Shown in pieces: positions 1 through 64,000 of a DNA stretch of 64,000 nucleotides. The DNA is from Candidatus Dojkabacteria bacterium. GTDB lineage: Bacteria; Patescibacteriota; Dojkabacteria; J137. The stretch is taken from contig JAUQWV010000006.1 of assembly GCA_030834985.1 (NCBI GenBank), positions 140,168 through 204,167 of the forward strand, read 5' to 3'. Each line of letters starts with the position of its first letter. Positions within the stretch are counted from its first letter, which is position 1. The notes beneath the pieces were generated by a model, which saw only the letters and a list, made by a program, of their open reading frames with translations, ran no database searches and was not told the DNA's origin. A program made the position numbers and the translations under genes.

Positions 1-412
1 GAATAATAGATTCTCCATTCGAGAAAAACCCATACGGTACTACATCTGCATGAGCATCAATCAGCAGATTATTGATAAAAATCTGTTCTTTTCCTTTACT
101 AAATATTCTATCTGCTCCCGATTCTGGAGCACTTATCAGAAAAAATGGCTTTCTATTAACGTGCCTTATCTTAAGTTCAATAAATCCTTTTTGTACTAAA
201 GGAGCAAGAAGTGCACTGACCAACTTTTCTAAATTACCAAAGTCAGTACCCACATTGGTAACTAGATTTAAGAAATTAAGCTGAGAGAAAATATCTGTGA
301 TTAGTCTGTCGGTTATTGCTCTATCTGTTAAATCAGCTGTAATAAGTTCAGTAACTACATCTAACCCTGCAACCTCTAAATTTGTTTTGAACTTAAACTC
401 TGATGGATCCAT
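1..412 (-). CDS. Partial CDS (C-terminal part lies outside the window): putative M20-family metallopeptidase, N-terminal region
   Basis: Translating the minus strand from ATG at 412..410 gives MDPSEFKFKTNLEVAGLDV...FIELKIRHVNRKPFFLISAPESGADRIFSKGKEQIFINNLLIDAHADVVPYG. It contains the H-x-D-V-V-P motif typical of M20 (DapE/ArgE-type) peptidases. The reading frame stays open to the window edge. This ORF is not in the supplied track because it has no stop within the window. Confidence 0.45.
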   Translation of the reverse strand, partial: MDPSEFKFKTNLEVAGLDVVTELITADLTDRAITDRLITDIFSQLNFLNLVTNVGTDFGNLEKLVSALLAPLVQKGFIELKIRHVNRKPFFLISAPESGADRIFSKGKEQIFINNLLIDAHADVVPYGFFSNGESII

Positions 413-439
413 CGTAAGATAATAGCATATAGCTGAAAG

Positions 440-512
440 TATCCTTGGCAGGAGTCGAACCTGCAACCTTTCCCTTAGGACGGGACTGCTCTATCCATTG
501 AGCTACAAGGAC
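440..512 (-). tRNA. tRNA-Arg (anticodon CCU)
   Basis: The reverse complement GTCCTTGTAGCTCAATGGATAGAGCAGTCCCGTCCTAAGGGAAAGGTTGCAGGTTCGACTCCTGCCAAGGATA folds as a cloverleaf: 7-bp acceptor stem (G1:U72), D-arm GCTC/GAGC, anticodon loop GTCCTAA (CCT) and T-loop TTCGACT. Confidence 0.85.
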
Positions 513-541
513 ATAAATGCAGTGAAATTATACCAGCAAAA

Positions 542-1708
542 TTAGAATCCTACATAGTTAGTAGGGTCAACAGTAACACCGCCTGTTCGTAGAATAAAGT
601 GTAAATGAGTACCTGTACATAAGCCAGTACAGCCCATGTACATAACTGGATCTCCTCTAGAAACTGATTGACCAGCGGAAACCCATATATTTCCATCTCC
701 GTGATAGTACAGAGTATTAACTCCGCCTCCACAATCAATTCTAACTACATAACCTCCGCCGCCATCTTCCCATCCGGTTCTAGTTACAACACCATCACAC
801 ATTGCGCTAATTGGGCAACCGCCTCCTTTAGCTAAGTCTACACCATCGTGGTATAGCCAGCCGCCTTCACCCCAAATCAGACCTCGTGACCAGCTATAAC
901 CTGCACAAGATGGATGACACAATGGGTTTGATAATGAAATTCCATTAATCTCTCCACTTACACCGCAGTCACCCGGCCCCGGTCTAGGACGCGAAGGGAA
1001 ACTATAAGAATACACCGGTACCGGGGCCGGCAAGCTTCCATTAGGAACAAGAATAACCTTTCTGCCATTTATAGAGTTATCAAATGCAGCTAACTGATTA
1101 ACTTCAATTGTTGCAAATCTATCTCCATTTGTTTTTTCTAGAATAGTATCTAAGGTGTCTCCTTCTTGTATCGGCCACAAAACTCCTGAAACTTCAGGAA
1201 TAACTAGCTCTTCACCTGGGTTTACAGTTTCATCGTAATAAGTGCTGTATGTTCCGTATTTATCGGTATTAGACCACTTTATCGTCTCTTTAGAAACTCC
1301 AAATCTATCAGCTATATTTTGTAAAGAGTCGCCTTCAGCCACTTTATAGTAATTTATCTTAAAAGGTGTGAGCGGGCTAGAAGCAAGTACACTCTGTAAG
1401 CTGTTACCCTGTTGTAACAAGTCAACATTACCTACAGTAGTAAAATAATCTACACTAAGGCTTTCTGAAGATGCATTAAGTCCAAATATTCTATAAGATA
1501 GACCCGATAAAGCAACAACTAATGTTATTACTACCACTACTACATGGATTATCTGTTTATATGCGTTTCCCCTACCCCAAAAAGATCTATAAACAAAAAA
1601 ACGTTTTATTGAATCAAATGTAGAAATAACAATATCTGTGATATTTGTAGGCAACCATTTAACGTACTTAATTCTGGTGAATTTTATTTTCCGTCTGGAA
1701 GATTTCAA
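542..1708 (-). CDS. Cell-wall hydrolase with an N-terminal TM anchor, a LysM domain and a C-terminal M23 (LytM-type) metallopeptidase domain
   Basis: 388 aa. TM helix IIHVVVVVITLVVALSGL. LysM-like YKVAEGDSLQNIADRFGVS. M23 signature HGDGN...SRGDPVMYMGCTGLCTGTHLHFIL (HxxxD ... HxH). Confidence 0.8.
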   Translation of the reverse strand: MKSSRRKIKFTRIKYVKWLPTNITDIVISTFDSIKRFFVYRSFWGRGNAYKQIIHVVVVVITLVVALSGLSYRIFGLNASSESLSVDYFTTVGNVDLLQQGNSLQSVLASSPLTPFKINYYKVAEGDSLQNIADRFGVSKETIKWSNTDKYGTYSTYYDETVNPGEELVIPEVSGVLWPIQEGDTLDTILEKTNGDRFATIEVNQLAAFDNSINGRKVILVPNGSLPAPVPVYSYSFPSRPRPGPGDCGVSGEINGISLSNPLCHPSCAGYSWSRGLIWGEGGWLYHDGVDLAKGGGCPISAMCDGVVTRTGWEDGGGGYVVRIDCGGGVNTLYYHGDGNIWVSAGQSVSRGDPVMYMGCTGLCTGTHLHFILRTGGVTVDPTNYVGF

Positions 1709-1742
1709 ATTTATAACTGTAATACTTACAACCTCTATTTTA

Positions 1743-3056
1743 TCACATGCTTTCGTGCAAGGTTGCCAAGAATTCTTCGTTAGTTTTTGTCTTCTTTAAT
1801 CGTTCTAAAAGTACTTCTGTTGGGTTTGCATTAGTTTCGGACTGAATAGTATCTAACATTCTAATTACTCTCCATGTTTGTGCTAAAACTTCTGGAGAAA
1901 GCAACTTATCTTCATTTCTTGTATAAGACGAAGTTACATCTATTGCAGGGAAAATTCTTCTTTCGGTCAATCTTCTATCCAATTTAACTTCCATATTCCC
2001 TGTACCTTTAAATTCTTCAAAGATAACATCATCCATTTTACTTCCTGTATCTACTAATGCAGTTGCAATTATAGTTAATGAGCCGCCATTTTCCATATTT
2101 CTAGCAGCACCAAAGAACTTTTTTGGAGGAAAAATGGCCACTGGATCAAATCCTCCTGATAGTGTTCTGCCTGATGGTGGCGCAACAATGTTGTAAGCCC
2201 TGGCAAGCCTTGTAATACTATCCATCAAAATTACAACGTCTTTGCCATATTCAACTAGTCTTTTAGCTCTTTCTACTGCCATTTCTGCTATCTTTGTGTG
2301 AAATTCTGGAGGTTCATCAAAGTTTGCGGCAATAACCTCGCCTTTAACAAATCTTTGCATATCAGTTACCTCTTCAGGCCTTTCACCAACTAAAACAACC
2401 ATTAAGTGTATTTCGGGATGATTTTTGGCTATACCATCTGCAATGTCCTTCATTAACCAGGTTTTACCTGCTTTAGGAGGAGCTACAATCATACCTCTTT
2501 GACCTTTACCGATAGGACTAATCAAATCAATCAATCTTGTAGATAAGATGTGCTGTTCTGTAGCAAGTTTAATTTGTGAGTCTGGATAAACTGGGGTTAA
2601 TTTCTGGAATGTAGGTCTTGAGATGGCTTTTTCTGGACTTGTACCGTTTATAGCTTCAATTTTAAGAAGGCTAAGGTATCTTTCACCCTCTTTTGGAGGT
2701 CTGGCTTGTCCGGAGATAAAATCTCCTTGTCTTAAGTTAAATCTCTTAATTTGAGAACCTGACACATAAACATCGTTATCTGCAGGCAACATCGTTGCTG
2801 ATCTTAAAACACCATGTGTATCTTTTACTACTTCTAAAAAGCCTTCTGCAAAGATGTTTCCACCTCTTTTAGTTTGCTCAGCTAAAATTATTAATACGAG
2901 TTCATTCTTTTTCAATTCTTGATTATCTTTTATTTCTAACTCTGTAGCTATCTTTCGAAGCTCAGCTAATGTCATATCTTCCAAATCTTTAATGCTTGTT
3001 GATTTTGCTATAGAATCTTTTTTTTGTACCGTTTCTTTTTTTACCACTGTAGTCAT
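1743..3056 (-). CDS. rho: Transcription termination factor Rho
   Basis: 437 aa. Rho N-terminal domain LAELRKIATELEI. RNA-binding region. Walker A GQRGMIVAPPKAGKT. Rho-type RecA-like C-terminal domain (AANFDEPP... VDTGS...). Confidence 0.9.
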   Translation of the reverse strand: MTTVVKKETVQKKDSIAKSTSIKDLEDMTLAELRKIATELEIKDNQELKKNELVLIILAEQTKRGGNIFAEGFLEVVKDTHGVLRSATMLPADNDVYVSGSQIKRFNLRQGDFISGQARPPKEGERYLSLLKIEAINGTSPEKAISRPTFQKLTPVYPDSQIKLATEQHILSTRLIDLISPIGKGQRGMIVAPPKAGKTWLMKDIADGIAKNHPEIHLMVVLVGERPEEVTDMQRFVKGEVIAANFDEPPEFHTKIAEMAVERAKRLVEYGKDVVILMDSITRLARAYNIVAPPSGRTLSGGFDPVAIFPPKKFFGAARNMENGGSLTIIATALVDTGSKMDDVIFEEFKGTGNMEVKLDRRLTERRIFPAIDVTSSYTRNEDKLLSPEVLAQTWRVIRMLDTIQSETNANPTEVLLERLKKTKTNEEFLATLHESM

Positions 3057-3214
3057 AAATACTTAACTGTTAATAAATAACTTAAAATTTAAATTTTTTA
3101 GGGAATTTTGAATAATTCAATGAAATTGAAAAGCTATTGATAGAATCACTTTAATATTATACCAACTTTTTTTGAAAAACAAGAATACTCTGTAATTCAA
3201 GTATCGGGAATGAA

Positions 3215-3300
3215 GATTTCCGAGCTGGTCCTAGAGTCCAGTAAGTTCACTCTAAAAAATTAGAATGATGTACGCGAACCAGACTCTGGGACCAGCTAAC
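3215..3300 (-). promoter_or_regulatory. Long imperfect hairpin (~20-bp stem, ~38-nt loop) in the 430-nt rho 5' leader
   Basis: The arm ccgagctggtcctagagtccag (3215..) is complementary to ccagactctgggaccagct (..3300), including G-U pairs. It lies between the clpC terminator and the rho start. Rho leaders are known to be long and autoregulated. The function here is unproven. Confidence 0.3.
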
Positions 3301-3435
3301 AACTAGATAGTTATTAACGATTACTTATATTATATCCTATAACGAAAAAATGTCAATACCTATAGTATTTTCAGCTTGCTCCATAAAAAACAAGGATTTA
3401 GCCTGGTCTAGCTCAATAATACCAATATACAATAA

Positions 3436-3463
3436 AAAGGGCGGGCTTAAAAGCCCGCCCTTT
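3436..3463 (-). terminator. Intrinsic terminator downstream of clpC
   Basis: Perfect GC-rich hairpin aagggcgggctt-aaaa-gcccgccctt with an A/T run on both sides, 26 nt after the clpC stop codon. Confidence 0.75.
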
Positions 3464-3488
3464 ACAGTATAATCTCTTTACTAGCTCA

Positions 3489-6026
3489 TTACTTGATTTT
3501 ATTATCCGTTGGGGCAAATACCACTACACCCTCTTTATTTAAGGATGCCGAAACTTGTATTAAATTCTTTCGTTTTTTAGGCAGTTTTAACTTAAGTAAA
3601 TACTCGGCTAAACCATTTTCTAAAAGCTCTTGAACTTTTCGTCTAATATTTCTAGCTCCATACTCCTTACTATAACCATCTTCATTTATTTTGTTTACCA
3701 CTTCGTCCGAAACAGTTAATACTATTCCGGTAGGTAAAATACGCTTAATAAGTTCATCAGTTTCTATTCTAGCTATCTTTAGGCAATCATTTTTATTTAA
3801 TCCTCTAAAAATATCTATAAGATCGATTCTATTTAATAATTCTGGTGCCAAAGTATCTCTAAGATCTTCCATAACCCTGTCTTTCATCTCCTCGTATGCT
3901 TCCTCTACCTCATCATCTTTAATAGTCTTTATCTCAACATCAAATCCTAGTTTATTATCTTCAGAGATCTCATCTGCTCCAATATTTGAAGTCATAATTA
4001 CTATGCAGTTCTTAAAGCTTACCTTTCCACCTTTTCCATCAGTTAATTCACCTTCTTCAAGGATTTGAAGCAAGATATTGAGAACATCTAAATGTGCCTT
4101 TTCGACCTCATCAAATAGGATTACTGAGTAAGGTCGGCGTTTCACGAATGTAGTAAGTTGACCACCTTCTTGATAGCCTACATAACCTGGAGGTGAACCT
4201 ATTAATTTAGATATGCTGTGCATCTCCATAAATTCACTCATATTTATCTGATAGAGCAAGCTTTCAGAACCAAAAAGCTCTTTTGCCAAAGATTTTGCCA
4301 ATTGGGTCTTTCCTACACCGGTTGGTCCTAAGAACAAAAAAGAAGCTAATGGCCTATTTCCACCGTTTAAACCTAAATGAGATCTTTGTACAGCTAAAGA
4401 AACGTTATCAATTACTCTATCCTCTCCAACTATCCTTTTTTTTAAGTTCTCAGATAAATCTTTAAGCTTTTTATCCGAAATATCTGCTGCGGCAATCGGA
4501 ATTTTAGTCCATTCAACAATGATATCTTTTATAAGGTCTTCAGATACTGTTTTAGAGTATTTAATTCCAGTTTTCTTCTTGCCGTCAATTACATCCTGAA
4601 TCTCTTTCATGATATCCTCTTCCATATCTTTGTACTTTGCAGCATTCTTGAAGTCCTGATTTTTAAGAGCTTCGTTCTTTTTACTTTGACACTCAACGAG
4701 CTTCTCGCCAAGCTCATTAATTTGGGGCTCTAAGGCCTTTTCTCGACCTACTTTTATACTTGCAGCTGCCTCATCTAGTATATCGATAGCTTTATCTGGC
4801 AAATATCGGTCTCTAATAAACTTATTCGATAAATCTACTGCAATATTTACAGCATCTTGAGGGATTTTTACACGGTGATATTTCTCTAGCTCTGGAGCAA
4901 TCTTAGAAATCACCTGCTTTGCGCTTTCAACACTTAATTCTTCTACTGAAATGGGTTGAAAGCGCCTTGTTAGCGCCGAGTCAGTCTCGAAGTACTTTAC
5001 GTACTCATCCTGCGTTGTAGCGCCAATTATGCTTAAACTTGAATTTGTTAAATACGGTTTTAGCATATTAGCAATATCCATAGTATCTTTGCCGCCTGCA
5101 CTTCCAGCTCCAACAATATTATGAATCTCATCAATGAACAAAATTGTATTATCATCATTCATTGCCTCATTAATTACTGCACCAATTCTTTCCTCAACAT
5201 CTCCCCTTAGCTTAGCTCCTGCTAAAATTGCGCCAACATCTAGACTTAAAACCTTTGCATTCAAAAAAGATGCTGGAACTTTTTTTTGAATAACAGCATT
5301 AACAAAGCCTTCTACAATTGCTGTTTTACCTACACCTGCATCACCTACTAGTATAGGGTTATTTTTTGTTTTTCTAGCTAGAATATGGATTAAACGCTGA
5401 ATTTCAGCATCTCTACCACTTATATTCGGATAACCACCTTCTAATGCAATTTCATTCATATTTCTAGTAAAGTATGGCAGCGCAGATCTTGGTCCTATAT
5501 CTTGAAATTCTGGATTCTGCATCTGCATATCACCACTCTTTAATACTGCGTTTAAAGCGTTATAGTTACTTACATTGAGTAAAGTTTTTCTTATCTGCTC
5601 CGAATTTAGTCCTAATGTTTTTAACTCATCAATAAAAGCTACATCTTTTAGTTCAAACATACCCAACAAAATATGCTCTGTTCCTACATATAGATGATTT
5701 AAGTTATATGCAGCTATAAAACTTTGATTTATTAATTCCTTCATCTGCTCGCTAAATACAGTCTTAACTTCACCTCCTATAAATTTTGCTTCATTTTCCT
5801 CAAATTCCTTTAGAATACGTGCTGAGCTCGACTCTATATCTACACCTAATTTATTCAATATTTCAAAGACTATTCCTCCCTTGTCTAACAGCAATGTATA
5901 AAAAAGATGAATAGCTAGAAATTCCGAGTATTTATACTTTTTTGCATTCAAATATGCTTGCTCAATAACTCTTCTAGCGTTGGTGGTTAATCTGTTGATA
6001 CCTTTAGTTTCAATAGTGCTCTCCAT
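3489..6026 (-). CDS. clpC: ATP-dependent Clp protease ATP-binding subunit ClpC-like (Clp_N repeats, two AAA+ modules, short M-domain)
   Basis: 845 aa. Clp_N repeat ([17 protein letters not shown]). D1 Walker [15 protein letters not shown]2 Walker [16 protein letters not shown]. Short coiled-coil M-domain between D1 and D2, which is ClpC-like rather than ClpB-like. Confidence 0.85.
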
Positions 6027-6130
6027 TAAATAAAGTTAACAATTAGCAGTTAATAGTATAGCATGCTAAAAGTAAATTTAGGGTTTGAAGAAATAAATAT
6101 TTAAGAGATTGGAATAAGAGGAATAAATAA

Positions 6131-6154
6131 GGGGCGGCCTACAAGGCCGCCCCT
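6131..6154 (-). terminator. Intrinsic terminator downstream of rpsA
   Basis: Hairpin ggggcggcc-tacaa-ggccgcccc, 28 nt after the rpsA stop. Confidence 0.7.
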
Positions 6155-6181
6155 TTCGATAGCTTTGTTCAACTACTTAGA

Positions 6182-7402
6182 TTACTTAGCTTCCGTAGAT
6201 TCAGAGATAATTTTATCTAATTCCTCTAATTCTCTAGAAGGTTCGTCATCTGTAGTAGCAGATGTGTCTTTTTGAGCCCGCTTTAACGATAATCCTAAAT
6301 GCCTATCTTCATTAGAAATAGAGATTATCATCACTTTAATCTTGTCCCCTACATTTACTACCTGAGATGGATTCTTAACTAATTTGCTTGATAGTTCAGA
6401 GATGTGAACTAAGCCGTTTAAGCCATCTTCAATCTTAATAAATGCGCCGTAGTCAGCAATAGATTTAACTTCACCTTCCACGATTTGACCCACTTTATAT
6501 TTTTGTACAATACTTTTCCATGGATCTTCCTGTAGTCTTTTAATACTGTATGCCACTCTTTTACCGTTATCTTGTAAGCCGATAACTTGCACCTTAACAA
6601 TATCTCCTACATGGTAGAAGTCTGCAGGTGAAATTACTTTATCCCAAGATATTTCGGATAAGTGAACCAAACCTTCAAGTCCCTGAGCGTTAATGAATAA
6701 TCCAAATGGAGCAATGCCTGTTACAGCACCTTCCAACACATCTCCAACTTTAAGAGATGTTAGGGTTTCATTTCTTAACTTCAAGTCTGTTTCGGAATAT
6801 ACAGATTTTTCGGAAAGGATAACTTTATTCTTTTCTTTATCTATTTCCATAACTTTAACCTTCAAAACTTCACCTATCATCTCGGCTAATTTAGTTTGAA
6901 GAACCTTTGCAGAGTCTTCTTTTGAAGAGTACATATTAGGAGCATAGATTCTTTTGTTGTTTAGTTGTGAACTTGGAACAAAACCTCGAGTAGATTCGCT
7001 AATTTCAACAATAACACCTCCGGTATTAGCTTCAATAACCTTTACCTCTATTGGAGTTTCGTTTAATTTAGCCTGCTCTAGTTCGTGCCACTTTAGTTCA
7101 TTTCCTGTTCTTCTGATAGAAAGTTCAATCTGACCTTCCTCGTTCTCAGGATTAACTACGTAAACAAGTATTTTATCGCCAGCTTTTTTGCTGACTCTTT
7201 TGCCTTCTAGCTTCATCTCCCTACCGGAAATAACGCCTTCAGCTCTACCGCCTACATCAACTAGGATTTGACCGTCTTTAACATCAATAACGGTTCCTTC
7301 AATAATGTTTCCTTTCTTGTAAGTCTTTGGTGGGACAACTGAGTCTAAAAGTTCATCTGTTCGTTGAACTTTATTTTGCTTCTTTGCCATAAATTTCTTC
7401 AA
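6182..7402 (-). CDS. rpsA: 30S ribosomal protein S1 (four S1 domains, short form)
   Basis: 406 aa. Repeated S1 motifs (GTVIDVKDGQILVDVGGRAEGVISGREM; GEVLKVKVMEIDKEKNKVILS; GDIVKVQVIGLQDNGKRVAYSIK; GDKIKVMIISISNEDRHLGLSLK). Confidence 0.85.
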   Translation of the reverse strand: MKKFMAKKQNKVQRTDELLDSVVPPKTYKKGNIIEGTVIDVKDGQILVDVGGRAEGVISGREMKLEGKRVSKKAGDKILVYVVNPENEEGQIELSIRRTGNELKWHELEQAKLNETPIEVKVIEANTGGVIVEISESTRGFVPSSQLNNKRIYAPNMYSSKEDSAKVLQTKLAEMIGEVLKVKVMEIDKEKNKVILSEKSVYSETDLKLRNETLTSLKVGDVLEGAVTGIAPFGLFINAQGLEGLVHLSEISWDKVISPADFYHVGDIVKVQVIGLQDNGKRVAYSIKRLQEDPWKSIVQKYKVGQIVEGEVKSIADYGAFIKIEDGLNGLVHISELSSKLVKNPSQVVNVGDKIKVMIISISNEDRHLGLSLKRAQKDTSATTDDEPSRELEELDKIISESTEAK

Positions 7403-7470
7403 CTTAAGTTTTGGATTTTACCTTATGGTAAGACCTAAGTTCCTTTGAAGCATATGGATTTTACCATATT

Positions 7471-7498
7471 AAAAAGGCGCCCGACAAGCGGGCGCCTT
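7471..7498 (-). terminator. Intrinsic terminator (end of the rRNA-operon transcript / upstream of rpsA)
   Basis: Hairpin aggcgcccg-acaa-gcgggcgcct followed on the minus strand by TTTTT. Downstream of the 5S gene and upstream of the rpsA start. Confidence 0.65.
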
Positions 7499-7848
7499 AA
7501 TTTCTCCATTATATGACTATAATTCCCCTACAATTGAAGACAGGGAATATCAGCAATTCTGATTTGGAGTCAATCTATTGCCTTCAATCGAGATAGTCGC
7601 AGAAAATCCGCGCAGCATAGATTACCTCCTTTCATATTTAACAAGTAAAGAACTGCCCTTTTTACTTTGTATTATGAGCAGTACCCGCCTTTCAGCGGTA
7701 TGAATATTGCTATTCAGATAAGAGAATAAGAAATTTTGAGAAATTAGTCAATTATATTTTAGATAACTATTGCAATTACCATTAGCGGTCTTAGCTTTAG
7801 CTAAGCAATACAAAAAAGTATTTATTCTTTACGCACAAAGCAGATATT

Positions 7849-7886
7849 AAAAAAGAGCTCTTTATTGCTAAAAAGCTCTTTTTAAA
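7849..7886 (-). terminator. Tandem small hairpins with T-runs immediately 3' of the 5S rRNA
   Basis: The sequences aaagagctcttt (self-complementary) and aaagctcttttt directly abut the 5S 3' end. On the minus strand each is followed by a U-run. Confidence 0.45.
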
Positions 7887-8003
7887 ACCGGCAATTACCT
7901 ATTCTCCCAACAGGGTATCCCGTTAGTACCTTCGGCTCAACTTTGTTTCACTTCTGAGTTCGGGATGGGATCAGGTGGTTCCAAAGCGATACCATCACCG
8001 GAC
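7887..8003 (-). rRNA. rrf: 5S ribosomal RNA
   Basis: The reverse complement contains the canonical ...CCACCUGAUCCCAUCCCGAACUCAGAAGUGAAAC... 5S core. About 117 nt. Ends are approximate (+/-3 nt). Confidence 0.9.
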
Positions 8004-8174
8004 CTAAATTTAGAATTCTAAACTTAAGTCTAATGACGATCAATTGAACTTGTTAATGTTTTCTTTGTTCAAGAAAAACTGAATAGAAAGACGAGTTTCC
8101 AGTGCTCAGTCTCAAGCAACCAGTAAAGATTACTCTTAACTGATAACTGAAAGCTGAAATTTTAAGTCTGAAAA

Positions 8175-11213
<3,039 letters not shown>

Positions 11214-11321
11214 TTCTCGACTTAAAATCTATTTCTTTCTATTCAGTTTTTAATGAACAAAGTTTTAACCAACTTTGTTGGCTAATTTAAACCCTTTGGC
11301 TTAAATCAGACAACAAATAAA

Positions 11322-11396
11322 TGGAGCCTAAGGGATTCGAACCCTTGACCTCCTCATTGCAAATGAGGCGCAATAAACCAGCTATGCTAAGGCCCC
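11322..11396 (-). tRNA. tRNA-Ala (anticodon UGC) in the 16S-23S spacer
   Basis: Reverse complement GGGGCCTTAGCATAGCTGGTTTATTGCGCCTCATTTGCAATGAGGAGGTCAAGGGTTCGAATCCCTTAGGCTCCA. It has the G3:U70 alanine identity pair, anticodon loop TTTGCAA and T-loop TTCGAAT. Confidence 0.85.
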
Positions 11397-11420
11397 GATC
11401 TCAATATTCAAAACTAATAA

Positions 11421-11497
11421 TGGTAGGCCAACATGGACTCGAACCATGGACCTTTCCCTTATCAGAGGAATGCTCTAACCAGCTGAGCTATTGGCCT
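11421..11497 (-). tRNA. tRNA-Ile (anticodon GAU) in the 16S-23S spacer, CCA encoded
   Basis: Reverse complement AGGCCAATAGCTCAGCTGGTTAGAGCATTCCTCTGATAAGGGAAAGGTCCATGGTTCGAGTCCATGTTGGCCTACCA. Anticodon loop CTGATAA. Confidence 0.85.
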
Positions 11498-11642
11498 ATG
11501 TTTAGTCTAAGCACCAGCTTACTTGCTGGCTAAAATTTTAATTAACTTTGAATACTAAAAAGTGACAAGATCCTCTACGGAGATCTTTGAGTATCAAGAT
11601 CATGGGTTTGCAAAATCTATAACAGATTTTGACTAACTCCTT

Positions 11643-13152
11643 AGAAAGGAGGTAATCCAGCCGCAGATTCCCCTACGGCTACCTTGTTACGACTTAAGCC
11701 CAGTCGCCACCCATAACTTTCGGCCACGATAAACGTAGACTTCGAGTATGAGCAACTCCCATGCCCTGACGGGCGGTGTGTACAAGACCCGAGAACGTAT
11801 TCACCGGAACACGCTGATTTCCGATTACTAGCAATTCCAACTTCATACAGGCGAGTTGCAGCCTGCAATCTGAACTGAGACGATCTTTGATGGGATTAGC
11901 TCCGCCTTGCGGCTTGGCAACCCATTGTTATCGCCATTGTAGTGTCTGTGTAGCCCTGGACATAAGGGACATGATGACTGGACGTCATCCCCTCCTTCCT
12001 CCCCGTTTTGGCGGGGCAGTATCAGAAGTAATTGTAACATCTGAAAGGGGTTGCGCTCGTTGTGGGACTTAACCCGACATCTCACGACACGAGCTTACGA
12101 CAGCCATGCATCACCTCTGTGGCACCTTCGAAAGAGTCCTACTTTCATAGGATTAGCAGCCACAGTTCAAGCCCAGGTGAGGTTCTTCGTTGATCATCGA
12201 ATTAAACCAGGCACTCCACTGCTTGTGCGGGTCCCCGTCAATTCCTTTGTGTTTTAACCTTGCGGTCGTACTTCACAGGCGCCCTGTTTAACGCGTTAGC
12301 TGCGACACTCAAAAAGTGCTTATCCTTCTCCGAAGAGAAATTTCAGCAAATTTCGAACATCTAACAGGGATCGTTTACGGTGTGGACTACACGGGTATCT
12401 AATCCGTTTTGCTCCCCACACTTTCGAGCCTTAGCGTCAGTACATGTCCAAATAGGTGCTTTCGCCATTGGTGTTCCTCCTGATATCAACGCATTTAACC
12501 GCTCCACCAGGAATTCCCCTATTCTCTACATGACTCAATCCAGAGAGTTTTCTATGCGGTTCCAAGGGTGAGCCTTGGGATTTAACACAGAACTTTTCTA
12601 GACGCCTACGCATCTCTTTACGCCCAGTGAATCCGGGTAACGCTTGTGTCCCACGTATTACCGATGCTTCTGGCACGTGGTTGGCAGGCACTTATTCATC
12701 TACTACACTCAGAACTTGTTCGTAGATAAAAGGAGTTTACGATCCTAAGACCTTCATCCTCCACGCGACGTCGCAGCGTCAGCCTTTCGGCCATTGCGCA
12801 TAATTCCTAGTTGCTGCCTCCCGTAGGAGTCTGGGCCGTATCGCAGTCCCAGTCTGGCTGGCCATCCTCTCAGACCAGCTACCCGTCATAGGCTTGGTAG
12901 GCCATTACCCCACCAACAACCTGATAGGACGCGGGCTCATCCTTGAGCGAAAAATCTTTACTCTTGCGAGACTATCTGAGATTACCCCGCCTTTCGGCGA
13001 GCTATATCAGACTCAAGGGGAGATTCCCACGCGTTACTCAGCCGTTTGCCACTATGAACTTTCGGTATTACTACCAAAAGTTCACCGTTCGACTTGCATA
13101 CCTTAGGCACGTCGCTAGCGTTAACCCTGAGCCAGGATCAAACTCTCCATAA
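11643..13152 (-). rRNA. rrs: 16S ribosomal RNA
   Basis: 3' end: the reverse complement of aaaggaggtaatccagccgca is ...GCGGCUGGAUUACCUCCUUU, the anti-SD tail. 5' end: the reverse complement of ctgagccaggatcaaactct is AGAGUUUGAUCCUGGCUCAG. Internal universal stretches are present (GTGCCAGCAGCCGCGGTAATAC as reverse complement near 12640..12670; ...GTACACACCGCCCGTCA near 11765..11790). About 1510 nt. Confidence 0.95.
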
Positions 13153-13451
13153 AAATTGCTTCCACTTGACTTATGGAAGACCAACTAAATCAGTTACCTG
13201 AAGTGCTGGATTTTTGAGTCCCTCTATTATGAATAATAAAGGGGTTAAAATTGAGTTTAGATCTTGACTACAAAGAAATATATAAAGAAACCTTGTCACT
13301 TTTAAATATTCAAAGTGCTGCCCCTAAAATACAAAGAGCAAAGAAATCAATCTTTGTCTAAGATTTTAAAATATTGTTTTACCAATGAGGCAATCTGGTC
13401 TTCTTATTCGCTTGGATTAAGATTAGATCCAGAACTGAAAATTTGTATTGA

Positions 13452-13480
13452 GATTGTACACTTTTAGATATTTATTTGCA
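13452..13480 (-). promoter_or_regulatory. Candidate sigma70-type promoter upstream of the rRNA operon (TTGCAA-17-TACAAT on the minus strand)
   Basis: The minus strand reads ttgcaa ataaatatctaaaagtg tacaat, with a 17-nt spacer, about 300 nt upstream of the mature 16S 5' end. No experimental support. Several AT-rich hexamers in this region could serve as well. Confidence 0.3.
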
Positions 13481-13521
13481 AGAGTTTTTACAAAGTTTTT
13501 AAAGAAAATTCTAGAGGGCAA

Positions 13522-14106
13522 TTACATTACTTTATACACTGTATCGCGGGTTTTACCCTGTTGCCGTATAAAGCCCATAGATTCTAGCTTTTCCATGTCA
13601 CGTCGTAGTGTTCTTGGCGTGACTGTACTAAAGGCAGCACTAACATTAGACATCTTAGAATCTAGATTTGTTCTTAGATAATCAAGTAATTGCTGTTGTC
13701 TTAAATTTAAATTATTAACAGATAACGATTTATTGCTGCTTGACTCGTTTATAGCTCGAACTACTTTTTTTAAGACTTTTTTAGAAGGTCTTTTTAATTT
13801 CTTTGTAGTTTTTTTATAGTTTTTTTTAGCAGCTGGAAATGTTGAAGTTAAAGTTCCCATCGCAGACTCTAACTTATCCAAATCTACTCTTTCTTCAATC
13901 TCACGTTTTACTTCGTCTAGAAAATTATTTTGGCTAACACTCTGCTCAAGCTCTTCAGCTTTTTCAGAAACATTCTGAAAAAGCGCCTTAAATAGCCGTT
14001 TATTCTTTTTAATATAGATATAACCGACAATAAAAATCCCAATTACGGAGAAAATTGCTACTACTAATGAAACCAATCTAAAAGAATTTTTCATTAAATC
14101 GGACAA
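13522..14106 (-). CDS. Membrane-anchored protein with a C-terminal DeoR-type winged-HTH-like domain
   Basis: 194 aa. N-terminal TM FRLVSLVVAIFSVIGIFIVGYIYI. C-terminal segment LRQQQLLDYLRTN...MSNVSAAFSTVTPRTLRRDMEKLESMGFIRQQGKTRDTVYKV resembles DeoR N-terminal HTH domains. Confidence 0.5.
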   Translation of the reverse strand: MSDLMKNSFRLVSLVVAIFSVIGIFIVGYIYIKKNKRLFKALFQNVSEKAEELEQSVSQNNFLDEVKREIEERVDLDKLESAMGTLTSTFPAAKKNYKKTTKKLKRPSKKVLKKVVRAINESSSNKSLSVNNLNLRQQQLLDYLRTNLDSKMSNVSAAFSTVTPRTLRRDMEKLESMGFIRQQGKTRDTVYKVM

Positions 14107-14156
14107 AAAATTAACTCAAGTTAATAATAATACTACTTAAAGTTAAACTCAAGTTT

Positions 14157-16775
14157 TTACAACTCTCCCCAAATATTTCCGATATTAACTTCCACCTTAT
14201 ACTCTACACCTAAATCTAAAGCTGTCCTCATTGCATCTTTGATTTCAGTTATAAAAGCATTAAGGTTTTCATCTGATTTATCTGCTGCTTCAAATTCAAA
14301 TAAATATTCATCGTGTATTTGAAGAAGTAACTTTACATTATACTTTTCAATTATGCTTGGGAATTTAGACATTGCAGTCTTCATAATATCTGCTGCACTT
14401 CCTTGAATTACAAAATTGAATAATTCCCTTTCTGCCGCCTGTCTTAATGCTCTGTTATTAGATCTAATCATTTCATTTATTCTTCTTCTACCTAATATAG
14501 TTTCGCTATACCCAGTTTCTTTCGCAGAGTTAATCGTATTATCTAAAAACGCTTTTACCTTAGGGTAATTTGCAAAGTACTTTTTAATAAATGTATCAGC
14601 AATTGCACGGTTTAGGCCTAGCCTTTCGGACAGCCCAAAAGCTGAAATTCCGTAGATGACCGAAAAGTTGACTGTTTTTCCAATCTGTCTTTGTTTTATA
14701 TCTACCTCTTCAACAGCAACATCAAATAATTCACTTGCTGTTATCTTATGAATATCTACCCCATTATTAAAACTATCTACCATAACATCCTCTTTTGACA
14801 AGGCTGCCAAAATTCTAAGCTCTTGCTGAGAATAATCGAACGAAACAAATAAACTTTTAGAGCTCGAAACAAAAGCATTTCTAATATTAACTCCATAAGC
14901 TTCTGTAAACGGAATGTTTTGCAGGTTAGGGTTTTTGGAAGAATATCTACCACTAACTGCACCAAACTGATCAAAAATAGCTCTGATCTTTCCGTCGTTA
15001 TCCACATACTCTGGCAATGCATTTACGTAAGTATTCAATAATTTATCTACTTCGCGATAGCCAAGCAAGTTTTCGATGATAGGATCTAAGCCCACTAATG
15101 ACCGTAATGTAGATTCATTAGTACTTAATGCGCCGCCCTTTGTTTTCTTACCAGTAGGTAAGGCTTTTTCCTTAAATAGGACATCGGAAACTTGCTTAGG
15201 TGAATTTAAGTTAAATTCATGGCCAGCACTTAAATAAACATTTGTTTGAAACTCTTCAAGCTTCTCAGTAAGTATTCTGTTGAACTTAGCTAATTCTTGT
15301 CTGTCAACAGTGATACCATTTTGTTCCATTTCAACAGTTATGTATAAAACCGTGTCTTCTAGTTCAATAAGTTTAGATTTTTGGTTAATTTCTTTTTCCT
15401 TTGAAGCTAAAAAGTTGTCCAGCTCTACAAGTGAAGATATATTTGCAGTTACTGTGCCATCTGAATAAATACCAGCCCATCCAAATATACTCTTTAGCTC
15501 GAACTTTGCCCGTCCTTCTGCCACAATAAATGAATCAATACCTAAATCCTTTATTTTAATATCTCTAAGATTTTTAAATTCAAGGTTTAATAAACTGTGG
15601 AGCAAAATTTTTTTATCGAATGTTATAAATTCTATCTGGTTATGCACTTCAAAAAATTTTGCTATATCAGCCTCCTCTACCCTATAAACTTTATTACTCT
15701 TTAAATCTAATGCTAATAAATAGTTTAACTTCCAATGAACAGGGCTTAAGTTACCATTTTCTAAATCACTTAAAATATAAAGCTGTGTAGTATTTAGAAG
15801 TTTTCCATCCCAAGCTAACTCAGGATATGATTGAGTAGTTTTTGAACCATTTGTATTTCCAAAGAGATCCAATTCTGCAGGATCTTCAGCAATATTATAA
15901 ATTTCAAAAAACTTATCTAACCTAGACATTAACGATCTGAACTGCATTTCCTGAAAAAATTTTATAACCTTTTTACGATTTATTACAGAAAAATTAGTAT
16001 GCTCATAGTTAAAGCTTATAGGAATATCTTTATAGATTGTTGCTAACTGCTTTGATAAAAAAGCCTCTTCTTGTCCATCAATCAATTTTTTTTGATATCT
16101 AGGCTCTATTTGGTCGATTTTTGCATACATTTCTTCAATAGTACCGTATTTATTTATTAAATCAGCTGCACCCTTAGCACCAATTCCTGCTACACCTGGA
16201 ATATTATCGGATGTATCACCACTTAGACCTTTCAAATCAGTTATATATTTAGGAGCTACTCCCATTTTTTCTTTAACCATTTCTGCATCGTATAGTTTAG
16301 ATTCAGAGAACTTATGTCCCGCTAAATATACAAATGTATCTTCATCCACTAGCTGTAAAAGGTCCCTATCACCAGTAACAATAACTGTTCGCATTACATC
16401 GTTTGAATACTTATCATCAAGAGTACCAATTAAATCATCTGCTTCAATTCCATCTTGAATAACCATTGGGATATCAAACATTTGAATTAAGTCATACACC
16501 TTAGGAAATTGACTAATTAGTAACTCATCAGTTTCTGCTCTATTTGCTTTATACTGTGTAAATTCTGTACTACGGACAGTAGGACCATGCGAATCAAATA
16601 CAGCAACTACCCTTGTAGGCGTAAACTTTGACAATACATCTAAAAGTAGACCTGCAAAACCATAGACAGCATTAGTAGGTTCTCCTTTTGCATTACTTAA
16701 GGTTGGTGGAAATGCGTGGAAAGCTCTATGTATTAGCGCATGCGAATCAATTATTAAAAATGTTTTTTTGTCCAT
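14157..16775 (-). CDS. polA: DNA polymerase I (5'-3' exonuclease plus polymerase; 3'-5' exonuclease motifs appear degenerate)
   Basis: 872 aa. 5'-nuclease N-terminus (LIIDSHALIHRAFHAF...). Polymerase motif A DYSQQELRILA, motif B RQIGKTVNFSVIYGISAFG, motif C QIHDEYLFE. The Exo I-like position reads ALDLKSN (Glu missing), which suggests an inactive proofreading domain. This is inference from the motif only. Confidence 0.9.
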   Translation of the reverse strand: MDKKTFLIIDSHALIHRAFHAFPPTLSNAKGEPTNAVYGFAGLLLDVLSKFTPTRVVAVFDSHGPTVRSTEFTQYKANRAETDELLISQFPKVYDLIQMFDIPMVIQDGIEADDLIGTLDDKYSNDVMRTVIVTGDRDLLQLVDEDTFVYLAGHKFSESKLYDAEMVKEKMGVAPKYITDLKGLSGDTSDNIPGVAGIGAKGAADLINKYGTIEEMYAKIDQIEPRYQKKLIDGQEEAFLSKQLATIYKDIPISFNYEHTNFSVINRKKVIKFFQEMQFRSLMSRLDKFFEIYNIAEDPAELDLFGNTNGSKTTQSYPELAWDGKLLNTTQLYILSDLENGNLSPVHWKLNYLLALDLKSNKVYRVEEADIAKFFEVHNQIEFITFDKKILLHSLLNLEFKNLRDIKIKDLGIDSFIVAEGRAKFELKSIFGWAGIYSDGTVTANISSLVELDNFLASKEKEINQKSKLIELEDTVLYITVEMEQNGITVDRQELAKFNRILTEKLEEFQTNVYLSAGHEFNLNSPKQVSDVLFKEKALPTGKKTKGGALSTNESTLRSLVGLDPIIENLLGYREVDKLLNTYVNALPEYVDNDGKIRAIFDQFGAVSGRYSSKNPNLQNIPFTEAYGVNIRNAFVSSSKSLFVSFDYSQQELRILAALSKEDVMVDSFNNGVDIHKITASELFDVAVEEVDIKQRQIGKTVNFSVIYGISAFGLSERLGLNRAIADTFIKKYFANYPKVKAFLDNTINSAKETGYSETILGRRRINEMIRSNNRALRQAAERELFNFVIQGSAADIMKTAMSKFPSIIEKYNVKLLLQIHDEYLFEFEAADKSDENLNAFITEIKDAMRTALDLGVEYKVEVNIGNIWGEL

Positions 16776-16797
16776 TATTAAGCTTTAAGCTGTCTAA

Positions 16798-19161
16798 TCA
16801 AAAAAGCGCGTCAAATTCCTCTTTAGACAAAACTTCTTTATCAAGCAATACATTAGCTACTTTACCTAATTTTTCTCTATTATCTTCTAAGATTTTCTTT
16901 GCATTGGCGTATGCTTTTTCAATAATTGTTCGAACTTCAGTATCGATCTCTTCCGCAGTTTTTTCTGAATATTCTTTACTTGTACTATAGGCATATCCTA
17001 AATATTCATTTTCTTCAAAGTCTCCATATTGAACAAGACCTAGCTTACTGCTCATACCGAATTTTTGAACCATTCTGCGGGCAACTGCAGTTGCTTTCTC
17101 TATATCATTTGACGCTCCTGTAGAAACATCATCTAGAGCAATCTCTTCTGCTGCTCTACCGCCTAGTGTTACGGTAATATCTGCTAACAACTTACCTTTA
17201 GACATTATATACTCATCATTTTCCGGTAAGAACATCGTTACCCCTCCTGAAGATCCTCGCGATACAATAGAAATTCTATCAACTGGTGTAGCATTTGGAG
17301 TAAACTTTGCAACTACTGCATGACCTGCCTCGTGATAGGCAACAAGCTTCATCTCATTGTCTGTTCTTTTTCGCGAACGCTTAGCTGGCCCTAACATTAC
17401 TTTAGATACAGCTTCATCTATATCCTCGTTTGTTATTTCTTTACGATTAGCGTTCGCGGCAATGATGGCAGATTCATTTAAAATATTTTCTAAATCAGCC
17501 CCAGTAAAGCCAACTGTTCTTTTAGCAACTCTATAAAGATCCACATCTGCAGCAAAAGGCTTGTTCTGCCCATGTATTTCTAGGATTTTCTTTCTACCTT
17601 CTGCATCAGGAAGCTCAATCCTTACCTGTCGATCGAATCTTCCAGGTCTTAGAATAGCCGGATCAAGAACATCAGGTCTGTTTGTTGCAGCAAGAACTAT
17701 CACATTTGTATTCTTTTCAAAACCATCCATTTCAACCAGAATCTGGTTCAAAGTTTGCTCTGTGGCACCAGTTTGCACTTTTGTACCTCGTTTTCTTGCT
17801 ACTGCATCAATTTCATCGATAAAGATAAGGGCGGGTGCTGCCTTTTTAGCCTTATCGAATAAATCCCGAACTCTTGAAGCACCCGCCCCAACTAACATCT
17901 CTTCAAATTCAGAGCCTGAAGTATGGAAGAACGGGACTCTAGCTTCTCCTGCTATTGCACGAGCTAGCAAGGTTTTACCTGTACCTGGAGGGCCTACTAA
18001 TAGTATTCCCTTTGGGATTCTAGCGCCTAGCTTTCTATATTTATTAGGATTTTTTAAGAAGTCAACAATTTCGAATAGTTCGTTTCTAGCTTCATCAATA
18101 CCAGCTACATCATCAAAAGTAGTGTCAGTTTTTGATCCAAAAAAGATCTTAGCTCTGCTCTGCCCAAACTGCATAATACCCATACCAGAACCTTGAGCAC
18201 CTCTAAAGATAAAGAATATTAATACAACAAAGCCAACAAGAGTGATGATATTAATTATGTCAGAAAAGCCCACTCCTGTAGGAACGTTTACTGCTAATAT
18301 TTCAACATTGTCTAAGGATAAAGATATGCCTTCATTTTGAAGAAGATCTGTGAATGAATAAATATTTGGATTCCAGTCTACATAAACCTTCTGAACCATA
18401 TCCGGTTTTATCCTTGCAATAAATGAATTATTTATTGACCAGATATTAGAAAATTGATGGTCGTTCTTTCTATCTAAGAAAGATCTGGAATCTACCGATG
18501 ATGCAGCGCTGCGCAATCTAGTTACCGGTGTCGGAATTGATTCAATACTTAGGTTTTTATCTGCTAGTCTTTTTTGAAAATCACTTTCTGTAACATCCTT
18601 TACAATGATATCCTTCTGTCCTACAGGTCTAAGCCCGATAATAAAATTATCTGCTACAATTACTTCTTTGATAACTGAAGATTGATTATTTAAGATAGCC
18701 TTTAAAGCAGATAAAGCATCTACACTTTCAAAGTTAGCTACAAATTGATCCAATGTTTGAATTTCAAAACCATCATTAGTTTCGGTAGTTAATTTATAGT
18801 CAGAAGATGACTGTACATCGACATCTTTTGAATTGGCAATAACATAAGCTTTATCTGAAGCTAATATTTTGCCGTCGTTTTGAACATAAACCTGCCAAAA
18901 TCTATTATCTTTGATTCCTCTAACTACTGAATCCAGTGTAGTTAATGAAGCAGAATTATCTGATCTATTAAATATACTTACCCCTATTAAAAGAAGTACA
19001 AAAATAGCAATAATAGGAATCAAGGGATTTATTCTTAATATATTACTTCTGCTTGGACGTCTACCCTTTTTTTGAGCAGATTTAAGCTTATTAATAATCT
19101 CTTCGGAAATTCTATCGACCTCTTGCTGTGATTGCTGGTCTTTATTCTTTTGTTTGTCCAT
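16798..19161 (-). CDS. ftsH: ATP-dependent zinc metalloprotease FtsH with an unusually long (~230 aa) extracytoplasmic domain between TM1 and TM2
   Basis: 787 aa. TM1 PLIPIIAIFVLLLIGVSIF (~aa 47-66). TM2 IINIITLVGFVVLIFFIF (~aa 300). AAA+ Walker A GPPGTGKTLLARAIAGE. Second region of homology. Zn site HEAGHAV. Confidence 0.9.
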   Translation of the reverse strand: MDKQKNKDQQSQQEVDRISEEIINKLKSAQKKGRRPSRSNILRINPLIPIIAIFVLLLIGVSIFNRSDNSASLTTLDSVVRGIKDNRFWQVYVQNDGKILASDKAYVIANSKDVDVQSSSDYKLTTETNDGFEIQTLDQFVANFESVDALSALKAILNNQSSVIKEVIVADNFIIGLRPVGQKDIIVKDVTESDFQKRLADKNLSIESIPTPVTRLRSAASSVDSRSFLDRKNDHQFSNIWSINNSFIARIKPDMVQKVYVDWNPNIYSFTDLLQNEGISLSLDNVEILAVNVPTGVGFSDIINIITLVGFVVLIFFIFRGAQGSGMGIMQFGQSRAKIFFGSKTDTTFDDVAGIDEARNELFEIVDFLKNPNKYRKLGARIPKGILLVGPPGTGKTLLARAIAGEARVPFFHTSGSEFEEMLVGAGASRVRDLFDKAKKAAPALIFIDEIDAVARKRGTKVQTGATEQTLNQILVEMDGFEKNTNVIVLAATNRPDVLDPAILRPGRFDRQVRIELPDAEGRKKILEIHGQNKPFAADVDLYRVAKRTVGFTGADLENILNESAIIAANANRKEITNEDIDEAVSKVMLGPAKRSRKRTDNEMKLVAYHEAGHAVVAKFTPNATPVDRISIVSRGSSGGVTMFLPENDEYIMSKGKLLADITVTLGGRAAEEIALDDVSTGASNDIEKATAVARRMVQKFGMSSKLGLVQYGDFEENEYLGYAYSTSKEYSEKTAEEIDTEVRTIIEKAYANAKKILEDNREKLGKVANVLLDKEVLSKEEFDALF

Positions 19162-19219
19162 ATTTTTATCTATTAATCTGTTTATTATATCGTAAGTATA
19201 CCTTTTGGGAGCAAAAAAG

Positions 19220-19293
19220 TATCAGGGGGCGGAATCGAACCGCCGCTCTCGGGTTTATGAATCCCGTGCTTTAACCGACTAAGCTACCCTGAC
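19220..19293 (-). tRNA. tRNA with CAU anticodon, elongator-type (Met, or possibly lysidine-modified Ile2)
   Basis: Reverse complement GTCAGGGTAGCTTAGTCGGTTAAAGCACGGGATTCATAAACCCGAGAGCGGCGGTTCGATTCCGCCCCCTGATA. G1:U72 closes the acceptor stem (no C1xA72 mismatch). Anticodon loop TTCATAA. T-loop TTCGATT. Confidence 0.75.
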
Positions 19294-19350
19294 ATTAATG
19301 AACATAAGGATTTTATCAAAAATATCCATTTTATGTCTGAATAAAAATTC

Positions 19351-19380
19351 AAAAGCCCCTACAAACGTGTAGGGGCTTTT
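19351..19380. terminator. Symmetric hairpin between the two CAU tRNAs
   Basis: The sequence aaaagcccctaca-aacg-tgtaggggctttt has A/T runs on both sides and immediately follows the 3' CCA of the upstream initiator tRNA. Confidence 0.5.
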
Positions 19381-19454
19381 GGTTGCGGGGGTCCGATTCG
19401 AACGGACGACCTCCAGGTTATGAGCCTGACGAGCTGCCACTGCTCTACCCCGCG
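19380..19454 (-). tRNA. Initiator tRNA-fMet (CAU), CCA encoded
   Basis: Reverse complement CGCGGGGTAGAGCAGTGGCAGCTCGTCAGGCTCATAACCTGGAGGTCGTCCGTTCGAATCGGACCCCCGCAACCA. C1xA72 mismatch and a CGCGGGG start as in bacterial initiators. The anticodon stem has only two of the three canonical G:C pairs (29:41 is A:U). Confidence 0.8.
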
Positions 19455-19491
19455 ATCATTAATTTTAAATGCATTGGATTATACCAAAGAA

Positions 19492-19905
19492 TCACCAAGC
19501 TATCAATTTAGCCCACCAATCCGAAAACTCTGTTTTATCCTGAATATCTAAGTATTCAAGCTCTTCAAAGAAGAAACTTGCCTTATCTTTGGTACTGAAT
19601 AAGTTCTCTTCTGGCTTAGCCAAATTTTGAGCATCTCGAAGCAATAGAGCTTTATACTCATCAGAAGTCACATACTTATATTCTTCACTCAATACTTGAT
19701 TTTTCTCGAGCAGTTTTTCTAAGTCCGTCCCTTCTTCTAGATATGTTGCATAATTGCTTTGACCATTAGTAAAAATCCTAATGATATTACCGGCAATCAC
19801 CAATACTAAGAAGCCTAGAGCAATAGACAGTACAACACCGTCAAACTTGACTTCGCTTAAGTTACTTCTTGCTTTTTGTAGGGCTCTTTTAAATAGTCCT
19901 GGCAT
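19492..19905 (-). CDS. Hypothetical membrane protein
   Basis: 137 aa ORF with one TM helix (VVLSIALGFLVLVIAGNIIRIF). No recognisable motif. Confidence 0.45.
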   Translation of the reverse strand: MPGLFKRALQKARSNLSEVKFDGVVLSIALGFLVLVIAGNIIRIFTNGQSNYATYLEEGTDLEKLLEKNQVLSEEYKYVTSDEYKALLLRDAQNLAKPEENLFSTKDKASFFFEELEYLDIQDKTEFSDWWAKLIAW

Positions 19906-19980
19906 AAATTTTAAACCTCGTTGACCCTATAATATACCCATGTTAATATTTTGTCACTTATAAACCATATCCTATAATTT

Positions 19981-20850
19981 ATGGAAACTGAAAAATTGAT
20001 AAGTGACTTTATTAACTATCTTAGAAGAAGAGGAAAAGCGAAGTCAACATTAATTGCTTACCAAAATGATGTTACCCAGCTCTCTGAAAGTAATGTTAAT
20101 AAATCTCTTGTTGATTTTACAGAGGATGATATTAAGCATGGGCTTAATTTTTTACAAACTACCTACTCTCTTTCTCCTAAAACAATCTCAAGAAAGCTAA
20201 ATAGTATAAGGACTTTTTATAAATTCCTTGAAGAAAAAAAATATGTAAATAAAAATCCTACATTAAATATCTCTCATCCTAAATTTAGGATTAAAAAACA
20301 AAGATTTTTAACAAAACTTGAATACTTGGCATTAAAAGAAGAAAGCCGAGAAAATCCTAAAATATATATGCTTATTGAATTTCTATTACAAACAGGAGTA
20401 AGAATAGGTGAAGTATCTAGAATAAAAATCAAAGATGTATTTTTAGATGAGCCTAAGCCTTATGTTTACATCTCTGAGTTTGGAAGCAACAAAGAAAGAA
20501 CAGTCCCATTAAACTCTAAAATAGCAGTAGAACTTAGAGAATACCTAAATACTTATCCTTTTGCTAAAAAGCCAAACGCCCCTTTATTTTCTACAAAATC
20601 GGGGAAAAATATTGAAATCAGAAATATTAGAAGTGCTATTGATAGAGTCATCATTAGAGCAAAAATCAAAAATGCTTGTATAAACGATCTAAGAAACACT
20701 TTTATAGTAAATCAGTTGTCTTACGGGATCTCAATTTCTAAATTAGCTGAAATCGTTGGCCATAAGAATATTGGAACTACAACCAGATATTTAGAACTTC
20801 TAACAAAGAAATACCGAGCAACGGGCGATGATAAAGTTACAGAACTGTAA
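19981..20850 (+). CDS. Tyrosine site-specific recombinase (XerC/XerD/phage-integrase family)
   Basis: 289 aa. N-terminal SAM-like core-binding domain (ISDFINYLRRRGKAKSTLIAYQNDV; RTFYKFLEEKKYV). C-terminal catalytic region: R (GVRIGEVSRIK), K, then LRNTF...VGHKNIGTTTRYLEL with the nucleophile Tyr. Asn replaces the usual His of the HxxR box. Confidence 0.8.
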   Translation: METEKLISDFINYLRRRGKAKSTLIAYQNDVTQLSESNVNKSLVDFTEDDIKHGLNFLQTTYSLSPKTISRKLNSIRTFYKFLEEKKYVNKNPTLNISHPKFRIKKQRFLTKLEYLALKEESRENPKIYMLIEFLLQTGVRIGEVSRIKIKDVFLDEPKPYVYISEFGSNKERTVPLNSKIAVELREYLNTYPFAKKPNAPLFSTKSGKNIEIRNIRSAIDRVIIRAKIKNACINDLRNTFIVNQLSYGISISKLAEIVGHKNIGTTTRYLELLTKKYRATGDDKVTEL

Positions 20851-20859
20851 TTTACAGTA

Positions 20860-21681
20860 TTAAGGAATAAACTCTTCCGGTAAAGTAGCTACCGAGAAAT
20901 CTGTTGAATCAAATTCTTGTGTCCAAACATCAGTAAATTGAACTAATATACTCTTTATTGATTTAAGTGGAGTTTCTGGATTATCAACTTTAGTAACAAG
21001 AAATTGCTTCTTCTTTATTATATTGCAGCTACCATCTGGAAATGTGATAACTTCTTCTACATTACCATCTTCATCTAGCCTTCCACAGACTACTGACACT
21101 AAAGGATCAGTGGAGTTAATTCTTGACGGCTCATAAAGGCTTGTATGTTCATTACCCTCGCTATCTAACCACGTCACTGTAAGCTTGACGTTAAGCATGT
21201 CAAAATCATTACCATTATAGAAACTTATTGTATCCCCCGTAACACCTGCATAAGCAAAGAAGAAATTATCTACTATCTCTCCATTAACAGTAGTTACTTT
21301 TCCTTTATCTAAAACGAACTTATAAATATAGTTATTATGGCAGCCTTCTGTACATGGATTTTCAAGCTTTTTATTGTTTACAAGGGGCTCATGGTTTGCA
21401 ACTTGTGCTCCAGGAAACCTAAATGGTCTTTGGCTTAAGTTTCTAATTTGGCCAGAACGTTGTGGAAATAAGTCTAAAAGAACTCGCTGACGAGACTTAG
21501 AAACACCTGGATTATTTGTAGTTTGAACACCTAACACGTCAGAACCTAAATGATTTGCTCTTGCTGCAGCTACTGCTTCGTCAAAGATATCTTTATATAC
21601 TGATAATACGCTTGGGACTGCCAAACTTACCATAAGGAATATTAAAACTTTCGTTAAATTTTTGGTACTAAACATACACAA
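20860..21681 (-). CDS. Hypothetical secreted protein (N-terminal signal peptide)
   Basis: 273 aa. N-terminus MCMFSTKNLTKVLIFLMVSLAVPSVLS is signal-peptide-like. Four Cys. No known motif recognised. Confidence 0.5.
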   Translation of the reverse strand: MCMFSTKNLTKVLIFLMVSLAVPSVLSVYKDIFDEAVAAARANHLGSDVLGVQTTNNPGVSKSRQRVLLDLFPQRSGQIRNLSQRPFRFPGAQVANHEPLVNNKKLENPCTEGCHNNYIYKFVLDKGKVTTVNGEIVDNFFFAYAGVTGDTISFYNGNDFDMLNVKLTVTWLDSEGNEHTSLYEPSRINSTDPLVSVVCGRLDEDGNVEEVITFPDGSCNIIKKKQFLVTKVDNPETPLKSIKSILVQFTDVWTQEFDSTDFSVATLPEEFIP

Positions 21682-21758
21682 TAATTACTCTTGCTATAGT
21701 TTAGATGACATTCAGGAATGTTGCAATGATTGAAGTATGTTTAAATAGTATGCACAGT

Positions 21759-21795
21759 AGGCCTGCGCAGACTTGAACTGCGGACCCCGGCTTTA
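21759..21795 (-). repeat. Exact 37-nt copy of the 3' half (anticodon-loop to 3' end) of tRNA-Ile(UAU)
   Basis: The sequence aggcctgcgcagacttgaactgcggaccccggcttta is identical to 21846..21882. It diverges at tRNA position ~36. Confidence 0.85.
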
Positions 21796-21844
21796 AAGAG
21801 AAATTTGCAACATGGATAGTTTATGGGTAGATTCTTGTCCCGAC

Positions 21845-21918
21845 TAGGCCTGCGCAGACTTGAACTGCGGACCCCGGCTTTATAAGAACCGTGCTCTAAC
21901 CAGCTGAGCTACAGGCCT
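21845..21918 (-). tRNA. tRNA-Ile with UAU anticodon (reads AUA), complete
   Basis: Reverse complement AGGCCTGTAGCTCAGCTGGTTAGAGCACGGTTCTTATAAAGCCGGGGTCCGCAGTTCAAGTCTGCGCAGGCCTA. 7-bp perfect acceptor stem. D-arm GCTC/GAGC. Anticodon stem CGGTT/AGCCG. Loop CTTATAA (34-36 = TAT). T-arm CGCAG-TTCAAGT-CTGCG. Confidence 0.8.
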
Positions 21919-21968
21919 AGTCGAAATAAGACAGTTGCCCCCATAAACCCAAATTATTCGCAAATTTA

Positions 21969-22003
21969 AAGAACCGTGCTCTAACCAGCTGAGCTACAGG
22001 CCT
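21969..22003 (-). repeat. Exact 35-nt copy of the 5' half (position 1 to anticodon) of tRNA-Ile(UAU)
   Basis: The sequence aagaaccgtgctctaaccagctgagctacaggcct is identical to 21884..21918. It diverges after anticodon position 34. Confidence 0.85.
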
Positions 22004-22067
22004 ACTGTGCATACTTAATGTAAACGCTGGTAAAGTAAGGAAAGTATAGCAAAAAGCTTTCAAATTT

Positions 22068-22271
22068 TCACTTTCGTTTATAGATAACTTTATTATAGTA
22101 TAAGAATAAGAGCATTATAGAAATCGTAGATACGTAATGAAGTACGGCTCTGCCATTTAATAAATTTGAAGAATCACAAATGACGCCGTATAAATCTAAA
22201 TTTCTGGCAATAATACCTTTAATCGCTTTTTCACAATATTCTATAGTTGGGGTATCAAATAAAGATCTCAT
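22068..22271 (-). CDS. Small hypothetical protein, translationally coupled to the upstream ATPase gene
   Basis: 67 aa ORF starting 3 nt after the stop of 22275..24740. Hydrophobic C-terminus. No motif. Confidence 0.3.
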   Translation of the reverse strand: MRSLFDTPTIEYCEKAIKGIIARNLDLYGVICDSSNLLNGRAVLHYVSTISIMLLFLYYNKVIYKRK

Positions 22272-22274
22272 TAT

Positions 22275-24740
22275 TTAGAAACCGCCTAAACCACCGCCAA
22301 ATAATGAAGCTGGCTTCTTTTCTTCCTCAGTTTTTTCTTTAATAAAGGTTCCTCTGAGCTTAATTTCATTTTCAATAATATTCCTATCTTTACCATATTT
22401 AAGTCTGGAAATCTGTTTAGCAACATCTGCTATTTGTGGATTTGACTGTCCAATCATATCGTATGGAGAATCACCATAAAATGATCTAGTAGTAAATGCA
22501 GGTGTTGGTTTACCGTCTGCTAGCATTCTAAAATAAAAATTGAAGTTTTCAATCTGTTGAAGATCTGATTCATCTACAGTTTCACCCATCTCTTTAGATA
22601 GGAATACTGAATCATCGGCCCCCACTCTAAATACGGCTTTATTGCCAACATTACCGAAAACAGCATCTTTTATACTTGTATTATTGCCTTCTCTCACTAA
22701 TTGGCCTACGTATTGATGACCTAAAGTTAAAGCAAGTCTATACTTTCTAGCCTCAGATAGAATAACTTTGATTCCGTCGGTCAAGTAGTTTTGAAACTCA
22801 TCAATGTATAAATAGAATGGATTTCTAGATTTTTCATCGGTCCCTTCCCTTTCAAGAGCTGCAACAAGAAACTTACCAACTATTATCATACCAAGCAATG
22901 CTGCATTTAACTCACCTATCTTACCTTTGGTTAATTTAACAATAAGGATCTTGCCTTCATCCATTATTTTTCTAAAGTTTATTGTTGATTCCTGCTGAGC
23001 AATAATCGGCCTTACATACTGGTTAGTCAAAAATGGAGCTAATTTAGAAACAACGTATGGAGTAACATTCTTTAATCCAACATCTCCTGTAGCCTGCTCT
23101 GCCTGTTTTCGCCAGAAGTCAATCACCTCTTGGTCTGTGCATTTTGACAGCTTGTAGTTTCGATAGCCGTCATCTGCAAATATTTTTGGGATCTCCATTA
23201 AAGTAGAGCCCGATTCAATATCATCTGTTAAAAGCATAATTGCATATCTGAAGTACTGTTCAAACATTGGGCCTCCGGTAACTTTCAGATTGTACAATGT
23301 ATCAAAAATATTCAACATTTCGTTGGTAACAAGTGTACGTTGTGCCGGATTGCTAAACTCAAGCATATTCAAACCTACTGGGCGCTCTAAATCTGAAGGA
23401 TCAAAGATTACAACATCTTCCACTCTTTCAGGAGGGATCTGTTGTAATAATTTTTCAGCATCTGTTCCGTGTGGGTCAATATATCCGCATCCGTGACCCA
23501 ACTTCATATCTCTAATCATCATTCCCGACATAAATGCAGATTTACCTGTACCAGTTTGACCAATAACATAAAAGTGCCTTAAGCGGTCTTCAGGTTTAAT
23601 AAAGATCTCTTTAAATTGTCCTCTAAACGAGTTACGGCCTACGTACATATAGTCTTTTTGATAAGTGCTTGCCACAAAATCTGGAGCAGGAGCTTTTTTT
23701 GCTAGAAGCCACTTTATGTGAGGCGCTTCTACATTTTTATTTGGGAAGTGAAATAAAGTGGCTAGTTCAGCTGTATTTAAAATCATAGACTGCCTTGGTA
23801 TTCGGTATATTACATCTTCAGCAATAGTGCCTACTTCTTTATCTTTCATCTTTTTAAATTTATTTCCACCTTCTTTTAAGAACTGATCAAAAAGACTTAA
23901 AGAGTTAGCAAGGCTGGAGTCTGCACTAAATTTAGTATCCGAAATACAAACGATTCGTACATCTGTATAAAAGCCAGATTTATCTGCTTTTTTATCCATC
24001 AATGAAATCGTATCGTCGTCAAATTTAGGCTTTGATGCTTTTTCGCCTTCTTTAGCGGGCTCTCTGAGCTTTTTAACAAAATCTTTTGCTTCGTTACGCC
24101 ATTTAGAGCCCGCTGGGGAAATTATCATTTGAAAAACTGCCCCTTCGTTATCACGAAGCTTACTGAAAATATCTGTTAGCGCACCAACTGAATCAACTGC
24201 AAGCTCTTCATAGGTCTGAAATGGTATTCTAGTATCTTTATCAAGTTTTAAAGCAGCATATGAAGCGTATGCTGCATCAGGAAATAAGTTGTATTCTTTA
24301 ACCTGATTAATTTCAGCCTGAGGGTATGTACTGTTAATTTGTCTATCAACAATATTTGCAATACTTTTAGGACACACCACATAAAATTTAATAGACTCTT
24401 TAAATGCTACTATTTCAAAACTTACAAACTTTCTTGCGCCAATAAAGCTCTTAAATCCTTTAAGTTCCTCTCCTATACCTAACAACCCTGTATACATCTG
24501 CTCTGCTGCTCTAATTTCAACATCATTTGAATTAGGCAGTTTTACTTCAAAGAAAACTAAACCTAACCCTTTACGTTTTAAAACTGCCTGTTTAAAGCCC
24601 TGAAGATATTTAACTAGAAGAAAGCCACCTATAACTGCGAGTGCTAATAAAACAAAAATTATAACTGCAGCGCTTTGTACAGCACTCGCAGAAACAATTT
24701 CTTGTGTATTAAGATTTGATACGGATTGAGTTCCAAACAT
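22275..24740 (-). CDS. VirB4/VirD4-superfamily type-IV-secretion ATPase (VirB4/TrbE-like by size and motif positions)
   Basis: 821 aa. N-terminal TM AVIIFVLLALAVIGGFLLVKY. Walker A HFYVIGQTGTGKSAFMSG at ~aa 395. DPxGE-like motif YIDPHGTDAEKL. Walker B LYIDEFQNY at ~aa 645. This architecture is typical of VirB4/TrbE/CagE or TraG-like conjugation ATPases. Confidence 0.65.
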   Translation of the reverse strand: MFGTQSVSNLNTQEIVSASAVQSAAVIIFVLLALAVIGGFLLVKYLQGFKQAVLKRKGLGLVFFEVKLPNSNDVEIRAAEQMYTGLLGIGEELKGFKSFIGARKFVSFEIVAFKESIKFYVVCPKSIANIVDRQINSTYPQAEINQVKEYNLFPDAAYASYAALKLDKDTRIPFQTYEELAVDSVGALTDIFSKLRDNEGAVFQMIISPAGSKWRNEAKDFVKKLREPAKEGEKASKPKFDDDTISLMDKKADKSGFYTDVRIVCISDTKFSADSSLANSLSLFDQFLKEGGNKFKKMKDKEVGTIAEDVIYRIPRQSMILNTAELATLFHFPNKNVEAPHIKWLLAKKAPAPDFVASTYQKDYMYVGRNSFRGQFKEIFIKPEDRLRHFYVIGQTGTGKSAFMSGMMIRDMKLGHGCGYIDPHGTDAEKLLQQIPPERVEDVVIFDPSDLERPVGLNMLEFSNPAQRTLVTNEMLNIFDTLYNLKVTGGPMFEQYFRYAIMLLTDDIESGSTLMEIPKIFADDGYRNYKLSKCTDQEVIDFWRKQAEQATGDVGLKNVTPYVVSKLAPFLTNQYVRPIIAQQESTINFRKIMDEGKILIVKLTKGKIGELNAALLGMIIVGKFLVAALEREGTDEKSRNPFYLYIDEFQNYLTDGIKVILSEARKYRLALTLGHQYVGQLVREGNNTSIKDAVFGNVGNKAVFRVGADDSVFLSKEMGETVDESDLQQIENFNFYFRMLADGKPTPAFTTRSFYGDSPYDMIGQSNPQIADVAKQISRLKYGKDRNIIENEIKLRGTFIKEKTEEEKKPASLFGGGLGGF

Positions 24741-24806
24741 TTATATACTGCTAATTCGATTTATTATAGATTATTTTACCAGTTGAGGTAAGAGGATTTA
24801 TGCGAC

Positions 24807-25361
24807 TTACTTTTTTGACAAGCCCTGTTCTTCTATAAATTTTTGAAACTGAACAGAAAGCCACTTAGAAGTTGAGCTTAAAGATTTTTTGCTGTTCCGC
24901 TTAATATATTCAATTGCTTTATTAATATAAACAGGATTTATTGGAGGCTTAAAGCCATCTCCGTAAGGAGATTCTGCTTCTTCCGACTTAGCGGCAACTT
25001 GTATTGTAGCTGGTGTTGGGGCAGGTTGTGCTTGTTGGATAGCTGCCTCTTGTTGTTTTTCAACAGACTTTTCTATTGAGCTTTCTTTTTCAACTGTGGT
25101 TTCTATATTAGAATCTATCACTTGAGGCACTGCAGGCATATTAGGCATAGATTCCATTCCTCCATTAGACCCGCTAGCCTGAGAATTAGCAATTTGAGTT
25201 TTTACAAAATCATATGCAACACTTAAAAGCACAACCTGCCCATTTGGCGCAACTACTAAGGTCAGTCCGCTTTCGTCATAACCAAAGAACTTAAAACCAA
25301 ACTTTTCTACCAGTTTTAGTACTTCTATATCATTATTTTGAGCAACTGTCTGATTATTCAT
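24807..25361 (-). CDS. Hypothetical protein (Ala/Gln/Pro-rich linker)
   Basis: 184 aa ORF with no recognisable motif. Tightly packed between smpB and the ATPase gene. Confidence 0.45.
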   Translation of the reverse strand: MNNQTVAQNNDIEVLKLVEKFGFKFFGYDESGLTLVVAPNGQVVLLSVAYDFVKTQIANSQASGSNGGMESMPNMPAVPQVIDSNIETTVEKESSIEKSVEKQQEAAIQQAQPAPTPATIQVAAKSEEAESPYGDGFKPPINPVYINKAIEYIKRNSKKSLSSTSKWLSVQFQKFIEEQGLSKK

Positions 25362-25363
25362 AT

Positions 25364-25819
25364 TTATATATTATATTTTTTTCTATCTCTTTCGATTCCT
25401 CTTTTTATATCTTTTTCCTTAATAACATTTCTTTTATCAAATTTTTTTCGTCCTTTTACTAATGCAACATTTAATTTTACTAAACCTCTATCATCCTGTA
25501 TTACTTCTAAAGGAACAATTGTAATACCAGGCTGTTTTACTGAAGCTGCTAGCACAGTAATTTGTCTTTTAGTTAATAATAGCTTTCTTCTGCGCTTCTC
25601 ATCTACTTTAGATGAGCTACTTGCAAACTTCCACATTGGAATATTTGCACCCTCTAAAAACATTTCATTGTTTACATTTTTGATATATGCCCCAGCAAGG
25701 CTGATTTTACCAGCTTTAACAGACTTTACTTCCCATCCGAGCAAATTGATTCCAGCTGTAACGGTATCTAAAACGTCGAAGTCAAAATATGCCTTTTTAT
25801 TACTTGCTAGAACTTTCAT
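25364..25819 (-). CDS. smpB: SsrA-binding protein SmpB
   Basis: 151 aa. MKVLASNKKAYFDFDVLDTVTAGINLLGWEVKSVKAGKISLAGAYIK matches the SmpB N-terminal consensus (K-x-A-x-N-K-K-A-x-x-D-Y ... G-x-E-V-K-S). Basic C-terminal tail. Confidence 0.9.
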   Translation of the reverse strand: MKVLASNKKAYFDFDVLDTVTAGINLLGWEVKSVKAGKISLAGAYIKNVNNEMFLEGANIPMWKFASSSSKVDEKRRRKLLLTKRQITVLAASVKQPGITIVPLEVIQDDRGLVKLNVALVKGRKKFDKRNVIKEKDIKRGIERDRKKYNI

Positions 25820-25825
25820 CTACAA

Positions 25826-28411
25826 TTAAATATCCAACCTTATTATTGTGGTACCATCCAGTACATAGATTGCTCTACTTGCCTCGTTTACAACTACTTC
25901 TTTAATATTTTTAAATATATTTGAATCACTGCCTCTATAAATATATGAAGTATTATAGATTAAGTTTTTAGCATCTGAGTCCTCGATTGTAAAAAGCATA
26001 ACCCTTCGGTTATTTGGATCGGCAACCGCTAAAAGTTTACCATCAATGTCAATGGCAGTAGCATTAGAAATAGAATCTATATCTTTCTGTATTGTATTAA
26101 CAAAACTATCGGCAGTAATTGTATTTTCGCCTCCTGCTAAGTATCTGCGCAATCCTTTACCTCTAATTAATGTATAGATTTCGTAAGGAACTGTAATATC
26201 AATTGCACTTCCAAATTCTGGATCAGTTTTCCAATTAGGAGGATTCTGAACATTATATACTGCGCCTCCACCTACATAACCGTCAGCATCTTTATCTCTT
26301 TTAAATATCTGTTGGTGATTTTGATGTATTTCGTATAAGGCATCATTACCACTAAAGACAGCTGCTTTAGTAACATTTCCAATAACAGATTGAGAGAGAC
26401 CAGGAATCCTTTGAACACTTCCATCTCCAGATAGATTAATCTTGCCAACTGCACTTGTTGAATCGGTATCAAAGAATATAACGTCACCCGCTACATTCTT
26501 TGTTAGTGTGTATGGGGCACTCAGATTCGTTGCTATTTGATTTATCTGGGAATTCTCCTGAGTGCCCACTTGATAAATCGTATTTCTTCCTTTATCTGAA
26601 ACATATAGACCACCTGCTGCAAATACCATATCAGTCACATTCGCGTCTGAATATAACTTCCCGATATCTGCAATTACCAAAGGTTCACTAAATCCTACAA
26701 TTCCTAAAATATCATCCTTATTAGTTTGGATCTTTGTCTGTGCAGCATCAATTTCATCCAAGAATAGCTCTTCTTTTTTCTGAGCTTCAAATTTATTATT
26801 TAAACTATCTAATTGATTAACTAATTCTGTTTTTTGATCATCTGAAGTTGCAGATGGAATTCTTCTGATTATAGAATTAAGATCAGAAGTATAGGTATCG
26901 ATATTCGATCTTACCTGCTCCACCCTAGATTCTTCCTGTAATTGGATATTTCTATTGTTTATTGAATTAATGATAACCACACCTAAAACGATCACAAGAA
27001 TTATCAATATAATTCTGTTTCGTTTTCTACGTCTTGCTTTAGCAAACATATCTCGTCTATCATCCACACCTCCACCTATAAATTCTTTTTTAAACCAGCC
27101 TAAGAAACGAACAATCAAATCTTTTATCTTTATTACGATATCACGTAAATATTTAATATAAGTTTTATTACTTTTTTGCAAAAAAGGCATTAATTTTGTT
27201 TGAGAAAATGTTTTCAATCTCTCTGCAGCAGGGCCTGATGCTGCACCAAATTTGGATGTACTCCCATACAGTACATCTTCATCTTCAAATTGATCTTCTT
27301 GAAATTGACTGAACCTTTTTTCTCCTGAAGGTCTAAGTTCATCATCGTCTTCAAAGTCAACTTCAATCGGCACAGGTCTTGCGCTTTGAGCACCAGTCTG
27401 TGTACGCAGGTTATCTAGACTAGATCTACCAGCTGCAATAGAACGTGTTAAACCGCCTCTTAATCGACTCATTAACAATTTACCTCTTGGAATTTCTGCT
27501 TCAACATCTGCTAATGATCGAACATTTATCTCCTCTTCATCTTCTATACGTACATCATCTAATTCTACGGATTCAGCAGATACATTAGCCAAAGCATCAA
27601 TTGAATCTTCTGCTTCAAAATCCTCATCTTGAATTGGAATGTATTTAGCAGAGCCAGCAGAACCATCGATATACTCACCTTCTTCGTCTTCAACTTGAGC
27701 AGCAACTTCTGCTGGCTCTGCTAAATCAGCTAAAGGTTCATTTAAAACTTCATCCGGATCAGCATCTGCGGTTTTCCACTCATCATTTTCATCTGCTAAA
27801 AGCAATACTGCGGCACCTTGTTTAGATGCTAATGGTGATAAAGCTTTTATTCTTAAATTACTTACAGCTTCTTGAATAATATTTGAATCAATATCATTTG
27901 CAGTAGATGTAGAAAGAGCTAACCTATCCCCTTCTTCCAGTTCTAAACTTCCGGTTTTTAAGAAGCCCATCATACTTCCATCTGTTAGGCCTTGAGATAA
28001 GTCTGCATAGCGGTCACCTCTCTTAATAAATACCTTTGTTTCTCCGATTACTCCCAAATACAAAAAGTTCTTTTCAAAAAGTGCTAACCCAAGCTCAATA
28101 TCTAAACCATTTTGAGCGTATCTTTCATCTGAAGAAAGCAAAGTTTCCATTTTGGATTTCATTTTCCATACAGCATTTTCAAGTCTAATGTTGTAATCAC
28201 CTTCTTTTCCTTCCTCGAATAAATAATTCTGAAGCTCATCCAAAAACATTTTTGCTAATGCTTCCAAACGAGTTTCATTATTTGCTGTTTCAAGTTTAAT
28301 AATTGCAAAAAGCTCTAGAGGTTCAATGGAATTTTCAGGTTTAAAGTAATAAACTCCAGCCCACGAGTTAGAAGATTGAGTGCCGACTAAAAAATCTGCT
28401 CTTAATTGCAT
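25826..28411 (-). CDS. Large membrane protein: N-terminal cytoplasmic domain (possibly PP2C/SpoIIE-like), acidic linker, one TM helix, and a C-terminal extracellular repeat (beta-propeller-like) domain
   Basis: 861 aa. TM ILIILVIVLGVVIINSI at ~aa 480. Acidic stretch DEDFEAEDSIDAL...EDEEEINV. C-terminal repeats with NHL-like patterns (DIDGKLLAVADPNNRRVMLF). The N-terminal fold assignment is tentative. Confidence 0.5.
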   Translation of the reverse strand: MQLRADFLVGTQSSNSWAGVYYFKPENSIEPLELFAIIKLETANNETRLEALAKMFLDELQNYLFEEGKEGDYNIRLENAVWKMKSKMETLLSSDERYAQNGLDIELGLALFEKNFLYLGVIGETKVFIKRGDRYADLSQGLTDGSMMGFLKTGSLELEEGDRLALSTSTANDIDSNIIQEAVSNLRIKALSPLASKQGAAVLLLADENDEWKTADADPDEVLNEPLADLAEPAEVAAQVEDEEGEYIDGSAGSAKYIPIQDEDFEAEDSIDALANVSAESVELDDVRIEDEEEINVRSLADVEAEIPRGKLLMSRLRGGLTRSIAAGRSSLDNLRTQTGAQSARPVPIEVDFEDDDELRPSGEKRFSQFQEDQFEDEDVLYGSTSKFGAASGPAAERLKTFSQTKLMPFLQKSNKTYIKYLRDIVIKIKDLIVRFLGWFKKEFIGGGVDDRRDMFAKARRRKRNRIILIILVIVLGVVIINSINNRNIQLQEESRVEQVRSNIDTYTSDLNSIIRRIPSATSDDQKTELVNQLDSLNNKFEAQKKEELFLDEIDAAQTKIQTNKDDILGIVGFSEPLVIADIGKLYSDANVTDMVFAAGGLYVSDKGRNTIYQVGTQENSQINQIATNLSAPYTLTKNVAGDVIFFDTDSTSAVGKINLSGDGSVQRIPGLSQSVIGNVTKAAVFSGNDALYEIHQNHQQIFKRDKDADGYVGGGAVYNVQNPPNWKTDPEFGSAIDITVPYEIYTLIRGKGLRRYLAGGENTITADSFVNTIQKDIDSISNATAIDIDGKLLAVADPNNRRVMLFTIEDSDAKNLIYNTSYIYRGSDSNIFKNIKEVVVNEASRAIYVLDGTTIIRLDI

Positions 28412-28468
28412 ATACTTAAGTAACTTAACAATGTCTTTTAACAGTATATCAAAAAGAAATTTGTAAAG

Positions 28469-28690
28469 TTATGCAGACAAAATCAAAATTAGAGTTCCAA
28501 TTAAAATCGCTATATATGCGACTGATATTAAATCGAAGATTGGTCCATTACTTGTTTTGATAATTCTATTCATCTTTAAAGTTTGGAACACAAGAATAAA
28601 TCCTGCAAACATGTGAATAACACCAACAATGATTGCAATAATTTTTATAAATTCAATTATTTCTGGTGTTAATAAATCAGAGATTATCAT
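28469..28690 (-). CDS. Small two-TM membrane protein
   Basis: 73 aa, almost entirely hydrophobic. Overlaps the upstream gene by 14 nt, which suggests coupling. Confidence 0.4.
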   Translation of the reverse strand: MIISDLLTPEIIEFIKIIAIIVGVIHMFAGFILVFQTLKMNRIIKTSNGPIFDLISVAYIAILIGTLILILSA

Positions 28691-29435
28691 ATCTATAAGT
28701 TTTTGCTACATTAGATAAATCGGTAATTATATCTCTTACTTTTGTAGGAGAAGGTACCTTTAAACAAACCATTTCAGTTCTATCACTTGCACTGTAAACC
28801 AAAACATTACCATAATTAAAAATATCGCCGATAATTCCTGCAGAACGCTCTTTAACTTCCTGAATATCCTGCAGATTAACTTCAGAAACCGAGTAGCTTG
28901 AAAAAGGCCGGTAGTCATAATCCATAATTCGCTGATCAGTTACAATAAACGGATCAAAATACCAGTCAATAAAATGAGATACAATATCTGTAAAAATAAA
29001 AGAATAATAAACAAGCGCTAAAATAGTTGCTGCCTTGCTGCTTAAAAAGGAGATATCCATCTGTGCATTAAAAGCTACAAGAATTGAAGAAACTATAAAA
29101 GGTAAAATTATCAGAAAGAGGTTTTTTATAACCCAGCTTAGGTTAGTTAGCCAATGAGCTCTTACCAGTACATATACTTTTTCATCCGGATTTTGAGTTT
29201 CAAATACCAAATTAGGCTTTAAAATCATTGAGCCCCAAGTTAGGCCTATTTTCTTAGGTACGATTTTATCAGCTTCCTTTTCACGCATCCTCATTACATA
29301 TTCACGATTAGTTTGAGGCGGCTGCATATTTGTGGGATAGTAGTAGTAACCATTAAAAGGATTAGCCATGCCATTAGAGTGCAGTGGCCGTGGTTCTTTA
29401 TTTAGTTTCTGCTCGCTTTGATTGAATTTATCCAT
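28677..29435 (-). CDS. Membrane protein with a membrane-flanked PH-like (YdbS/YdbT bPH_2-type) architecture
   Basis: 252 aa. Two adjacent TM helices (IKNLFLIILPFIVSSILVAF; AATILALVYYSFIFTDIVSHF) followed by a soluble domain (IVTDQRIMDYDYRPFS...). Assignment by architecture only. Confidence 0.45.
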   Translation of the reverse strand: MDKFNQSEQKLNKEPRPLHSNGMANPFNGYYYYPTNMQPPQTNREYVMRMREKEADKIVPKKIGLTWGSMILKPNLVFETQNPDEKVYVLVRAHWLTNLSWVIKNLFLIILPFIVSSILVAFNAQMDISFLSSKAATILALVYYSFIFTDIVSHFIDWYFDPFIVTDQRIMDYDYRPFSSYSVSEVNLQDIQEVKERSAGIIGDIFNYGNVLVYSASDRTEMVCLKVPSPTKVRDIITDLSNVAKTYRYDNL

Positions 29436-29448
29436 ACCTGATTATAAC

Positions 29449-30912
29449 TTATTTAGGATTTACTAATATAATCTGGTTACTAATCTGCGGCACACTTGCT
29501 GCATCTATCAAAAATACTGGGAAAAACTGGCTTACTTGGGTGGCTAACTCTATTTTCTTTGAGATTGCCTGAATTTCTTGGTCAAGAAGTGAGGATTTCT
29601 GCAATGATTCCGAATTTCCTTTAAAGCCAAATTCAATATTCTCTTTTTCTATCTTTAAGATATCGACCTCTCTTCTTTTTTTATAGTATTCATCCGAGGT
29701 AATAGATTTACTACTTAACTCTTCTATTTCAGTATTTTTTTGAGCTAATTTACTAGAAATATCTTTTAGATCTGCTTGTAAAGTCTCGTATGATTTACCA
29801 TTCAAGTTTTTTTCAATATTTCGACCTAATAAATCAATCTCTAATTTCAATGCATTAAGTAAAGCTGAATTTATAAAAAGCTGAGAGTTCGGATCTGAAT
29901 AATTCCTAACATTGTCAACCTGAGCTACGGGAGCTACATTGGGGACCATCTGTGCGCTTAAAGCTAAGTCATCTTCACTTGCAGGTAAACCTTCCAGCGC
30001 ATCTTTATAGAATCGGGAAATTATATACAGTAAGCTTAAAATCACAGAGAATATCATTCCAGCCAATAAGACAGAAAAGCTGTATGAATAGAGAAATCCG
30101 ATAATCGTAATAACAATATTAAGTATTGCTAGAACCACTGTCGGATTAACCTCAAATATCCGTTGTCTTTTATTTTCATCTTCTTCTGAGTTTATGATTG
30201 GTGCGTTTCTTTTAGAAGATAGATTCGTATTTGTAAACTCAATCTTTTTACTTTTTAGATCTGTAACCTCTTCTTTAGAAGGTGCAGCTGAATTAAAAGA
30301 ATCTATTTTACTTTGTAGCTCGTTTTTCTTTGTAATAATCAACTCTACCGACTTTAGCATTTGAGATATTGTATCCTGCTCTGTTTTCAACGACTTTATT
30401 TCCTTATTTATTTCATCCTTTAATTTCTTTTCATTTTGGTAAAAATCAACCTGTTCCTGTACAGATTTAATTCTAGATTCAACTTCCTGAAGTCTAGCAA
30501 ACTTTTGTTTTTCCTCTTCTGATAGTGATTGCTGCAGCTGCCCCGATAGCGATGTCTTTTGTTGCTTTTTTGCTTCAAGTTCAGATTGTAAGGATGGGTC
30601 AATAGTTAATACTAATCTTTTTATATTATTTACAAATTCATCGGATTGTATGGCAGCTGCATTAATAACTCTACTTTGTAATGCTTGTTCAGAAAGGATT
30701 ATGCCAGCTTGAGCTTTAAGAATCTCAAAAAAACTTTGTTCCGATGGTACTGTGTATTCGGTATTATCAGCCACTTGAAAGCTCAAGCTGGCGTCCTGTA
30801 CAACTTGGTTACTCAAAATCTGCAAAACTTTATTCATTTCGTCTAAAGAAATTGATTCATTCTCTAGATTAATTACTCTATCTGCATTTTTGAATATTTT
30901 TAGTTTAAACAT
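29449..30912 (-). CDS. Coiled-coil protein with a central pair of TM helices
   Basis: 487 aa. Long heptad-like Gln/Glu/Lys-rich stretches. Central hydrophobic hairpin VVLAILNIVITIIGFLYSYSFSVLLAGMIFSVILSLLYII. Confidence 0.5.
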   Translation of the reverse strand: MFKLKIFKNADRVINLENESISLDEMNKVLQILSNQVVQDASLSFQVADNTEYTVPSEQSFFEILKAQAGIILSEQALQSRVINAAAIQSDEFVNNIKRLVLTIDPSLQSELEAKKQQKTSLSGQLQQSLSEEEKQKFARLQEVESRIKSVQEQVDFYQNEKKLKDEINKEIKSLKTEQDTISQMLKSVELIITKKNELQSKIDSFNSAAPSKEEVTDLKSKKIEFTNTNLSSKRNAPIINSEEDENKRQRIFEVNPTVVLAILNIVITIIGFLYSYSFSVLLAGMIFSVILSLLYIISRFYKDALEGLPASEDDLALSAQMVPNVAPVAQVDNVRNYSDPNSQLFINSALLNALKLEIDLLGRNIEKNLNGKSYETLQADLKDISSKLAQKNTEIEELSSKSITSDEYYKKRREVDILKIEKENIEFGFKGNSESLQKSSLLDQEIQAISKKIELATQVSQFFPVFLIDAASVPQISNQIILVNPK

Positions 30913-30923
30913 CTGACAGAAAG

Positions 30924-31826
30924 CTAATTAGTACATGCAGACGGATCACAACTCGATCTACAAAATAGAGTCAGTGCATTATCTCCAGTACCAATCATTA
31001 CACGTTCTCTCCTACACCAGGTAGGAGCTCCTGGGCTGTCACCCTCTTGAACTCTGCACAATAAATCAACCCTATTCAATCCAAGAAAACCTGTAGGACA
31101 ATCGTTAGAATCCATCCCTTCTCTGCCCTGGCACAAAATACCTTCAGGCTGTAAACCTTCTTGAAGAGCTACACAAGGAGCTGCTAAAAACCTTGCAGCA
31201 ATTACACCTTTAGGATCTGTACATAAACTTCCATAAAAGAACTGAAAGCCTGGCATATTTACGTTGTAACATTGTGCCGATTCATTTATTCCAAGTAACC
31301 TAAATACTGTAGTCAGAATCGGCACTGCCAAGAATACTAATGCAAATCCGATTAAATAATTGATAATACGTTTCCTAACTTCTGTGATTTTAGTAGGATC
31401 ACCTCGTGAAATCAGATAATCAAAACCCATTTTTACAACAAGCAAGAATGATAATGAAGCAACTAATCCCCAAATTGCATATAAGATTCTTACAAACCAT
31501 ACTTCTATTTGCTGTAGTGCAGGAGGCTTTAATTGAGCAATAATTTTATCTGTAGGGTTTGAACAATCGTTGCCGGCTGCGTTAATGCTATTGTTTGGAC
31601 AACAGAAGTAATTTCCAAAACTATCTGGCCCAGCTACAGTCAATTTTACTGTACCTTGATTGTCACTTAATACTTCACCTGATTGTTTATCAAAACATTG
31701 ATAGCTATCTGGATTGTTACCCGAAAAATCAAAAGATTGTAACTGTGCATCTACACTTGAAGTTAAAAAATTCCCAAACAATAAATTAGCAAAAATAAAT
31801 ATGTACAGAAGTGTTTTTTTCTTCAT
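30924..31826 (-). CDS. VirB2/TrbC-like two-helix pilin-like protein with Cys-rich N- and C-terminal extracellular extensions (paralog 1 of 6)
   Basis: 300 aa. Signal peptide. Core motif hydrophobic helix - ISRGDPTKITEVRKRI - hydrophobic helix, shared with the five genes upstream. 20 Cys outside the core. Confidence 0.5.
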   Translation of the reverse strand: MKKKTLLYIFIFANLLFGNFLTSSVDAQLQSFDFSGNNPDSYQCFDKQSGEVLSDNQGTVKLTVAGPDSFGNYFCCPNNSINAAGNDCSNPTDKIIAQLKPPALQQIEVWFVRILYAIWGLVASLSFLLVVKMGFDYLISRGDPTKITEVRKRIINYLIGFALVFLAVPILTTVFRLLGINESAQCYNVNMPGFQFFYGSLCTDPKGVIAARFLAAPCVALQEGLQPEGILCQGREGMDSNDCPTGFLGLNRVDLLCRVQEGDSPGAPTWCRRERVMIGTGDNALTLFCRSSCDPSACTN

Positions 31827-31884
31827 TAGACTTAATATTAATAATCTACTACTATAATAGATTAAAGAGATTTGCTAAGCAACT

Positions 31885-31915
31885 AAAAGCCCCCCGATTA
31901 ACGGGGGGGGGCTTT
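31885..31915 (-). terminator. Intrinsic terminator inside the pilin-like gene array (after paralog 2)
   Basis: Hairpin gcccccc-gattaa-cgggggggc with flanking A/T runs, between 31948..32436 and 30924..31826. Confidence 0.65.
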
Positions 31916-31947
31916 TCATAATCTCTATTAAAATTATTCTCTTATGC

Positions 31948-32436
31948 TTAAGGTTGCAAAATCGAATTTAATAACGGACTTGTCTGGTTGTTAATTGTAT
32001 TATTTGTATCTAATGCTCCACCAGCACCAAAGAATGCAATTACAATAATAATACCGATTAAGCCAACAAACAATGCTGCAATACCTATGAATACAGATTT
32101 TATAGCTTTCTGTGCTTCTTCGATTTTTCCAGGATCACCTTCACTTCTAATATATTTAATAGCAGCTTTAATAATTACATAAATCGAGAAGATGATTATT
32201 GCAACAAAGATTAAAGATACTATTAGATTGAATGTACTTCTAATTGTACTTCCAGTTGTATCGTCAGTAATTCCTGTACATAAAGTATTAATTCCGAATG
32301 CACTTACACTATTAATGAACGGGAACACTGTACAAATAAGATTTTGAGCTCGTACAGTTAATAACGGTGATAACACAGGGGCAGCTAGCAAGAATGCTCC
32401 TACCATCATTGTTATCAAAGCTTTATTTTTGAACAT
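31948..32436 (-). CDS. VirB2/TrbC-like two-helix pilin-like protein (paralog 2; candidate major subunit)
   Basis: 162 aa. Signal peptide. Core LIVSLIFVAIIIFSIYVIIKAAIKYIRSEGDPGKIEEAQKAIKSVFIGIAALFVGLIGIIIVIAFFGAGG. Followed directly by a strong terminator. Confidence 0.55.
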   Translation of the reverse strand: MFKNKALITMMVGAFLLAAPVLSPLLTVRAQNLICTVFPFINSVSAFGINTLCTGITDDTTGSTIRSTFNLIVSLIFVAIIIFSIYVIIKAAIKYIRSEGDPGKIEEAQKAIKSVFIGIAALFVGLIGIIIVIAFFGAGGALDTNNTINNQTSPLLNSILQP

Positions 32437-32453
32437 AAAGTTTTTTTAATAAA

Positions 32454-32888
32454 TTAATTTGTAATTAAAGGTATTTGCGTACCCTCCGGCGCATTTAATG
32501 TTACATTTAGAATACCACCAGCACCAAAGAATGCAAGTACTATTATTAATCCTATCAAACCTACAAAAATAATTCCAATGCCAATGTATACTCCTCTCAT
32601 CATCCCAACTCCTGCCTCTATCTGGCTTGGATCTCCGTTACTTCTTATTATAGTAACAGCCGCTTTAATAATCAAGAAAACACCATAAAGCATTATTGCT
32701 ATAAAAATAAAAGCAAGTAAAGCCTTTATTAAGTTTGTTACCTGAGAATTTACATCACCGCATGCATCAAATACAGATGTATTATACTGATCACACGGCA
32801 AAACATCTGCAGCAGTTTGGGCTAATACATTAACCTTTAATAATAAAGTTAATGCTATAAAAGCTGTAATTTTAAAAAGATTTTTCAT
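32454..32888 (-). CDS. VirB2/TrbC-like two-helix pilin-like protein (paralog 3)
   Basis: 144 aa. Signal peptide. Core ...AVTIIRSNGDPSQIEAGVGMMRGVYIGIGIIFVGLIGLIIVLAFFGAGG, near-identical in its C-terminal helix to paralog 2. Confidence 0.55.
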   Translation of the reverse strand: MKNLFKITAFIALTLLLKVNVLAQTAADVLPCDQYNTSVFDACGDVNSQVTNLIKALLAFIFIAIMLYGVFLIIKAAVTIIRSNGDPSQIEAGVGMMRGVYIGIGIIFVGLIGLIIVLAFFGAGGILNVTLNAPEGTQIPLITN

Positions 32889-32897
32889 AGTTTTTTG

Positions 32898-33473
32898 TTA
32901 ATTTCCTAAAGGTTGACAAGCAGCTTCTGCAGCTGCAGCATCAGTATTTTGAGTTTTATCTAAAAGCGCCTGATAGTAAAATTCGTAATTAGTGGTATCG
33001 CTACAAAATTGAAACATCTTTGGCCAGCTGAATATTGTTCCTACTCCTAACAACAAACCTACTACACTTAAAACTACTGGGAAAAACAAAGTTATTGCAG
33101 CACCCAGAAGTACTGATTGTACTTGTTTAAATGCCACTGCTAAGTTTTCCGCATTGCCTTGACTCTGCAAGCCTTTAACTCCAGCTTTAACAAGTAAAAA
33201 TACCCAGAATACAACTAAACCTATAGTAGCTAAAGCTCCTACAAAAGAAAGCCAGCTTAAAATACTCGCATTATTAGTATCAAAATCAATAAAGCTGGCG
33301 AATATTGGTATTCTAATTTCTCCTAATGCCAGTTCGTCATCAATATTACAATTTACACAAGAAGTAGTTGAATTAATAAGGCCACCAGGTCTATCTTGCG
33401 CAAGAACTGGAAGAACCATTAAGCTAACGCTTATAGCAAATGTAGTTATTGAGTAAATTAAATATTTCTTCAT
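32898..33473 (-). CDS. VirB2/TrbC-like two-helix pilin-like protein (paralog 4, divergent)
   Basis: 191 aa. Signal peptide. Core LATIGLVVFWVFLLVKAGVKGLQSQGNAENLAVAFKQVQSVLLGAAITLFFPVVLSVVGLLLG. Confidence 0.45.
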   Translation of the reverse strand: MKKYLIYSITTFAISVSLMVLPVLAQDRPGGLINSTTSCVNCNIDDELALGEIRIPIFASFIDFDTNNASILSWLSFVGALATIGLVVFWVFLLVKAGVKGLQSQGNAENLAVAFKQVQSVLLGAAITLFFPVVLSVVGLLLGVGTIFSWPKMFQFCSDTTNYEFYYQALLDKTQNTDAAAAEAACQPLGN

Positions 33474-33474
33474 A

Positions 33475-34116
33475 TTATTTTATAGTTATAACTACTCCGC
33501 CTGTATCTCCTCCACTAATATCCAGGTTGCTTAATTGCCCAACACCTATTAGGTTGGCAATAACCTGTATTATTATTATAAAGCCCCAGCAAATAATTGC
33601 TCCAAGTACAAGATTTGTCAGCTCTTGATTAATTGCAGCAATCTCATCGGGAGTTGAAACCATCGTCCGCTTTACACCTGTTACATAGATTCCTCTAACA
33701 ATTGCATATAACGAAACAAATCCTAAGACAGTTGTAAATAATATATTTATAATAGTACCGATATTATCTGGATTCACCCTTATTGTAGTATTAAAAACTT
33801 CAAAGCTTCTAAATAGCTCTGGATTACCTTCTCCCGGCAATGTACCTGACTGTCTAGATCCGTCAGCATTGACGCATATATTAGGACAGCATCTTGTTCC
33901 AGGACTAGTAATTCTTTGAAGCTGGCAGTTCAAGTCTGCTGTGTATCCGCCAGATATTCCAGGCCTATAAGGCGCAGGGCAAGCATTAGGAATATAATAT
34001 GGAGCTTGGCAGTTTGCTCCACCGATTTCGTTCTCTGGATCGCCACCATTTGCGCTCACACTATCAAAGCTTAAGAAGCTTAAGATTAAAACTCCAAATA
34101 TTAATATTTTTTTCAT
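33475..34116 (-). CDS. VirB2/TrbC-like two-helix pilin-like protein with a Cys/Pro/Gly-rich N-terminal extracellular domain (paralog 5, divergent)
   Basis: 213 aa. Signal peptide. N-domain with 10 Cys (NCQAPYYIPNACPAPY...CCPNICVNADG). C-terminal two-helix core LYAIVRGIYVTGVKRTMVSTPDEIAAINQELTNLVLGAIICWGFIIIIQVIANLIG. Confidence 0.45.
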   Translation of the reverse strand: MKKILIFGVLILSFLSFDSVSANGGDPENEIGGANCQAPYYIPNACPAPYRPGISGGYTADLNCQLQRITSPGTRCCPNICVNADGSRQSGTLPGEGNPELFRSFEVFNTTIRVNPDNIGTIINILFTTVLGFVSLYAIVRGIYVTGVKRTMVSTPDEIAAINQELTNLVLGAIICWGFIIIIQVIANLIGVGQLSNLDISGGDTGGVVITIK

Positions 34117-34125
34117 TCTGATATA

Positions 34126-34506
34126 TTAATTCTGAATTAAGCCGCCCTGGATACCTAAAAGTCTTCCGGCAAAATCTACTATTGTTGGCGCAAAAACAGC
34201 AATTGCAAAACCTACAATCGCAGCTACTATTATTTGACTGCTTGATTTAACTTTATCCGGATTACCTTGCGAAGTTAATCTTATCCAACCTCCGTATAAA
34301 ACCATTGCTCCAAAAGCAATAATAAATACTGGTCTAATTAAAGTTGTTACAGCATTAATAATATCTTCAAGACTGCCATATCTAGTTGGGTTAGGAATTT
34401 GAAAATTTTGATTTACATTAGTTAGTCCGCCAGCAAGAACAGGTACTGAGAAAATTACTAATTGAGTTATTACAACCGCAAATGTTAAAAACTTTTTTTT
34501 ACTCAT
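34126..34506 (-). CDS. VirB2/TrbC-like two-helix pilin-like protein (paralog 6)
   Basis: 126 aa. Signal peptide. Core FIIAFGAMVLYGGWIRLTSQGNPDKVKSSSQIIVAAIVGFAIAVFAPTIV. Confidence 0.5.
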   Translation of the reverse strand: MSKKKFLTFAVVITQLVIFSVPVLAGGLTNVNQNFQIPNPTRYGSLEDIINAVTTLIRPVFIIAFGAMVLYGGWIRLTSQGNPDKVKSSSQIIVAAIVGFAIAVFAPTIVDFAGRLLGIQGGLIQN

Positions 34507-34524
34507 AATTAAATATGTCTTAAA

Positions 34525-37104
34525 TTAATTTACAATATCTCTAACAGTTAGTCCATCAAATACAGCTTCCATACCACTTCTGAGCTTACCCTGAATTATT
34601 AAATCTGCTAACTTGTCTTCAATATTTTCTTGTATTATTCTTTTTAATTCTCGCGCACCGTATGTTGGGCTAAAACCACGTTCAGATAATTCAGATAAGG
34701 TTCTCTCATTCCATAAAAAACTTATTCCTCGCTGCATCAAGTTATCATTTATTTTCTTTAGCATTAATGTAACAATCTGCTCAATTTCTATTTTAGACAA
34801 AGGTTTGAACATTATCAACTTATCAAATCTGTTTAAGAATTCTATTCTAAAAGATTCCTGTAATTTACTACCTACTAATTTTTCAACTTCATGATATTTT
34901 TGCCCTTTTAAAATCTCATTTGCAATAAGATTAGAGCCGATATTTGATGTCATAATTATGATTGTGTTTGTAAAATCAATCTTTCGGCCCATTCCATCTT
35001 TTAAGGTGCCTTCATCTAGAACTTGCAAGAATAAATCCAGTACCTTTTTATTTGCCTTTTCAATTTCATCTAATAAGATTAAAGAGAATGGTCTTGTACG
35101 AACAGCCTCTGTTAAGTACCCGCCAATAAAGTTGCCTTTATCATCGGTATATCCGATTATCCTATTTAAATTCAGTTCCTCTTGATATTCCGACATATCA
35201 AGCCTGATCATTAAGTTCTCACTACCGTAATATATATCAGCTAATGTTCGGGCTACCTCTGTTTTTCCAACTCCGGTTGGTCCATAAAATAAGAAAGATG
35301 CAATCGGTTTTTTACCGGCAGACAGACCTGATCGTGATCTTTTTATTGCAGATGCTACAGCATCAATTGCTTCTTGCTGACCTACAACCCGTTCATGCAT
35401 TTGAATAGATAGATTCATCAAGGTCTGGCTTTCTGATTCAGACAAATTTCCAACTTTAACGCCAACTCTATCGGATAAAACTTCATCAACTGTAGCAACG
35501 TCTAAGAAAGCCAGACCTTGATTCTTTGCTGCAAGACAGGCTTCTTCCAAAAGATCAATACCCTTATCTGGCATTACTCTATCTTGGTCAAATTTAGGAG
35601 CAAATTCTACAATTCTTTTTAGAGCGTTTACTCTAACACTTGTCTTATATTTCTTTTCAATTCTTGGAACTTCATCGATCAAAATTTGAAGAGCAACATT
35701 AGAAGCTGGTTCCTTTAAATGTACTACATCAAAACTTGCTGCCAATGTTTTAATGGGCTTAACATATTTGGAATAATTTGCATTATTTGTTGTTGCAATA
35801 ATCTTTAAATTCAATGCATCGATTGCATTTGTAATTAAATTTACAACCTCTAGTTTTGAGTCTTCACGTATATTTAGTATTTGTGTAAATTCTTCTAAAA
35901 CCAGAATTATATTTCCGGAATATCTGACCTCTTCAAACATTTTCTGTAAAGTCTGTTTAAAGATATCAACTGAACCAACCTGAGTCAGCACTTTATTTAA
36001 ATCAACAACTAAAAGTCTATGATCGTATAAAGAATTCGGAATATCTTCTACAACCATTCTAGTAGCTAAATGTCTAATAAACCTAGTTTTGCCAACACCC
36101 GGATCTCCTAAAACCATACATGCAGTTGCACGTCCTCGCTCCATTGATTGTAAAAGTCTAGCCATTTCCTGTTCTTTACCTATTGTTAACATAAAATAGC
36201 CAGTCGCTGCTTCTTTAGTAAAATCTTCAGAATATTCATCAAGTACTGGAGTAACTCTAGAGGTATATGCTCTATTTACATCGCCCTTTGGTTTTAACTT
36301 CGATAACTTTTCCCATCTTTCGTAATATTCCTTTTGTTTAGTTTCATTTTTAAACCAAACTCTTAACCCTTCAAGTTCTAACTCTGAAACACCTAAATCA
36401 AAATATATTGGTTTTAAAAAATACTTATTAAGAACAAAAAATAGTATGAACTTATTAATGCTGTTTGACTCTATTTTTATTGCTTCATCAAATAAGTATA
36501 GAAAAAGTGTTTTATGAGCATCACTGAATTTATATGATTGACTATTTTCATTCTGTTTTAATAACTCAATAAATTTATCTACATTTACTCCTAGCCTATT
36601 TTTTAAAAAGTATTGAATCTCTTTATGTTCAATAAGCAAACGAGTAAGGTTTACAATAAATGGATAGTTGTTATCTACTAACGTCTTATCAATAATTACT
36701 AAAGTTTCAAAATCCATGAACTCATCTATATAAAGTTCTATCTGTTTTCCGCTTTCAATTTGTTTAACCTTTTTAAGTAGATCAAATTTTTTAATAGATG
36801 TATCGAATTTATCGCGGTTTCTGCGTAAAAATAATGCAATGATGAAAGTATAAATACCTAAAAATGGTAAGTAGGTTAACAAAGATGTTGGATTTAGGAA
36901 CATATCTAAACCAAGATTACCTTGTAATACTAATAATCCTACAGGTACTGCTATAAGAATAAGCGTAAAAAGATCAAGCAGCCTCGAAGCACTTTTTTCA
37001 GTTCTATATACCGATAGTCTATCGCCTCTAAAATAAGATAGAGAATGCAGATCAACTACAATTTTTGCATTTTTATACTTTGCTAAAACTACATTTCCTT
37101 TCAT
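34525..37104 (-). CDS. Membrane-anchored double-AAA+ ATPase of the Clp/Hsp100 (ClpA/B/C) family: N-terminal TM domain replaces the Clp_N domain
   Basis: 859 aa. Residues ~40-95 hold two hydrophobic helices (LLDLFTLILIAVPVGLLVLQG; LLTYLPFLGIYTFIIALFL). D1 Walker A GDPGVGKTRFIRHLA. D2 Walker [16 protein letters not shown] plus sensor/arginine-finger region. C-terminal ClpB_D2-small-like domain (TYGARELKRIIQ). No Clp_N repeats. Confidence 0.7.
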   Translation of the reverse strand: MKGNVVLAKYKNAKIVVDLHSLSYFRGDRLSVYRTEKSASRLLDLFTLILIAVPVGLLVLQGNLGLDMFLNPTSLLTYLPFLGIYTFIIALFLRRNRDKFDTSIKKFDLLKKVKQIESGKQIELYIDEFMDFETLVIIDKTLVDNNYPFIVNLTRLLIEHKEIQYFLKNRLGVNVDKFIELLKQNENSQSYKFSDAHKTLFLYLFDEAIKIESNSINKFILFFVLNKYFLKPIYFDLGVSELELEGLRVWFKNETKQKEYYERWEKLSKLKPKGDVNRAYTSRVTPVLDEYSEDFTKEAATGYFMLTIGKEQEMARLLQSMERGRATACMVLGDPGVGKTRFIRHLATRMVVEDIPNSLYDHRLLVVDLNKVLTQVGSVDIFKQTLQKMFEEVRYSGNIILVLEEFTQILNIREDSKLEVVNLITNAIDALNLKIIATTNNANYSKYVKPIKTLAASFDVVHLKEPASNVALQILIDEVPRIEKKYKTSVRVNALKRIVEFAPKFDQDRVMPDKGIDLLEEACLAAKNQGLAFLDVATVDEVLSDRVGVKVGNLSESESQTLMNLSIQMHERVVGQQEAIDAVASAIKRSRSGLSAGKKPIASFLFYGPTGVGKTEVARTLADIYYGSENLMIRLDMSEYQEELNLNRIIGYTDDKGNFIGGYLTEAVRTRPFSLILLDEIEKANKKVLDLFLQVLDEGTLKDGMGRKIDFTNTIIIMTSNIGSNLIANEILKGQKYHEVEKLVGSKLQESFRIEFLNRFDKLIMFKPLSKIEIEQIVTLMLKKINDNLMQRGISFLWNERTLSELSERGFSPTYGARELKRIIQENIEDKLADLIIQGKLRSGMEAVFDGLTVRDIVN

Positions 37105-37427
37105 AAACTAAGTACTATATACCTTATTAACTGAATAATTGGTAAAAACGGTAATACTGCTAATGAAATTCCAAAAAGTAAGAATGGAATTGTAACAACC
37201 AAGCTTATACACGATCCCACTCCAATCCACATAAATCTAATAATAAAGCTTACAAATTTACCAATTCCTGAATTATCTTGAAATAATGGCTGTGAAATAT
37301 TCTTTGCCATCGGCAAAGTATTAGTCAAATTAAGGTTATAAACAAATCTACCTAATACGTAGTCTTCCCAAAAATCTTTAACTAGCGATAAATACCACCA
37401 GGAAAAAACAAAAAATAAATTCGCCAT
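37101..37427 (-). CDS. Small polytopic membrane protein, first gene of the locus (4-nt ATGA overlap with the AAA+ gene)
   Basis: 108 aa with 2-3 predicted TM helices. Its stop overlaps the downstream start, which suggests co-translation. Confidence 0.45.
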   Translation of the reverse strand: MANLFFVFSWWYLSLVKDFWEDYVLGRFVYNLNLTNTLPMAKNISQPLFQDNSGIGKFVSFIIRFMWIGVGSCISLVVTIPFLLFGISLAVLPFLPIIQLIRYIVLSL

Positions 37428-37487
37428 AAAAATACTTACTTACTTTCAACAGTATATATTATTAGGGTTTTGAAATTAAGGGATAAA

Positions 37488-37514
37488 AAAGCGCCGGCGT
37501 TAACGCCGGCGCTT
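37488..37514 (-). terminator. Intrinsic terminator downstream of groEL
   Basis: Hairpin gcgccggcg-ttaa-cgccggcgc with flanking A/T runs, 24 nt after the groEL stop. Confidence 0.75.
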
Positions 37515-37537
37515 TAAACACGATCTATTTATACCTA

Positions 37538-39187
<1,650 letters not shown>

Positions 39188-39190
39188 TTA

Positions 39191-39490
39191 TTAATTAATT
39201 ACTGCTAAAATATCTGATTCCTTCATAAGAAGGTAAGATTTTCCATCTAATTCGATGTCTTCTGGAGCATACTTTTTAAATAGTACTTCTTGGCCTACTT
39301 CAACATTAAAATCTATCAACTTACCGCTATCATCTCTTTTTCCTGTACCCAATGCAGCTATTTTACCACGCTGAGGTCTTTCACCTTTACCTGAACTTTG
39401 GATTAATAGTCCTGAAGCAGTCTTCTCTTCCTCTTCTAGAGGCTCTACTAAGATATATTCGCCTATCGGCTTTATATTGATCTTAGACAT
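39191..39490 (-). CDS. groES: Co-chaperonin GroES
   Basis: 99 aa. IKPIGEYILVEPLEEEEKTASGLLI... mobile-loop pattern. Immediately upstream of groEL. Confidence 0.9.
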   Translation of the reverse strand: MSKINIKPIGEYILVEPLEEEEKTASGLLIQSSGKGERPQRGKIAALGTGKRDDSGKLIDFNVEVGQEVLFKKYAPEDIELDGKSYLLMKESDILAVIN

Positions 39491-39527
39491 AAGTAAAACT
39501 TAAAAAATAATTTAATTTATAATACCG

Positions 39528-39554
39528 TTAGCACCTGACTAAAGATATTGCTAA
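39528..39554. promoter_or_regulatory. CIRCE-like inverted repeat (HrcA-operator-like) upstream of groES
   Basis: The sequence TTAGCACCT-GACTAAAGA-TATTGCTAA has the same 9-9-9 spacing as the CIRCE consensus TTAGCACTC-N9-GAGTGCTAA. The outer TTAGCA/TGCTAA hexamers are perfect and the inner triplets diverge. It lies 38 nt upstream of the groES start. Confidence 0.4.
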
Positions 39555-39727
39555 TAATATCAGAGGTTGGTGAATATGGTCAATATTGGTATTCTTTTAT
39601 ACCCACTACATTCTTACTAAATTTTTCACTAATTTGTAGTATAGTACAAGGATAATTATTCTCCTTTCCTTTAATATTTCACTAACCTGTGCATAAGCCA
39701 GGTTTAGTAATACGGAGGTATTACACA

Positions 39728-39970
39728 ATGGCTGATCCTGGATTCTATACGTATGATAAAGACGGAAATGCCGTATCGTACCATACAGGAGAAGGGTCAA
39801 AGTGGGACGGGCCTGATGTGGAAGGCTTTCACAGCTACTCAGAGGGCGATCATCATCACAATACCGGATGGTGGGATGGAGGACATCATTCCTTCGACAG
39901 TGATAACGCCGGTAACACATATGATGCTCACACCACCGACCACTCTGACGGCAGCATTACGCAAAACTAG
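39728..39970 (+). CDS. Small His/Asp/Gly-rich hypothetical protein encoded in a locally GC-rich island
   Basis: ATG at 39728 is preceded by GGAGG at -12..-8. The 80 aa product is MADPGFYTYDKDGNAVSYHTGEGSKWDGPDVEGFHSYSEGDHHHNTGWWDGGHHSFDSDNAGNTYDAHTTDHSDGSITQN. The track ORF starts at 39689. The region is visibly more GC-rich than its flanks. Confidence 0.35.
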   Translation: MADPGFYTYDKDGNAVSYHTGEGSKWDGPDVEGFHSYSEGDHHHNTGWWDGGHHSFDSDNAGNTYDAHTTDHSDGSITQN

Positions 39971-39990
39971 CAGTTAGCTAGTGAGAACAA

Positions 39991-40383
39991 GTGCTGGGGC
40001 ATATCATTGCTCCAGCACATACTTCCTTTTATAATATATTTATGGAGAAAAAAAGAATCAAAGATATTGATGAGGCTATTAGCTATCTTCAAAAGATAGG
40101 TTATTACGAAAATAAAACAGAAGACAACGTTCGTAATATCTTTAAAGAGGCCATCCAAAACTTTTTAGACAAAAAGATAACAATTTCTTTCTTAGCAGCA
40201 TTATGTACTGAACTATTATATTTTAAAGATAATATAGGTTCTTTTACGGACACTAGATTGCGAAATACTTTGTTGGCAGGCGAAGAACTTTCTCATTTAA
40301 TAACTTTTAATATAGAAAATAAAGCAAAATATAGTTATCTAGTCGATAAAATTATGAACTTTCGTAATGGTAAAACTTTATAA
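39991..40383 (+). CDS. Hypothetical protein (start probably at the internal Met, MEKKRIKDIDEAISYLQ, ~40042)
   Basis: 130 aa ORF with no recognised motif. The first 17 codons overlap the GC-rich island. Confidence 0.4.
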   Translation: MLGHIIAPAHTSFYNIFMEKKRIKDIDEAISYLQKIGYYENKTEDNVRNIFKEAIQNFLDKKITISFLAALCTELLYFKDNIGSFTDTRLRNTLLAGEELSHLITFNIENKAKYSYLVDKIMNFRNGKTL

Positions 40384-40402
40384 GACGGACATGAAGTCCA
40401 TA

Positions 40403-42598
40403 TTATCTAGTACGTATATTAATCCTTGAGATCTCAGCAGGAACTCTTCTTAAAGATTCAGGAACAAACCCTGGACTAAAATCAATTCTATATTCTTCAA
40501 TATAGTCGATTAATCTAAAGTAGTCGTTAGCCTGTGATACTGATAGACCAGAAATATCTTTTTTCATTTGGTCTTGAGTTATTTGTGTGGTTACTGATCC
40601 TTTTGACGAAACAGTAAGCCTGTACGATACGTTATCTTCACTGTCAGTCTCAATTTTCTCAACATTGTCGATCTGAGGCTCTTTAACTTCCGCAACTTCC
40701 AGTTCATTGTCGGTATCAGTTTCAGCGTTTTCTTTTAATACTGCTTTAATAGCTTCTGTTAAATCTTCTGTTTTTACTGCCAAGCCTTTAATTCCTAACT
40801 GGATCGTAAGATTAAAAGTATTATCTATTGCCTCTTCTCCTACTTTTGGCAAAGCTTCTGCTTCTTGGGATTCATCATAAATCACTGTTTGCTCTATAAG
40901 CATGTAACCCGCCTCCAGAGAATTTTTTAGTCTATCAAGCCCTTGTTTTTTAAGCTCTGGAAGCATTGTGTCTTTTAATGCTTTAAAGTTCTCCTCTGAT
41001 ACAGACACAAAATCCTCCGATGTCCCTCCTTCAAAAGATTGAAATGCGGTTGCACTCAATTCTTCCTCCTGGCTGTATCCTTCAATGCTAAATCTTGTTT
41101 TATCTGATACTACAATATTAAAATCAGAGCCAAATGTTTCAGCTTCTAAAGCAATATTATCCTTTGAAGATGGAGTTTTTATATTTGACGCAACTGTTGC
41201 AGGATCCAAGGTAACTGCCGAAACTAATAAGTAAACCTTGTTATTAGTTACGTTTGTAAACTTAGTCTTTGCAGGTAATGTAATACCCTGTGTTTCTAGA
41301 TTATAGATTGTAACAACACCCTTTGCCTTATTACCTCTTTTACCTGCTCCATCTGCAGTACCAGTTTTAGACATACTTAAGTTTTCAGATTTGATTTCAA
41401 ATTGTTTTGCTGGTAATTCAATAGGATCTTCAAAGCTTGCTTCCTCTACGGTTGTACCTATTAATACAGCTGCAGATGTACTTACATCCTGAGATCTGAT
41501 TTTTATATTTACATCAACCGAAGAAAACTGGAATGCAAGTAGATATCCTCCACTAGCAAATAAGAGTAAAAAGACAATAAAAGTAACTAAGAGGATCTTT
41601 CTTCTATTCTTTTTTTTTATAAAGTCGGTAGTTTCGTCTCTAAAATCAGAATTTCGTCTTTTCAGACTTAATTTGGATAATAAAGAAGTGAGCCCTCCTT
41701 TGGTTGAAACTTGCCTTGTAAAATCTTTTCCGGTAAAAGATGATGATCCTACTCTCTTTATCTTTCTATTTACATTAAAATCGTCTGCCATATCATTTAA
41801 AGGTTTAACATCTGCCATTTTATCATCTTCTTCACTATCAATGAAAGATTTAATGTCGCCGCCAGAAATTAGCTTAATACCCCCAAGGTCAACAACTTTA
41901 GCTTCACGTCTTGGTTTTTCATATTTTTTTAATGATGATTCTAGCTCTGCTTCTTCATCAGACTGAGCTTCCGTTTTTTCTAAAGGATTTACAAGTCCGC
42001 TTAATCCTACTAATGCCTTTTCTTCAGAAAGTTCTTCTGCTTCAGATTCTATTGATTCTTCAACTGCATCCTCATACTGCTCTTCAGCTTCTTCTTCCAT
42101 AGCTTCATCTTGCATTTCTTCATTAATTTCTTCAGCTTTTTGATCAAGCTCCTCCTCAGTTACTGAAAAGTCTTCATCTGGAGTTCCGGGAACTTCAGGT
42201 AATTCCTCTACTTCTTCTTTTACACTTTTATTATTACCAATATTTTCAAGTAAAGCTTGTTTACGTTTTTCTAAAACCTCAGTTACATCTAGCTTTTTAC
42301 TGTAAGAAAGATTCCATTGCTCACTTGTGATTTGGCTTACTTTATCAACCACAACAAAGCCGGCTTTAGCGGCAATTGTTTTTCCATATTCATCTTCTGT
42401 AACAATAACTGCTAACTTCTTAGTTTTCAAAAGCTTCCTGAATAAAATATCTATACTTACAATACTGCTCAGCAGCAAAGAGTTTTGAGGAACAACTAAA
42501 ATTATTCTATCTTTTTCTGCTTTTAAAAGACGTTCAACTACAAAGGTTATTTCATCCTTTGGGTCAACGAATACTTTTTCTGATGATGATATCGACAT
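40403..42598 (-). CDS. Large bitopic membrane protein: acidic cytoplasmic N-domain, one TM helix, extracytoplasmic C-domain
   Basis: 731 aa. Glu/Asp-rich repeats (EEVEELPEVPGTPDEDF...; EEAEEQYEDAVEES). TM ILLVTFIVFLLLFASGGYLLAF at ~aa 325. Its stop is 1 nt before the start of the upstream actin-like ATPase gene, so they are probably co-transcribed. Confidence 0.5.
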   Translation of the reverse strand: MSISSSEKVFVDPKDEITFVVERLLKAEKDRIILVVPQNSLLLSSIVSIDILFRKLLKTKKLAVIVTEDEYGKTIAAKAGFVVVDKVSQITSEQWNLSYSKKLDVTEVLEKRKQALLENIGNNKSVKEEVEELPEVPGTPDEDFSVTEEELDQKAEEINEEMQDEAMEEEAEEQYEDAVEESIESEAEELSEEKALVGLSGLVNPLEKTEAQSDEEAELESSLKKYEKPRREAKVVDLGGIKLISGGDIKSFIDSEEDDKMADVKPLNDMADDFNVNRKIKRVGSSSFTGKDFTRQVSTKGGLTSLLSKLSLKRRNSDFRDETTDFIKKKNRRKILLVTFIVFLLLFASGGYLLAFQFSSVDVNIKIRSQDVSTSAAVLIGTTVEEASFEDPIELPAKQFEIKSENLSMSKTGTADGAGKRGNKAKGVVTIYNLETQGITLPAKTKFTNVTNNKVYLLVSAVTLDPATVASNIKTPSSKDNIALEAETFGSDFNIVVSDKTRFSIEGYSQEEELSATAFQSFEGGTSEDFVSVSEENFKALKDTMLPELKKQGLDRLKNSLEAGYMLIEQTVIYDESQEAEALPKVGEEAIDNTFNLTIQLGIKGLAVKTEDLTEAIKAVLKENAETDTDNELEVAEVKEPQIDNVEKIETDSEDNVSYRLTVSSKGSVTTQITQDQMKKDISGLSVSQANDYFRLIDYIEEYRIDFSPGFVPESLRRVPAEISRINIRTR

Positions 42599-42599
42599 A

Positions 42600-43820
42600 T
42601 TATTTTTCTAAATACATTCTTGCTAGCGCCAGTGGAGTAACATCCATCGGCAACGTAGCAGATTTAGTTTTATCTATTATATTACTTACGCTATTTGGGA
42701 ATATAAAATTTACTTTCGGAAACTTTTTAAAGTTTAATGTTTGCAACCAAGGGTAAGTTAAAAGCCCTTCCTGGATTTCCGGCAATAATGCTCCTCCACC
42801 GCAAAGGTATATTTGAGTAGGATATTCTTTGACATCTTGGAAGCTTTCTAAAGCTATTTCAACACCGGTCAACCAGGTTGAAATATCCATTTCAAAAGCT
42901 TTAGAAAGCTTCAAATCAACATCTTTGGCTGCTGCCCCATTAGAATAATCAATCTTTATTTTTTCAGCTTCTTCATAATCCACCCCTAACTCTTTTTGAA
43001 CTCTTTTTGTAAATACTTTTCCACCTACAGCAAACATTTTAGTACCTATAATATCGCCATTATTTACTAAAGCTACGTCTGTTGTGCCACCTCCTACATC
43101 AATAATTATTGCATTAGCATTTGGCTCTTTCATATTCTTCAAACCAACAGCTAGTGCATAAGGCTCAACTACAATTTTTGTTGATTTTAAATTAAGCGCA
43201 TTAGTTACCTGATGAATTGAATCCAAGTGAATCTTAGGTGCAAAAGTAGAAAACACTTTATACACGAGCTCAGCACCTGAATAGCCCACAGGATTGGTCA
43301 CCTTTACATTATCGATGTATACACTGTTTATTACAGTACTTACTTCTACAACCTGGCTTGCTTTAAGCCCCATCTCTCGTGAGATTTCATCAATCGTACT
43401 TGAAAAGGTGTATCTTTTAACTTTATCTACAAATTTTTCAATCTCTTTTTCTGTTATCTTGCTTCCCTGGTTATCTCGCTCTACATTCACCATAATCGTT
43501 ACACCGTGTACTAATTCTCCGGCAATTCCAATAATCACATCTGTAGGGATCTCAAAATTAGGACCTTCCTGTTCCATAGCTTGAGTTACTGCTTCTCCAA
43601 TACTTTTATCACAACTCTCTATTACAGATTGCAAATTGATAATAAAAGCAGCATACATAGAGGATTCTTTCTGCTTTATACGACTGTAGCCTAGAATAAC
43701 GACATCGCCATCTTCAACTTTAAAAACTGCAGACTTTATATATTCAGTTCCTATGTCTACTGATAGATGATAATTCGACTGTCTAGGCGCAGATTTTTTA
43801 TTCTTATTTAATCCAAACAT
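42600..43820 (-). CDS. Actin-like ATPase of the FtsA/PilM/MreB superfamily (FtsA-like or PilM-like)
   Basis: 406 aa. N-terminal phosphate-1 motif HLSVDIGTEYIKSAVF. Motif IIIDVGGGTTDVALV. Motif LCGGGALLPEI. No ftsZ follows. The partner gene encodes a bitopic membrane protein. Confidence 0.6.
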   Translation of the reverse strand: MFGLNKNKKSAPRQSNYHLSVDIGTEYIKSAVFKVEDGDVVILGYSRIKQKESSMYAAFIINLQSVIESCDKSIGEAVTQAMEQEGPNFEIPTDVIIGIAGELVHGVTIMVNVERDNQGSKITEKEIEKFVDKVKRYTFSSTIDEISREMGLKASQVVEVSTVINSVYIDNVKVTNPVGYSGAELVYKVFSTFAPKIHLDSIHQVTNALNLKSTKIVVEPYALAVGLKNMKEPNANAIIIDVGGGTTDVALVNNGDIIGTKMFAVGGKVFTKRVQKELGVDYEEAEKIKIDYSNGAAAKDVDLKLSKAFEMDISTWLTGVEIALESFQDVKEYPTQIYLCGGGALLPEIQEGLLTYPWLQTLNFKKFPKVNFIFPNSVSNIIDKTKSATLPMDVTPLALARMYLEK

Positions 43821-43969
43821 CCGTTAAGAAAATCTAATGATACTATACAATATACCAGAAATTCCTTTAATGTTGAAAGGTCCGTATCGGCTACATATTA
43901 TTATATAATTACTTATTACTGTTTACTTTCTTGGCTGCACAGTGATATAATTCCTATATATAAAATTTA

Positions 43970-44551
43970 ATGATTTGCGGAATGAAAATTTATGTATCAT
44001 TGCCTTTGAACTTTGAAGAAAAGGATATTAAGGCTTTCACAGAAGGTGTCTCTTACTTAAAAAAATTAGGACACAACGTAGTAGACACTTCAGGACAAAA
44101 TGCAAAAACAAAAGAAAATGCTGCTAAACTTTTAGCTCACTCAGATAGAGCTTTAAAAGATACAGATATTGTAATTGCTGAAGTTTCTAAATCTGACAGC
44201 AAAGTTGGATACGAAATTGCTAAAGCTTTTAGTGAAAAAAAGTTTGTTATTGCCCTTGAGCACGAAGAATCTGGTACTAATGTAGATCCTATTATCCACG
44301 GCAATAAGTCAAAGAGTCTTTTGCATTTAAGATATAACAATAAAAATGTTACATCTATAATCGAAAAAGCTATAAAAGAAGCCGCTAAAAGATTAGATTC
44401 TAAGTTCATTTTGATAATTTCTCCAGAAATTGATAGATATTTGGACTGGGCAGCATCAACTAAAAGAATGCATAAAGCTCAAATTGTAAGAAATGCATTA
44501 GAACAAACAATGAAAAAAGATAAAGACTATAAGAACTATTTGAGTGCTTAA
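43970..44551 (+). CDS. Hypothetical protein: N-terminal Rossmann-like domain (nucleoside 2-deoxyribosyltransferase-like KIYVSLPL motif) plus a C-terminal ribbon-helix-helix-like tail
   Basis: 193 aa. MKIYVSLPLNF...IVIAEVSKSD resembles the Nuc_deoxyrib_tr-like fold. The C-terminal KRMHKAQIVRNALEQTMKK is RHH-like. Both are weak assignments. Confidence 0.4.
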   Translation: MICGMKIYVSLPLNFEEKDIKAFTEGVSYLKKLGHNVVDTSGQNAKTKENAAKLLAHSDRALKDTDIVIAEVSKSDSKVGYEIAKAFSEKKFVIALEHEESGTNVDPIIHGNKSKSLLHLRYNNKNVTSIIEKAIKEAAKRLDSKFILIISPEIDRYLDWAASTKRMHKAQIVRNALEQTMKKDKDYKNYLSA

Positions 44552-44572
44552 ATCTATAAGTAATTAAGTGAG

Positions 44573-44601
44573 AATATAAAAATCCCCCTGAGTGGGGATT
44601 T
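44573..44601. terminator. Bidirectional hairpin terminator between convergent genes
   Basis: The sequence aaaaatccccctgagtggggattttttat is a 6-bp GC stem with A-run and T-run flanks. Confidence 0.6.
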
Positions 44602-44602
44602 T

Positions 44603-45838
44603 TTATGAGTAAACTCCAATATCTTCTGGAATAAATTGTCTAAAGTTATCTTTTGTTATCTGAACGCTTTTAACTGTTCCTCTGACAATCTGAAGTGCCA
44701 CTTTGCGGGCGAGTTCAGTTAAGGTTCTTTCCAGCTGCCTTACGCCCGCATCAAAGCCAAGCGGTCTTATTACCATTGGCCAAACATCATCGGCAAAAGA
44801 TAATTGATCTTCACCTAAACCAGTTGCTTCTCTGACCTTTGGCAAAAGATAGTTTTTAGCAATCATTACTTTATCGCTGTCAGTGTAGCTGCCAAATCGT
44901 ATAACTTCTAAGCGGTCAAGCAATGCAGCTGTAATACCGCCAAGATTATTGGCTGTACAAATAAAGATGCATTGCGATAAATCAAGCGGATAGTCTAAAT
45001 ATTTGTCCATAAAAGTTGAATTCTGCTCTGGGTCTAAAATTTCTAAAAGCGCAGCCATCACATCTGTTCTTACACCACTTTGTGCACTTGTTTTATCAAT
45101 CTCGTCTAAAAGGATTAAAGGATTCATTACACCAGTTCTTATTAGTGATTTTACGATCTGACCTGGCTCAGCATCCATATTTCCTCTAGGAATACCTCTG
45201 ATTTCTGTAACATTTCCCATACCACCAAGCGAAATTCTCATAAATTTTCTATCTAAAGCATTAGCAATAGCTTTAGCCATAGAAGTTTTACCAACTCCTT
45301 GTATTCCTACAAAACACAAAATCGGAGCATGTGATGAATTTCCTTGCAACCTCATCATTTCAGCAGAAACATCAATAGTTGTGCCATCAGAGGCTTCTGG
45401 CAGTTTATTTTGTAGCTTCAAAACAGCTAAATACTCTAATATTCTACTTTTCACAGGTTCTAAGCCGTAGTTGAATTTATCCAAAGTAGCCTTTACCTGG
45501 TCAATTTCAATGTTGTCAGTTGTATATTCTCCAAAAGGAATCTTTGTAATCCAGTTAATATATTCAGATACAGGTTCAAATTCTGATGAGAAGTTACCTT
45601 TTTGCGACATTTTAATAAGTCGCAGTATCATTCCCTGCGCTTTTTCTTTTAACTGCTGCGGTAATTTTGCTTCCTCTACTTTATTCTTTAAAACTGTAAT
45701 CTCATCAAAAACATCTATATCGTAGCCGGAATTTGAGGATGGCTGAGATGTAGCACTCTGTGCTTGTGTGTCGCCATCGGACGAAGCTGCAACGTTTGGC
45801 TGTGTATCTGTATTTTGCAAAGGTAAAATATCGCTCAT
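44603..45838 (-). CDS. Lon-family AAA+ ATPase module without the N-terminal LAN domain and without the S16 peptidase domain
   Basis: 411 aa. Collinear with the Lon AAA+ module: ...GLEPVKSRILEYLAV...APILCFVGIQGVGKTSMAKAIANAL (Walker A), LILLDEIDK (Walker B), EILDPEQNSTFMDKYLDYPLDLSQCIFICTAN, LLDRLEVIRFGSYTDSDKVMIAKNYLLPK (Lon sensor-2 region). The ORF stops where the Lon protease domain would begin. A terminator follows immediately. Confidence 0.75.
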   Translation of the reverse strand: MSDILPLQNTDTQPNVAASSDGDTQAQSATSQPSSNSGYDIDVFDEITVLKNKVEEAKLPQQLKEKAQGMILRLIKMSQKGNFSSEFEPVSEYINWITKIPFGEYTTDNIEIDQVKATLDKFNYGLEPVKSRILEYLAVLKLQNKLPEASDGTTIDVSAEMMRLQGNSSHAPILCFVGIQGVGKTSMAKAIANALDRKFMRISLGGMGNVTEIRGIPRGNMDAEPGQIVKSLIRTGVMNPLILLDEIDKTSAQSGVRTDVMAALLEILDPEQNSTFMDKYLDYPLDLSQCIFICTANNLGGITAALLDRLEVIRFGSYTDSDKVMIAKNYLLPKVREATGLGEDQLSFADDVWPMVIRPLGFDAGVRQLERTLTELARKVALQIVRGTVKSVQITKDNFRQFIPEDIGVYS

Positions 45839-45887
45839 TTAGTAATGATATTGAATACTTACCTATTATTGCATAGCAAAATGTAAA

Positions 45888-45925
45888 GAAAAAGCCCTTT
45901 GGGTGTTAACACCCAAAGGGCTTTC
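45888..45925 (-). terminator. Intrinsic terminator downstream of rplY
   Basis: A 14-bp stem aaagccctttgggtg-ttaac-acccaaagggcttt. Confidence 0.75.
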
Positions 45926-45946
45926 TAAATCTTTCTTTGAAAACTT

Positions 45947-46615
45947 TTATTCAGCTTTCTCTTCAGTTGGAGCTGCAGTACCTTCTACTGTTGCAGCGGC
46001 TCCTTCAGCGCCTTCTGTACCTTCAGCAGCTTCTTCAGTTGTTGGTTCAACCACTTCCTCTTTTTGAGGGGCAGCAATAAATACAATAGCACTTGTGGGG
46101 TCCATACCGCTATCTAACTCTACTCCTTCAGATAGCTGAATATCCCCTACTGTTATGGCATCTCCAATATTTTCTAGTTTAGTAATATCAATTTCAAATC
46201 CACTTGGCAGATCTTTAGGTAAACAGTAAACAGCAATCGAACTCATATTATGAATAATAAAGCCCAAGTTTAATTTTACAGCAGGAGCTTCTCCGATAAA
46301 TGTAACTGGAACTTCTACCGTAATCTTTCTATTTTCATCAACTTGATAAAGACCGATACTTATTAAACTATCGTTTACAGGATGTTTCTGAATCTCTTTT
46401 ACCAGTACTTTCGCTGGTGCAGAGTCACCTACAACTAAATCAAAAAATTTGTTGTAGCCTACTTTTCGGAATAATTTTATAAATTCCTTTTTATCTACCT
46501 GAATATTAGCAGATGGTTTTTTAGGGCCGAAAACTGTACCTGGGACAATACCTTCGCTTCTTAGGTTTTTCACCTTTTTTCCGGTTATCTCCCTTTTTTG
46601 AGCTTCTAGCTTCAT
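45947..46615 (-). CDS. rplY: 50S ribosomal protein L25 / general stress protein Ctc
   Basis: 222 aa. MKLEAQKREITGKKVKNLRSEGIVPGTVFG matches the L25 N-terminal consensus. Acidic Ala/Glu/Thr-rich C-terminal extension. Confidence 0.85.
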   Translation of the reverse strand: MKLEAQKREITGKKVKNLRSEGIVPGTVFGPKKPSANIQVDKKEFIKLFRKVGYNKFFDLVVGDSAPAKVLVKEIQKHPVNDSLISIGLYQVDENRKITVEVPVTFIGEAPAVKLNLGFIIHNMSSIAVYCLPKDLPSGFEIDITKLENIGDAITVGDIQLSEGVELDSGMDPTSAIVFIAAPQKEEVVEPTTEEAAEGTEGAEGAAATVEGTAAPTEEKAE

Positions 46616-46632
46616 AAGTTAAAAATAATGAA

Positions 46633-47499
46633 TTAATTTGCGTTTACTTCTACTGCTGGTTCCTGAGCTTTCGAAATCCTTCGTCTTTCAAGCCAGACAA
46701 TAAAAAGCTGTTGAATTATAACAAAGCCACTCTGGATAATCCAGTACAAGCTAAGACCAGCGCGGAACTGGTAAGATAAGAAGGTATACAAAATCGGAAA
46801 TAACACCATTGTCTGCTGAGTAGATTTTTGCATAATCTCTGAAAAGTCTTCTGTAGCAGGATTATCCTTACCTAATTTTTTATTTTTGTTCTTCTTTTTA
46901 GGCTCTTCTAATTTTGGATTATTCTGCTTATTTGCATTCATTGAAATCTTCATTGAGTAATATTGCGTTACGCCTACTAATACCATCAGAATTATGTACG
47001 GAAGGAACGATAAAAAGTCCCCACTCGCAAAGTCAGCGGGATGCTTGCTAAGGTCAAATCCTAAGAATGAATAATTAAGCTGATAACCTTCATTAAAAGC
47101 TGGAATAAATGAATAAGCCATTTCGTTAAAAGCGGTTGCGCCTCTTTCAACTAAATTGATTATTACCTGATAGATATTAATGAAGAAGATTAATTGTAAA
47201 ATTATCGGCAAGCATCCCGCCAATTGACTTGGTAAATACTCTGATTGTAAGGCCATTAATTCTTTGTCTTGCTGTTCTTTATTATTCTTATGCTTTTCTT
47301 TAATAGTCTTCATCTTGTCAGAAAACTCTCTGCTTCGTACCATTGTCTGTCTTTGCCTAATCATAATTGGCAATGTTATTAGCCTAGAAAAGATACCGAT
47401 AGCAATTATTGCTAACCCTAGGTTTTCACCGAATAATCTATAAAAAACTATAATGAGGTTAAAAATTGGCTGATAAAGAAGTGTTATTGTTATGTCCAT
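46633..47499 (-). CDS. yidC: Membrane protein insertase YidC/Oxa1 (short form)
   Basis: 288 aa. Five TM segments. LGLAIIAIGIFSRLITLPIMIRQ in TM1-2. Conserved C-terminal TM helices. Basic tail (KKKNKNKKLGK). Confidence 0.85.
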   Translation of the reverse strand: MDITITLLYQPIFNLIIVFYRLFGENLGLAIIAIGIFSRLITLPIMIRQRQTMVRSREFSDKMKTIKEKHKNNKEQQDKELMALQSEYLPSQLAGCLPIILQLIFFINIYQVIINLVERGATAFNEMAYSFIPAFNEGYQLNYSFLGFDLSKHPADFASGDFLSFLPYIILMVLVGVTQYYSMKISMNANKQNNPKLEEPKKKNKNKKLGKDNPATEDFSEIMQKSTQQTMVLFPILYTFLSYQFRAGLSLYWIIQSGFVIIQQLFIVWLERRRISKAQEPAVEVNAN

Positions 47500-47569
47500 A
47501 AATTACTATTTGTTGCGTCTTTATATATTGCTCACTAATGATAGCAAACTTTTACTTTATACATAATTA

Positions 47570-47612
47570 AAAAGGGCACCTTCAACAGAAGTTGAAGATG
47601 CCCTTTTGGTGG
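47570..47612 (-). terminator. Intrinsic terminator immediately after the tmRNA 3' CCA
   Basis: The sequence aaaagggcaccttcaac-agaa-gttgaagatgccctttt is a 13-bp stem with one mismatch and U-runs on both sides. Confidence 0.7.
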
Positions 47613-48067
47613 AGATGAGGGGTTTTCCCCTGTCCAAAAAAACTCAAATTAAAAAATTGTTACAAGCTTATTAAGTTTATATAGATAAAGATAACTAACT
47701 AAAAACTCACAAAACATTAATTATCTTAGCTTACGTTAAGCTTAGAATGTGCTCGTAAACTAAAAACACATTTTGCATTCCGGCTAAGTGGCGCCTAAGA
47801 GTTTTCACCGGAAGAAAATCTCAAAGACGGCTAACCTACTTGTTTTTTCGGTTAGCTACTGATGCTAAATTAAGCAAAAGCTAGAGCGTAAGAAGGAGCA
47901 AAAGCTGCCTTTACACCTGCAACTGCATTAGCAACAGTATTTTTAATTTGATTGACGCTTATGTCAAAGAACCTTTATTCAAGGTGACTATTTATTTATA
48001 AGGAACAAATAATCTAAATTCCTGCTTGTTTTTTAAGATGCAATTCTTCTGTCTAAAAAGCATCCCC
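47607..48067 (-). ncRNA. ssrA: Transfer-messenger RNA (tmRNA, ssrA) candidate, ~460 nt
   Basis: The minus strand starts GGGGAUG... and ends ...GGACAGGGGAAAACCCCUCAUCUCCACCA. The 7-bp acceptor stem GGGGAUG/CAUCUCC has the G3:U70 alanine identity pair, discriminator A and an encoded CCA. The 3' end resembles Bacillus tmRNA (...UCUCCACCA). The internal frame GCU AAU GCA ... GCU UAA (47932..47870) encodes ANAVAGVKAAFAPSYALAFA*, a typical AN...YALA-type degradation tag. The T-arm is AGGGG-AAAA-CCCCU, a 4-nt loop instead of the usual 7-nt T-loop. Confidence 0.65.
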
Positions 48068-48127
48068 TAACAAGATAATCGCATTACCTTATTAGCGAAT
48101 GCCTATAAACATTATACCACAAAACCG

Positions 48128-48907
48128 TTATTTTAACCCATCTGCAAATGAATAATTAAGTGACTTTGCAAAGGTTAAACCCCATACTTTTGGGCAGCCG
48201 GCAGCTTTTAAAACCTTTGCACATTCGTTTAAAGTTGCCCCAGTAGTATGAACGTCATCTACAATAATTATAACTTTATTCAATAAATCCTCTGATAAGC
48301 TCCCTTGTGAAATCTTAAAACTATTACGTAGATTTATATTCCTAAGTTCCTTTGAACTGCCTGCCTGTTTTTTATTATTTATAACTTTCTTTAAGATAGT
48401 TTCAAATTTTATTCCAGTAAGTAACGAAACTTCTATTGCTAAAAGTTCAGATTGATTAAACCCTCTTTCATTTCTTTTAAATGTATGTGATGGCACAAAT
48501 GTAATTACAAAGTCATTTTTATTATTCCATAAGCACTTGAACTCCAAATATTTAGCCAAGTGAAAACCTAAATCATACCCTAATACTCTGCTATGCCTAT
48601 ACTTAAATGTTTCTATCAATTTTTTTGATTGGTCACTATATTCACAAAAAAACAATAGCCGATCCAAATTTGTACTATCTTCACACTCAGTGTGTATAAA
48701 GGAAGTAAAACAGCTCTGCCCACATACATGGCAAATATTTTTAAAATTTACATTAAGCTTAGTCCGTATACATTTGTAACATAAATAACTACTAGATCTG
48801 TTACACAAAATACAATATTTTGGGAAAAACAATTCAAGCATAAAGCTAATCACCGAAAGGTCCAAAAGAGTATTTGTGTTATATTTAAGATAAAATGAAT
48901 ATATCAT
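48128..48907 (-). CDS. comFC: ComF-family protein (ComFC-type phosphoribosyltransferase with an N-terminal Cys4 zinc finger)
   Basis: 259 aa. N-terminal CILCNRSSSYLCYKC...CHVCGQ. C-terminal PRTase motif VIIIVDDVHTTGATLNECAKVL. Confidence 0.8.
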   Translation of the reverse strand: MIYSFYLKYNTNTLLDLSVISFMLELFFPKYCILCNRSSSYLCYKCIRTKLNVNFKNICHVCGQSCFTSFIHTECEDSTNLDRLLFFCEYSDQSKKLIETFKYRHSRVLGYDLGFHLAKYLEFKCLWNNKNDFVITFVPSHTFKRNERGFNQSELLAIEVSLLTGIKFETILKKVINNKKQAGSSKELRNINLRNSFKISQGSLSEDLLNKVIIIVDDVHTTGATLNECAKVLKAAGCPKVWGLTFAKSLNYSFADGLK

Positions 48908-48929
48908 TTAAACTTTACAAACTTTTTAC

Positions 48930-49325
48930 ATGGTAATTTCTATTGATTATGGTACAAAACGTGCAGGTATTGCCTTTTCCGATGAAAGTGAATCTATTGC
49001 GCTTGCCGATAAAGCTTGCCTGTTTAAAAAAGAATCTGAATTACTAGATTATGTAGATAACCTTGTCCAGAAACACAATCCAAGAGAATTTGTTGTAGGA
49101 CTACCCTTAGGATTAGAAGGTAAGCCAACGAAGATATCAGCTAAGGTCCAAGAATTCGGGAAAAAACTCGAGGAAACTTTTAATTTAACAGTTGTTTATT
49201 GGAATGAAACTATGACAAGTATAATGGCATCAAAGGCTGTTCGGAAGGACAAAAAAGGCAGTTTAGATAGTGAATCTGCTAGAATAATACTTCAGGAATA
49301 TTTAGATTTTAAGAAAGGACAATGA
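48930..49325 (+). CDS. ruvX: Putative pre-16S rRNA nuclease / Holliday-junction resolvase-like YqgF (RuvX)
   Basis: 131 aa. MVISIDYGTKRAGIAFSD matches the YqgF N-terminal consensus (LGLDLGTKRIGVAVSD). Confidence 0.8.
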   Translation: MVISIDYGTKRAGIAFSDESESIALADKACLFKKESELLDYVDNLVQKHNPREFVVGLPLGLEGKPTKISAKVQEFGKKLEETFNLTVVYWNETMTSIMASKAVRKDKKGSLDSESARIILQEYLDFKKGQ

Positions 49326-50413
49326 GAGCAAGACAACAAAAAAACAGCACTGTAAATGGTTGTGCAGCATTATTTCTATTTATAATAATAGTATTACTGA
49401 TTATTGGATTCGTAGGATTCAACTGGTATACGGCAGCTGCAAATAACCCTAATTCTACAAATGAAGAGATTGTTACTTTTAAAGTAGAAGAAGGTGATAA
49501 CTTAACCAGCATTGCACCAAGACTAGAAAAAGCAGGGTTAATTCAGAGCGAATTGGCTTTGAAAATCTATTTAAGGTTAAATAATTTATCGCCAAGTATT
49601 AAAGCTGGCGATTACTCTATCTCTAAAAATCTTACTTTAGCCGAACTAATCGGCCAGCTTGAAACTGGCGTCTTTAAAAAATCTATTTGGGTAACATTAA
49701 GAGAAGCGTTACGACCAGACCAAGCAGCAATAATTATTGATGAAGAATTCGATGATGTAGGAGACCTAAAGAAATTCTCGGCTAGTGAGTATATTGCAAT
49801 AAACGATAATCCTGCAGCTTATCAATTTGAAGCTGATGTGCAGGCATTCTTAGATACATACAAGCCGGCTAGTGCGCCGTTGATCGGCTTTCTTTATCCA
49901 GACACCTACAACTTGAATGCCGATTCAACGGCGCTCCAAGTAATTAATAAGCAAATTCAAACTTTTATTTCTAGACTTAGCGAAAATGGAATTGATCCAG
50001 CTAACTACAATCCAAGTGGAGACTTTAATAGCTTTTATGAAGCGCTTATTTTAGCCTCAATAATTGATAAAGAAGCTGCTGGAGCCGATGACAGACAATT
50101 AATTTCAAGCGTTTTTCATAACAGATTAGAAAACTCTTGGCCACTACAGTCAGATGCAACAATTAATTTCTATACTAAACGTGACGACCCTAGATCAACG
50201 CTTGAAGAAACCCAAATGGATCATCCGTATAACTCATACCTATACGCAGGCTTAGTGCCAACACCAATTAATAGTCCTGGGGTTGTATCAATTTACGCAT
50301 CTATAAATCCAAAAGAATCGAACTACTTTTTCTTTAGACACGATAAAGACGCAAATATTTACTTTTCAGAAACATTAAGCGAACATAACCAAAGTATATA
50401 TCTATATCCTTAA
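49322..50413 (+). CDS. mltG: Endolytic murein transglycosylase MltG (YceG family)
   Basis: 363 aa. N-terminal TM. YceG core with ...FLYPDTYNL... and ...YAGLVPTPINSPG... motifs. ATGA start overlaps the ruvX stop. Confidence 0.8.
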   Translation: MRARQQKNSTVNGCAALFLFIIIVLLIIGFVGFNWYTAAANNPNSTNEEIVTFKVEEGDNLTSIAPRLEKAGLIQSELALKIYLRLNNLSPSIKAGDYSISKNLTLAELIGQLETGVFKKSIWVTLREALRPDQAAIIIDEEFDDVGDLKKFSASEYIAINDNPAAYQFEADVQAFLDTYKPASAPLIGFLYPDTYNLNADSTALQVINKQIQTFISRLSENGIDPANYNPSGDFNSFYEALILASIIDKEAAGADDRQLISSVFHNRLENSWPLQSDATINFYTKRDDPRSTLEETQMDHPYNSYLYAGLVPTPINSPGVVSIYASINPKESNYFFFRHDKDANIYFSETLSEHNQSIYLYP

Positions 50414-50416
50414 TCA

Positions 50417-50791
50417 ATGGAGGAAGACGTTTACAGTAGATTACCGAAAAAAATTAAGTTTGAGCTCAATTTACCTACATTAGTAGGCGGGATTCTAACA
50501 ATTATGTTTGCATTTGTTTTACCTATTGCACTAATTACATCTTACGAGGCTACACCTAATACACAGAACTCAATACAAACAACAAATAACCTACCAAGTG
50601 GAGGGCAAGTAGCAGGTGTAAGTACACAGAAAGATGAAAATATAATCCGCTTACCAATAATTAACGAATTTGTTTCATTGGAAGGTCAAAGCGGAAGCTT
50701 AATAATTATTGGATTATTACTTTTAGGGATATCTTTAATTGTTATTCTTTTTTTAATTTTTGACTCGTTAAAACGAAATTCTAAATCTTAA
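50417..50791 (+). CDS. Hypothetical membrane protein (two TM helices)
   Basis: 124 aa. TM LVGGILTIMFAFVLPIALI and LIIIGLLLLGISLIVILFLIF. Confidence 0.45.
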   Translation: MEEDVYSRLPKKIKFELNLPTLVGGILTIMFAFVLPIALITSYEATPNTQNSIQTTNNLPSGGQVAGVSTQKDENIIRLPIINEFVSLEGQSGSLIIIGLLLLGISLIVILFLIFDSLKRNSKS

Positions 50792-50800
50792 ACTTAATTT

Positions 50801-51256
50801 ATGCTTACAAAAATCCAAGATCTATCAAATAAATATTATCTGCACGTGATTTTTCTATTCAGCTTTACTTCTGTAATTGGAAGTTTGTATTTTAGTAACG
50901 TATTAATGATAGAGCCTTGTTATTTATGCTGGTGGCAAAGGATTTTTATGTATCCTCTATTTTTTTTGAGTGCTGTTAGCCTGATTTTTAAAATCAGATT
51001 ACAAAAATTGCACGTTTTAGCTTTAACTATTCCAGGTTTATTATTTGCTTTATACCATTATCTAATGCAAACATTTGGTTTATTTAAGGAATTTTCTACC
51101 TGTACAGCAACATCCAAACCTTGCGATGCTGTTGATGTTGTGTACTTAGGCTTTATAACAATTCCGTTTTTATCGTTAATGGCATTTATTGTAATAAACT
51201 TGATAGTTATAAGTTCTGTTAACTTTCCAACTTTACAAGAAAGATTAAAAAAGTAA
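50801..51256 (+). CDS. Disulfide bond formation protein B (DsbB/BdbC family)
   Basis: 151 aa. Four TM helices. First periplasmic loop EPCYLCWWQRIFMYP (CxxC). Second Cys pair TCTATSKPCD. Confidence 0.75.
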   Translation: MLTKIQDLSNKYYLHVIFLFSFTSVIGSLYFSNVLMIEPCYLCWWQRIFMYPLFFLSAVSLIFKIRLQKLHVLALTIPGLLFALYHYLMQTFGLFKEFSTCTATSKPCDAVDVVYLGFITIPFLSLMAFIVINLIVISSVNFPTLQERLKK

Positions 51257-51259
51257 AAA

Positions 51260-51281
51260 ATCCCGGCCTCTTGGGCCGGGA
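51260..51281. terminator. Hairpin terminator between convergent dsbB-like and lexA genes
   Basis: The sequence tcccggcc-tcttg-ggccggga has an A-run upstream. On the minus strand it is followed by TTTTTT, so it probably terminates lexA. Confidence 0.6.
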
Positions 51282-51453
51282 AAGCAGTAAATACAATTTA
51301 AAACACAAGTCAAACTAGTTAAGCATATTGAACTCCGAATAGTCTTGCTGTGAAGATAGCAACCTGTTCTTTTATTGATTTCTTTCTTAAATCAACTGCC
51401 CTTTTGTAGTCTACGTTTGTCATAAATAAAATAGTTAAAAAGTAAAGTGCTTG

Positions 51454-52128
51454 TTAATAAACAGGATTTTCTAAAACTGCAATCACTTTGCCATTTATAA
51501 AACCTGCTACATCATCCTTTAAATAAATTGGTGAATGTATTGGATTATTACTTTCAGGATATAAAATTACTGAATTCTGACTTCGCTTAAATGTTTTAAT
51601 CGTTGCTGCATTATCAACAACAGCCAAAACAACATCTCCATCGTTAATGTTGGTATTTTTTTCTATAACTACATAGTTACGATCAAGAATTGGAACTTTA
51701 TTGACTTCCCGTAAATTCATAGAGTCACCTTTAACAATAAGTGCAAATGTATTTTTAGAATCTTTAATAAGATCGCGGTCAATTTTTATTGATCCTATAA
51801 TATCCTCTTCTGCAAATACTAATGGAGCACCAGCATTAGCATATCCTAATATAGGTACACTGAAGGTATCCGAAATACTGCCACTACCATTCGTTAAAAT
51901 AATGCCTCTTGGCTTACTGGTTCGATACAAATAGCCTTTTTTCTCTAATGCGTCTAAATGCTTTACTACCCCCCTTTTTGTTTTTATGCCAAGTAACTCG
52001 CTAAGCTCTGATAGTGTTGGCGGTTGGTCATTTTCATTTATATAAGATTGAATTGCATTTAATACTAATTGTTGCTTTTGAGTTAACATGATATACCAAG
52101 TTAAATTTAATATACTTATATGGTACAC
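51454..52128 (-). CDS. lexA: LexA repressor (start may be the internal Met at 52089)
   Basis: 224 aa. N-terminal wHTH LTQKQQLVLNAIQSYINENDQPPTLSELSELLGIKTKRGVVKHLDALEKKGYL. Autocleavage-site region. S24 peptidase with Ser (GDSMNL) and Lys (VIEKNT... AVVDNAATIKTFKR). Confidence 0.85.
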   Translation of the reverse strand: MYHISILNLTWYIMLTQKQQLVLNAIQSYINENDQPPTLSELSELLGIKTKRGVVKHLDALEKKGYLYRTSKPRGIILTNGSGSISDTFSVPILGYANAGAPLVFAEEDIIGSIKIDRDLIKDSKNTFALIVKGDSMNLREVNKVPILDRNYVVIEKNTNINDGDVVLAVVDNAATIKTFKRSQNSVILYPESNNPIHSPIYLKDDVAGFINGKVIAVLENPVY

Positions 52129-52136
52129 TTGGTATA
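52092..52136. promoter_or_regulatory. 10-bp perfect inverted repeat pair TATACCAAGT ... ACTTGGTATA (25-bp spacing) overlapping the annotated lexA 5' end; candidate operator/promoter element
   Basis: Left arm 52092..52101 and right arm 52127..52136 are perfect reverse complements. A TTAAATTTAA palindrome sits between them. If lexA starts at Met14 (52089), both arms lie upstream of the gene. Confidence 0.3.
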
Positions 52137-52205
52137 CTAAATAATGTCAAGAGTTTTTTATAAGAAATTTTTGAAATTAAGCAAAAACACTAGTAGAATA
52201 ATATT

Positions 52206-52556
52206 ATGAGTAATAATTTTTTATTAAAAACAGCTCTTATTTTAGGAACTCTTACTGCTGCTGCAAGTGCTGCCGCAGTTGCCCTATCAAATGACGAAAA
52301 TAAAGTAAAAGTTAAGAAAGCGGCATCTGAATTTAAAGATAAGACTGGAGAAGTAATTAAAGATCTGGAACGTGATTATAAAGAATTTGATAAAGGAGTA
52401 AATAAATTTTCAAAAACAAAAGAATATAAAGATAAAGTGGACGAAATAAGCGCAGCAACAAAGAATATCTTAAAGCAACTTCAAGTTATTAGAACCAACT
52501 CTTCTGAAATCCTTTCTGAAGTAGGTTCAGAAGCTAAAAGAGCTTTTACCAAATAA
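52206..52556 (+). CDS. Hypothetical secreted Lys-rich protein
   Basis: 116 aa. Signal-peptide-like N-terminus LLKTALILGTLTAAASAAAVA. Lys/Glu-rich helical remainder. Confidence 0.45.
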   Translation: MSNNFLLKTALILGTLTAAASAAAVALSNDENKVKVKKAASEFKDKTGEVIKDLERDYKEFDKGVNKFSKTKEYKDKVDEISAATKNILKQLQVIRTNSSEILSEVGSEAKRAFTK

Positions 52557-52616
52557 TACTCCGGTAGACAGTAGCATCCTTTTAGAATATAATTCGGAGC
52601 AAAAATAAACCTACAT

Positions 52617-52688
52617 TCCGCCTTAGCTCAGCGGTAGAGCGCTCGCCTGTTAAGCGATTGGTCGCTGGTTCGAATCCAGCAGGCGGAG
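52617..52688 (+). tRNA. tRNA-Asn (anticodon GUU)
   Basis: The sequence TCCGCCTTAGCTCAGCGGTAGAGCGCTCGCCTGTTAAGCGATTGGTCGCTGGTTCGAATCCAGCAGGCGGAG has a perfect 7-bp acceptor stem, anticodon loop CTGTTAA and T-loop TTCGAAT. Confidence 0.85.
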
Positions 52689-52751
52689 ATTTTAATAAAA
52701 ACTCTGATAAAAATTCTTAATACTATTCCCGGAAGATAATCGATAGGTTTC

Positions 52752-52783
52752 AAAGAGGGTGCGGGCTTGCCCGCACCCTCTTT
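52752..52783 (+). terminator. Intrinsic terminator downstream of tRNA-Asn
   Basis: A 15-bp stem aaagagggtgcgggc-tt-gcccgcaccctcttt followed by a T-rich tail. Confidence 0.75.
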
Positions 52784-53000
52784 GTTTCAGAATTTGGGAA
52801 AAGGTTGCTCCTGTAGATACCGGTTATCATCCAGCTCTACAGTCAACCATTTCCCAACTGCGATGATATAACGGATGGTTCTTTTTACTACGTTCATAAC
52901 CAATCCCCCATATATATCGTTATATAATTATAACATTTAATATCCTTTACTAACCACTCTGCTTGCTTTATCATTAAGTCAATATTGTTATAATCTTTGC

Positions 53001-54101
53001 ATGAAAAAGACCATTCAAAACTTAGAAATTCCAAGTATTTTCTTTTTAATTTCTTTGGTGCTGTTAGGTTTGGTTGTATTTAGACTATTCTCTCCTTACT
53101 TAAATATAATTATCATTTCTTTAGTAATTACTCAGATATTTCATCCTCTTTACAGATTTTTATATAGAAAAACCAGAAGTGCTGGCTTAAGTACACTAAT
53201 ATCAGTATTAACAACATTAATTAGTGTTATTGTTCCATTAATAATTATCCTAATCTTAACCATAAATGAAATTAGGACTCTTACTGAATCAGGTAATTTG
53301 CTAAATATTGTTGGAAATCTTGAAGGCTCAATAAATAATTCAATTAACAATATTAATAACGGTATATTAAGCACTACCGGATTTCAACTATCGCAACTTG
53401 AACTAAGAGCACTATTAATTGAACTTTTAGGCAATTTAAGAGACCAGCTTTTGCCAGTTGCTTCACAGATATTGTCACTAAGCGGCGAAATTTTGTTTAA
53501 TCTATTCTTACTAGTGTTATCCCTAGGCTACTTTTTCCCAATGTTCGATAAATTACCTCAGATACTTAGAAAAATTTCGCCGTTGGACGATAAAGTAGAT
53601 CAGATCGCATTTGAAAAGTTAAGACAAACAACAAAAGGAGTTCTTAAAGGTACTTTGGTTGTAGCAGTATTACAAGCTACTGCTGTATTAATTCCAATGA
53701 TGTTAATGGGAGTTGGTGCACCAATATTACTTTGGTTAATTATGGTATTTTTATCAATAATACCTGTAGGATCGGGACTTGTATGGGGGCCAGTAGGAGC
53801 AGCTTTTATACTGGGAGGACTTTCTACTGGAAATTCAACTCAAGTAATCTTAGGCGTACTGTTAATTATTTATAGTGCAATTATTATTAATGTAATTGAC
53901 ACTACATTCAGACCTAAATTAATGCGTGGAGCTGTTAACATACATCCATTAGCTGCAGTATTCAGTGTATTAGGAGGACTTTCAATGTTTGGCTTCTTGG
54001 GTATTCTTTATGGGCCAATGCTTTTAGTTGTATTCTTATCATTTGCAGAGATTTACAATAAAAATTTTCTAAAAACGGATGGGCATGAAATTTCTACATG
54101 A
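53001..54101 (+). CDS. AI-2E family transporter (PerM/YhhT-like, UPF0118)
   Basis: 366 aa. 7-8 TM helices. Conserved central glycine-rich helix (VVAVLQATAVLIPMMLMGVGAP) and C-terminal GxxxG-rich TM. Confidence 0.65.
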   Translation: MKKTIQNLEIPSIFFLISLVLLGLVVFRLFSPYLNIIIISLVITQIFHPLYRFLYRKTRSAGLSTLISVLTTLISVIVPLIIILILTINEIRTLTESGNLLNIVGNLEGSINNSINNINNGILSTTGFQLSQLELRALLIELLGNLRDQLLPVASQILSLSGEILFNLFLLVLSLGYFFPMFDKLPQILRKISPLDDKVDQIAFEKLRQTTKGVLKGTLVVAVLQATAVLIPMMLMGVGAPILLWLIMVFLSIIPVGSGLVWGPVGAAFILGGLSTGNSTQVILGVLLIIYSAIIINVIDTTFRPKLMRGAVNIHPLAAVFSVLGGLSMFGFLGILYGPMLLVVFLSFAEIYNKNFLKTDGHEIST

Positions 54102-54330
54102 TAAGCAATTTTACTATTCACTCTTAATTGCAGTATTTACAGGATTAGCATTCATTATATATATGCTAACTATTGGCATACCTAAAACTGCATCCGCTAA
54201 TTATTATCATTTAGCTAAGCAGCAAGAAGGACTTGGAGATTTAGATCTAGCAAAGAAATATTTAGAACTTTCAATCAATGCTTATCCAGAAGAACCTGTT
54301 CTTGAAGATTACGAAAGATTGGCCAAATAA
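54079..54330 (+). CDS. Small membrane protein with a TPR-like tail
   Basis: 83 aa. Overlaps the previous gene by 23 nt. One TM (LLIAVFTGLAFIIYMLTI). Confidence 0.35.
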   Translation: MGMKFLHDKQFYYSLLIAVFTGLAFIIYMLTIGIPKTASANYYHLAKQQEGLGDLDLAKKYLELSINAYPEEPVLEDYERLAK

Positions 54331-55235
54331 AAGTAATTCTTAAACTCATCACGTTTTTTACCTTCCTCTTGAAGCTCTAAAACTTCTAAGCATCCATTCT
54401 CTAAACAAAGCAACAGTTTCTTATCTTTTTTTATAAACTTTAATCCTTCACTGCTTTCTACATGTTCAGAAACTATCGCTTTAAAAATTTTTATCATTTT
54501 GCTATTTACACTCACCCAAGCAACAGGCCATGGATTAAATGCTCTAATCATTCTTTCTGCTAATTTAATATCAGTATCAAATTTTATTTCAGCTTTTTCT
54601 TTTGAGATATCATCTTTGTAGCAATAAGTAGCTTTTGTTTCCTCTTGCGGGTGCTCTTCTACTTCGCCAGCTATCCATGCTGGAAGAATTTCTTCAAGAA
54701 GCTCGGCTCCATCTTGTGCAAGTTCATACATTAAAATATCTGTAGTTTCTGTTCCATTTAGAAGTTTCTCTTTTGTTCCAATTAAAGGGCCAGCATCCAT
54801 TTGATAAACCATTCGCTGAATTGATACTCCTATTTTTTCTAACCCATTGAGAATAGACATTTGAACAGGAACAGCTCCACGTAGTTGAGGTAGAATCGAT
54901 CCATGAATGTTCAAAGTTTTGTACTTAGGATAATTCAAGAGCTCTTCAGGCAAGATTTGTCCGTAAGAAGCTACAATTATTAATTCTGGTTGATATTTAT
55001 CCAGTAGGATCTGGGATTCTAAGCGAATTTTTGCAGGTTTTTCGATAGGTATATTAATGCTACTTTGCTGCAAAAATTCGCCCACAGGCGTAGCTGTAAG
55101 TATTTGCTTCCTACCTACCGGCTTATCCGGCTGAGTGATAACTGCGGTTAATTCAATTAAATCGCTATGCAAAAGTTTGTCTAAAATCGGGACTGCAAAC
55201 TCTCCACTCCCAATAAAAATTGTCCTTATCTTCAT
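54309..55235 (-). CDS. fmt: Methionyl-tRNA formyltransferase
   Basis: 308 aa. MKIRTIFIGSGEFAVPIL. Formyl-transferase core NIHGSILPQLRGAVPVQMSILNG (HxSLLPxxRG motif). C-terminal Fmt domain. Confidence 0.85.
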   Translation of the reverse strand: MKIRTIFIGSGEFAVPILDKLLHSDLIELTAVITQPDKPVGRKQILTATPVGEFLQQSSINIPIEKPAKIRLESQILLDKYQPELIIVASYGQILPEELLNYPKYKTLNIHGSILPQLRGAVPVQMSILNGLEKIGVSIQRMVYQMDAGPLIGTKEKLLNGTETTDILMYELAQDGAELLEEILPAWIAGEVEEHPQEETKATYCYKDDISKEKAEIKFDTDIKLAERMIRAFNPWPVAWVSVNSKMIKIFKAIVSEHVESSEGLKFIKKDKKLLLCLENGCLEVLELQEEGKKRDEFKNYFYLANLS

Positions 55236-55328
55236 AAACTTAATTTTATCATAGCTAGCGCTGAATATATTTGCCTGACTTTATCTTTAAGGTTAAAATT
55301 AATCGCTTAAGTATTTATTCATTCAATT

Positions 55329-58304
55329 ATGTTCAACAAGCCAAACCCAAAGCAAAAGTTCTTTGAACTGGAGCAAGAAATACTAAAGTTATGGAAAGCA
55401 AAAGACATTTTGAATAAATCAATTGATTCTAGACCTGAAGATAAATCTAAAACCTTTTATGATGGGCCTATCACCGCAAATGGCGCTCCACATATGGGTC
55501 ATGCTCTCACATTTTCAATGAAAGATATAATTCCACGATATTGGACAATGAAAGGATATAAAGTAAATAGAAGCTTGGGCTGGGATTGCCAAGGTTTACC
55601 TGTTGAGTATGAAGTTGAAAAAAGCTTAGGTTTTAAAGAGAAAAAAGATATAGAAGCATTCGGAATTGCTAAATTTAATGAGCTTTGTCGCAATCTCGTT
55701 TTAGAAAAAAGAGACAAGATAATTGAATTGGAAGAGATGATGGGTAGGCTTACAAATTCAGAGGAAGAATACGCAACAATGGATGCCACTTATATTGAAT
55801 CAATTTGGTGGTCTTTAAAAGAGCTATATACTAAAGGTTTACTGTACGAAGGATTCAAAGTTGTGCCATATTCTACAAGAGCTGGCACAACACTATCTAA
55901 TGCAGAAGTTGCGCTGGGCGGATACAAGAATTTTGTAGATCCTGCAATTACGGTTGAATTTCCATTAGAGGAAGATCCTATGGTTGTTATACTTGCTTGG
56001 ACAACTACTCCATGGACAATTCCAGGTAACCTTGGATTGGCTGTAGGTAAAGACATTACTTACATAAAAGTGCAGAAAGAAGGAAGTAATAAAAAATATA
56101 TTGTTGCAAAAGATTTAGCTGAATCTGTGTTTAAAGATCAGTCTTACAACGTAATTGAAGAATTAAATGCAAAAGATTTAGTTGGTAAAAAATATATCCC
56201 TCCATTTCAATTCTATAAAGGTAGGCCAAATGCACATCAAGTGTACGAAGGCTTTCATGTAACTACTGAATCTGGAACAGGAATTGTGCATTTGGCCCCT
56301 TATGGAGCTGAAGATAATGAAATATTCCAACAAGTTGGAATTGAAAGCTTTGACTACTTAGATGAACAAGGAGATTTTAAAGCAGAAATTGCACCTTACG
56401 CTGGAATGAATTATCGAGATGCAAATCCAAAGATTGTTGAAGATTTAAAAGAATTAGGTAATTTATTCAAGCACGAAGAGTATGAGCACGAAATGCCTAT
56501 GTGCTGGAGAACAAATACTCCATTAATCTACAAGCCCATAACATCATGGTATATAGCAATGAGCGGTCTTAGAAAAGAATTAGTTGCAAATAACGAAAAA
56601 ATTAATTGGAACCCTAAGCATGTAAAACATGGTAGATTCGGCAATTGGCTAGCAGAAATTAAAGATTGGGGAATCTCTAGAAGCCGATACTGGGGAACCC
56701 CTATTCCAGTTTGGAAAAGTGAATCTGGAAAAGTTATTGTAATTGGATCTTATGAAGAATTAAAAAATTACTCCGGTGTAGAAGTTACAGATCCACACAG
56801 ACCATTTATTGACGATGTAACTTTTGAACATGATGGCGAAACATATAAAAGAATTCCTGATGTATTGGACGTTTGGTACGACTCTGGAGCAATGCCATTT
56901 GCAAGATTTCACTATCCATTTGAAAACCAAGAGAAATTTGAAAATAAGTTCCCTGCAGAATACATTGCAGAAGGTGTAGATCAAACAAGAGGCTGGTTCT
57001 ACTCTCTTTTAGCTGAATCTACAGCACTTTTTGGTAAAGAAGCTTACAAAAATGTATTAATCAATGGAACAATAGTTGCTGATGATGGCGCCAAATTGAG
57101 TAAGAGTAAAAAGAATTATGTCGAGCCCGACATCTTGATCCAAGAATTTGGCGCCGACGTAATCCGTGTAAATTTCTTCAGTTCACCAATAGCATCTGGG
57201 GAAGACGCAGCAGTTAGTCCTAAAACTTTAAAGATTCAAACGCAAGAATTTATTCTTCCATTATGGAATATATTTACATACTTGATTACCTATGCAAATA
57301 TTCATAACTGGGAACCTAGTGAAAAATTAGCATACAATCAGCGAAAAGTTATAACTGACACTCATCCATGGGATCATATTCCATTTGACGATGTTGAAAA
57401 TGAACTTAATGCATGGATAATTTACAGATTGCAAGAAACAATTCATAACACAACAATTGCGCTTGATGCTTACGAAATCCAAAAATCGATTAAAAATATT
57501 AAAGATCTAATTGATGATATTTCAAAATGGTTTATTAGAAGTTCTCGTGATCAATTTGCAGAAGGAAATCAGGATTCTTTAGATACACTTTACTATGTAC
57601 TGGTAGAAACATTAAAGCTGCTTTCGCCATTTACTCCATTTATTACGGATCATATGTATCAAGAGCTTGTATTTAATAAGCTAGAAGGAGCTCAAGAGTC
57701 AATTCACTTAACAGACTATCCAGAAGCTGACCGGGCATATATTGAACAATACTCTCATTTAGCAAAAGAAATGGAGATAGTCCGAAAAATCTGTGAACTT
57801 GGACACACTTTAAGAGTTGCCAACCAGATTAAAGTAAGGCAGCCTTTGGGCCAACTACACATTAAAAGTACAAATGAATTGGTTCCAGTGTTGAGTCCAT
57901 GGATGACAAGAATTATTAAAAACGAATTAAATATAAAAGAAGTTTTAGATAAGCCAAGCATAACTGAAAGCGACACCCTAAAGGCTGCCGAAGATACATC
58001 ATTAAATATCATTGTCGGATTAGATATAAACATTTCAGATGAATTAAAAGATGAAGGTTTAGTACGAGAATTAACAAGAGGTCTTCAAGCTGGCAGAAAG
58101 AAAAAGGGTCTACAACAAGGAGATATGGTAACCGTATTATTAAATACAGATAATTCAGGTTTGAAATCAACTATTGAACGTAATATTGAACAAATCCAAA
58201 AAGCCGTTAACGCAAGCCTTATACAATTTAAAGAAGAGCTAAACGAGCCATTCGAAATTCAAATAGAAGGCGTTACATTAAAGGCTGAAATATCAGTAAA
58301 TTAA
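55329..58304 (+). CDS. ileS: Isoleucyl-tRNA synthetase (type-2-like, no C-terminal zinc finger)
   Basis: 991 aa. HIGH motif PITANGAPHMGHAL. WDCQGLPVE. KMSKS motif KLSKSKKNY. CP1 editing-domain insertion. Confidence 0.85.
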   Translation: MFNKPNPKQKFFELEQEILKLWKAKDILNKSIDSRPEDKSKTFYDGPITANGAPHMGHALTFSMKDIIPRYWTMKGYKVNRSLGWDCQGLPVEYEVEKSLGFKEKKDIEAFGIAKFNELCRNLVLEKRDKIIELEEMMGRLTNSEEEYATMDATYIESIWWSLKELYTKGLLYEGFKVVPYSTRAGTTLSNAEVALGGYKNFVDPAITVEFPLEEDPMVVILAWTTTPWTIPGNLGLAVGKDITYIKVQKEGSNKKYIVAKDLAESVFKDQSYNVIEELNAKDLVGKKYIPPFQFYKGRPNAHQVYEGFHVTTESGTGIVHLAPYGAEDNEIFQQVGIESFDYLDEQGDFKAEIAPYAGMNYRDANPKIVEDLKELGNLFKHEEYEHEMPMCWRTNTPLIYKPITSWYIAMSGLRKELVANNEKINWNPKHVKHGRFGNWLAEIKDWGISRSRYWGTPIPVWKSESGKVIVIGSYEELKNYSGVEVTDPHRPFIDDVTFEHDGETYKRIPDVLDVWYDSGAMPFARFHYPFENQEKFENKFPAEYIAEGVDQTRGWFYSLLAESTALFGKEAYKNVLINGTIVADDGAKLSKSKKNYVEPDILIQEFGADVIRVNFFSSPIASGEDAAVSPKTLKIQTQEFILPLWNIFTYLITYANIHNWEPSEKLAYNQRKVITDTHPWDHIPFDDVENELNAWIIYRLQETIHNTTIALDAYEIQKSIKNIKDLIDDISKWFIRSSRDQFAEGNQDSLDTLYYVLVETLKLLSPFTPFITDHMYQELVFNKLEGAQESIHLTDYPEADRAYIEQYSHLAKEMEIVRKICELGHTLRVANQIKVRQPLGQLHIKSTNELVPVLSPWMTRIIKNELNIKEVLDKPSITESDTLKAAEDTSLNIIVGLDINISDELKDEGLVRELTRGLQAGRKKKGLQQGDMVTVLLNTDNSGLKSTIERNIEQIQKAVNASLIQFKEELNEPFEIQIEGVTLKAEISVN

Positions 58305-58927
58305 TGGATGAGGAAATATTACAAGAGAATTTAACCGTCCCTGTTCTCGGATTTAATGTGCCGATAGAAGTTTACGACTTCTTTAGAACTGCGGGTATTG
58401 TTCTTGTACTCTGTATACTTGTTTACATATTTATTGCTACACCAAATCAAGTTGAAGGAGATTCGATGATTCCAACTTTAAGCAATAAAGATTTAATAAT
58501 TACAGATCGAGTCAGTCAATGGATGGGAAATATTCTTAAGGATAGTACATTTAGTTACGAAAGAGGCGATATCATTGTCTTTCAAAAACCTGGATTTAAA
58601 GACTTTGTAAAAAGGATTGTAGGTTTGCCAGGCGAAAGAATCTCTATTCATAATGGCCGAGTCTTTATTAACGAAGTTGAGCTTACCGAAGACTATATTT
58701 ATCAAGATTCAACAATGGGAGGTAACTTTATTACTAACGACGGACAAGAGATTCTTGTTCCAGAAAATCGATATTTTGTTTTAGGTGATAACCGCATTGA
58801 CAGCCTGGACTCACGATACGAAGATATTGGATTAATAAACCGTGACTGGATTAAAGGGAAAGTACTATTAAGATACTGGCCGCTCACAGTGTTCAATGTG
58901 TTCGAAAACCCCATGTATAATATTTAA
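58304..58927 (+). CDS. lepB: Signal peptidase I
   Basis: 207 aa. TM anchor. Catalytic Ser box GDSMIPTL. Lys box. GDNRIDSLDSRY motif. ATGA overlap with the ileS stop. Confidence 0.85.
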   Translation: MDEEILQENLTVPVLGFNVPIEVYDFFRTAGIVLVLCILVYIFIATPNQVEGDSMIPTLSNKDLIITDRVSQWMGNILKDSTFSYERGDIIVFQKPGFKDFVKRIVGLPGERISIHNGRVFINEVELTEDYIYQDSTMGGNFITNDGQEILVPENRYFVLGDNRIDSLDSRYEDIGLINRDWIKGKVLLRYWPLTVFNVFENPMYNI

Positions 58928-58964
58928 TCTTGCCTAAAATCAATTAATCTTGTAACGTATAGGT

Positions 58965-59768
58965 ATGATATTTGCAATTACAAATCAAAAAGGTGGAGTT
59001 GGAAAAACCACTACTGTTTTAAATTTAGGAGTTTTCTTAGCAATAAAAGGTAAAAGAGTTTTGTTAGTTGATATTGATCCTCAATCGAACTTATCTTCAG
59101 GTTTAGGAATTACCAGAAGTGGTGATCAGGAATTCAAAACAATCTACGAATTACTTGTTAATAGAATTCCATCCAAAGAAGTAGTCAAACAAACAAGAAT
59201 CGAAAATTTAAGCATTATTCCATCTGGTATTGAATTAGCAGGTGCTGAAGTTGAACTTGTAGGTGCACTATCACGCGAAAATATTTTAAAAAAAGCATTA
59301 GAAGAAGTTAAAGATAACTTTGACTACATTTTAATTGACTGCCCTCCTTCACTGGGATTACTTACAATTAATAGTCTTGTTGCTGCAGATCAAGTTGTAA
59401 TACCTGTTCAATCAGAATATTTTGCATTAGAAGGTTTAGGTCAACTTATCAACACAATTACACTCATTCGAGGATCATTAAATCCAACAATGGATATTGG
59501 AGGTGTCATCTTAACTATGTACGATAACAGAACAAATCTAAGTCGTGATGTAGCGGGTGAAATTGAAAAACACTTTGAAACAAAATTGTTTAAAACCGTT
59601 ATTCCAAGGAATATCCGACTGTCAGAAGCGCCATCTCACGGGCTTTCTATCTACGAATATGCAAGAACATCAGCTGGCGGACTAGCCTACGAAAATCTAA
59701 CTGATGAAATTATCGAACGCTTTGATAAATCGATAATGAGACGTCCTAATTTATTGAAATCGTCTTGA
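58965..59768 (+). CDS. parA: Chromosome partitioning ATPase ParA/Soj
   Basis: 267 aa. Deviant Walker A ITNQKGGVGKTTT. Confidence 0.9.
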   Translation: MIFAITNQKGGVGKTTTVLNLGVFLAIKGKRVLLVDIDPQSNLSSGLGITRSGDQEFKTIYELLVNRIPSKEVVKQTRIENLSIIPSGIELAGAEVELVGALSRENILKKALEEVKDNFDYILIDCPPSLGLLTINSLVAADQVVIPVQSEYFALEGLGQLINTITLIRGSLNPTMDIGGVILTMYDNRTNLSRDVAGEIEKHFETKLFKTVIPRNIRLSEAPSHGLSIYEYARTSAGGLAYENLTDEIIERFDKSIMRRPNLLKSS

Positions 59769-59816
59769 AGTAGCAAGTCATTTGTGACAAGATAGTTAAT
59801 AGTTTAATTATTCTTT

Positions 59817-60674
59817 ATGGCAGAAAAAAAATCTGGTTTAGGAAAAGGTTTGTCGGCACTAATCAATGCAAGTGCTATTCCAGATCTATCACAAGGTTTT
59901 ATCCCTAACCTGCCAATCAATTTAATCGTTCCAAATCCCTACCAACCAAGAATTGAGATGAATCCAGAGCACCTGGTTGAGCTGGCAGATTCTATTCGTG
60001 AGCATGGAGTAATCGAACCACTTTTAGTAACTAAAAAAGATGCTAATAGATACGAGTTGATTGCGGGAGAACGAAGGTGGCGAGCTGCAAAGCTAGCCGG
60101 TATGGAGACAGTTCCAGTTGTAAACAAAGAGGCTTCGCCTCAAGAGATGTTGGAACTGGCTATTGTAGAGAATGTGCAGCGAGCTGACTTAAATCCGTTA
60201 GAAGAAGCTTTAGCTTTTCAGCAACTTGTAACAACTTTCAGTATGACTCATGAACAAATCTCAAAGAAAGTTGGACTTTCCAGACCTGCAATTGCTAATA
60301 AAATTAGACTTTTAAGTTTACCAGAAGAGATTAAACGAGGACTTCTAGAAACTAAAATCTCAGAAGGTCATGCAAGAGCACTTTTAGGCTTACATAATCC
60401 AGAAACATTAATTGCTGCATACAAAATAACTATTAGAGATAATTTGTCAGTTAGAGCTGTTGAAGAATTAGTTAGAAGATTAAATATGGGTAAAAAGATA
60501 AAACAGCGAAAAGATATGAGAATTATTGACGAAAAAACTACAGAGATAGAGTCTTCACTAAAAGATAAATTTGGCGGACAAGTTACCTTATCCCGATCGC
60601 AAAAAGGCGGAAAGATTGTTATTCCTTTTAAAAGCGACTCAGAGCTCGATAAAATCATCTCAAAACTTCTTTAA
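59817..60674 (+). CDS. parB: Chromosome partitioning protein ParB/Spo0J
   Basis: 285 aa. ParB box GERRWRAAKLAG. HTH region. C-terminal dimerisation domain. Confidence 0.9.
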   Translation: MAEKKSGLGKGLSALINASAIPDLSQGFIPNLPINLIVPNPYQPRIEMNPEHLVELADSIREHGVIEPLLVTKKDANRYELIAGERRWRAAKLAGMETVPVVNKEASPQEMLELAIVENVQRADLNPLEEALAFQQLVTTFSMTHEQISKKVGLSRPAIANKIRLLSLPEEIKRGLLETKISEGHARALLGLHNPETLIAAYKITIRDNLSVRAVEELVRRLNMGKKIKQRKDMRIIDEKTTEIESSLKDKFGGQVTLSRSQKGGKIVIPFKSDSELDKIISKLL

Positions 60675-60718
60675 AAGCTCGTTTAGTAGTAAAATTTCCC
60701 TGTTTATACTAATTTGAT

Positions 60719-61942
60719 ATGCCAAGAGTTTTAATATCTGCCGCACACACTCTAGAAAATCCAGGCGAGGTTTTTGGAGATCTTCGAGAAGCAGATCTAA
60801 CAAGAAAAATACTAAAAAAAACTATTCCCTATCTTGAAGCACATAAAATTGAATTTCAGGCTGTGCCATTAGACTTACAGCTGCTTAAACGAATTGATTG
60901 GATTGCTCAAACCGGTTACTCCAGAGAGCAAGGAGATATTTTTGTTGAAATTCATGTTAATGACGGTGGCAAACGCGGTGTTGAAGGCTGGTTTGAAGGC
61001 AAAGGCTCCCCAGATAACAATTCTCAAAAGCTAGCTGAAACTATAGTAAACGGTATCTGTAAACAAACAGGATACGCTAACAATGGTATTAGAAGTGAGT
61101 TCGAGCATGAGCTTGGATCACTTATTATTCTAGATCAAATCAATCCTATTGGAACATTAGTTGAATGCTTGTATATAGATAATCCTGAAGATATTGTAAT
61201 TTTAAAAGATGAAACAAAGCTTGACGATCTGGCCAAAGCAATTGCAGATGCAATAAATGATTACATTAAAAATGTAGCTCCCACACTTAAATATGCAGAA
61301 AAAGCTAGGCCGAAAGGCATGCCATTTCCAGGCGGATTTTCTTCGCCTATAGCCAAAAATGTAGCGCCTTTAAATCCGCCTGCAAGCCCATTCATACAGT
61401 CACACCAAGCAGCTTCTTCCCCTTTTAATCCAGCAGGCGCACAAAAGCCTGTTTTAATGGATCGTGAGGAACGAAAAGAAATGATCAAAAAAATCTACCA
61501 AAAAGTTTTGAATAAAGAACCTAGTCAAAATGACTTAAATTACCACTTAAACACTGGTGTAACAGAAGCTGAGTTAATTAAAAAGCTTGTTGAAGGTCCA
61601 GATCACGAAAAAATCTTACAAGATGCAAAAGAATTTAAGGAATTAAGCATCAAAGTTCAAAAACTTGAAATAGAAGCTAGTCAATTAAGGGCGAGCCAGT
61701 CTGATGCCCAAGTAATGCAGGAAAGTATGAACCGCCTTTTAGAATACAAAAATATGCTGATATCTCGGCTCGCCCAGGAACTTGCTAATCACGGCATAGT
61801 AGTTCATGGGGCACATATTGATTCTATAGAAGCCCAAAAAAGTAAAAACTCTTCTCCACTCCAAATCGCCACCGAGCGCCCTGAGAGCAAAAAAGTAAAA
61901 AAAGGTATAGTAGATACCATAATGGACATCTTCAAGCTATAA
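60719..61942 (+). CDS. N-acetylmuramoyl-L-alanine amidase-like protein (Amidase_3/CwlD-like N-domain plus Pro-rich linker and coiled-coil C-domain)
   Basis: 407 aa. The N-terminal ~200 aa follow the Amidase_3 pattern (VLISAAHTLENPG...EIHVNDGG...LVECLYIDNPED), but the canonical AGHGG is AAH here. The C-terminal half is Pro-rich then coiled-coil. Confidence 0.55.
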   Translation: MPRVLISAAHTLENPGEVFGDLREADLTRKILKKTIPYLEAHKIEFQAVPLDLQLLKRIDWIAQTGYSREQGDIFVEIHVNDGGKRGVEGWFEGKGSPDNNSQKLAETIVNGICKQTGYANNGIRSEFEHELGSLIILDQINPIGTLVECLYIDNPEDIVILKDETKLDDLAKAIADAINDYIKNVAPTLKYAEKARPKGMPFPGGFSSPIAKNVAPLNPPASPFIQSHQAASSPFNPAGAQKPVLMDREERKEMIKKIYQKVLNKEPSQNDLNYHLNTGVTEAELIKKLVEGPDHEKILQDAKEFKELSIKVQKLEIEASQLRASQSDAQVMQESMNRLLEYKNMLISRLAQELANHGIVVHGAHIDSIEAQKSKNSSPLQIATERPESKKVKKGIVDTIMDIFKL

Positions 61943-62155
61943 GCCCCCAAATATCTCAAAATTAGGGTATAATTACACTTAGTAGTTCAAAAAATTACTG
62001 AAAGTTTGCTTAATGAACCATTTTATTTACAAATGTACAAATTACTTAAGTTGAAATATATAACTTCCTTGTATATTAGCGTTTCTAGCAATCGCTTAAG
62101 TCCGCATACTTTCAGATAATCTTTACTACAAAGATTAATTTTAATTTATACATTT

Positions 62156-63733
62156 ATGGACACAGCATTATTGCTTGTTTTTGCAATATTGTTAGTGCTA
62201 GCTACCCTATTCGGTGCTGTTGCCGTTTACTTCTTTACGCAAGTTAAAAAAGTAAAAGAGGACGCAAAAAAACAAGTAGAAGAAGCCATTCAAAAAGGAA
62301 AAGCAATGGCTGATTTAACTGAAGAACAGGCAATCGAAAAAGCTAGTCAAATTGCAAAAAACAAACTGTTAGAAGCAGAAAAAAGGGCCCTAGAGCTAGA
62401 AGGTCAAGCTCAAGCTACTGCTCGTGATGTCAGAGAAAAACTGAAAGAGCAAGAAAGGATCTTAGATGATCGTGAAAGAAATCTTTTAAGCCGATCTAAA
62501 AGTATCGATGAACGTGCAAACGCAATCGAACAAAAAGAAAGAAGTCTTGAACAAGCTAAAAGAGATGTAACAAAAGTTCGGGAAGAACTAGGCGTTAAAC
62601 TTCAGCAGATTGCAGGATTAACAAAACAAGAAGCAGAAGCACAGCTAAAAAGCCAGGTCGAAAAAGATATGCAAGACTGGTATGCCAAACGAATCAGAGA
62701 GGCAGAAGATCAGGTAAAAATGAGTTCCGACGAAATCTCTAAAGAGATCTTAGTTGAAACTATGGTTAATAGTGCAACTGACTATGTTGTAGAAACTACA
62801 ACTACAACCTTTACAATTGACGATGAAGCAATGAAAGGTAAGATTATTGGTAAAGATGGAAGAAATATTCGAACTTTCGAAAAACTAACTGGGGTTGATT
62901 TAATTGTTGACGAAGCACCTAACCAAGTTACCCTATCCTGCTTTGATCCAATCAGAAGAGAAGTTGGCGCGTTAGCACTTAAAAAGCTGCTTGAAGATGG
63001 AAGAGTTCACCCAGGTTCTATTGAAGAAACTGTAGAAAAAGTTAAAAAAGATGTTCTAAAAGTTATAAAAAAGACCGGAGAAGATATCGCTTACGAAACT
63101 GGATTTAACAATTTACCTAGCGAAATCATTATGCTTTTAGGTAGATTTAAATACAGATTCAGTTTTGGCCAGAACTTAGTAAAGCATACCCTTGAGATGG
63201 TTAAAATCGGTGAATCTTTAGCTATTGAAATGGGAGCTGATGTAGAAACTACCAAACTAGCCTGCTTACTACACGATATCGGGAAAGTAGCACCTGAAGA
63301 AGGCAAGCAACATCACCATATATCTGGCGAAATCGCTCGAAAATACTTTAAGAATAACGATAGACTTTTCAATGCCATTGAAGCTCATCACTACGATATT
63401 GAATCTAAATATATTGAAGCTGAACTTGTAAGAATTGCAGATGCAATTAGTGGAGCAAGACCAGGTGCACGAAGAGACTCGTATGAAGAATATATTAAAA
63501 GAGTTAGAGCCTTAGAAGATATTGCAAGAAAACATGGTGGTGTTAAAGAAGCTTACGCTATACATGCAGGCCGTGAGGTTAGAGTTATTGTAAAACCTGA
63601 AGAAGTAAATGACGAAGATACTAAAGTAATGGCACACAAAATTGCAAAAGAGATCGAAGAAACCCAAAATTACCCTGGTGTAATCAAGGTAAATGTAATT
63701 CGAGAACTAAGAGCTACTGAGGAAGCTAAGTAA
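62156..63733 (+). CDS. rny: Ribonuclease Y
   Basis: 525 aa. N-terminal TM. Coiled-coil. KH domain GKIIGKDGRNIRTFEKLTGVDLIVD. HD domain LLHDIGK...HH. Confidence 0.9.
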   Translation: MDTALLLVFAILLVLATLFGAVAVYFFTQVKKVKEDAKKQVEEAIQKGKAMADLTEEQAIEKASQIAKNKLLEAEKRALELEGQAQATARDVREKLKEQERILDDRERNLLSRSKSIDERANAIEQKERSLEQAKRDVTKVREELGVKLQQIAGLTKQEAEAQLKSQVEKDMQDWYAKRIREAEDQVKMSSDEISKEILVETMVNSATDYVVETTTTTFTIDDEAMKGKIIGKDGRNIRTFEKLTGVDLIVDEAPNQVTLSCFDPIRREVGALALKKLLEDGRVHPGSIEETVEKVKKDVLKVIKKTGEDIAYETGFNNLPSEIIMLLGRFKYRFSFGQNLVKHTLEMVKIGESLAIEMGADVETTKLACLLHDIGKVAPEEGKQHHHISGEIARKYFKNNDRLFNAIEAHHYDIESKYIEAELVRIADAISGARPGARRDSYEEYIKRVRALEDIARKHGGVKEAYAIHAGREVRVIVKPEEVNDEDTKVMAHKIAKEIEETQNYPGVIKVNVIRELRATEEAK

Positions 63734-63782
63734 GATAAACAGAAGACCTTAGATCTTTGCAGTTTAATAGATCTAAATCAAT

Positions 63783-63808
63783 AAAGGGCGGCTTTTAAGC
63801 CGCCCTTT
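63783..63808. terminator. Bidirectional hairpin terminator after rny
   Basis: The sequence aaagggcggctt-ttaa-gccgcccttt. Nearly the same stem sequence as the clpC terminator at 3436. Confidence 0.7.
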
Positions 63809-63857
63809 ATTAAATGGTTCTAATGAAACTGAAACTATTCATTCATTAGAGCATTTA

Positions 63858-64000
63858 TTATTCAACATCAAACGTAACAGTTCCTTCTGTTGAATTAATA
63901 TTAGACTCCGGGTTGATTGTAATAGAATTTAATGCCCAAGCATAACCTGGCCCATTAGTATTAAAGTTGGAGCATACCATATTTCCAGTAGTAGGTGATG
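63858..64000 (-). CDS. Partial CDS (3' end only; the gene starts beyond the window), hypothetical
   Basis: The minus-strand frame is open to the window edge and ends ...NFNTNGPGYAWALNSITINPESNINSTEGTVTFDVE* with TAA at 63860..63858. Not in the supplied track. Convergent with rny. Confidence 0.35.
   Translation of the reverse strand, partial: SPTTGNMVCSNFNTNGPGYAWALNSITINPESNINSTEGTVTFDVE

Follow-up and report, generated by a model that had tools for sequence, protein, structure and literature searches.

A complete tRNA-Ile(UAU) gene that lies between exact half-copies of itself was found in a Candidatus Dojkabacteria bacterium of the CPR (GCA_030834985.1, contig JAUQWV010000006.1, positions 140,168-204,167; this whole stretch of 64,000 nt is referred to as the window). 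The nested arrangement is real and recurs in relatives. The explanation that we favor, on which our confidence is about evenly balanced, is that a cassette made of a stem and a tRNA was inserted at the anticodon of a resident gene, that the central gene is functional and the outer halves are relics, and that the arrangement has spread by homologous recombination.

Read along the minus strand, the locus consists of a 12-nt arm, tRNA positions 1-34, a 50-nt spacer (X), the complete tRNA-Ile(UAU), a 49-nt spacer (Y), tRNA positions 36-73, and a second 12-nt arm. The features of the locus and its surroundings, in window coordinates, are as follows.

19981..20850, plus strand: Xer-like tyrosine recombinase gene with Pfam Phage_integrase and SAM-like domains, a neighbor 0.9 kb off.
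21747..21758, minus strand: trailer arm ACTGTGCATACT, whose first base is the discriminator A73; 3' strand of the 12-bp extension, from the inverted repeat.
21759..21795, minus strand: outer 3' half, tRNA 36-72, an apparent relic with its discriminator A at 21758 (direct repeat 100%; BLAST q37-74 100%).
21796..21844, minus strand: spacer Y, 49 nt, predicted 3' strand of the helix and partial reverse complement of X (sequence, fold, and duplex energy).
21845..21918, minus strand: complete tRNA-Ile(UAU), probably the functional gene (ARAGORN; Rfam tRNA 63.9 bits), identical to the single-copy gene of lineages L091, L095, L098, and L102.
21919..21968, minus strand: spacer X, 50 nt, predicted 5' strand of a long imperfect helix around the central tRNA (sequence; pairs with Y).
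21969..22003, minus strand: outer 5' half, tRNA 1-34, 35 nt, an apparent relic (direct repeat 100%; BLAST q1-35 100%).
22004..22015, minus strand: leader arm AGTATGCACAGT, 5' strand of the 12-bp outer acceptor-stem extension (19-nt 100% inverted repeat) and positional homologue of the covarying leader arms of relatives.
22043..22071, minus strand: promoter-like site GTGAAA-17-TGcTATACT upstream of the whole unit (consensus scan).
22275..24740, minus strand: VirD4/TraM-recognition-like ATPase gene (DUF8128), the conserved upstream neighbor.

A single tRNA-Ile(UAU) was called at 21845-21918 by both ARAGORN and Rfam, as the original prediction had placed it. Repeat searches returned two direct repeats and one inverted repeat, each at 100% identity: 36 nt at 21884-21919 and 21969-22004 (the 5' half plus one flanking T), 38 nt at 21758-21795 and 21845-21882 (the 3' half plus the discriminator), and the inverted repeat at 21747-21765 and 21997-22015. 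The earlier claim of exact partial copies on both sides holds, with zero differences from the central gene in 73 nt (100% identity), except that the spacers measure 50 and 49 nt rather than 50 nt each. The bounding inverted repeats are perfect as claimed but span 19 nt instead of 18, namely 12 nt of flank and the 7-nt acceptor stem, and the proposal that they extend the acceptor stem of the outer halves by 12 bp is borne out by the flanking arms. The break was also correctly assigned to the anticodon loop; the 5' copy stops at T34 and the 3' copy begins at T36, leaving the outer gene without A35. In place of A35 stands a 173-nt insert (X, tRNA, and Y), 74 nt of which are tRNA, and the 8-nt direct repeat TCTTTAAA is present at both junctions between half-copy and insert.

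The two spacers are partial reverse complements of each other, as had been noticed, with collinear AAATTTGC and GTTTATGGG blocks, and their predicted RNA duplex has an energy of -34.6 kcal/mol compared to -16.7 ± 3.6 kcal/mol in shuffles. The whole 269-nt unit is predicted to form a nested fold of -118.4 kcal/mol (z = -7.7). By eye, the modeled junction of insert and half appears to be an asymmetric internal loop of 4 nt versus 8 nt, unlike the pair of 3-nt bulges of a bulge-helix-bulge motif. X and Y have no resemblance to the outer leader and trailer of the window, and neither the 12-nt arm nor the spacer motif has a further copy within the 64 kb.

The identical 269-nt unit is contained in an independent NCBI MAG contig, CAJPGA010000129.1 (GCA_905339375.1), and related species have homologous nests in three other datasets, namely ENA, JGI, and Logan assemblies. 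Among the Logan unitigs, five that come from different runs end alike at ...GGTTAGAGCACG, within the 5' half, because a 36-nt repeat breaks a graph that we take to be built with k = 31; these breaks are exactly those expected of a true repeat, and misassembly of a repeated tRNA region, which the original prediction had listed, retains a negligible probability.

Orthologous loci were anchored on the ATPase gene. The sampling covered about 15 lineages, many on short contigs; at least three Dojkabacteria loci were among the genome-contig matches listed, and two metagenome contigs were relevant. In the comparison of orthologous loci suggested at the outset, relatives carry a plain gene, another nest, or remnants of one, and outer halves and spacers are variable. 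A single tRNA-Ile(UAU) of identical sequence, at the same position and with the same promoter-like site, is present in L091/L092/L093/L094, L095, L098, L102, and L108, and the TTTTTGCTATACTTTCC motif of that site is kept upstream of the gene in all close relatives.

In these close relatives, pairing of leader and trailer prolongs the acceptor stem by 9-12 bp. Perfect Watson-Crick runs measure 10 bp in L091, L102, and L108, 11 bp in L095, and 12 bp in the nested L105 and around the outer halves of the window. Pairing holds in 96.3% of cells across ten sequences, and both sides have changed in 11 of the 19 pairs, which none of 500 shuffles equaled; L091, L102, and L108 show four fully compensated pair differences, including A:T to C:G. 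Non-Watson-Crick cells are G·U on the sense strand in 14 cases and A·C in 4, and the sense duplex is at least as stable as the antisense duplex in every clade member. The strong covariation and the preference of G·U for the sense strand show the leader-trailer helix to be an RNA-level feature around tRNA-Ile(UAU) in the whole clade; the 12-bp outer inverted repeat of the window is one case of it. The other six tRNAs of the window have no such pairing extension, which rules out the helix as a general property of this genome's tRNAs. One study reports that leader-trailer pairing of this type inhibits bacterial RNase P in vitro (PMC9433436), so another nuclease or an unwinding step would be needed. 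Because such pairing hinders RNase P, a covarying helix that surrounds a single specific tRNA suggests that maturation follows an unusual route in these reduced bacteria.

A second nest lineage (L101, L110, and L105) has its gene broken at the same nucleotides as the window: the 5' half closes with ...GGTTCTT and the 3' half opens with TAAAGCC. Its spacers (27/25 nt in L101, 25/? in L110, and 26/25 in L105) are unrelated to those of the window. Up to three concentric layers are present, the outer halves being mutated, truncated, or interrupted: L105 retains only 11 nt of its outer 5' half, and its 3' half has 3 changes; L101 and L110 carry a 71-nt insertion in the D loop of the outer 5' half; and L101 has an older third layer. 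Only remnants of a nest are left in L122 and L111, with a mutated outer half in L122, and in L091, L095, L098, L102, and L108 the outer halves are absent while the inner gene is unchanged. The more distant relative L012 has a one-sided, att-like repeat. Among 86 tRNAs in ~1 Mb of fetched loci, partial copies lie near roughly eight distinct tRNA loci; the inspected cases other than Ile(UAU) are one-sided repeats or tandem pseudogenes, and nests as a general property of Patescibacteria were rejected. Flush ends of the insert, once considered as evidence for a cut hairpin, were dropped, the equal window lengths arising from compensating indels.

From these comparisons, there is good support for the inner gene being the working copy and for the outer halves being the remains of a former resident gene that was split recently; they look like decaying relics rather than a working split gene. 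The split in the window would be recent because substitutions are absent from the outer halves and the outer helix has kept all its pairs. The tRNA-Ile(UAU) of the clade has its own promoter-like site and a leader and trailer that pair and prolong the acceptor stem, and in the window the X-tRNA-Y unit sits exactly where A35 of a second, identical gene belongs, that gene having its own perfect 12-bp helix. In the course of events that we favor, the insertion would be neutral because the cassette brings a working tRNA. Outer halves would decay over time and new layers could form inside. Less certainly, after a first insertion in an ancestor, the nested allele would spread and reshuffle by homologous recombination. 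The half-tRNA segments flanking the cassette (35-38 nt) would serve as perfect homology arms to any plain tRNA-Ile(UAU), so that DNA from a nested strain could convert a plain gene without a dedicated enzyme, in a manner resembling homing. Layers could be removed by the reverse exchange or by recombination between the direct repeats. For RecA to recombine them efficiently, however, arms of 35-38 nt come close to the minimum length, which counts against this course.

Three points were counted for the cassette as a unit of exchange: the near-identical spacers of L101 and L105 (3/52 differences, with an adjacent gene of ~80% DNA identity and unalignable DNA outside the halves), the outer half with its insertion common to L101 and L110 combined with different inner spacers, and, in the window, halves fully identical to the center next to X and Y spacers unrelated to the outer flanks. 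Points against include the following: the first nest, the loss of A35, and TCTTTAAA at both junctions are not accounted for; the L101-L105 spacer identity could reflect helix constraint instead of transfer; and gene conversion or some function could account for the good preservation of outer halves in several lineages. No donor with the window's X and Y spacers was found, and we infer the import rather than observe it directly.

Duplication in situ would dispense with import altogether. Replication slippage, or unequal crossing-over at direct repeats, would duplicate the leader with the 5' half and the 3' half with the trailer, after which gene conversion would keep the halves identical while the spacers drift. 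Several relatives are suggestive of such a process: the leader motif TTAAGGTTTACAT occurs both in older leaders (L102, L091, and the window as GTTTACATT) and in the inner spacers of L101 and L105, the inner spacer of L110 resembles its own outer leader (TGTGTATTTATAGT versus TGTTTGTATTAAAAGT), the 3' copy occurs three times in L105 with a regular period of 63 nt, and the L012 repeat takes in 11 nt of native trailer. However, the window's spacers are unlike its outer leader and trailer even though its halves are without a single difference, and L101 and L110 have the outer layer in common but not the inner spacer. Independent duplications are also not expected to give equal layer numbers or complementary, length-matched spacers. 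We regard duplication in situ as possible, if rather doubtful.

A stronger form of the cassette explanation, which we consider unlikely, is that the unit is a minimal, protein-free selfish cassette whose homing target is its own gene at the anticodon loop; it would break and replace the resident and use the halves as arms, and repeated invasions would build up the layers. In a bolder variant, the first insertion may have taken place at the RNA level and been copied back, a processed stem-tRNA having been ligated into the loop after excision of one nucleotide.

Improbable, in our estimation, is site-specific recombination, in which a tyrosine recombinase (the Xer-like neighbor or another) would act on an anticodon stem-loop core, the cassette would be a small circular or folded single-stranded DNA, and the halves would be attL/attR-type junctions. 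The break does fall within the 7-nt anticodon loop, flanked by the inverted arms of the stem, a setting reportedly described as a classical integrase target (Williams 2002, cited in PMC9897764). When the end of Y is linked to the start of X, the junction reads GCAAATTT-CTCTTT-AAATTTGC, in which an inverted repeat of 8 bp encloses 6 nt, and the architecture of L101 is similar. The recombinase gene lies close by and in L012 abuts the repeated 3' half. On the other hand, the arm sequences are wholly different between the two nests, the overlap regions are unlike the tRNA loop, A35 is lost, and a double-stranded circle of 173 bp is implausibly small. The enzyme itself is Xer-like, scoring ~125 bits against the XerC, XerA, and XerD models, below their cut-offs, and its gene is found in the same synteny in L091, L095, L098, L111, L122, L123, and L127, including plain-gene relatives, being absent at this spot only in L013. 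This synteny with and without a nest rules out the recombinase as a private mobile-element gene. The original prediction had offered the halves as att scars of integrative elements. [quoted passage not shown] The one-sided scar pattern is seen only in L012, and no further hidden att copy lies between the tRNA and tRNA-Met in any locus. The att-scar explanation is therefore set aside for this locus.

The original prediction also raised a split or intron-containing tRNA. In a functional precursor of this kind, the outer halves would be kept as a scaffold for processing of the inner tRNA or as a second, split or intron-containing tRNA. The stability of the predicted nested fold favors such a role, as do the span of nest architecture or remnants across lineages with ~75% neighbor-protein identity and the better preservation of several outer halves than of their spacers. 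If one spacer T were retained, the product would be a tRNA with an Ile body and the anticodon UUU, and Patescibacteria tRNA genes commonly carry group I introns at position 35/36 (PMC13011429). Against this, the joined halves form a 6-nt loop in which ARAGORN reads a 2-nt anticodon, "tt"; lacking A35, they therefore have no valid anticodon. ARAGORN in intron mode called the central gene alone, an Rfam E-value scan of 21500-22300 gave only tRNA matches, and the gathering scan gave no intron; with no Rfam match of the insert to a group I intron or another RNA family, a group I intron was ruled out. Purifying selection on the outer halves is also not apparent across relatives, where they are truncated (L105), interrupted (L101, L110), mutated (L122), or absent (the five plain lineages L091, L095, L098, L102, and L108) next to an unchanged inner gene. 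A functional precursor is thus decidedly improbable.

Of the explanations offered originally, a palindromic unit built from a tRNA came closest, since a stem-plus-tRNA cassette is much the same idea, but the unit is not a usual MITE, its ends varying between nests. It is highly improbable that the unit is a non-autonomous, MITE-like transposon bounded by terminal inverted repeats, with a tRNA as its cargo and duplication of its target site. The insert of the window does end in the inverted repeats AAATTTGC/GCAAATTT, TCTTTAAA is repeated at both junctions, and older junctions resemble a TA duplication (CTTA joined to AGG in L102, T joined to TATAAAGCC in L101 and L012). Nevertheless, copies have no terminal inverted repeats in common, the insert beginning with AAATTTGC... 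in the window, with AAGGTTATA... in L101, and differently again in L110. The junction repeat is only TTAA in L101, and neither this nor TCTTTAAA is the intact target, CTTATAA. No other spacer or arm copy lies in the 64 kb, and no transposase was seen near any locus.

Other carriers were considered as well. A segment of spacer X (21924-21950) matched a phage gene at 26 of 27 positions; three other probes, taken from spacer Y, from the spacer of L012, and from the insertion of L101, had no match. The locus is unlike a CRISPR array, as only one spacer segment has a phage match and spacer Y is a partial reverse complement of spacer X; a Pfam scan of the nine ORFs at 16798-28411 found no Cas families. 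A degenerate junction probe matched eight viral contigs. A carrier phage or plasmid was rejected, as the exact sequence of the anticodon and T arm is confined, within IMG/VR, to an unrelated phage tRNA-Ile. ORFs beside the tRNA were likewise rejected as nucleases, with no family match even at E = 1.

Should the favored cassette spread by means of its half-tRNA arms, it would represent selfish DNA of a very simple kind, without an enzyme of its own, and would offer a natural marker for recombination among strains of uncultured CPR bacteria. From a practical standpoint, nested loci break short-read assemblies, and their tRNA-like fragments may be miscounted by annotation tools. No description of a concentric tRNA nest, here of up to three layers, was found; in full-text searches, tRNA introns of the candidate phyla radiation brought up papers on group I introns only, and tRNA gene fragments brought up papers on integrative elements.

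Split, intron-containing, and permuted tRNA genes are known from Nanoarchaeum, Caldivirga, and Cyanidioschyzon. As in the archaeal cases, the gene is divided at the anticodon loop and complementary sequences hold the pieces together in the predicted fold; here, however, the host is bacterial, nucleotide 35 is missing from the outer halves, which decay in relatives, and the "intron" contains the same complete tRNA. The Patescibacteria group I introns are found in the same phylum and insert into the anticodon loop within one nucleotide of this site (PMC13011429), whereas the present insert has no group I fold by Rfam, contains a whole tRNA, and is flanked by exons that cannot rebuild a 7-nt loop. 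The leader-trailer helix is reminiscent of those in rRNA precursors, where the flanks of a mature stable RNA also pair and covary (PMC10250234), but it flanks one tRNA and directly continues its acceptor stem.

The attL/attR direct repeats that integrative elements leave as tRNA gene fragments (Reiter 1989 and Williams 2002, cited in PMC9897764) are similar in having exact partial copies near a complete gene, a break in the anticodon loop, and a presence that varies among relatives. In the known cases, a single partial copy lies at the distal end of a kb-sized element with its own integrase (PMC9897764); in the window, halves lie on both sides at a distance of 50 nt, the insert is a whole tRNA with no gene, and the recombinase is outside and syntenic in plain-gene relatives. 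Homing introns and inteins likewise occupy an essential, conserved gene, are flanked by the sequence of the empty allele, are harmless, and are patchy among close relatives. The nest differs in that harm would be avoided by a spare gene rather than by splicing, in that no endonuclease is encoded, and in that its transfer is deduced from comparison of relatives.

The nest reads in the tRNA sense on the minus strand, totals 269 nt, and consists of the following parts.

22015-22004, minus strand: leader arm AGTATGCACAGT (sequence)
22003-21969, minus strand: outer 5' half, tRNA positions 1-34 (sequence)
21968-21919, minus strand: spacer X, 50 nt (sequence)
21918-21845, minus strand: complete tRNA-Ile(UAU) (ARAGORN, Rfam)
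21844-21796, minus strand: spacer Y, 49 nt (sequence)
21795-21758, minus strand: outer 3' half, positions 36-72 plus discriminator (sequence)
down to 21747, minus strand: trailer arm ACTGTGCATACT, with the discriminator as its first base (sequence)

The central gene is the sole tRNA called at the nest by ARAGORN and Rfam. As originally noted, it is flanked by exact half copies of itself, which are 100% identical over 36 and 38 nt (one shared flanking base is counted in each). The outer inverted repeat is perfect as claimed, with a measured length of 19 nt (100%) rather than 18 bp. The spacers are indeed partial reverse complements and are collinear, although only X has the 50 nt ascribed to both. 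The X/Y duplex has an energy of -34.6 kcal/mol as compared to -16.7 ± 3.6 for shuffles, and the predicted fold of the 269 nt is a single nested structure (z = -7.7). The outer gene is without A35, TCTTTAAA is present at both junctions, and X and Y are unrelated to the window's own leader and trailer.

The structure is real and recurrent. The neighboring 821-aa protein occurs with identical sequence on 11 contigs, one of which (GCA_905339375.1) spans the locus and contains the same 269 nt, ruling out the assembly artefact that had been offered as an explanation. Five Logan unitigs from different runs all end at one base within the 5' half, as expected from a genuine 36-nt repeat in the Logan unitig graph, which we take to be a 31-mer graph (k = 31). 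The break could also come from a co-occurring strain whose leader differs, so the firm evidence is the NCBI contig. We found no description of such a nested structure.

Homologues of the 821-aa VirD4/TraM-recognition-like protein come from Candidatus Dojkabacteria according to their sources. The window has ∼35% G+C and contains an rRNA operon and a tmRNA. Relatives share the gene order: SmpB, a 184-aa ORF, the VirD4-like gene, and tRNA-Ile(UAU), then a variable ORF, a Xer-like recombinase, a 137-aa ORF, two tRNA-Met, and FtsH. The recombinase scores ∼125 bits against the XerC/XerA/XerD models, which is under their cut-offs, and, among the loci compared, the distant L013 alone lacks it at this spot. 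A 67-aa ORF (22068-22271, minus strand) separates the VirD4-like gene from the promoter. By eye, with its N- and C-terminal segments recognizably similar, it resembles what an internal deletion would leave of a 211-aa ceramidase-like membrane protein; L123 has an intact copy of that protein in the corresponding position (6440-7075). The 70% relative L127 has a free-standing 65-aa GIY-YIG nuclease-domain ORF beside tRNA-Met (9605-9802, Pfam E = 8e-12). Nucleases of this kind could stimulate recombination around tRNA genes; we saw none in the window. At 461 nt, the window's tmRNA (47607-48067, minus strand) exceeds the 374 positions of its model; it contains several long insertions, and no group I intron was detected in it. 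From position 1 onward, the cumulative GC skew declines steadily until it turns up near 52-54 kb, suggesting that a replication origin or terminus lies ∼30 kb away from the tRNA.

Orthologous regions from relatives (loci with L numbers) were anchored on the VirD4-like gene. At L091-L094, L095, L098, L102, and L108, a single "plain" tRNA of identical or nearly identical sequence is found beside a neighbor protein 74-88% identical to the window's and, as in the window, is preceded by the TTTTTGCTATACT promoter motif. In most of these loci, the leader and trailer are perfectly complementary up to the tRNA, with the discriminator paired too.

Leader/trailer pairs around plain genes and around the window's outer halves
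L091: TGTTCAAAGT/ACTTTGAACA
L095: GAATTCTTAGT/ACTAAGAATTC
L102: TATTAAAAGT/ACTTTTAATA
L108: GGGCAAAGT/ACTTTGCCC
Window, outer halves: AGTATGCACAGT/ACTGTGCATACT

An alignment of ten units revealed that 96.3% of cells are paired and that both sides have changed in 11 of the 19 pairs; this pairing was approached by no shuffle and no slid register. Non-Watson-Crick cells are G·U on the sense strand in 14 cases vs A·C in 4, and the sense-strand duplex is at least as stable as the antisense in every clade member. Based on the covariation, the G·U bias, and the sense-strand stability, we conclude that selection acts on the helix in the transcript. Of the tRNAs in the window, only tRNA-Ile(UAU) has it, and it is absent in the more distant Dojkabacteria L123, L127, and L011-L013. 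Because the helix is present and covarying around plain genes, the window's "18-bp inverted repeat" is the usual leader-trailer helix of a gene that was once intact. At L098 (∼7463-7600), no helix adjoins the tRNA; a G·U-rich 16-bp leader-trailer helix, offset by ∼12 nt on the 5' side, is stable on the sense strand only (-19.0 kcal/mol vs -11.1 antisense). In L111, the tRNA-Ile(UAU) (7550-7623) carries U3:A70 in place of G3:C70, a compensated change in the acceptor stem, and its leader-discriminator pair is a C·A mismatch.

In relatives, the outer halves are mutated, truncated, interrupted, or gone, and the inner gene is unchanged. From these sequences, the outer halves appear to be gene relics and the inner gene the functional one. 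The split in the window is probably recent, given 0 differences in 73 nt and a still perfect outer helix. The proposal of a split or intron-containing tRNA fails: the joined halves lack A35 and are read by ARAGORN with a 2-nt anticodon, the suggested intron-mode search (ARAGORN) reported only the central gene, the insert matched no group I intron or other RNA family, and the halves have decayed in relatives.

In L101 (ENA), an outer helix of the L102 type encloses a nest whose outer 5' half bears a single substitution and, within the D loop, a 71-nt insertion. Next comes a complete tRNA between spacers of 27 nt (5' side) and 25 nt (3' side), and then the outer 3' half; a degenerate third 5' copy and 3' copy lie farther out. 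L110 (Logan) has the interrupted outer 5' half in common with L101 and a different inner spacer. L105 (JGI) has the inner spacers of L101, an outer 5' half of only 11 nt, an outer 3' half with three changes, and a third, more decayed copy 63 nt further. L122 and L111 (about 75% relatives) retain remnants only, upstream ...GATTCTT, then TAAAAAG; L122 additionally has, 32 nt downstream, a 3' half that carries five changes. The 5' copy ends in every case in ...TTCTT, then T(T)AA, and the newer-layer 3' copies all begin TAAAG. In a neighbor-joining tree of the neighboring protein, L101, L105, and L110 group with the plain L091 and L102; thus, the state changed within a tight group. The 71-nt insertion (L101 4940-5010, L110 about 2937-3008) is ∼90% identical between the two lineages and contains an inverted repeat of its own, AATCAAGTT...AACTTTGATT.

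Two observations favor movement of the center as a unit, to which the lack of relation between the window's X and Y and its own leader and trailer can be added. The spacers of L101 and L105 differ at 3/52 positions, with ∼80% DNA identity in the adjacent gene and unalignable sequence beyond the halves, and L101 and L110 have the outer layer with its private insertion in common around different inner spacers. Relics enclosing a cassette of X, tRNA, and Y are a well-supported reading. We infer that the cassette spread by homologous recombination. In a nested donor, it would be flanked by two arms that match any plain tRNA-Ile(UAU) gene exactly, so recombination could copy it into a plain allele, swap it, or remove it, with no enzyme needed beyond the cell's own recombination system. 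Recombination through the half-tRNA arms would also explain the identical junction positions in all nests. In situ duplication with gene conversion, the strongest alternative, is supported by the recurring leader motif TTAAGGTTTACAT, the self-similar L110 spacer, and the 63-nt periodicity in L105. Insertion by a recombinase is possible, as the joined X/Y ends have an inverted repeat + 6 nt architecture, but the arms differ between nests.

Within spacer X, 26/27 bases (21924-21950, minus strand) match the gene for a tail tubular protein (phrog_457) of a T7-like phage, carried by two IMG/VR contigs (L112 2219-2245 and L113 6620-6646; phage G+C 44-49%). The chance of such a match in the searched collection of at least 4e10 bases is estimated at ∼1e-3 to 1e-4, three other spacer probes had no match in the virus collection, and our interpretation is not built on it. 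In the 63% relative L012 (6484-6763), an exact 52-nt repeat, from T33 to 11 nt past the tRNA 3' end, lies 125 nt after a complete tRNA-Ile(UAU). The block is bracketed by an 8-nt direct repeat, AGTCAACT, and the Xer-like gene ends directly at the 52-nt repeat; the L012 spacer motif GGTTCTTATTGC is found again in L101 and L102, downstream of the tRNA. Ordinary partial tRNA copies in other Patescibacteria (L014 8963-8978, L107 3285-3446, and L024 8822-9101) comprise a 15-16-nt repeat of the 3' end that lies 105 nt downstream of tRNA-Ile(UAU), a degenerate tRNA-Met pseudogene in tandem, and a pseudo-tRNA-Gln that precedes the real gene.

An integrative element is kb-sized and leaves a single partial tRNA copy at its distal end (PMC9897764). 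The nest differs from this single distal copy and the Xer-like recombinase adjoins plain as well as nested tRNA genes in relatives; the classical att-scar reading, also put forward originally, fails. Archaeal split tRNAs are divided at the tRNA break position, which is the only feature that the nest shares with them. In Patescibacteria, tRNA genes are frequently interrupted by group I introns at 35/36 (PMC13011429), a position similar to that of the nest insert, but the insert is no intron of this kind. Among known leader-trailer helices are those of rRNA (PMC10250234). Bacterial RNase P is reported to be inhibited in vitro when pairing prolongs the acceptor stem (PMC9433436), so the leader-trailer helix implies an extra processing step.

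Follow-up and report, generated by a model that had tools for sequence, protein, structure and literature searches.

The systems closest to the locus described here are the type IV secretion systems (T4SS) of the Patescibacteria or CPR (Wang et al. 2023, PMC10633639; Quinonero-Coronel et al. 2025, PMC12102498; review PMC12857230), for which pilin arrays and dispersed "T4CP" homologues were published in 2023–2025. In Saccharibacteria, a six-pilin array lies within an essential T4SS (PMC10633639, PMC12857230). We analysed a 16-gene interval (g1–g16) in a 64-kb stretch of DNA, in the following called the window, from the chromosome of a Candidatus Dojkabacteria member; the initial annotation, made from the sequence alone, had pointed to ultrasmall episymbiotic bacteria, and the organism is indeed an ultrasmall patescibacterium. 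Like the known systems, this locus has tandem divergent PF18895 pilins (six here, six in Southlakia epibionticum, SEML1_0014-0019), is chromosomal and near the origin, lacks a relaxase, and encodes a "T4CP-like" ATPase separately from virB4. In contrast to them, the array is not located beside VirB4, PrgI or VirB6, but comes immediately after a membrane-anchored Clp-like gene pair, with which it probably shares a transcript, and the VirB1-like hydrolase is missing from the window copy.

All 16 minus-strand open reading frames of the initial annotation were recovered (Table 1), with intergenic gaps from g1 to g16 of −4, 18, 9, 1, 9, 17, 121, 11, 13, −14, 57, 6, 2, 66 and 3 nt. Nearly all genes between positions 542 and 48907 are on the minus strand, with only two plus-strand exceptions, at 19981 and 43970. 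The shared orientation is therefore not specific to these genes, and tight spacing is the sole operon-like signal of the run. The region lies within one replichore adjoining the probable origin, in chromosomal housekeeping surroundings free of phage genes, and is split by terminator-like hairpins after groEL (37538-39169) and after g7. After the first hairpin, a transcription unit likely begins with g1, and the second is likely an intrinsic terminator or attenuator closing a g1–g7 unit. The 121-nt gap holding the latter is missing in the Dojkabacteria loci L008 and L009, where the equivalent spacing is 34 and 2 nt, respectively. From these sites, g1 and g2 appear to be co-transcribed with five pilin genes.

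Table 1 Features of the analysed interval, in the order of transcription (positions refer to the window).
Feature	Position	Strand	Length	Assignment
Hairpin 3′ of groEL	37490..37507	−		Terminator-like; 6-pair stem then TTTTTA (consensus scan)
g1	37101..37427	−	108 aa	Small membrane protein, conserved partner of the Clp-like ATPase g2
g2	34525..37104	−	859 aa	Membrane-anchored Clp/Hsp100-like ATPase
g3	34126..34506	−	126 aa	VirB2-like T4SS pilin; first gene of the array
g4	33475..34116	−	213 aa	Pilin paralogue; Cys-rich extracellular N-terminal extension
g5	32898..33473	−	191 aa	Pilin paralogue
g6	32454..32888	−	144 aa	Pilin paralogue
g7	31948..32436	−	162 aa	Pilin paralogue
Hairpin in g7/g8 gap	31890..31908	−		Strong GC hairpin; 7 G-C pairs then CTTTT (consensus scan)
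g8	30924..31826	−	300 aa	Pilin paralogue; Cys-rich extracellular N- and C-terminal extensions
g9	29449..30912	−	487 aa	Coiled-coil protein; central TM hairpin (258-298)
g10	28677..29435	−	252 aa	Two-TM membrane protein; C-terminal bacterial PH domain (YdbS/YdbT-like)
g11	28469..28690	−	73 aa	Two-TM protein, DUF5657; 14-nt overlap with g10
g12	25826..28411	−	861 aa	Single-pass membrane protein
g13	25364..25819	−		smpB, trans-translation factor; PF01668 2.4e-45
g14	24807..25361	−	184 aa	Soluble protein; low-complexity middle, conserved C-terminal helix
g15	22275..24740	−	821 aa	DUF8128 ATPase
g16	22068..22271	−	67 aa	Deletion remnant; intact form is a ceramidase-family (PF05875) membrane protein

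The genes g3–g8 represent the known VirB2-like pilin array of Patescibacteria, with six old, differentiated paralogues in a fixed order. Each protein has a signal peptide and two transmembrane (TM) helices. PF18895 was matched above its gathering score of 26.6 by g3 (5.5e-08, 33.2 bits) and g8 (2.3e-09, 37.6 bits), and below it by g7 (3.4e-4, 21.1 bits). The window copies of g4–g6 gave no direct Pfam match; orthologues of g4 (1.8e-4, 1.2e-3) and g5 (9.6e-5, 9.2e-4) did. Profile–profile comparison with hhalign linked g3 to other array members at 93–97% probability (g4 96.5%, E = 8e-10; g5 96.0%; g6 92.8%; g7 93.5%) and g7 to g5 (98.7%) and g6 (99.8%), while two control families of two-TM proteins reached at most 2.5%. 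The paralogue types are 1:1 orthologous and conserved in order, with g3 orthologues in L008, L009, L010, L095, L097 and L098 and g8 orthologues in L008, L009 and L010. Together, these searches identify all six proteins, initially called VirB2/TrbC-like, as true PF18895 pilin paralogues. It could be argued that they are holin- or phage-type proteins unrelated to T4SS pilins, accompanied by an ATPase that is not VirB4/VirD4-like, considering the lack of direct matches for g4–g6 and of any PDB sequence match for the pilin profile. However, the scores of g3 and g8, the links joining all six with clean negative controls, the phage-free context and the Foldseek matches of g15 (see below) refute this reading, to which we give practically no probability. 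The pilins would be exported by Sec and their signal peptides cut, leaving a helical hairpin held in the membrane. A T4SS core encoded elsewhere (TraC-type VirB4, PrgI/VirB3, VirB6) would then extract and polymerise them.

The two genes 5′ of the array form a phylum-wide module in its own right. The stop of g1 and the start of g2 share 4 nt, and g1 has no match in Pfam or NCBIfam; its homologues have the motifs WWY and P-x-F-x-D...G-[KR]-x-I-x-F-x-x-R in common. A homologous small ORF lies directly 5′ of the g2-family genes in L008-L013, g1 adjoins g2 in 66 of the 71 metagenome loci having upstream sequence, and the S. epibionticum equivalents SEML1_0701 (127 aa) and SEML1_0700 overlap. The proposal of a membrane-anchored double-AAA+ Clp-like ATPase fits g2 well: a TM hairpin (~42-93) precedes a Clp_N-like region, a degenerate D1, an intact D2 and the D2-small domain (Pfam AAA_2 4.7e-49; ClpB_D2-small 7e-22). 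In the g2-family alignment, the Walker B "DE" of D1 is missing in all 25 members and its arginine pair in 24, while the Walker A and B motifs, R759 and the GAR sensor-2 of D2 are invariant. Judged by these motifs, g2 is predicted to be an Hsp100 with a dead D1 ring, driven by D2 only.

With the class I Clp/Hsp100 proteins (ClpB, ClpC, ClpA, ClpV), g2 shares two AAA+ modules, AAA_lid_9 and the D2-small domain, and its D2 aligns to residues 534-841 of E. coli ClpB with no notable gaps. It differs from them in the N-terminal TM hairpin, in the obligatory pairing with a small membrane protein and in a D1 without arginine fingers, pore tyrosine or the DE of Walker B, and falls far short of each equivalog cut-off in NCBIfam (ClpB: 466 bits, cut-off 1232). 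The alignment to E. coli ClpB passes over residues 402-533. As g2 has no M-domain, DnaK coupling as in ClpB is not expected. The ClpP-docking loop is absent too, unlike in ClpC of the same genome (3489-6026), where this site is occupied by an LGF motif. In FtsH and Msp1/ATAD1, an AAA+ ring is likewise anchored in the membrane through N-terminal helices, and pulling membrane proteins from the bilayer is the role that we propose for g2 as well. Both are single-ring class II AAA proteins, FtsH with an additional protease domain, whereas g2 is a double-ring Hsp100 derivative without a protease partner.

Across the phylum, the g1–g2 pair is often found beside ClpB or GroESL. Canonical ClpB adjoins it in 14 of 80 loci, and GroES/EL lie 5′ of it in all Dojkabacteria loci, with ClpP in L008. 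Pilin arrays follow g2 in 3 of the 80, all Dojkabacteria-like. In S. epibionticum, SEML1_0701/0700 are non-essential and located ~650 kb from the essential T4SS cluster. The suggestion that the AAA+ protein is a T4SS partner is therefore not supported, the pair being phylum-wide, mostly with no pilins nearby, and T4SS-unlinked in Southlakia. We consider g1–g2 a proteostasis-type module, in which a membrane-tethered Hsp100 and a small membrane protein, translationally coupled, would remodel or extract membrane-embedded proteins. Full-text term searches of PMC12102498 and PMC10633639 returned no mention of Clp or AAA proteins, and a membrane-anchored, half-inactive Clp-like pair has no description in the papers searched.

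A more specific role in Dojkabacteria is a tentative possibility, compatible with a composite reading of the remaining interval: g1–g2 may have been recruited to the pilins as a dislocase or disassembly motor for VirB2-like hairpins or for subunit recycling, similar to VirB4-driven pilin dislocation or the recycling of T6SS sheaths by ClpV. In each of the seven Dojkabacteria-type loci (window, L008-L010, L095, L097, L098), the array comes right after g2, overlapping it or at a spacing of at most 133 nt, despite g2 identities down to 41–52%, and the terminator-like sites bracket g1–g7 as one unit. Moreover, g2 is membrane-anchored, and without the ClpP loop it would act as a stand-alone remodeller; in another lineage, type-IV-pilus-type prepilins lie directly 5′ of g1–g2 (L011, L116, L123, L128, L134). 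However, the majority of g1–g2 loci have no nearby pilin, the S. epibionticum pilins are essential but its g1–g2 homologues are not, and outside Dojkabacteria the D2 pore loop of the family lacks the canonical aromatic residue. GroESL is conserved 5′ as strongly as the pilins are 3′, so the g2–pilin adjacency may be inherited synteny.

The genes g9–g12 encode envelope and signalling proteins. The coiled coil predicted for g9 was found (weak SMC/Rad50-type matches, nothing else), but the protein is not bitopic, as its two adjacent TM helices form a hairpin; its orthologues were found only in Dojkabacteria-like loci. A PH-like domain was rightly suspected in g10, weakly in the window copy (bPH_2 3.8e-3) and better in orthologues (bPH_3 4.2e-5, bPH_2 3.2e-4), with no PDB sequence match. 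The g11 protein matches PF18901 above the gathering score of 25 (2.3e-06, 28.1 bits). In sister genomes, a SpoIID-domain peptidoglycan-remodelling gene is located between g9 and g10. The g12 protein looks like a receptor. Its PP2C-like domain, probably non-catalytic, is cytoplasmic, and an acidic linker and a TM helix (467-485) lead to an extracellular β-propeller of the NHL type that resembles the PknD sensor domain. Its profile matched Pizza/PknD NHL propellers (9e-13 to 4e-7) and, at ~0.01, PstP-type PP2C in the PDB, in agreement with the extracellular propeller proposed earlier; one orthologue matches PP2C_2 and one NHL.

The following gene was correctly recognised as smpB and is a housekeeping passenger in the run; its partner tmRNA is encoded at 47607-48067. 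The next, g14, has no family match and holds the position of small ORFs 5′ of DUF8128 ATPases elsewhere: a same-strand ORF, mostly of ~120-190 aa, ends at most 250 nt 5′ of the ATPase gene in 73 of 86 loci. We regard g14–g15 as a phylum-wide pair, although homology of the ORFs at this position across lineages is weakly supported (hhalign 19-53%). At the end of the run, g16 is a deletion remnant, a decayed gene outside any system: two sister contigs (L004, L006) carry an intact 215-aa counterpart, and an in-frame stretch of 444 nt, lying between repeats that encode "GIIAR", is missing from the window copy.

In g15, a single TM helix at the N-terminus is joined by an N-domain of VirB4 type (~44-345) and by a P-loop motor that carries an all-α insertion; with its Walker A (GQTGTGKS) and Walker B (YIDEF) motifs, the protein is predicted to be an active ATPase. 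The window copy scores below all curated cut-offs; its homologues match PF26449, with or without PF10412, PF12696, PF02534 and PF01935. Against the PDB, the sequence profile matched DotL (4.9e-5) and TrwB (1.6e-3), with VirB4 absent among the matches. In Foldseek searches, the full AF2 model (pLDDT 81) gave its best E-values with TrwK/VirB4 of plasmid R388 (5.6e-15; PDB 7O41-7O43, 8RTB, 8RTD), followed by Cag-β (2.8e-11) and TrwB (6e-10). For the N-domain model (pLDDT 85.5), the top 14 matches were all TrwK/VirB4 (E = 2e-7 to 6e-5, TMq 0.49-0.56), and only the VirB4 N-domain was matched (E = 2e-7, TMq ~0.55). The assignment to the VirB4/VirD4 superfamily is thus supported by the homologues' families, the profile and the models.

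These models suggest the two-domain architecture of TrwK/VirB4 for g15, and by sequence its motor is nearest to the coupling proteins (TrwB, VirD4/Cag-β, DotL), which give its only sequence-level matches, including Pfam TraG-D_C and TrwB_AAD_bind. Unlike TrwK/VirB4, g15 has no detected VirB4 sequence similarity, carries its own TM helix and does not lie beside VirB3, VirB6 or VirB8; the TraC-type VirB4 in the T4SS clusters of Patescibacteria is of another family. Its motor and all-α insertion superpose on TrwB (TMt 0.63-0.70), but coupling proteins carry two TM helices at the N-terminus and lack a VirB4-like N-domain of 300 aa, and g15 is found without a relaxase or transfer-origin context. 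Among the genes already counted in Patescibacteria, it matches the "T4CP homologues far from virB4", and most likely it would work as a membrane-bound hexamer, an ATPase for translocation or assembly. A VirB4-shaped DUF8128 ATPase module has no description in the papers searched. The family is phylum-wide. Among 80 GTDB loci, pilins lie near a g15 relative in two, and linkage to g10, g12 and smpB is restricted to Dojkabacteria and Levybacteria. In 19 of them, a divergent tyrosine recombinase (xer) and a 137-aa gene follow just 3′, as in the window (19981-20850). This linkage and a motor of the FtsK/HerA/VirD4 superfamily could point to a DNA-handling translocase that works with the adjacent Xer recombinase in an FtsK-like role rather than in secretion. 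We rate this as highly unlikely, as only Microgenomatia and Dojkabacteria show the linkage, S. epibionticum already has a canonical essential FtsK (SEML1_0096), and the N-domain matches VirB4, not FtsK.

The interval thus holds a six-gene pilin array of known type head-to-tail with three separately conserved gene modules. Judging by the genes present, their folds and motif states, and the synteny statistics, it is probably a composite, a co-directional near-origin stretch of such units, and not a single machine. To the initial annotation, all 16 genes had instead looked like a single T4SS or conjugation-like pilus system, minimal or divergent and partnered by the AAA+ protein; this is not supported, as the modules come apart across genomes. 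As it had stated, Pfam and NCBIfam profile searches found no VirB6, VirB8-11 or relaxase; neither TraC-type VirB4 nor PrgI/VirB3 was found in the window either. All window ORFs of at least 500 aa were identified, none as TraC/VirB4-type, PrgI or VirB6, except a 731-aa protein with no family match at the Pfam or NCBIfam cut-off. Sequence models excluded VirB3-, VirB6- and VirB8-like folds among g1, g9, g10, g11 and g14.

A self-contained divergent pilus or T4SS, with g15 as the VirB4-equivalent motor, the pilins as the fibre, g9–g12 replacing the VirB6/VirB8 scaffold and g1–g2 as an accessory ATPase, appears unlikely. It would account for the tight spacing and common orientation, the VirB4-like N-domain and motor of g15, the SpoIID-domain gene standing where a VirB1 analogue would, and the g1–g15 order, kept whole in several Dojkabacteria including L097 and L098. 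However, smpB lies within the run, a strong terminator-like hairpin within the array, and g12 resembles a signalling receptor. In a distant Dojkabacterium (L010), groESL, g1–g2 and the pilins stay together with g9–g15 missing 3′ of the array, modules separate in other classes as well, and the phylum-wide g2 and g15 families almost never adjoin pilins. The Saccharibacteria T4SS has a different VirB4 (in S. epibionticum 612 aa, K12063/TraC-like) plus PrgI and VirB6. Furthermore, two Dojkabacteria assemblies are VirB4-positive in a published survey (Table S1 of PMC12102498), from which we infer that the T4SS core (VirB4/VirB6/PrgI) is most likely encoded elsewhere in the genome.

As counterpoints to the composite reading, the very tight packing and the g2–g3 closeness would also fit a genuine functional connection of the Clp-like pair to the pilins, and with the fold of g15 a VirB4-type motor does sit in the interval. 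Within a single class, gene order may be conserved through descent and not for function, which cuts both ways.

What remains new are two points. The DUF8128 ATPases would share a VirB4-like architecture, and in Dojkabacteria a pilin array is apparently co-transcribed with a Clp-like pair, as predicted from the terminator-like hairpins. This apparent co-transcription makes the pilins plausible clients of g1–g2 there, with no general T4SS link implied.

All sixteen ORFs of the minus-strand run at 22068-37427 (g1 to g16, numbered from the 5′ end), which the initial annotation had read as one minimal or divergent type IV secretion system (T4SS), are present, with intergenic gaps of -14 to 121 nt. 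The g2 and g15 proteins recur as 100% identical copies on several metagenome contigs, and almost all named relatives of the two come from Dojkabacteria. The interval is flanked by housekeeping genes. Nearly all genes left of ~48.9 kb lie on the minus strand and all genes right of it on the plus strand, and the sign of the GC skew switches near 52-56 kb, so that the interval is located on a single replichore near a probable origin. At such a position, co-orientation by itself is uninformative about operon membership. In the candidate origin region, yidC and the tmRNA gene lie on one side and ruvX, yceG, lexA, parA and parB on the other; neither dnaA nor dnaN was seen within the 64-kb window.

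Features in and around the interval (window coordinates, unless a locus from another genome or metagenome contig, L###, is named)
Feature	Position (strand)	Remarks
Terminator-like hairpin after groEL	37507-37490 (-)	Weaker of two sites; consensus match
Hairpin between g7 and g8	31908-31890 (-)	Seven G-C pairs and a T-run; inside the pilin array
g16	22068-22271	Remnant of a longer gene
Intact 215-aa counterpart of g16	L004:12470-13117	Sister strains
tRNA-Ile, anticodon UAU	21844-21919 (-)	Just downstream of the locus
XerC/D-like tyrosine recombinase and ~137-aa gene	19492-20850	Also in L048, L050, L060, L064 and others
Two tRNA-Met(CAU)-type genes	19219-19454	
rRNA operon	7886-13153	Flank
ClpC	3489-6026 (-)	Flank; canonical
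Other flanking genes		Rho, S1, PolA, FtsH, GroES/EL, PilM/FtsA-like protein, Lon-like AAA, L25, YidC, tmRNA, RuvX, YceG, LexA, IleRS, signal peptidase I, ParA/ParB, RNase Y
Actin-fold protein gene, then 731-aa protein gene	40403-43820 (-)	
Strand switch and GC-skew change	about 48900-56000	Probable origin of replication
SpoIID-domain gene between g9 and g10 orthologues	L001:3121-4896; L003:3706-5487; L008:17983-19758; L009:17346-19154	Other Dojkabacteria
Prepilins just upstream of g1-g2	L011:8135-9524	Also in L116, L123, L128, L134
Canonical ClpB adjacent to g1-g2		L131, L133, L136, L137, L145, L152, L153, L158, L160, L161, L165, L168, L169, L173

The isoleucine tRNA gene next to the locus carries the anticodon UAU; in most bacteria, AUA is decoded by a lysidine-modified CAU tRNA and not by a UAU tRNA. 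The flanking ClpC reads KLRGDVEE in its D1 pore loop compared with the usual KYRGEFEE, leucine replacing the conserved tyrosine. A PilM/FtsA/MreB-like actin-fold protein of 406 aa and, after it, a conserved protein of 731 aa that lacks a family match at curated cut-offs form a gene pair that is syntenic in the Dojkabacteria-type loci L008-L010, upstream of groES.

Among the features of T4SS membership, VirB2-type pilins are present in the interval. None of the window ORFs matched the CagE_TrbE_VirB, AAA_10 or TraC-type models, leaving no VirB4 recognisable by sequence, and Pfam and NCBIfam sequence models for VirB3/PrgI, VirB6 and VirB8 matched no ORF of the interval. The interval encodes no polytopic protein (≥5 TM helices) and the window no relaxase domain, which agrees with the absence of VirB6, VirB8 and relaxase genes noted initially. 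Nor do the parts travel together: in L010 unrelated genes come after the g1-g2-pilin block, and pilins lie near a relative of g15 in 2 of 80 GTDB loci. Because recognisable VirB4, PrgI/VirB3, VirB6, VirB8 and relaxase genes are lacking and the modules are separate in L010 and in other classes, the sixteen genes do not qualify, as judged by sequence, as a T4SS locus, although they include T4SS-related parts, namely the pilin array and a VirB4/VirD4-superfamily ATPase (g15). Two Dojkabacteria assemblies were scored VirB4-positive in a published survey, so the T4SS core machinery is most likely encoded elsewhere in the genome. We consider it fairly probable that the interval is a composite, made up of modules that are each conserved on their own. 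An alternative pilus machine complete in itself is unlikely in view of modules that occur apart in other genomes.

The description of the two-helix proteins g3-g8 as VirB2-like was upheld, by PF18895 for g3 and g8 and by hhalign links for the other four. Against PF18895 (T4SS_pilin; gathering score 26.6), g3 reached 33.2 and g8 37.6 bits, g7 remained below with 21.1 bits, and g4-g6 gave no direct match in their window copies. Orthologues of the directly unmatched pilins scored 19-23 bits; orthologues of g4, g5 and g7 matched at 1e-3 to 1e-4. Using orthologues from Dojkabacteria loci, hhalign linked each paralogue family to g3 with 92.8-97.4% probability, compared with ≤2.5% for the controls g1 and g11, which are unrelated two-TM families. 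The pilin family profile found nothing meaningful among PDB sequences. By hydropathy, g3-g7 consist of an N-terminal signal segment and a two-helix hairpin, and g8 has the same hairpin and a signal peptide read from its sequence. A cytoplasmic loop motif, S-x-G-[DN]-x-x-K, is present in the aligned g3, g6 and g7 families and missing from g4; similar motifs were read from the sequences of g5 and g8. The six genes represent distinct paralogue types with 1:1 orthologues, in an order that is kept where the Clp-like protein g2 is only 41-54% identical, and by this comparison the array is old and differentiated, with no sign of recent amplification. Patescibacteria are known to carry 2-11 divergent VirB2-like pilins in tandem, and the T4SS cluster SEML1_0006-0019 of Southlakia epibionticum (Saccharibacteria) holds an essential six-gene pilin array (PMC12102498, PMC10633639, PMC12857230).

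The hairpins after groEL and between g7 and g8 suggest the transcription units g1-g7 and g8-g16; both are consensus matches to the terminator pattern, and the units are predictions and not transcripts. The g7-g8 hairpin is GC-rich in a genome of only 34% GC, and gap and hairpin are absent from the more distant genomes L008 and L009.

In the first predicted unit, the alignment of g2 with E. coli ClpB covers D1 (residues 285-526) and D2 (537-844) and skips ClpB residues 402-533, the M-domain. We determined motif states from an alignment of g2 and 24 relatives (25 members) with the window's own ClpC. Since a word-index search with g2 residues 1-304 returned one fragment and missed an identical protein, it was considered uninformative and not used; the relatives came instead from a full-length search and a motif-based metagenome scan. 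The family starts with a TM hairpin, followed by a region aligning with the Clp_N domain. With the class I Clp/Hsp100 proteins (ClpB, ClpC, ClpA and ClpV) g2 shares the two AAA+ modules and the lid and D2-small domains, but these have a catalytically competent D1, whereas the Walker B DE of D1 is found in 0 of 25 family members, the arginine-finger (RR) pair in one, and a tyrosine or other aromatic residue at the D1 pore position in none. Walker A/B, sensor-1, arginine finger and sensor-2 of D2 are invariant throughout, and the aromatic residue of the D2 pore loop (GN[FY]) is kept in Dojkabacteria but not in the wider family. Like the M-domain of ClpB/ClpC, the ClpP-docking loop of ClpA/ClpC is deleted in g2, where the window's ClpC has LGF. 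All scores against NCBIfam equivalogs fell under their cut-offs (ClpB 466.5/1232, ClpA 408/993, ClpV1 396/885 bits).

The stop codon of g1 overlaps the start of g2 by 4 nt. Small membrane proteins resembling g1 precede g2-family genes in other Dojkabacteria and in other classes (L011-L013), and a g1 homologue stands directly before the g2-family gene in 66 of the 71 metagenome loci for which upstream sequence exists. The S. epibionticum genes SEML1_0701 (127 aa) and SEML1_0700 (860 aa) overlap as well; neither is essential, both show a late growth defect, and they are located ~650 kb from the T4SS. Proteostasis genes recur beside the pair, with GroES/EL upstream in all Dojkabacteria loci, ClpP in L008 and, in 14 of 80 loci, an adjoining canonical ClpB. 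Together, these comparisons describe g1-g2 as a phylum-wide module with proteostasis neighbours and a predicted dead-D1/live-D2 design. The neighbouring ClpB is soluble, usually divergent and ~880 aa long where complete (one copy ends at a contig edge), and its Walker A motifs are ~400 residues apart.

A VirB2-like pilin array comes after g2 only in loci of the Dojkabacteria type (the window, L008-L010, L095, L097 and L098), which account for 3 of the 80 metagenome loci. In this one class, the array appears, from gene order and predicted terminators, to be co-transcribed with a dead-D1, membrane-anchored Hsp100. This would be compatible with a functional link, specific to Dojkabacteria, of g1-g2 with the pilins, a reading that we hold to be possible but rather doubtful; a composite of modules remains our preferred explanation. 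In one non-Dojkabacteria lineage, type-IV-pilus-type prepilins (G-F-S-[IM]-I-E-L) lie just upstream of g1-g2, a suggestive arrangement that concerns a minority of loci. Finally, the metagenome contig L013 (ERZ27249449 k141_415783) carries a g2-family ATPase (835 aa, N-terminal TM) and a g1-like small ORF; the adjoining genes encode a resolvase, an 857-aa DUF87/TrwB-like ATPase and Replic_Relax. The contig is GC-rich and its proteins do not look like patescibacterial ones, and the module may therefore exist outside CPR or on mobile elements.

The 821-aa g15 had been assigned to the VirB4/VirD4 superfamily, and structure and profile searches agree. Its direct matches were all sub-threshold and of coupling-protein type: TraG-D_C (19.4 bits, cut-off 22), TrwB_AAD_bind (18.3 bits, cut-off 20.5), DUF87, and the NCBIfam TraD and VirD4-like models, the latter two far under cut-off. 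Homologues carry PF26449 (DUF8128) together with T4CP domains, some with precomputed PF10412, PF12696 or PF02534, and are named 'TraM recognition domain-containing' or 'T4SS DNA-binding domain-containing' at NCBI. Among PDB sequences, the single sequence had no match, and the family profile weakly matched DotL (4.9e-5) and TrwB (1.6e-3), with VirB4 not among its matches. In the AlphaFold model (pLDDT 81), a single N-terminal TM helix leads into an alpha/beta N-domain of 300 aa and a C-terminal P-loop motor that contains an all-alpha insertion. Foldseek against the PDB placed TrwK/VirB4 first for the full-length model (5.6e-15), followed by Cag-beta, HerA and TrwB, the last aligning on the motor with a TMt of 0.63-0.70. 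For the N-domain alone (pLDDT 85.5), the top 14 matches were all TrwK/VirB4 (E = 2e-7 to 6e-5, TMq 0.49-0.56), and later matches were unrelated folds with TM ~0.2-0.4. From fold and profile results, g15 is predicted to have a VirB4 architecture with a motor that is nearest to coupling proteins by sequence.

In these models, g15 has the N-terminal VirB4 domain and C-terminal RecA-like motor of the VirB4 family, but neither its sequence membership nor its VirB3, VirB6 and VirB8 neighbours, adjoining smpB, g14 and xer instead. VirD4/TrwB coupling proteins have two N-terminal TM helices and then the nucleotide-binding domain, whereas in g15 a single helix is followed by the VirB4-like domain; the motor, all-alpha insertion included, does match TrwB. 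The TraC-type VirB4 of patescibacterial T4SS clusters (SEML1_0008 in S. epibionticum; 612 aa, K12063) is a different protein.

The g15 family occurs phylum-wide, in at least 598 matched GTDB genomes, with nearly full-length relatives of 36-41% identity in Saccharibacteria, ABY1, Paceibacteria and Microgenomatia. This agrees with published figures of about two 'T4CP homologues' per Patescibacteria genome, mostly far from virB4 (PMC12102498). S. epibionticum has two such proteins, both encoded far away from the T4SS: SEML1_0142, of 1019 aa, is essential, and SEML1_0293, of 921 aa, is not. Synteny of the neighbouring genes in Saccharibacteria-labelled MAGs did not discriminate between them as the g15 orthologue. 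A small same-strand ORF precedes the DUF8128 ATPase in 73 of 86 loci. Across lineages, profile similarity of these ORFs was weak (19-53% probability), and we treat them as positional analogues only and not as cross-class homologues. Downstream of g15 relatives, a divergent xer and a 137-aa gene, conserved and without a family match, occur in 19 of 80 GTDB loci, mostly from Microgenomatia and Dojkabacteria. The xer neighbour raised the idea of g15 as a substitute for FtsK. We rejected this as the leading interpretation, since a canonical FtsK is present and essential in S. epibionticum, the xer linkage is lineage-limited and the N-domain is VirB4-like.

The genes between the pilins and g15 are of mixed character. 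The coiled-coil protein g9, initially taken for bitopic, has a TM hairpin instead and is restricted to Dojkabacteria among the loci examined. It is followed by a bPH membrane protein (g10), whose profile found nothing meaningful among PDB sequences, and by DUF5657 (g11). In other Dojkabacteria, a SpoIID-domain gene (peptidoglycan remodelling; 590-600 aa with an N-terminal coiled coil) stands between g9 and g10 and is absent from the window. The 861-aa g12 has a cytoplasmic domain with weak similarity to PP2C, a single TM helix and an NHL beta-propeller resembling that of the PknD sensor (9e-13), which substantiates the propeller-like domain noted initially; by sequence, g12 looks like a signalling receptor. 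With 154 bits over positions 2-142 of the 143 of the Pfam SmpB profile, g13 is smpB, as annotated. Among 80 GTDB loci, g10, g11, g12 and smpB lie beside a g15 relative only in Dojkabacteria and, rearranged, in Levybacteria. The terminal g16 is what remains of a 215-aa seven-TM protein of the ceramidase family (PF05875) after the in-frame loss of 444 nt between two short direct repeats that encode 'GIIAR'.

A more far-reaching reading, which we regard as a long shot, is that two motor modules converge on the Dojkabacteria pilin array and together provide an alternative pilus route, independent of the canonical VirB4/VirB6 core. The g1-g2 pair, a single-active-ring Hsp100 with an obligate small partner co-transcribed with the pilins, would then act as a pilin dislocase or recycling motor, and the DUF8128 ATPases would be a second VirB4-type lineage of assembly motors, each anchored by a TM segment of its own and paired with a small partner encoded upstream. 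We know of no retraction-like function for T4SS pili.

For Patescibacteria, both pilin arrays and dispersed T4CP-like ATPases have been published before. The literature searched held no description of a g1-g2 module with dead-D1/live-D2 design, of its apparent co-transcription with pilins in Dojkabacteria or of a VirB4-type N-domain in DUF8128 ATPases, and we put these three points forward as leads that derive from sequence, structure prediction and synteny. Few machineries have been shown to be essential for the epibiotic life of Patescibacteria, and the T4SS is among them (PMC10633639, PMC11665869). Here, an apparent "minimal T4SS" dissolves into independently conserved modules, a caution against reading dense co-oriented gene runs in CPR genomes as operon-encoded systems. 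Pilin arrays that are separable from a VirB4 core, and the phylum-wide Hsp100 with its small partner, are leads for tests. A VirB4-type N-domain in the abundant CPR 'T4CP homologues', as predicted here, changes which function should be tested for them, and one of the two S. epibionticum copies, SEML1_0142, is essential.

Follow-up and report, generated by a model that had tools for sequence, protein, structure and literature searches.

What are the six short genes that stand side by side on the minus strand at 30924-34506 of the 64-kb stretch of Candidatus Dojkabacteria DNA analyzed here (64,000 nucleotides, hereafter the window)? A first-pass annotation had described them as an unusual sixfold expansion of VirB2/TrbC-like pilin genes, in which a highly expressed major subunit is followed by a terminator and read-through minor subunits. 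The answer that we favor is that all six are probably ancient paralogs, none of them redundant, from the VirB2-like T4SS_pilin family of Patescibacteria (PF18895), arrayed on the chromosome of an ultra-small bacterium of the class Dojkabacteria.

Gene layout and probable transcription units

The array consists of six same-strand ORFs, each lying where the first-pass annotation had placed it: P1 (30924-31826, 300 aa, 14 Cys), P2 (31948-32436, 162 aa, 2 Cys), P3 (32454-32888, 144 aa, 2 Cys; P2 is its closest paralog), P4 (32898-33473, 191 aa, 4 Cys), P5 (33475-34116, 213 aa, 7 Cys), and P6 (34126-34506, 126 aa, no Cys), which is the smallest. Transcription runs from P6 to P1. In every ORF, an N-terminal hydrophobic signal-like segment with a V-x-A end is accompanied by two strong hydrophobic segments; a Sec-type signal peptide and a two-helix hairpin are present in all six. 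The loop motif S-x-G-(D/N)-(P/A)-x-(K/Q/N)-(I/V/L), previously regarded as common to the whole set, holds for five paralogs and is replaced by STPDEI in P5, while the FFGAGG ending, said to be frequent, was found in P2 and P3 only. The second helices of these two proteins had been called near-identical; by hand count, they agree at 16 of 18 core positions and are about 72% identical as a whole, and the full proteins are 44% identical. In addition, the Cys counts of 20 and 10 once given for P1 and P5 have to be corrected to 14 and 7, one of the P5 residues being located inside helix 2. The extracytoplasmic Cys counts of P1 to P6 (14, 2, 2, 4, 6, and 0, respectively) are all even, and those of their orthologs are mostly even.

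The intergenic gaps from P6 to P2 measure 9, 1, 9, and 17 nt, and the gap between P2 and P1 measures 121 nt. The latter does contain the terminator-like structure that had been noted there, a GC hairpin on the minus strand (31890..31910, with a T-run; the sequence CCCCCCG-TTAAT-CGGGGGG followed by CTTTT lies at 31908..31890). Because transcription proceeds from P6 to P1, this hairpin follows the fifth gene rather than the second, and its location 3' of the fifth pilin gene means that it is not an attenuator behind a major subunit. Some 11 canonical operon-end terminators were located in the window, this hairpin among them, and a conserved, putative promoter-like element detected by consensus scan (TTAGCA-16-TATAGT, 31851..31878, minus strand) comes next, upstream of P1; the idea of a major subunit followed by read-through minors is therefore not supported. 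Among strains (L001-L006), the hairpin is kept in the P2-P1 gap, but its C-tract varies and its loop occurs in both orientations. In the related locus L007, the same gap carries a different GC hairpin, and a similar TTAGCC...TATAGT element occurs at the equivalent place upstream of P1; no hairpin was found in this gap in L008.

The region appears to be organized as two transcription units. The first would start with a 108-aa membrane ORF (37101..37427, minus strand), which is probably its first gene, continue through a membrane-anchored Hsp100-like ATPase and P6 to P2, and stop at the hairpin. The second would comprise P1, as its first gene, and the membrane proteins downstream of it. A further strong terminator (37515..37488) follows GroEL just upstream of the 108-aa ORF, and unit 1 is thus flanked by strong terminators at 37515..37488 and 31910..31890.

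Neighboring genes and the link to type IV secretion

The ATPase (34525..37104, minus strand, 859 aa) is a ClpB/Hsp100-like double AAA+ protein with Pfam AAA_2, ClpB_D2-small, and AAA_lid_9 matches, all of its scores against the NCBIfam ClpB, ClpA, and ClpV models being far under the cut-offs. Its gene lies 18 nt upstream of P6, apparently in one operon with five of the pilins. The 108-aa ORF, which shares 4 nt with the start of the ATPase gene and has no family match, is conserved in all loci. Downstream of P1, on the same strand, lie genes for a 487-aa coiled-coil membrane protein (29449-30912), a 252-aa bPH-like membrane protein (28677-29435), a 73-aa DUF5657 protein (28469-28690), and an 861-aa protein (25826-28411). 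Their Pfam matches are weak or absent and their synteny is kept in the 11 other Dojkabacteria loci examined (L007-L017); on the strength of synteny only, these genes (25826..30912) may belong to the pilin system.

Further genes of possible relevance are encoded in the window. A T4CP-like (VirD4/TraD-type) ATPase of 821 aa (22275..24740, minus strand) has an N-terminal TM segment and weak matches to TraG-D_C, DUF87, TrwB_AAD_bind, TraD, CedD, and CD1115, with PF26449 also listed. The window encodes no other T4SS-type ATPase. A paralog of this protein in L013, which matches TraD at 2.2e-11, adjoins the array. The DsbB-type disulfide oxidoreductase pointed out earlier (50801..51256, plus strand) was confirmed by a PF02600 match (2.6e-14) and a CxxC at residue 40, and it is a candidate oxidant of the extracytoplasmic pilin Cys pairs. 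Similarly, signal peptidase I (58304..58927, plus strand; Peptidase_S26, 2.3e-39) is a candidate for cleaving the V-x-A signal peptides. YidC is also encoded within the window.

Homologs of VirB4, TrsD, PrgI, or VirB6 were found neither in the 64-kb window nor within 10 kb of the array at any Dojkabacteria locus, and the coupling of the array to a T4SS therefore rests on evidence at the family level and on a literature table. In two loci from other Patescibacteria (L019 and L021), PF18895 genes adjoin VirB4 (P-loop_TraG, ~1e-25), PrgI, and a TrbL/VirB6-like gene, and Table S1 of PMC12102498 flags Dojkabacteria assemblies as VirB4-positive.

The same absence of VirB4, PrgI, and VirB6 nearby could be read as a sign that the pilin-like proteins serve not a VirB4 machine but a distinct envelope or filament system made up with their conserved neighbors, namely the Hsp100-like ATPase, the 108-aa, coiled-coil, and bPH-like membrane proteins, joined in most species by a wall hydrolase of the SpoIID type; the unfoldase would extract, assemble, or recycle hairpin subunits. 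The tight packing of the ATPase and 108-aa genes directly upstream of P6, the bracketing of unit 1 by strong terminators, the identical arrangement in all 11 Dojkabacteria loci, and the SpoIID-domain gene within the downstream block of L008 and L009 agree with such a system. However, the housekeeping genes GroESL and SmpB are interleaved in the conserved block of these small genomes, so the synteny may be historical rather than functional, and other Patescibacteria lack the ATPase at their pilin loci (L018-L021). To our knowledge, there is also no precedent for an Hsp100 protein that assembles a pilus. We consider this explanation unlikely.

Conservation, domain architecture and family identity

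All 11 other Dojkabacteria loci, three complete genomes among them, carry 1:1 orthologs of the six genes, with gene order and flanks unchanged. The array must thus be old, with every paralog kept. Orthologs share 35-82% identity, compared with 20-44% between paralogs. P6 forms the most conserved ortholog group (mean pairwise identity of 55%, with orthologs in 11 of 11 loci), and P2 reaches a mean of 53% across species and 100% in six strain contigs. P2 to P6 are 98-100% identical among strains. In P1, by comparison with strain L002, 45 of the 49 differing positions fall within residues 181-300; strains differ at 45 of 120 C-terminal positions, and none of the 77 hairpin positions differs. Strong variation between strains is thus confined to the Cys-rich C-terminal domain of P1, which fits a surface-exposed module.

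AF2 predicts helical hairpins in P6 and P1. The model of P6 (pLDDT 78) shows helices at residues 46-78 and 83-116, and that of P1 (pLDDT 80.5) places the two hairpin helices at 104-139 and 144-177 and a further, C-terminal domain at approximately 205-300. Besides the hairpin, P1 is predicted to have a small beta domain on its N-terminal side and an alpha+beta, Cys-rich ectodomain on its C-terminal side; eight of its Cys residues are kept across 43 homologs. P5 is a divergent paralog with an N-terminal Cys-rich ectodomain (six extracytoplasmic Cys residues besides the one in helix 2), and the C-terminal tail of P4 carries a W-P-K-M-F-x-x-C motif that resembles G-F-Q-F-F..L-C-T-D-P of P1.

These data also bear on whether the paralogs might be interchangeable alternative major subunits that provide antigenic or host-range variation, as has been suggested for Patescibacteria (PMC12102498). 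The low identity among copies, the difference of the P1 ectodomain between strains, and the lineage-specific additional copies (a second P6 in L009, two or three copies of P2 in L014) would suit such a role. Yet throughout the class each paralog has a positional ortholog of its own and retains a distinct architecture and a distinct conserved Cys pattern, five of the six hardly vary among strains, and the pilin series of Southlakia epibionticum is reported to be essential, which argues against redundancy. Interchangeability is thus quite improbable.

With regard to family identity, a Pfam search placed P1 (2.3e-9, 37.6 bits) and P6 (5.5e-8, 33.2 bits) over the curated cut-off of PF18895 (26.6 bits) and P2 below it (3.4e-4). 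Nine of 30 orthologs of P3 to P5 match PF18895 at E<=0.01, and no other family is matched by more than one of them, so the pilin-family identity proposed at first was upheld. A caveat is that the two-helix hairpin is a simple fold and that profile scores are inflated by hydrophobic helices. When an HMM was built for each ortholog group and run over every ORF of 55 aa or longer in the window and 15 loci (763 in total), the six HMMs matched pilin paralogs exclusively, even at E<=10, and hhalign gave probabilities of 92-99.7% for most pairs of groups. P2 and P3 are the closest (E 3e-26; hhalign 99.7%), and the P4 group aligns with P2 (97.7%), P3 (97.6%), and P6 (96.3%), in agreement with the HMM cross-matches. 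P5 by itself has no Pfam match and a weak top NCBIfam match (NF045849); its ortholog HMM matches P1 (7.5e-8), P4 (1.9e-6), and P6 (2.6e-5) but nothing outside the pilins, and its group aligns with that of P1 at 95.3%. To judge from these profiles, the six genes are real, related pilin genes whose kinship exceeds chance. In agreement with the assignment of the organism, homologs bear Dojkabacteria names, and some are annotated as pilins by NCBI. P2 also has a weak holin match (E=0.046).

No direct match to TrbC/VirB2 was obtained: the Pfam match to TrbC (PF04956) is non-significant (E=0.28), and solved VirB2/TraA/TrbC pilins gave no significant sequence or structure match to the array proteins. 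One family protein, P0028, carries both PF18895 and PF04956. That the six are unrelated small two-TM proteins (holin-like, transporter accessory, or generic anchors) under a propagated Pfam misnomer is very improbable: the lack of a match to solved pilins, the very simple fold, the holin match of P2, and the fact that we know of no organism in which a filament built of PF18895-family proteins has been seen speak for it, but two copies exceed the curated threshold, P0028 joins the two families, four of the six share a weak best NCBIfam match to a Mycoplasma ICE pilin-like family, no other family (holins and other two-TM families included) competes consistently, and PF18895 occurs with VirB4, PrgI, and VirB6 in L019 and L021 and in 1135 assemblies according to PMC12102498.

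Proposed assembly and comparison with known systems

For the array of non-redundant T4SS_pilin paralogs, we infer the following steps from sequence features and the known biology of VirB2-type pilins. Each precursor would be exported by Sec and cut after V-x-A by signal peptidase I, and the mature pilin would form a helical hairpin in the membrane, its two termini facing outward and its short charged loop (R/K-S-x-G-D-P-x-K) facing inward. A DsbB pathway would oxidize extracytoplasmic Cys pairs, and a Patescibacteria-type (monoderm, MPF-FATA-related) T4SS, encoded outside the 64-kb window, would polymerize pilins from the membrane pool into a pilus-like tube or stalk. The paralogs may divide the labor. 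P2, P3, and P6 are candidate bulk subunits because of their short ectodomains and most conserved cores; P1, P4, and P5 would place disulfide-stabilized ectodomains outside or at the tip, with the C-terminal domain of P1 as a strain-variable, probably host-contacting module. This assignment of bulk and tip roles is drawn only from conservation and domain content.

Compared with the VirB2/TrbC/TraA pilins of diderms, the array proteins share the signal peptide, two hydrophobic helices, a short basic loop, termini predicted outside, the small size of P6, P3, and P2, the Pfam family name, and the bridging protein P0028. They differ in having no significant sequence match or PDB match, a monoderm host, six paralogs instead of one, and large disulfide-rich ectodomains on several copies; moreover, VirB5 or VirB1 was not found adjoining the array in the window, and no evidence of cyclization or acetylation was obtained here. 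The Aeropyrum pernix pilus (8dfu), an example of the archaeal conjugative (Ced/Ted) pilins and likewise built of a helical-hairpin pilin in an organism without an outer membrane, gives the best PDB superposition of the P6 model by TM-score (TMt 0.79, 81 of 84 residues), a non-significant match (E=4, probability 0.41, 12% identity) with no sequence relationship. The Mycoplasma ICE pilin-like family NF045849 (Mbov_0395 family) is the top NCBIfam match of P1, P2, P5, and P6 over nearly the full 80-position model, although the scores lie far under the curated cut-off (15-17 bits versus 40, E 0.003 to 0.02) and serve as a lead only. Its systems belong to monoderm MPF-FATA-type conjugation, a class related to Patescibacteria VirB4 (PMC12102498). 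Bartonella and Anaplasma offer another case of tandem VirB2-type amplification in host-dependent bacteria, whose copies are thought to give antigenic or host-range variation (PMC12102498), whereas the copies here are individually conserved orthologs with distinct architectures.

The closest counterparts are the VirB2-like arrays of Patescibacteria. A sixfold expansion had been considered unusual, but 441 arrays of 2-11 genes have been published from 383 Patescibacteria assemblies (Quinonero-Coronel et al. 2025, PMC12102498), and S. epibionticum ML1 has an essential pilin series within its T4SS cluster (Wang et al. 2023, PMC10633639), for which a review gives the number of pilins as six (PMC12857230); the present array is therefore not unusual. 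In that one tested species, the T4SS is essential for growth on the host cell. Like the published arrays, it is a chromosomal tandem of PF18895 genes, its six copies fall within the range of 2-11, some copies bear extra domains, and copy identity is similar (~20-44% here; 25% on average and 54% at most in the published set). Unlike them, it has no virB4/prgI/virB6 cluster around it or next to it, none being present in the 64-kb window, five of its copies are apparently operonic with a membrane-anchored Hsp100-like ATPase, and its six copies are 1:1 orthologous across the class Dojkabacteria. The array is thus a well-preserved new example of a published kind, and not a new kind of system.

Layout and family assignment of the pilin-like genes

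ORF listing confirmed that six same-strand ORFs fill 30924-34506 almost gap-free: P6 (34126-34506, 126 aa), P5 (33475-34116, 213 aa), P4 (32898-33473, 191 aa), P3 (32454-32888, 144 aa), P2 (31948-32436, 162 aa) and P1 (30924-31826, 300 aa). Since all of them lie on the minus strand, transcription proceeds from P6 to P1, against the gene numbering of the first-pass annotation. The gaps from P6 to P2 measure 9, 1, 9 and 17 nt, and 121 nt lie ahead of P1. The signal-like leader ascribed to these products was found in all six (basic and hydrophobic, with the V-x-A ends VDA, VRA, VLA, VLA, VSA and VLA), and hydropathy analysis revealed, in each of them, a pair of strongly hydrophobic segments with a short charged loop in between. 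A loop motif of the form S-x-G-(D/N)-(P/A)-x-(K/Q/N)-(I/V/L) occurs in all paralogs but P5, which reads ..STPDEI.., and the FFGAGG terminus described as frequent is confined to P2 and P3. The Cys numbers given earlier for P1 and P5 (20 and 10) were corrected to 14 and 7. In total, P1 to P6 contain 14, 2, 2, 4, 7 and 0 Cys residues, respectively; one Cys of P5 is located within helix 2, and the number of extracytoplasmic Cys residues is even in each window paralog.

P2 and P3 share 44% identity (E 3e-26), and the remaining paralog pairs 20-35%. HMMs of the ortholog groups, one per paralog with orthologs from 11 further loci, were searched against all 763 ORFs of 55 aa or longer in the window plus 15 loci. 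Each of the six HMMs matched the other pilin groups, and none matched a non-pilin ORF of this set, many other membrane proteins included, even at E<=10. Pairwise hhalign comparison of the thin ortholog profiles yielded probabilities of 92-99.7% for most pairs, with P5 as the most divergent group (95% to P1 and 67% to P6). Judged from these HMM cross-matches, the lack of non-pilin matches and the hhalign probabilities, the six-gene run is a true paralog array rather than hydrophobic ORFs that happen to lie together.

With regard to the family, P1 (37.6 bits, 2.3e-9) and P6 (33.2 bits, 5.5e-8) exceed the curated gathering threshold (26.6 bits) of the Pfam family PF18895 (T4SS_pilin), P2 lies under this cut-off (21.1 bits, 3.4e-4), and P3, P4 and P5 as single sequences did not match it. 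Among 30 orthologs of P3-P5, nine match PF18895 at E<=0.01, and it is the only family matching more than one member. In precomputed annotation, PF18895 appears on all 32 P6 homologs and most of the 113 P1 homologs; one homolog is annotated with both PF18895 and PF04956 (TrbC/VirB2), and several carry the NCBI name 'pilin [Candidatus Dojkabacteria bacterium]'. P1-P6 also share the architecture of PF18895, namely a signal peptide, two hydrophobic helices and a short polar loop. The VirB2/TrbC-like assignment was thus right in substance, by way of PF18895, and lacked a direct link to classical VirB2/TrbC: the best match to TrbC PF04956 was that of P6 only (E=0.28, 11.8 bits against a cut-off of 27.9). 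No pilin was retrieved from PDB sequences by either the single P6 sequence (phmmer) or a 20-sequence P6 profile, which returned chance PsbW matches at E~1. The AF2 model of P6 is a helical hairpin (46-78/83-116, pLDDT 78), and neither this model nor that of P1 had a significant Foldseek match in PDB. The best TM-score of the P6 model was obtained with 8dfu, the conjugative pilin of Aeropyrum pernix (TMt 0.79, but E=4), a superposition that is compatible with a pilin fold and not probative.

The best NCBIfam match common to P1, P2, P5 and P6 is sub-threshold and falls on NF045849, the Mycoplasma-ICE 'Mbov_0395 pilin-like conjugal transfer protein', and P3 weakly matches the neighbouring ICE family NF045848. 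These matches hint at related pilin-like proteins in MPF-FATA-type systems of wall-less monoderms, a class said to be without VirB2 (PMC12102498).

Two other identities were considered. A phage holin would agree with a single weak PHROGs match (phrog_689, E=0.046, to P2); the context consists of chromosomal housekeeping genes, and this identity was rejected. Type IV pilus pilins are recognized by a short basic leader ending in G, then F/M-T-L-x-E, a single N-terminal hydrophobic helix and a prepilin peptidase; by inspection, the six products have Sec-type V-x-A leaders, two membrane helices and no G-F-T-L-I-E-type motif, which dismisses this identity. VirB2/TrbC pilins, together with phospholipid, are assembled by a VirB4-dependent machine into a tubular pilus; for P1-P6, such polymerisation is a candidate property.

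Conservation, proposed transcription units and the Hsp100-like ATPase

The same gene block was found in 11 other Dojkabacteria loci (L007-L017), three complete genomes among them. The complete genomes that bear the array are BOLA01000001.1, AP024679.1 and OY969472.1. The block comprises a PilM/FtsA-like gene, an ORF of ~700 aa, GroES, GroEL, a 108-aa ORF, a membrane ClpB-like ATPase, P6, P5, P4, P3, P2 and P1, followed by genes for a coiled-coil membrane protein, a SpoIID-domain protein (seen after the array in L008 and L009), a bPH-like membrane protein, DUF5657 and an ORF of ~850 aa. The best match of each window paralog is the gene at the same array position in the other loci, with identities of 35-82% between orthologs versus 20-44% between paralogs. 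Mean pairwise identity is highest in the P6 (55%) and P2 (53%) groups and averages 42% in P3-P5; extra copies are rare and lineage-specific (two of P6 in L009 and two to three of P2 in L014). Because the orthologs are one-to-one and matched by position, and ortholog identity lies above paralog identity, the array is, on these comparisons, ancient in the Dojkabacteria class, with each copy kept individually. The idea of a recent expansion was rejected on the same class-wide orthology. One-to-one upkeep of six paralogs argues for a division of labour, in which the copies would have separate structural jobs, as opposed to interchangeable or spare variants. The gene of an 861-aa protein (25826-28411, minus strand) is conserved beside the array throughout the Dojkabacteria loci. 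The protein has a long acidic low-complexity linker and, after it, a single membrane helix, and gave no significant family match (PsbP_2 at 5.8e-4 only).

The ATPase (34525-37104; together with the 108-aa ORF, 34525-37427, minus strand) is a ClpB/Hsp100-like double AAA+ protein in which two N-terminal membrane helices replace the Clp_N domain. The 108-aa membrane ORF overlaps the ATPase start by 4 nt, and in Dojkabacteria this pair is always located directly upstream of the pilin array. Since a canonical ClpC-like gene is also present in the window (3489-6026), the membrane ClpB-like ATPase is, as far as gene content tells, an extra, specialised paralog. A homolog search with its N-terminal 300 aa, addressing linkage beyond Dojkabacteria, returned one match.

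The intrinsic terminator previously noted after P2 is real (CCCCCCG-TTAAT-CGGGGGG followed by CTTTT, 31908..31890, minus strand). Scanning the whole window for perfect GC-rich hairpins followed by a T-run gave about 11 such structures, each closing an operon, as seen behind ClpC, S1, the rRNA region, L25 and RNase Y. One of them directly follows GroEL (37515..37488). A promoter-like TTAGCA-16-TATAGT lies ahead of P1 (31878..31851, minus strand) and has a counterpart in L007. The simplest reading of this layout would be two transcription units, the first consisting of the 108-aa ORF, the ClpB-like ATPase and P6-P2, and flanked by the hairpins at 37515..37488 and about 31910..31890, and the second starting at P1. 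The proposal of an attenuator separating a major subunit from read-through minor subunits agrees neither with the gene order, with five pilin genes before the hairpin, nor with the distribution of terminators. In the same P2-P1 gap, the hairpin is kept in the six strain-level contigs (L001-L006), a different GC hairpin occurs in L007, long inverted repeats take its place in L009, and none is found in L008 because the genes overlap.

The C-tract of the terminator differs in length (C6, C9, C10 and C11) among the strain contigs, and the hairpin loop in L002 and L006 is the reverse complement (GATTAAC vs GTTAATC); such variation could be homopolymer slippage plus hairpin inversion, or an assembly artefact. 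In-array gaps of L009 (10409-10591, 11219-11311, 11861-12026 and 12982-13126) contain long near-perfect inverted repeats with folding energies of -42 to -67 kcal/mol, two of which contain TAGTAAGTTAGTAGGTTGGTAGGTTAGTAAGTTAGAC; a palindromic element present in several copies would look like this.

Strain variation and the P1 ectodomain

Compared with the window, P2-P6 of the six strain-level contigs show 98-100% identity, and P1 of L002 (10608-11489) is just 84% identical to its window counterpart. The identical P2 is carried by about 48 blocks among strain contigs. The two P1 proteins differ at 49 positions, 45 of which fall within residues 181-300 (45/120); the hairpin contributes none from its 77 positions and the N-terminal ectodomain three from its 76. 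Across 43 P1 homologs, C44, C75, C186, C202 and C257 are invariant, and C218, C232 and C243 are conserved to 90% or more. The AF2 model of P1 (pLDDT 80.5) contains a small N-terminal beta domain, the hairpin (104-139/144-177) and a confidently modelled C-terminal alpha+beta domain (~205-300). Foldseek of this model against PDB gave scattered NTF2-like/VirB8-like matches at E>1, which were not taken as evidence. The variability of the C-terminal domain is the pattern expected of an exposed, interaction-facing module, so far as sequence comparison can indicate. The suggestion that the Cys-rich modules are adhesins or tips is therefore supported for P1 specifically, as strain differences are concentrated in its C-terminal Cys-rich ectodomain, which makes P1 a concrete candidate for host recognition through an outer domain that changes between strains. 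The gene next after P1, encoding a 487-aa coiled-coil membrane protein (29449-30912), is also more variable among strains (91-96% identity).

Some pilin domains in two loci of other Patescibacteria, L020 (6292-10912) and L021 (4518-7064 and 9953-11206), are fused to very large C-terminal extensions (417-901 aa). One of these extended PF18895 pilins carries a Big_5 Ig-like domain, and those of L021 are located inside a VirB4/PrgI/VirB6 cluster. From these fusions, the P1-like combination of pilin and ectodomain is, by domain layout, a theme of the PF18895 family.

Family membership, signal-peptide/hairpin architecture, array conservation, terminator positions and the strain variability of the P1 C-terminus are direct observations; VirB2 biology together with sequence suggests how the proteins may work. 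The pilins would be exported by Sec and cleaved by signal peptidase, and the hairpin would lie N-out/C-out with its basic loop in the cytoplasm. Disulfides may be made by a DsbB pathway; the DsbB gene pointed out earlier was confirmed, and its link to the pilins is plausible and inferred. Polymerisation on a T4SS would produce a tube or stalk resembling a pilus and bearing the ectodomains externally, in which P2, P3 and P6 might be bulk subunits and P1, P4 and P5 accessory or tip subunits. We know of no established filament made of PF18895 proteins.

Secretion-system context and comparison with known arrays

In two loci of distant Patescibacteria found with the P6 profile (L019 and L021), PF18895 genes adjoin three T4SS components: a bona fide VirB4 (P-loop_TraG ~1e-25, plus CagE_TrbE_VirB), a PrgI/VirB3-like protein and a TrbL/VirB6-like polytopic protein. 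Pfam scans of the larger ORFs and tblastn with the verified L019/L021 proteins detected no VirB4, TrsD, PrgI or VirB6 in the 64-kb window, and the two methods likewise gave none of them in the 10 kb around the array in each of the Dojkabacteria loci; no virB4 was found within 20 CDS of the array in the window. The sole T4SS-type ATPase of the window is an 821-aa protein encoded seven genes downstream of the array (22275-24740, minus strand), whose N-terminal TM segment and DUF8128 region recur in its L013 paralog. The window protein had no match in PDB and only weak coupling-protein matches in NCBIfam, on which it was named T4CP-like (VirD4/TraD-type) and rejected as VirB4. The L013 paralog (4010-6373; TraD 2.2e-11) lies immediately upstream of the 108-aa/ClpB-like/pilin block. 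Dojkabacteria assemblies are marked VirB4-positive in Table S1 of PMC12102498, and a T4SS is probably encoded elsewhere in the genome of this organism. As this locus shows, the array can be placed apart from virB4 and beside a membrane Hsp100-like ATPase, a lead that lends itself to testing. We consider it rather improbable that the six-pilin set is truly uncoupled from the VirB4 cluster and operonic with a small membrane partner and a membrane-anchored, double-ring Hsp100/ClpB-like unfoldase that extracts hairpin pilins from the membrane, the hypervariable disulfide-rich P1 C-terminal domain being a host-recognition tip; the ATPase, instead of or besides VirB4, would then serve filament assembly, retraction or turnover, and such an ATPase-pilin partnership would be one not described for any T4SS.

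Names on homologs and genome records place the organism in Dojkabacteria within Patescibacteria/CPR. The window is chromosomal (rRNA operon, tmRNA, SmpB, GroESL, PolA, FtsH, Rho, YidC, ParAB and RNase Y), with a GC content of ~34% and a switch in GC skew and gene orientation near 49-56 kb. The skew passes from negative to positive amid diverging genes (~49000-56000), with ParA/ParB nearby (58965-60674), and these features suggest a replication origin ~15-20 kb from the array. No dnaA gene was found in the window, and DnaA boxes are not enriched near 49-53 kb (22 matches vs 18.3 expected). A position of Patescibacteria T4SS genes near the origin has been remarked on in the literature, and the layout of the window agrees. 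Farther on, a few kb past the T4CP-like ATPase in the downstream direction, are a tyrosine recombinase (XerC/D-like or integrase; 19981-20850, plus strand) and tRNA-Ile (anticodon TAT; 21844-21919, minus strand), with a Cys-containing secreted 273-aa ORF (20860-21681) between them.

Much of the uncultured bacterial diversity belongs to Patescibacteria, which live in attachment to other cells. To our knowledge, no such system other than the unusual monoderm T4SS of Patescibacteria, with its pilin series, has been shown to be essential for growth (in one Saccharibacterium), and the present locus offers a second, well-resolved class-level example of a pilin series.

The sixfold expansion, regarded as unusual in the first-pass annotation, is not so in this phylum. 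Applying PF18895, PF04956 and CONJScan pilin profiles to 3,035 Patescibacteria genomes, Quinonero-Coronel et al. (2025, PMC12102498) detected VirB2-like pilins in 1,948 VirB4-containing assemblies, with pilins near virB4 in 1,135 of the 1,948 (common, not obligatory). They reported 441 arrays in 383 assemblies (mean identity 25%, maximum 54%), an array being defined as 2-11 pilin genes of low mutual identity, in tandem or with one non-pilin gene between. Moreover, a 2025 review (PMC12857230) counts six divergent VirB2-like pilins in the Southlakia epibionticum system of Wang et al. (PMC10633639), whose pilin series was reported to be essential. The window array therefore belongs to an already published kind, and the phenomenon itself is known. 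It resembles the arrays of PMC12102498 in its six contiguous genes, its 20-44% identity and its Dojkabacteria host, and differs from the 1135/1948 assemblies with pilins near virB4 in having no virB4 nearby. What this locus adds to the published arrays is that the six pilins are orthologous one-to-one across the class and lie apart from virB4, that a membrane Hsp100-like ATPase is conserved beside them, apparently in their operon, and that the C-terminal domain of P1 is hypervariable.
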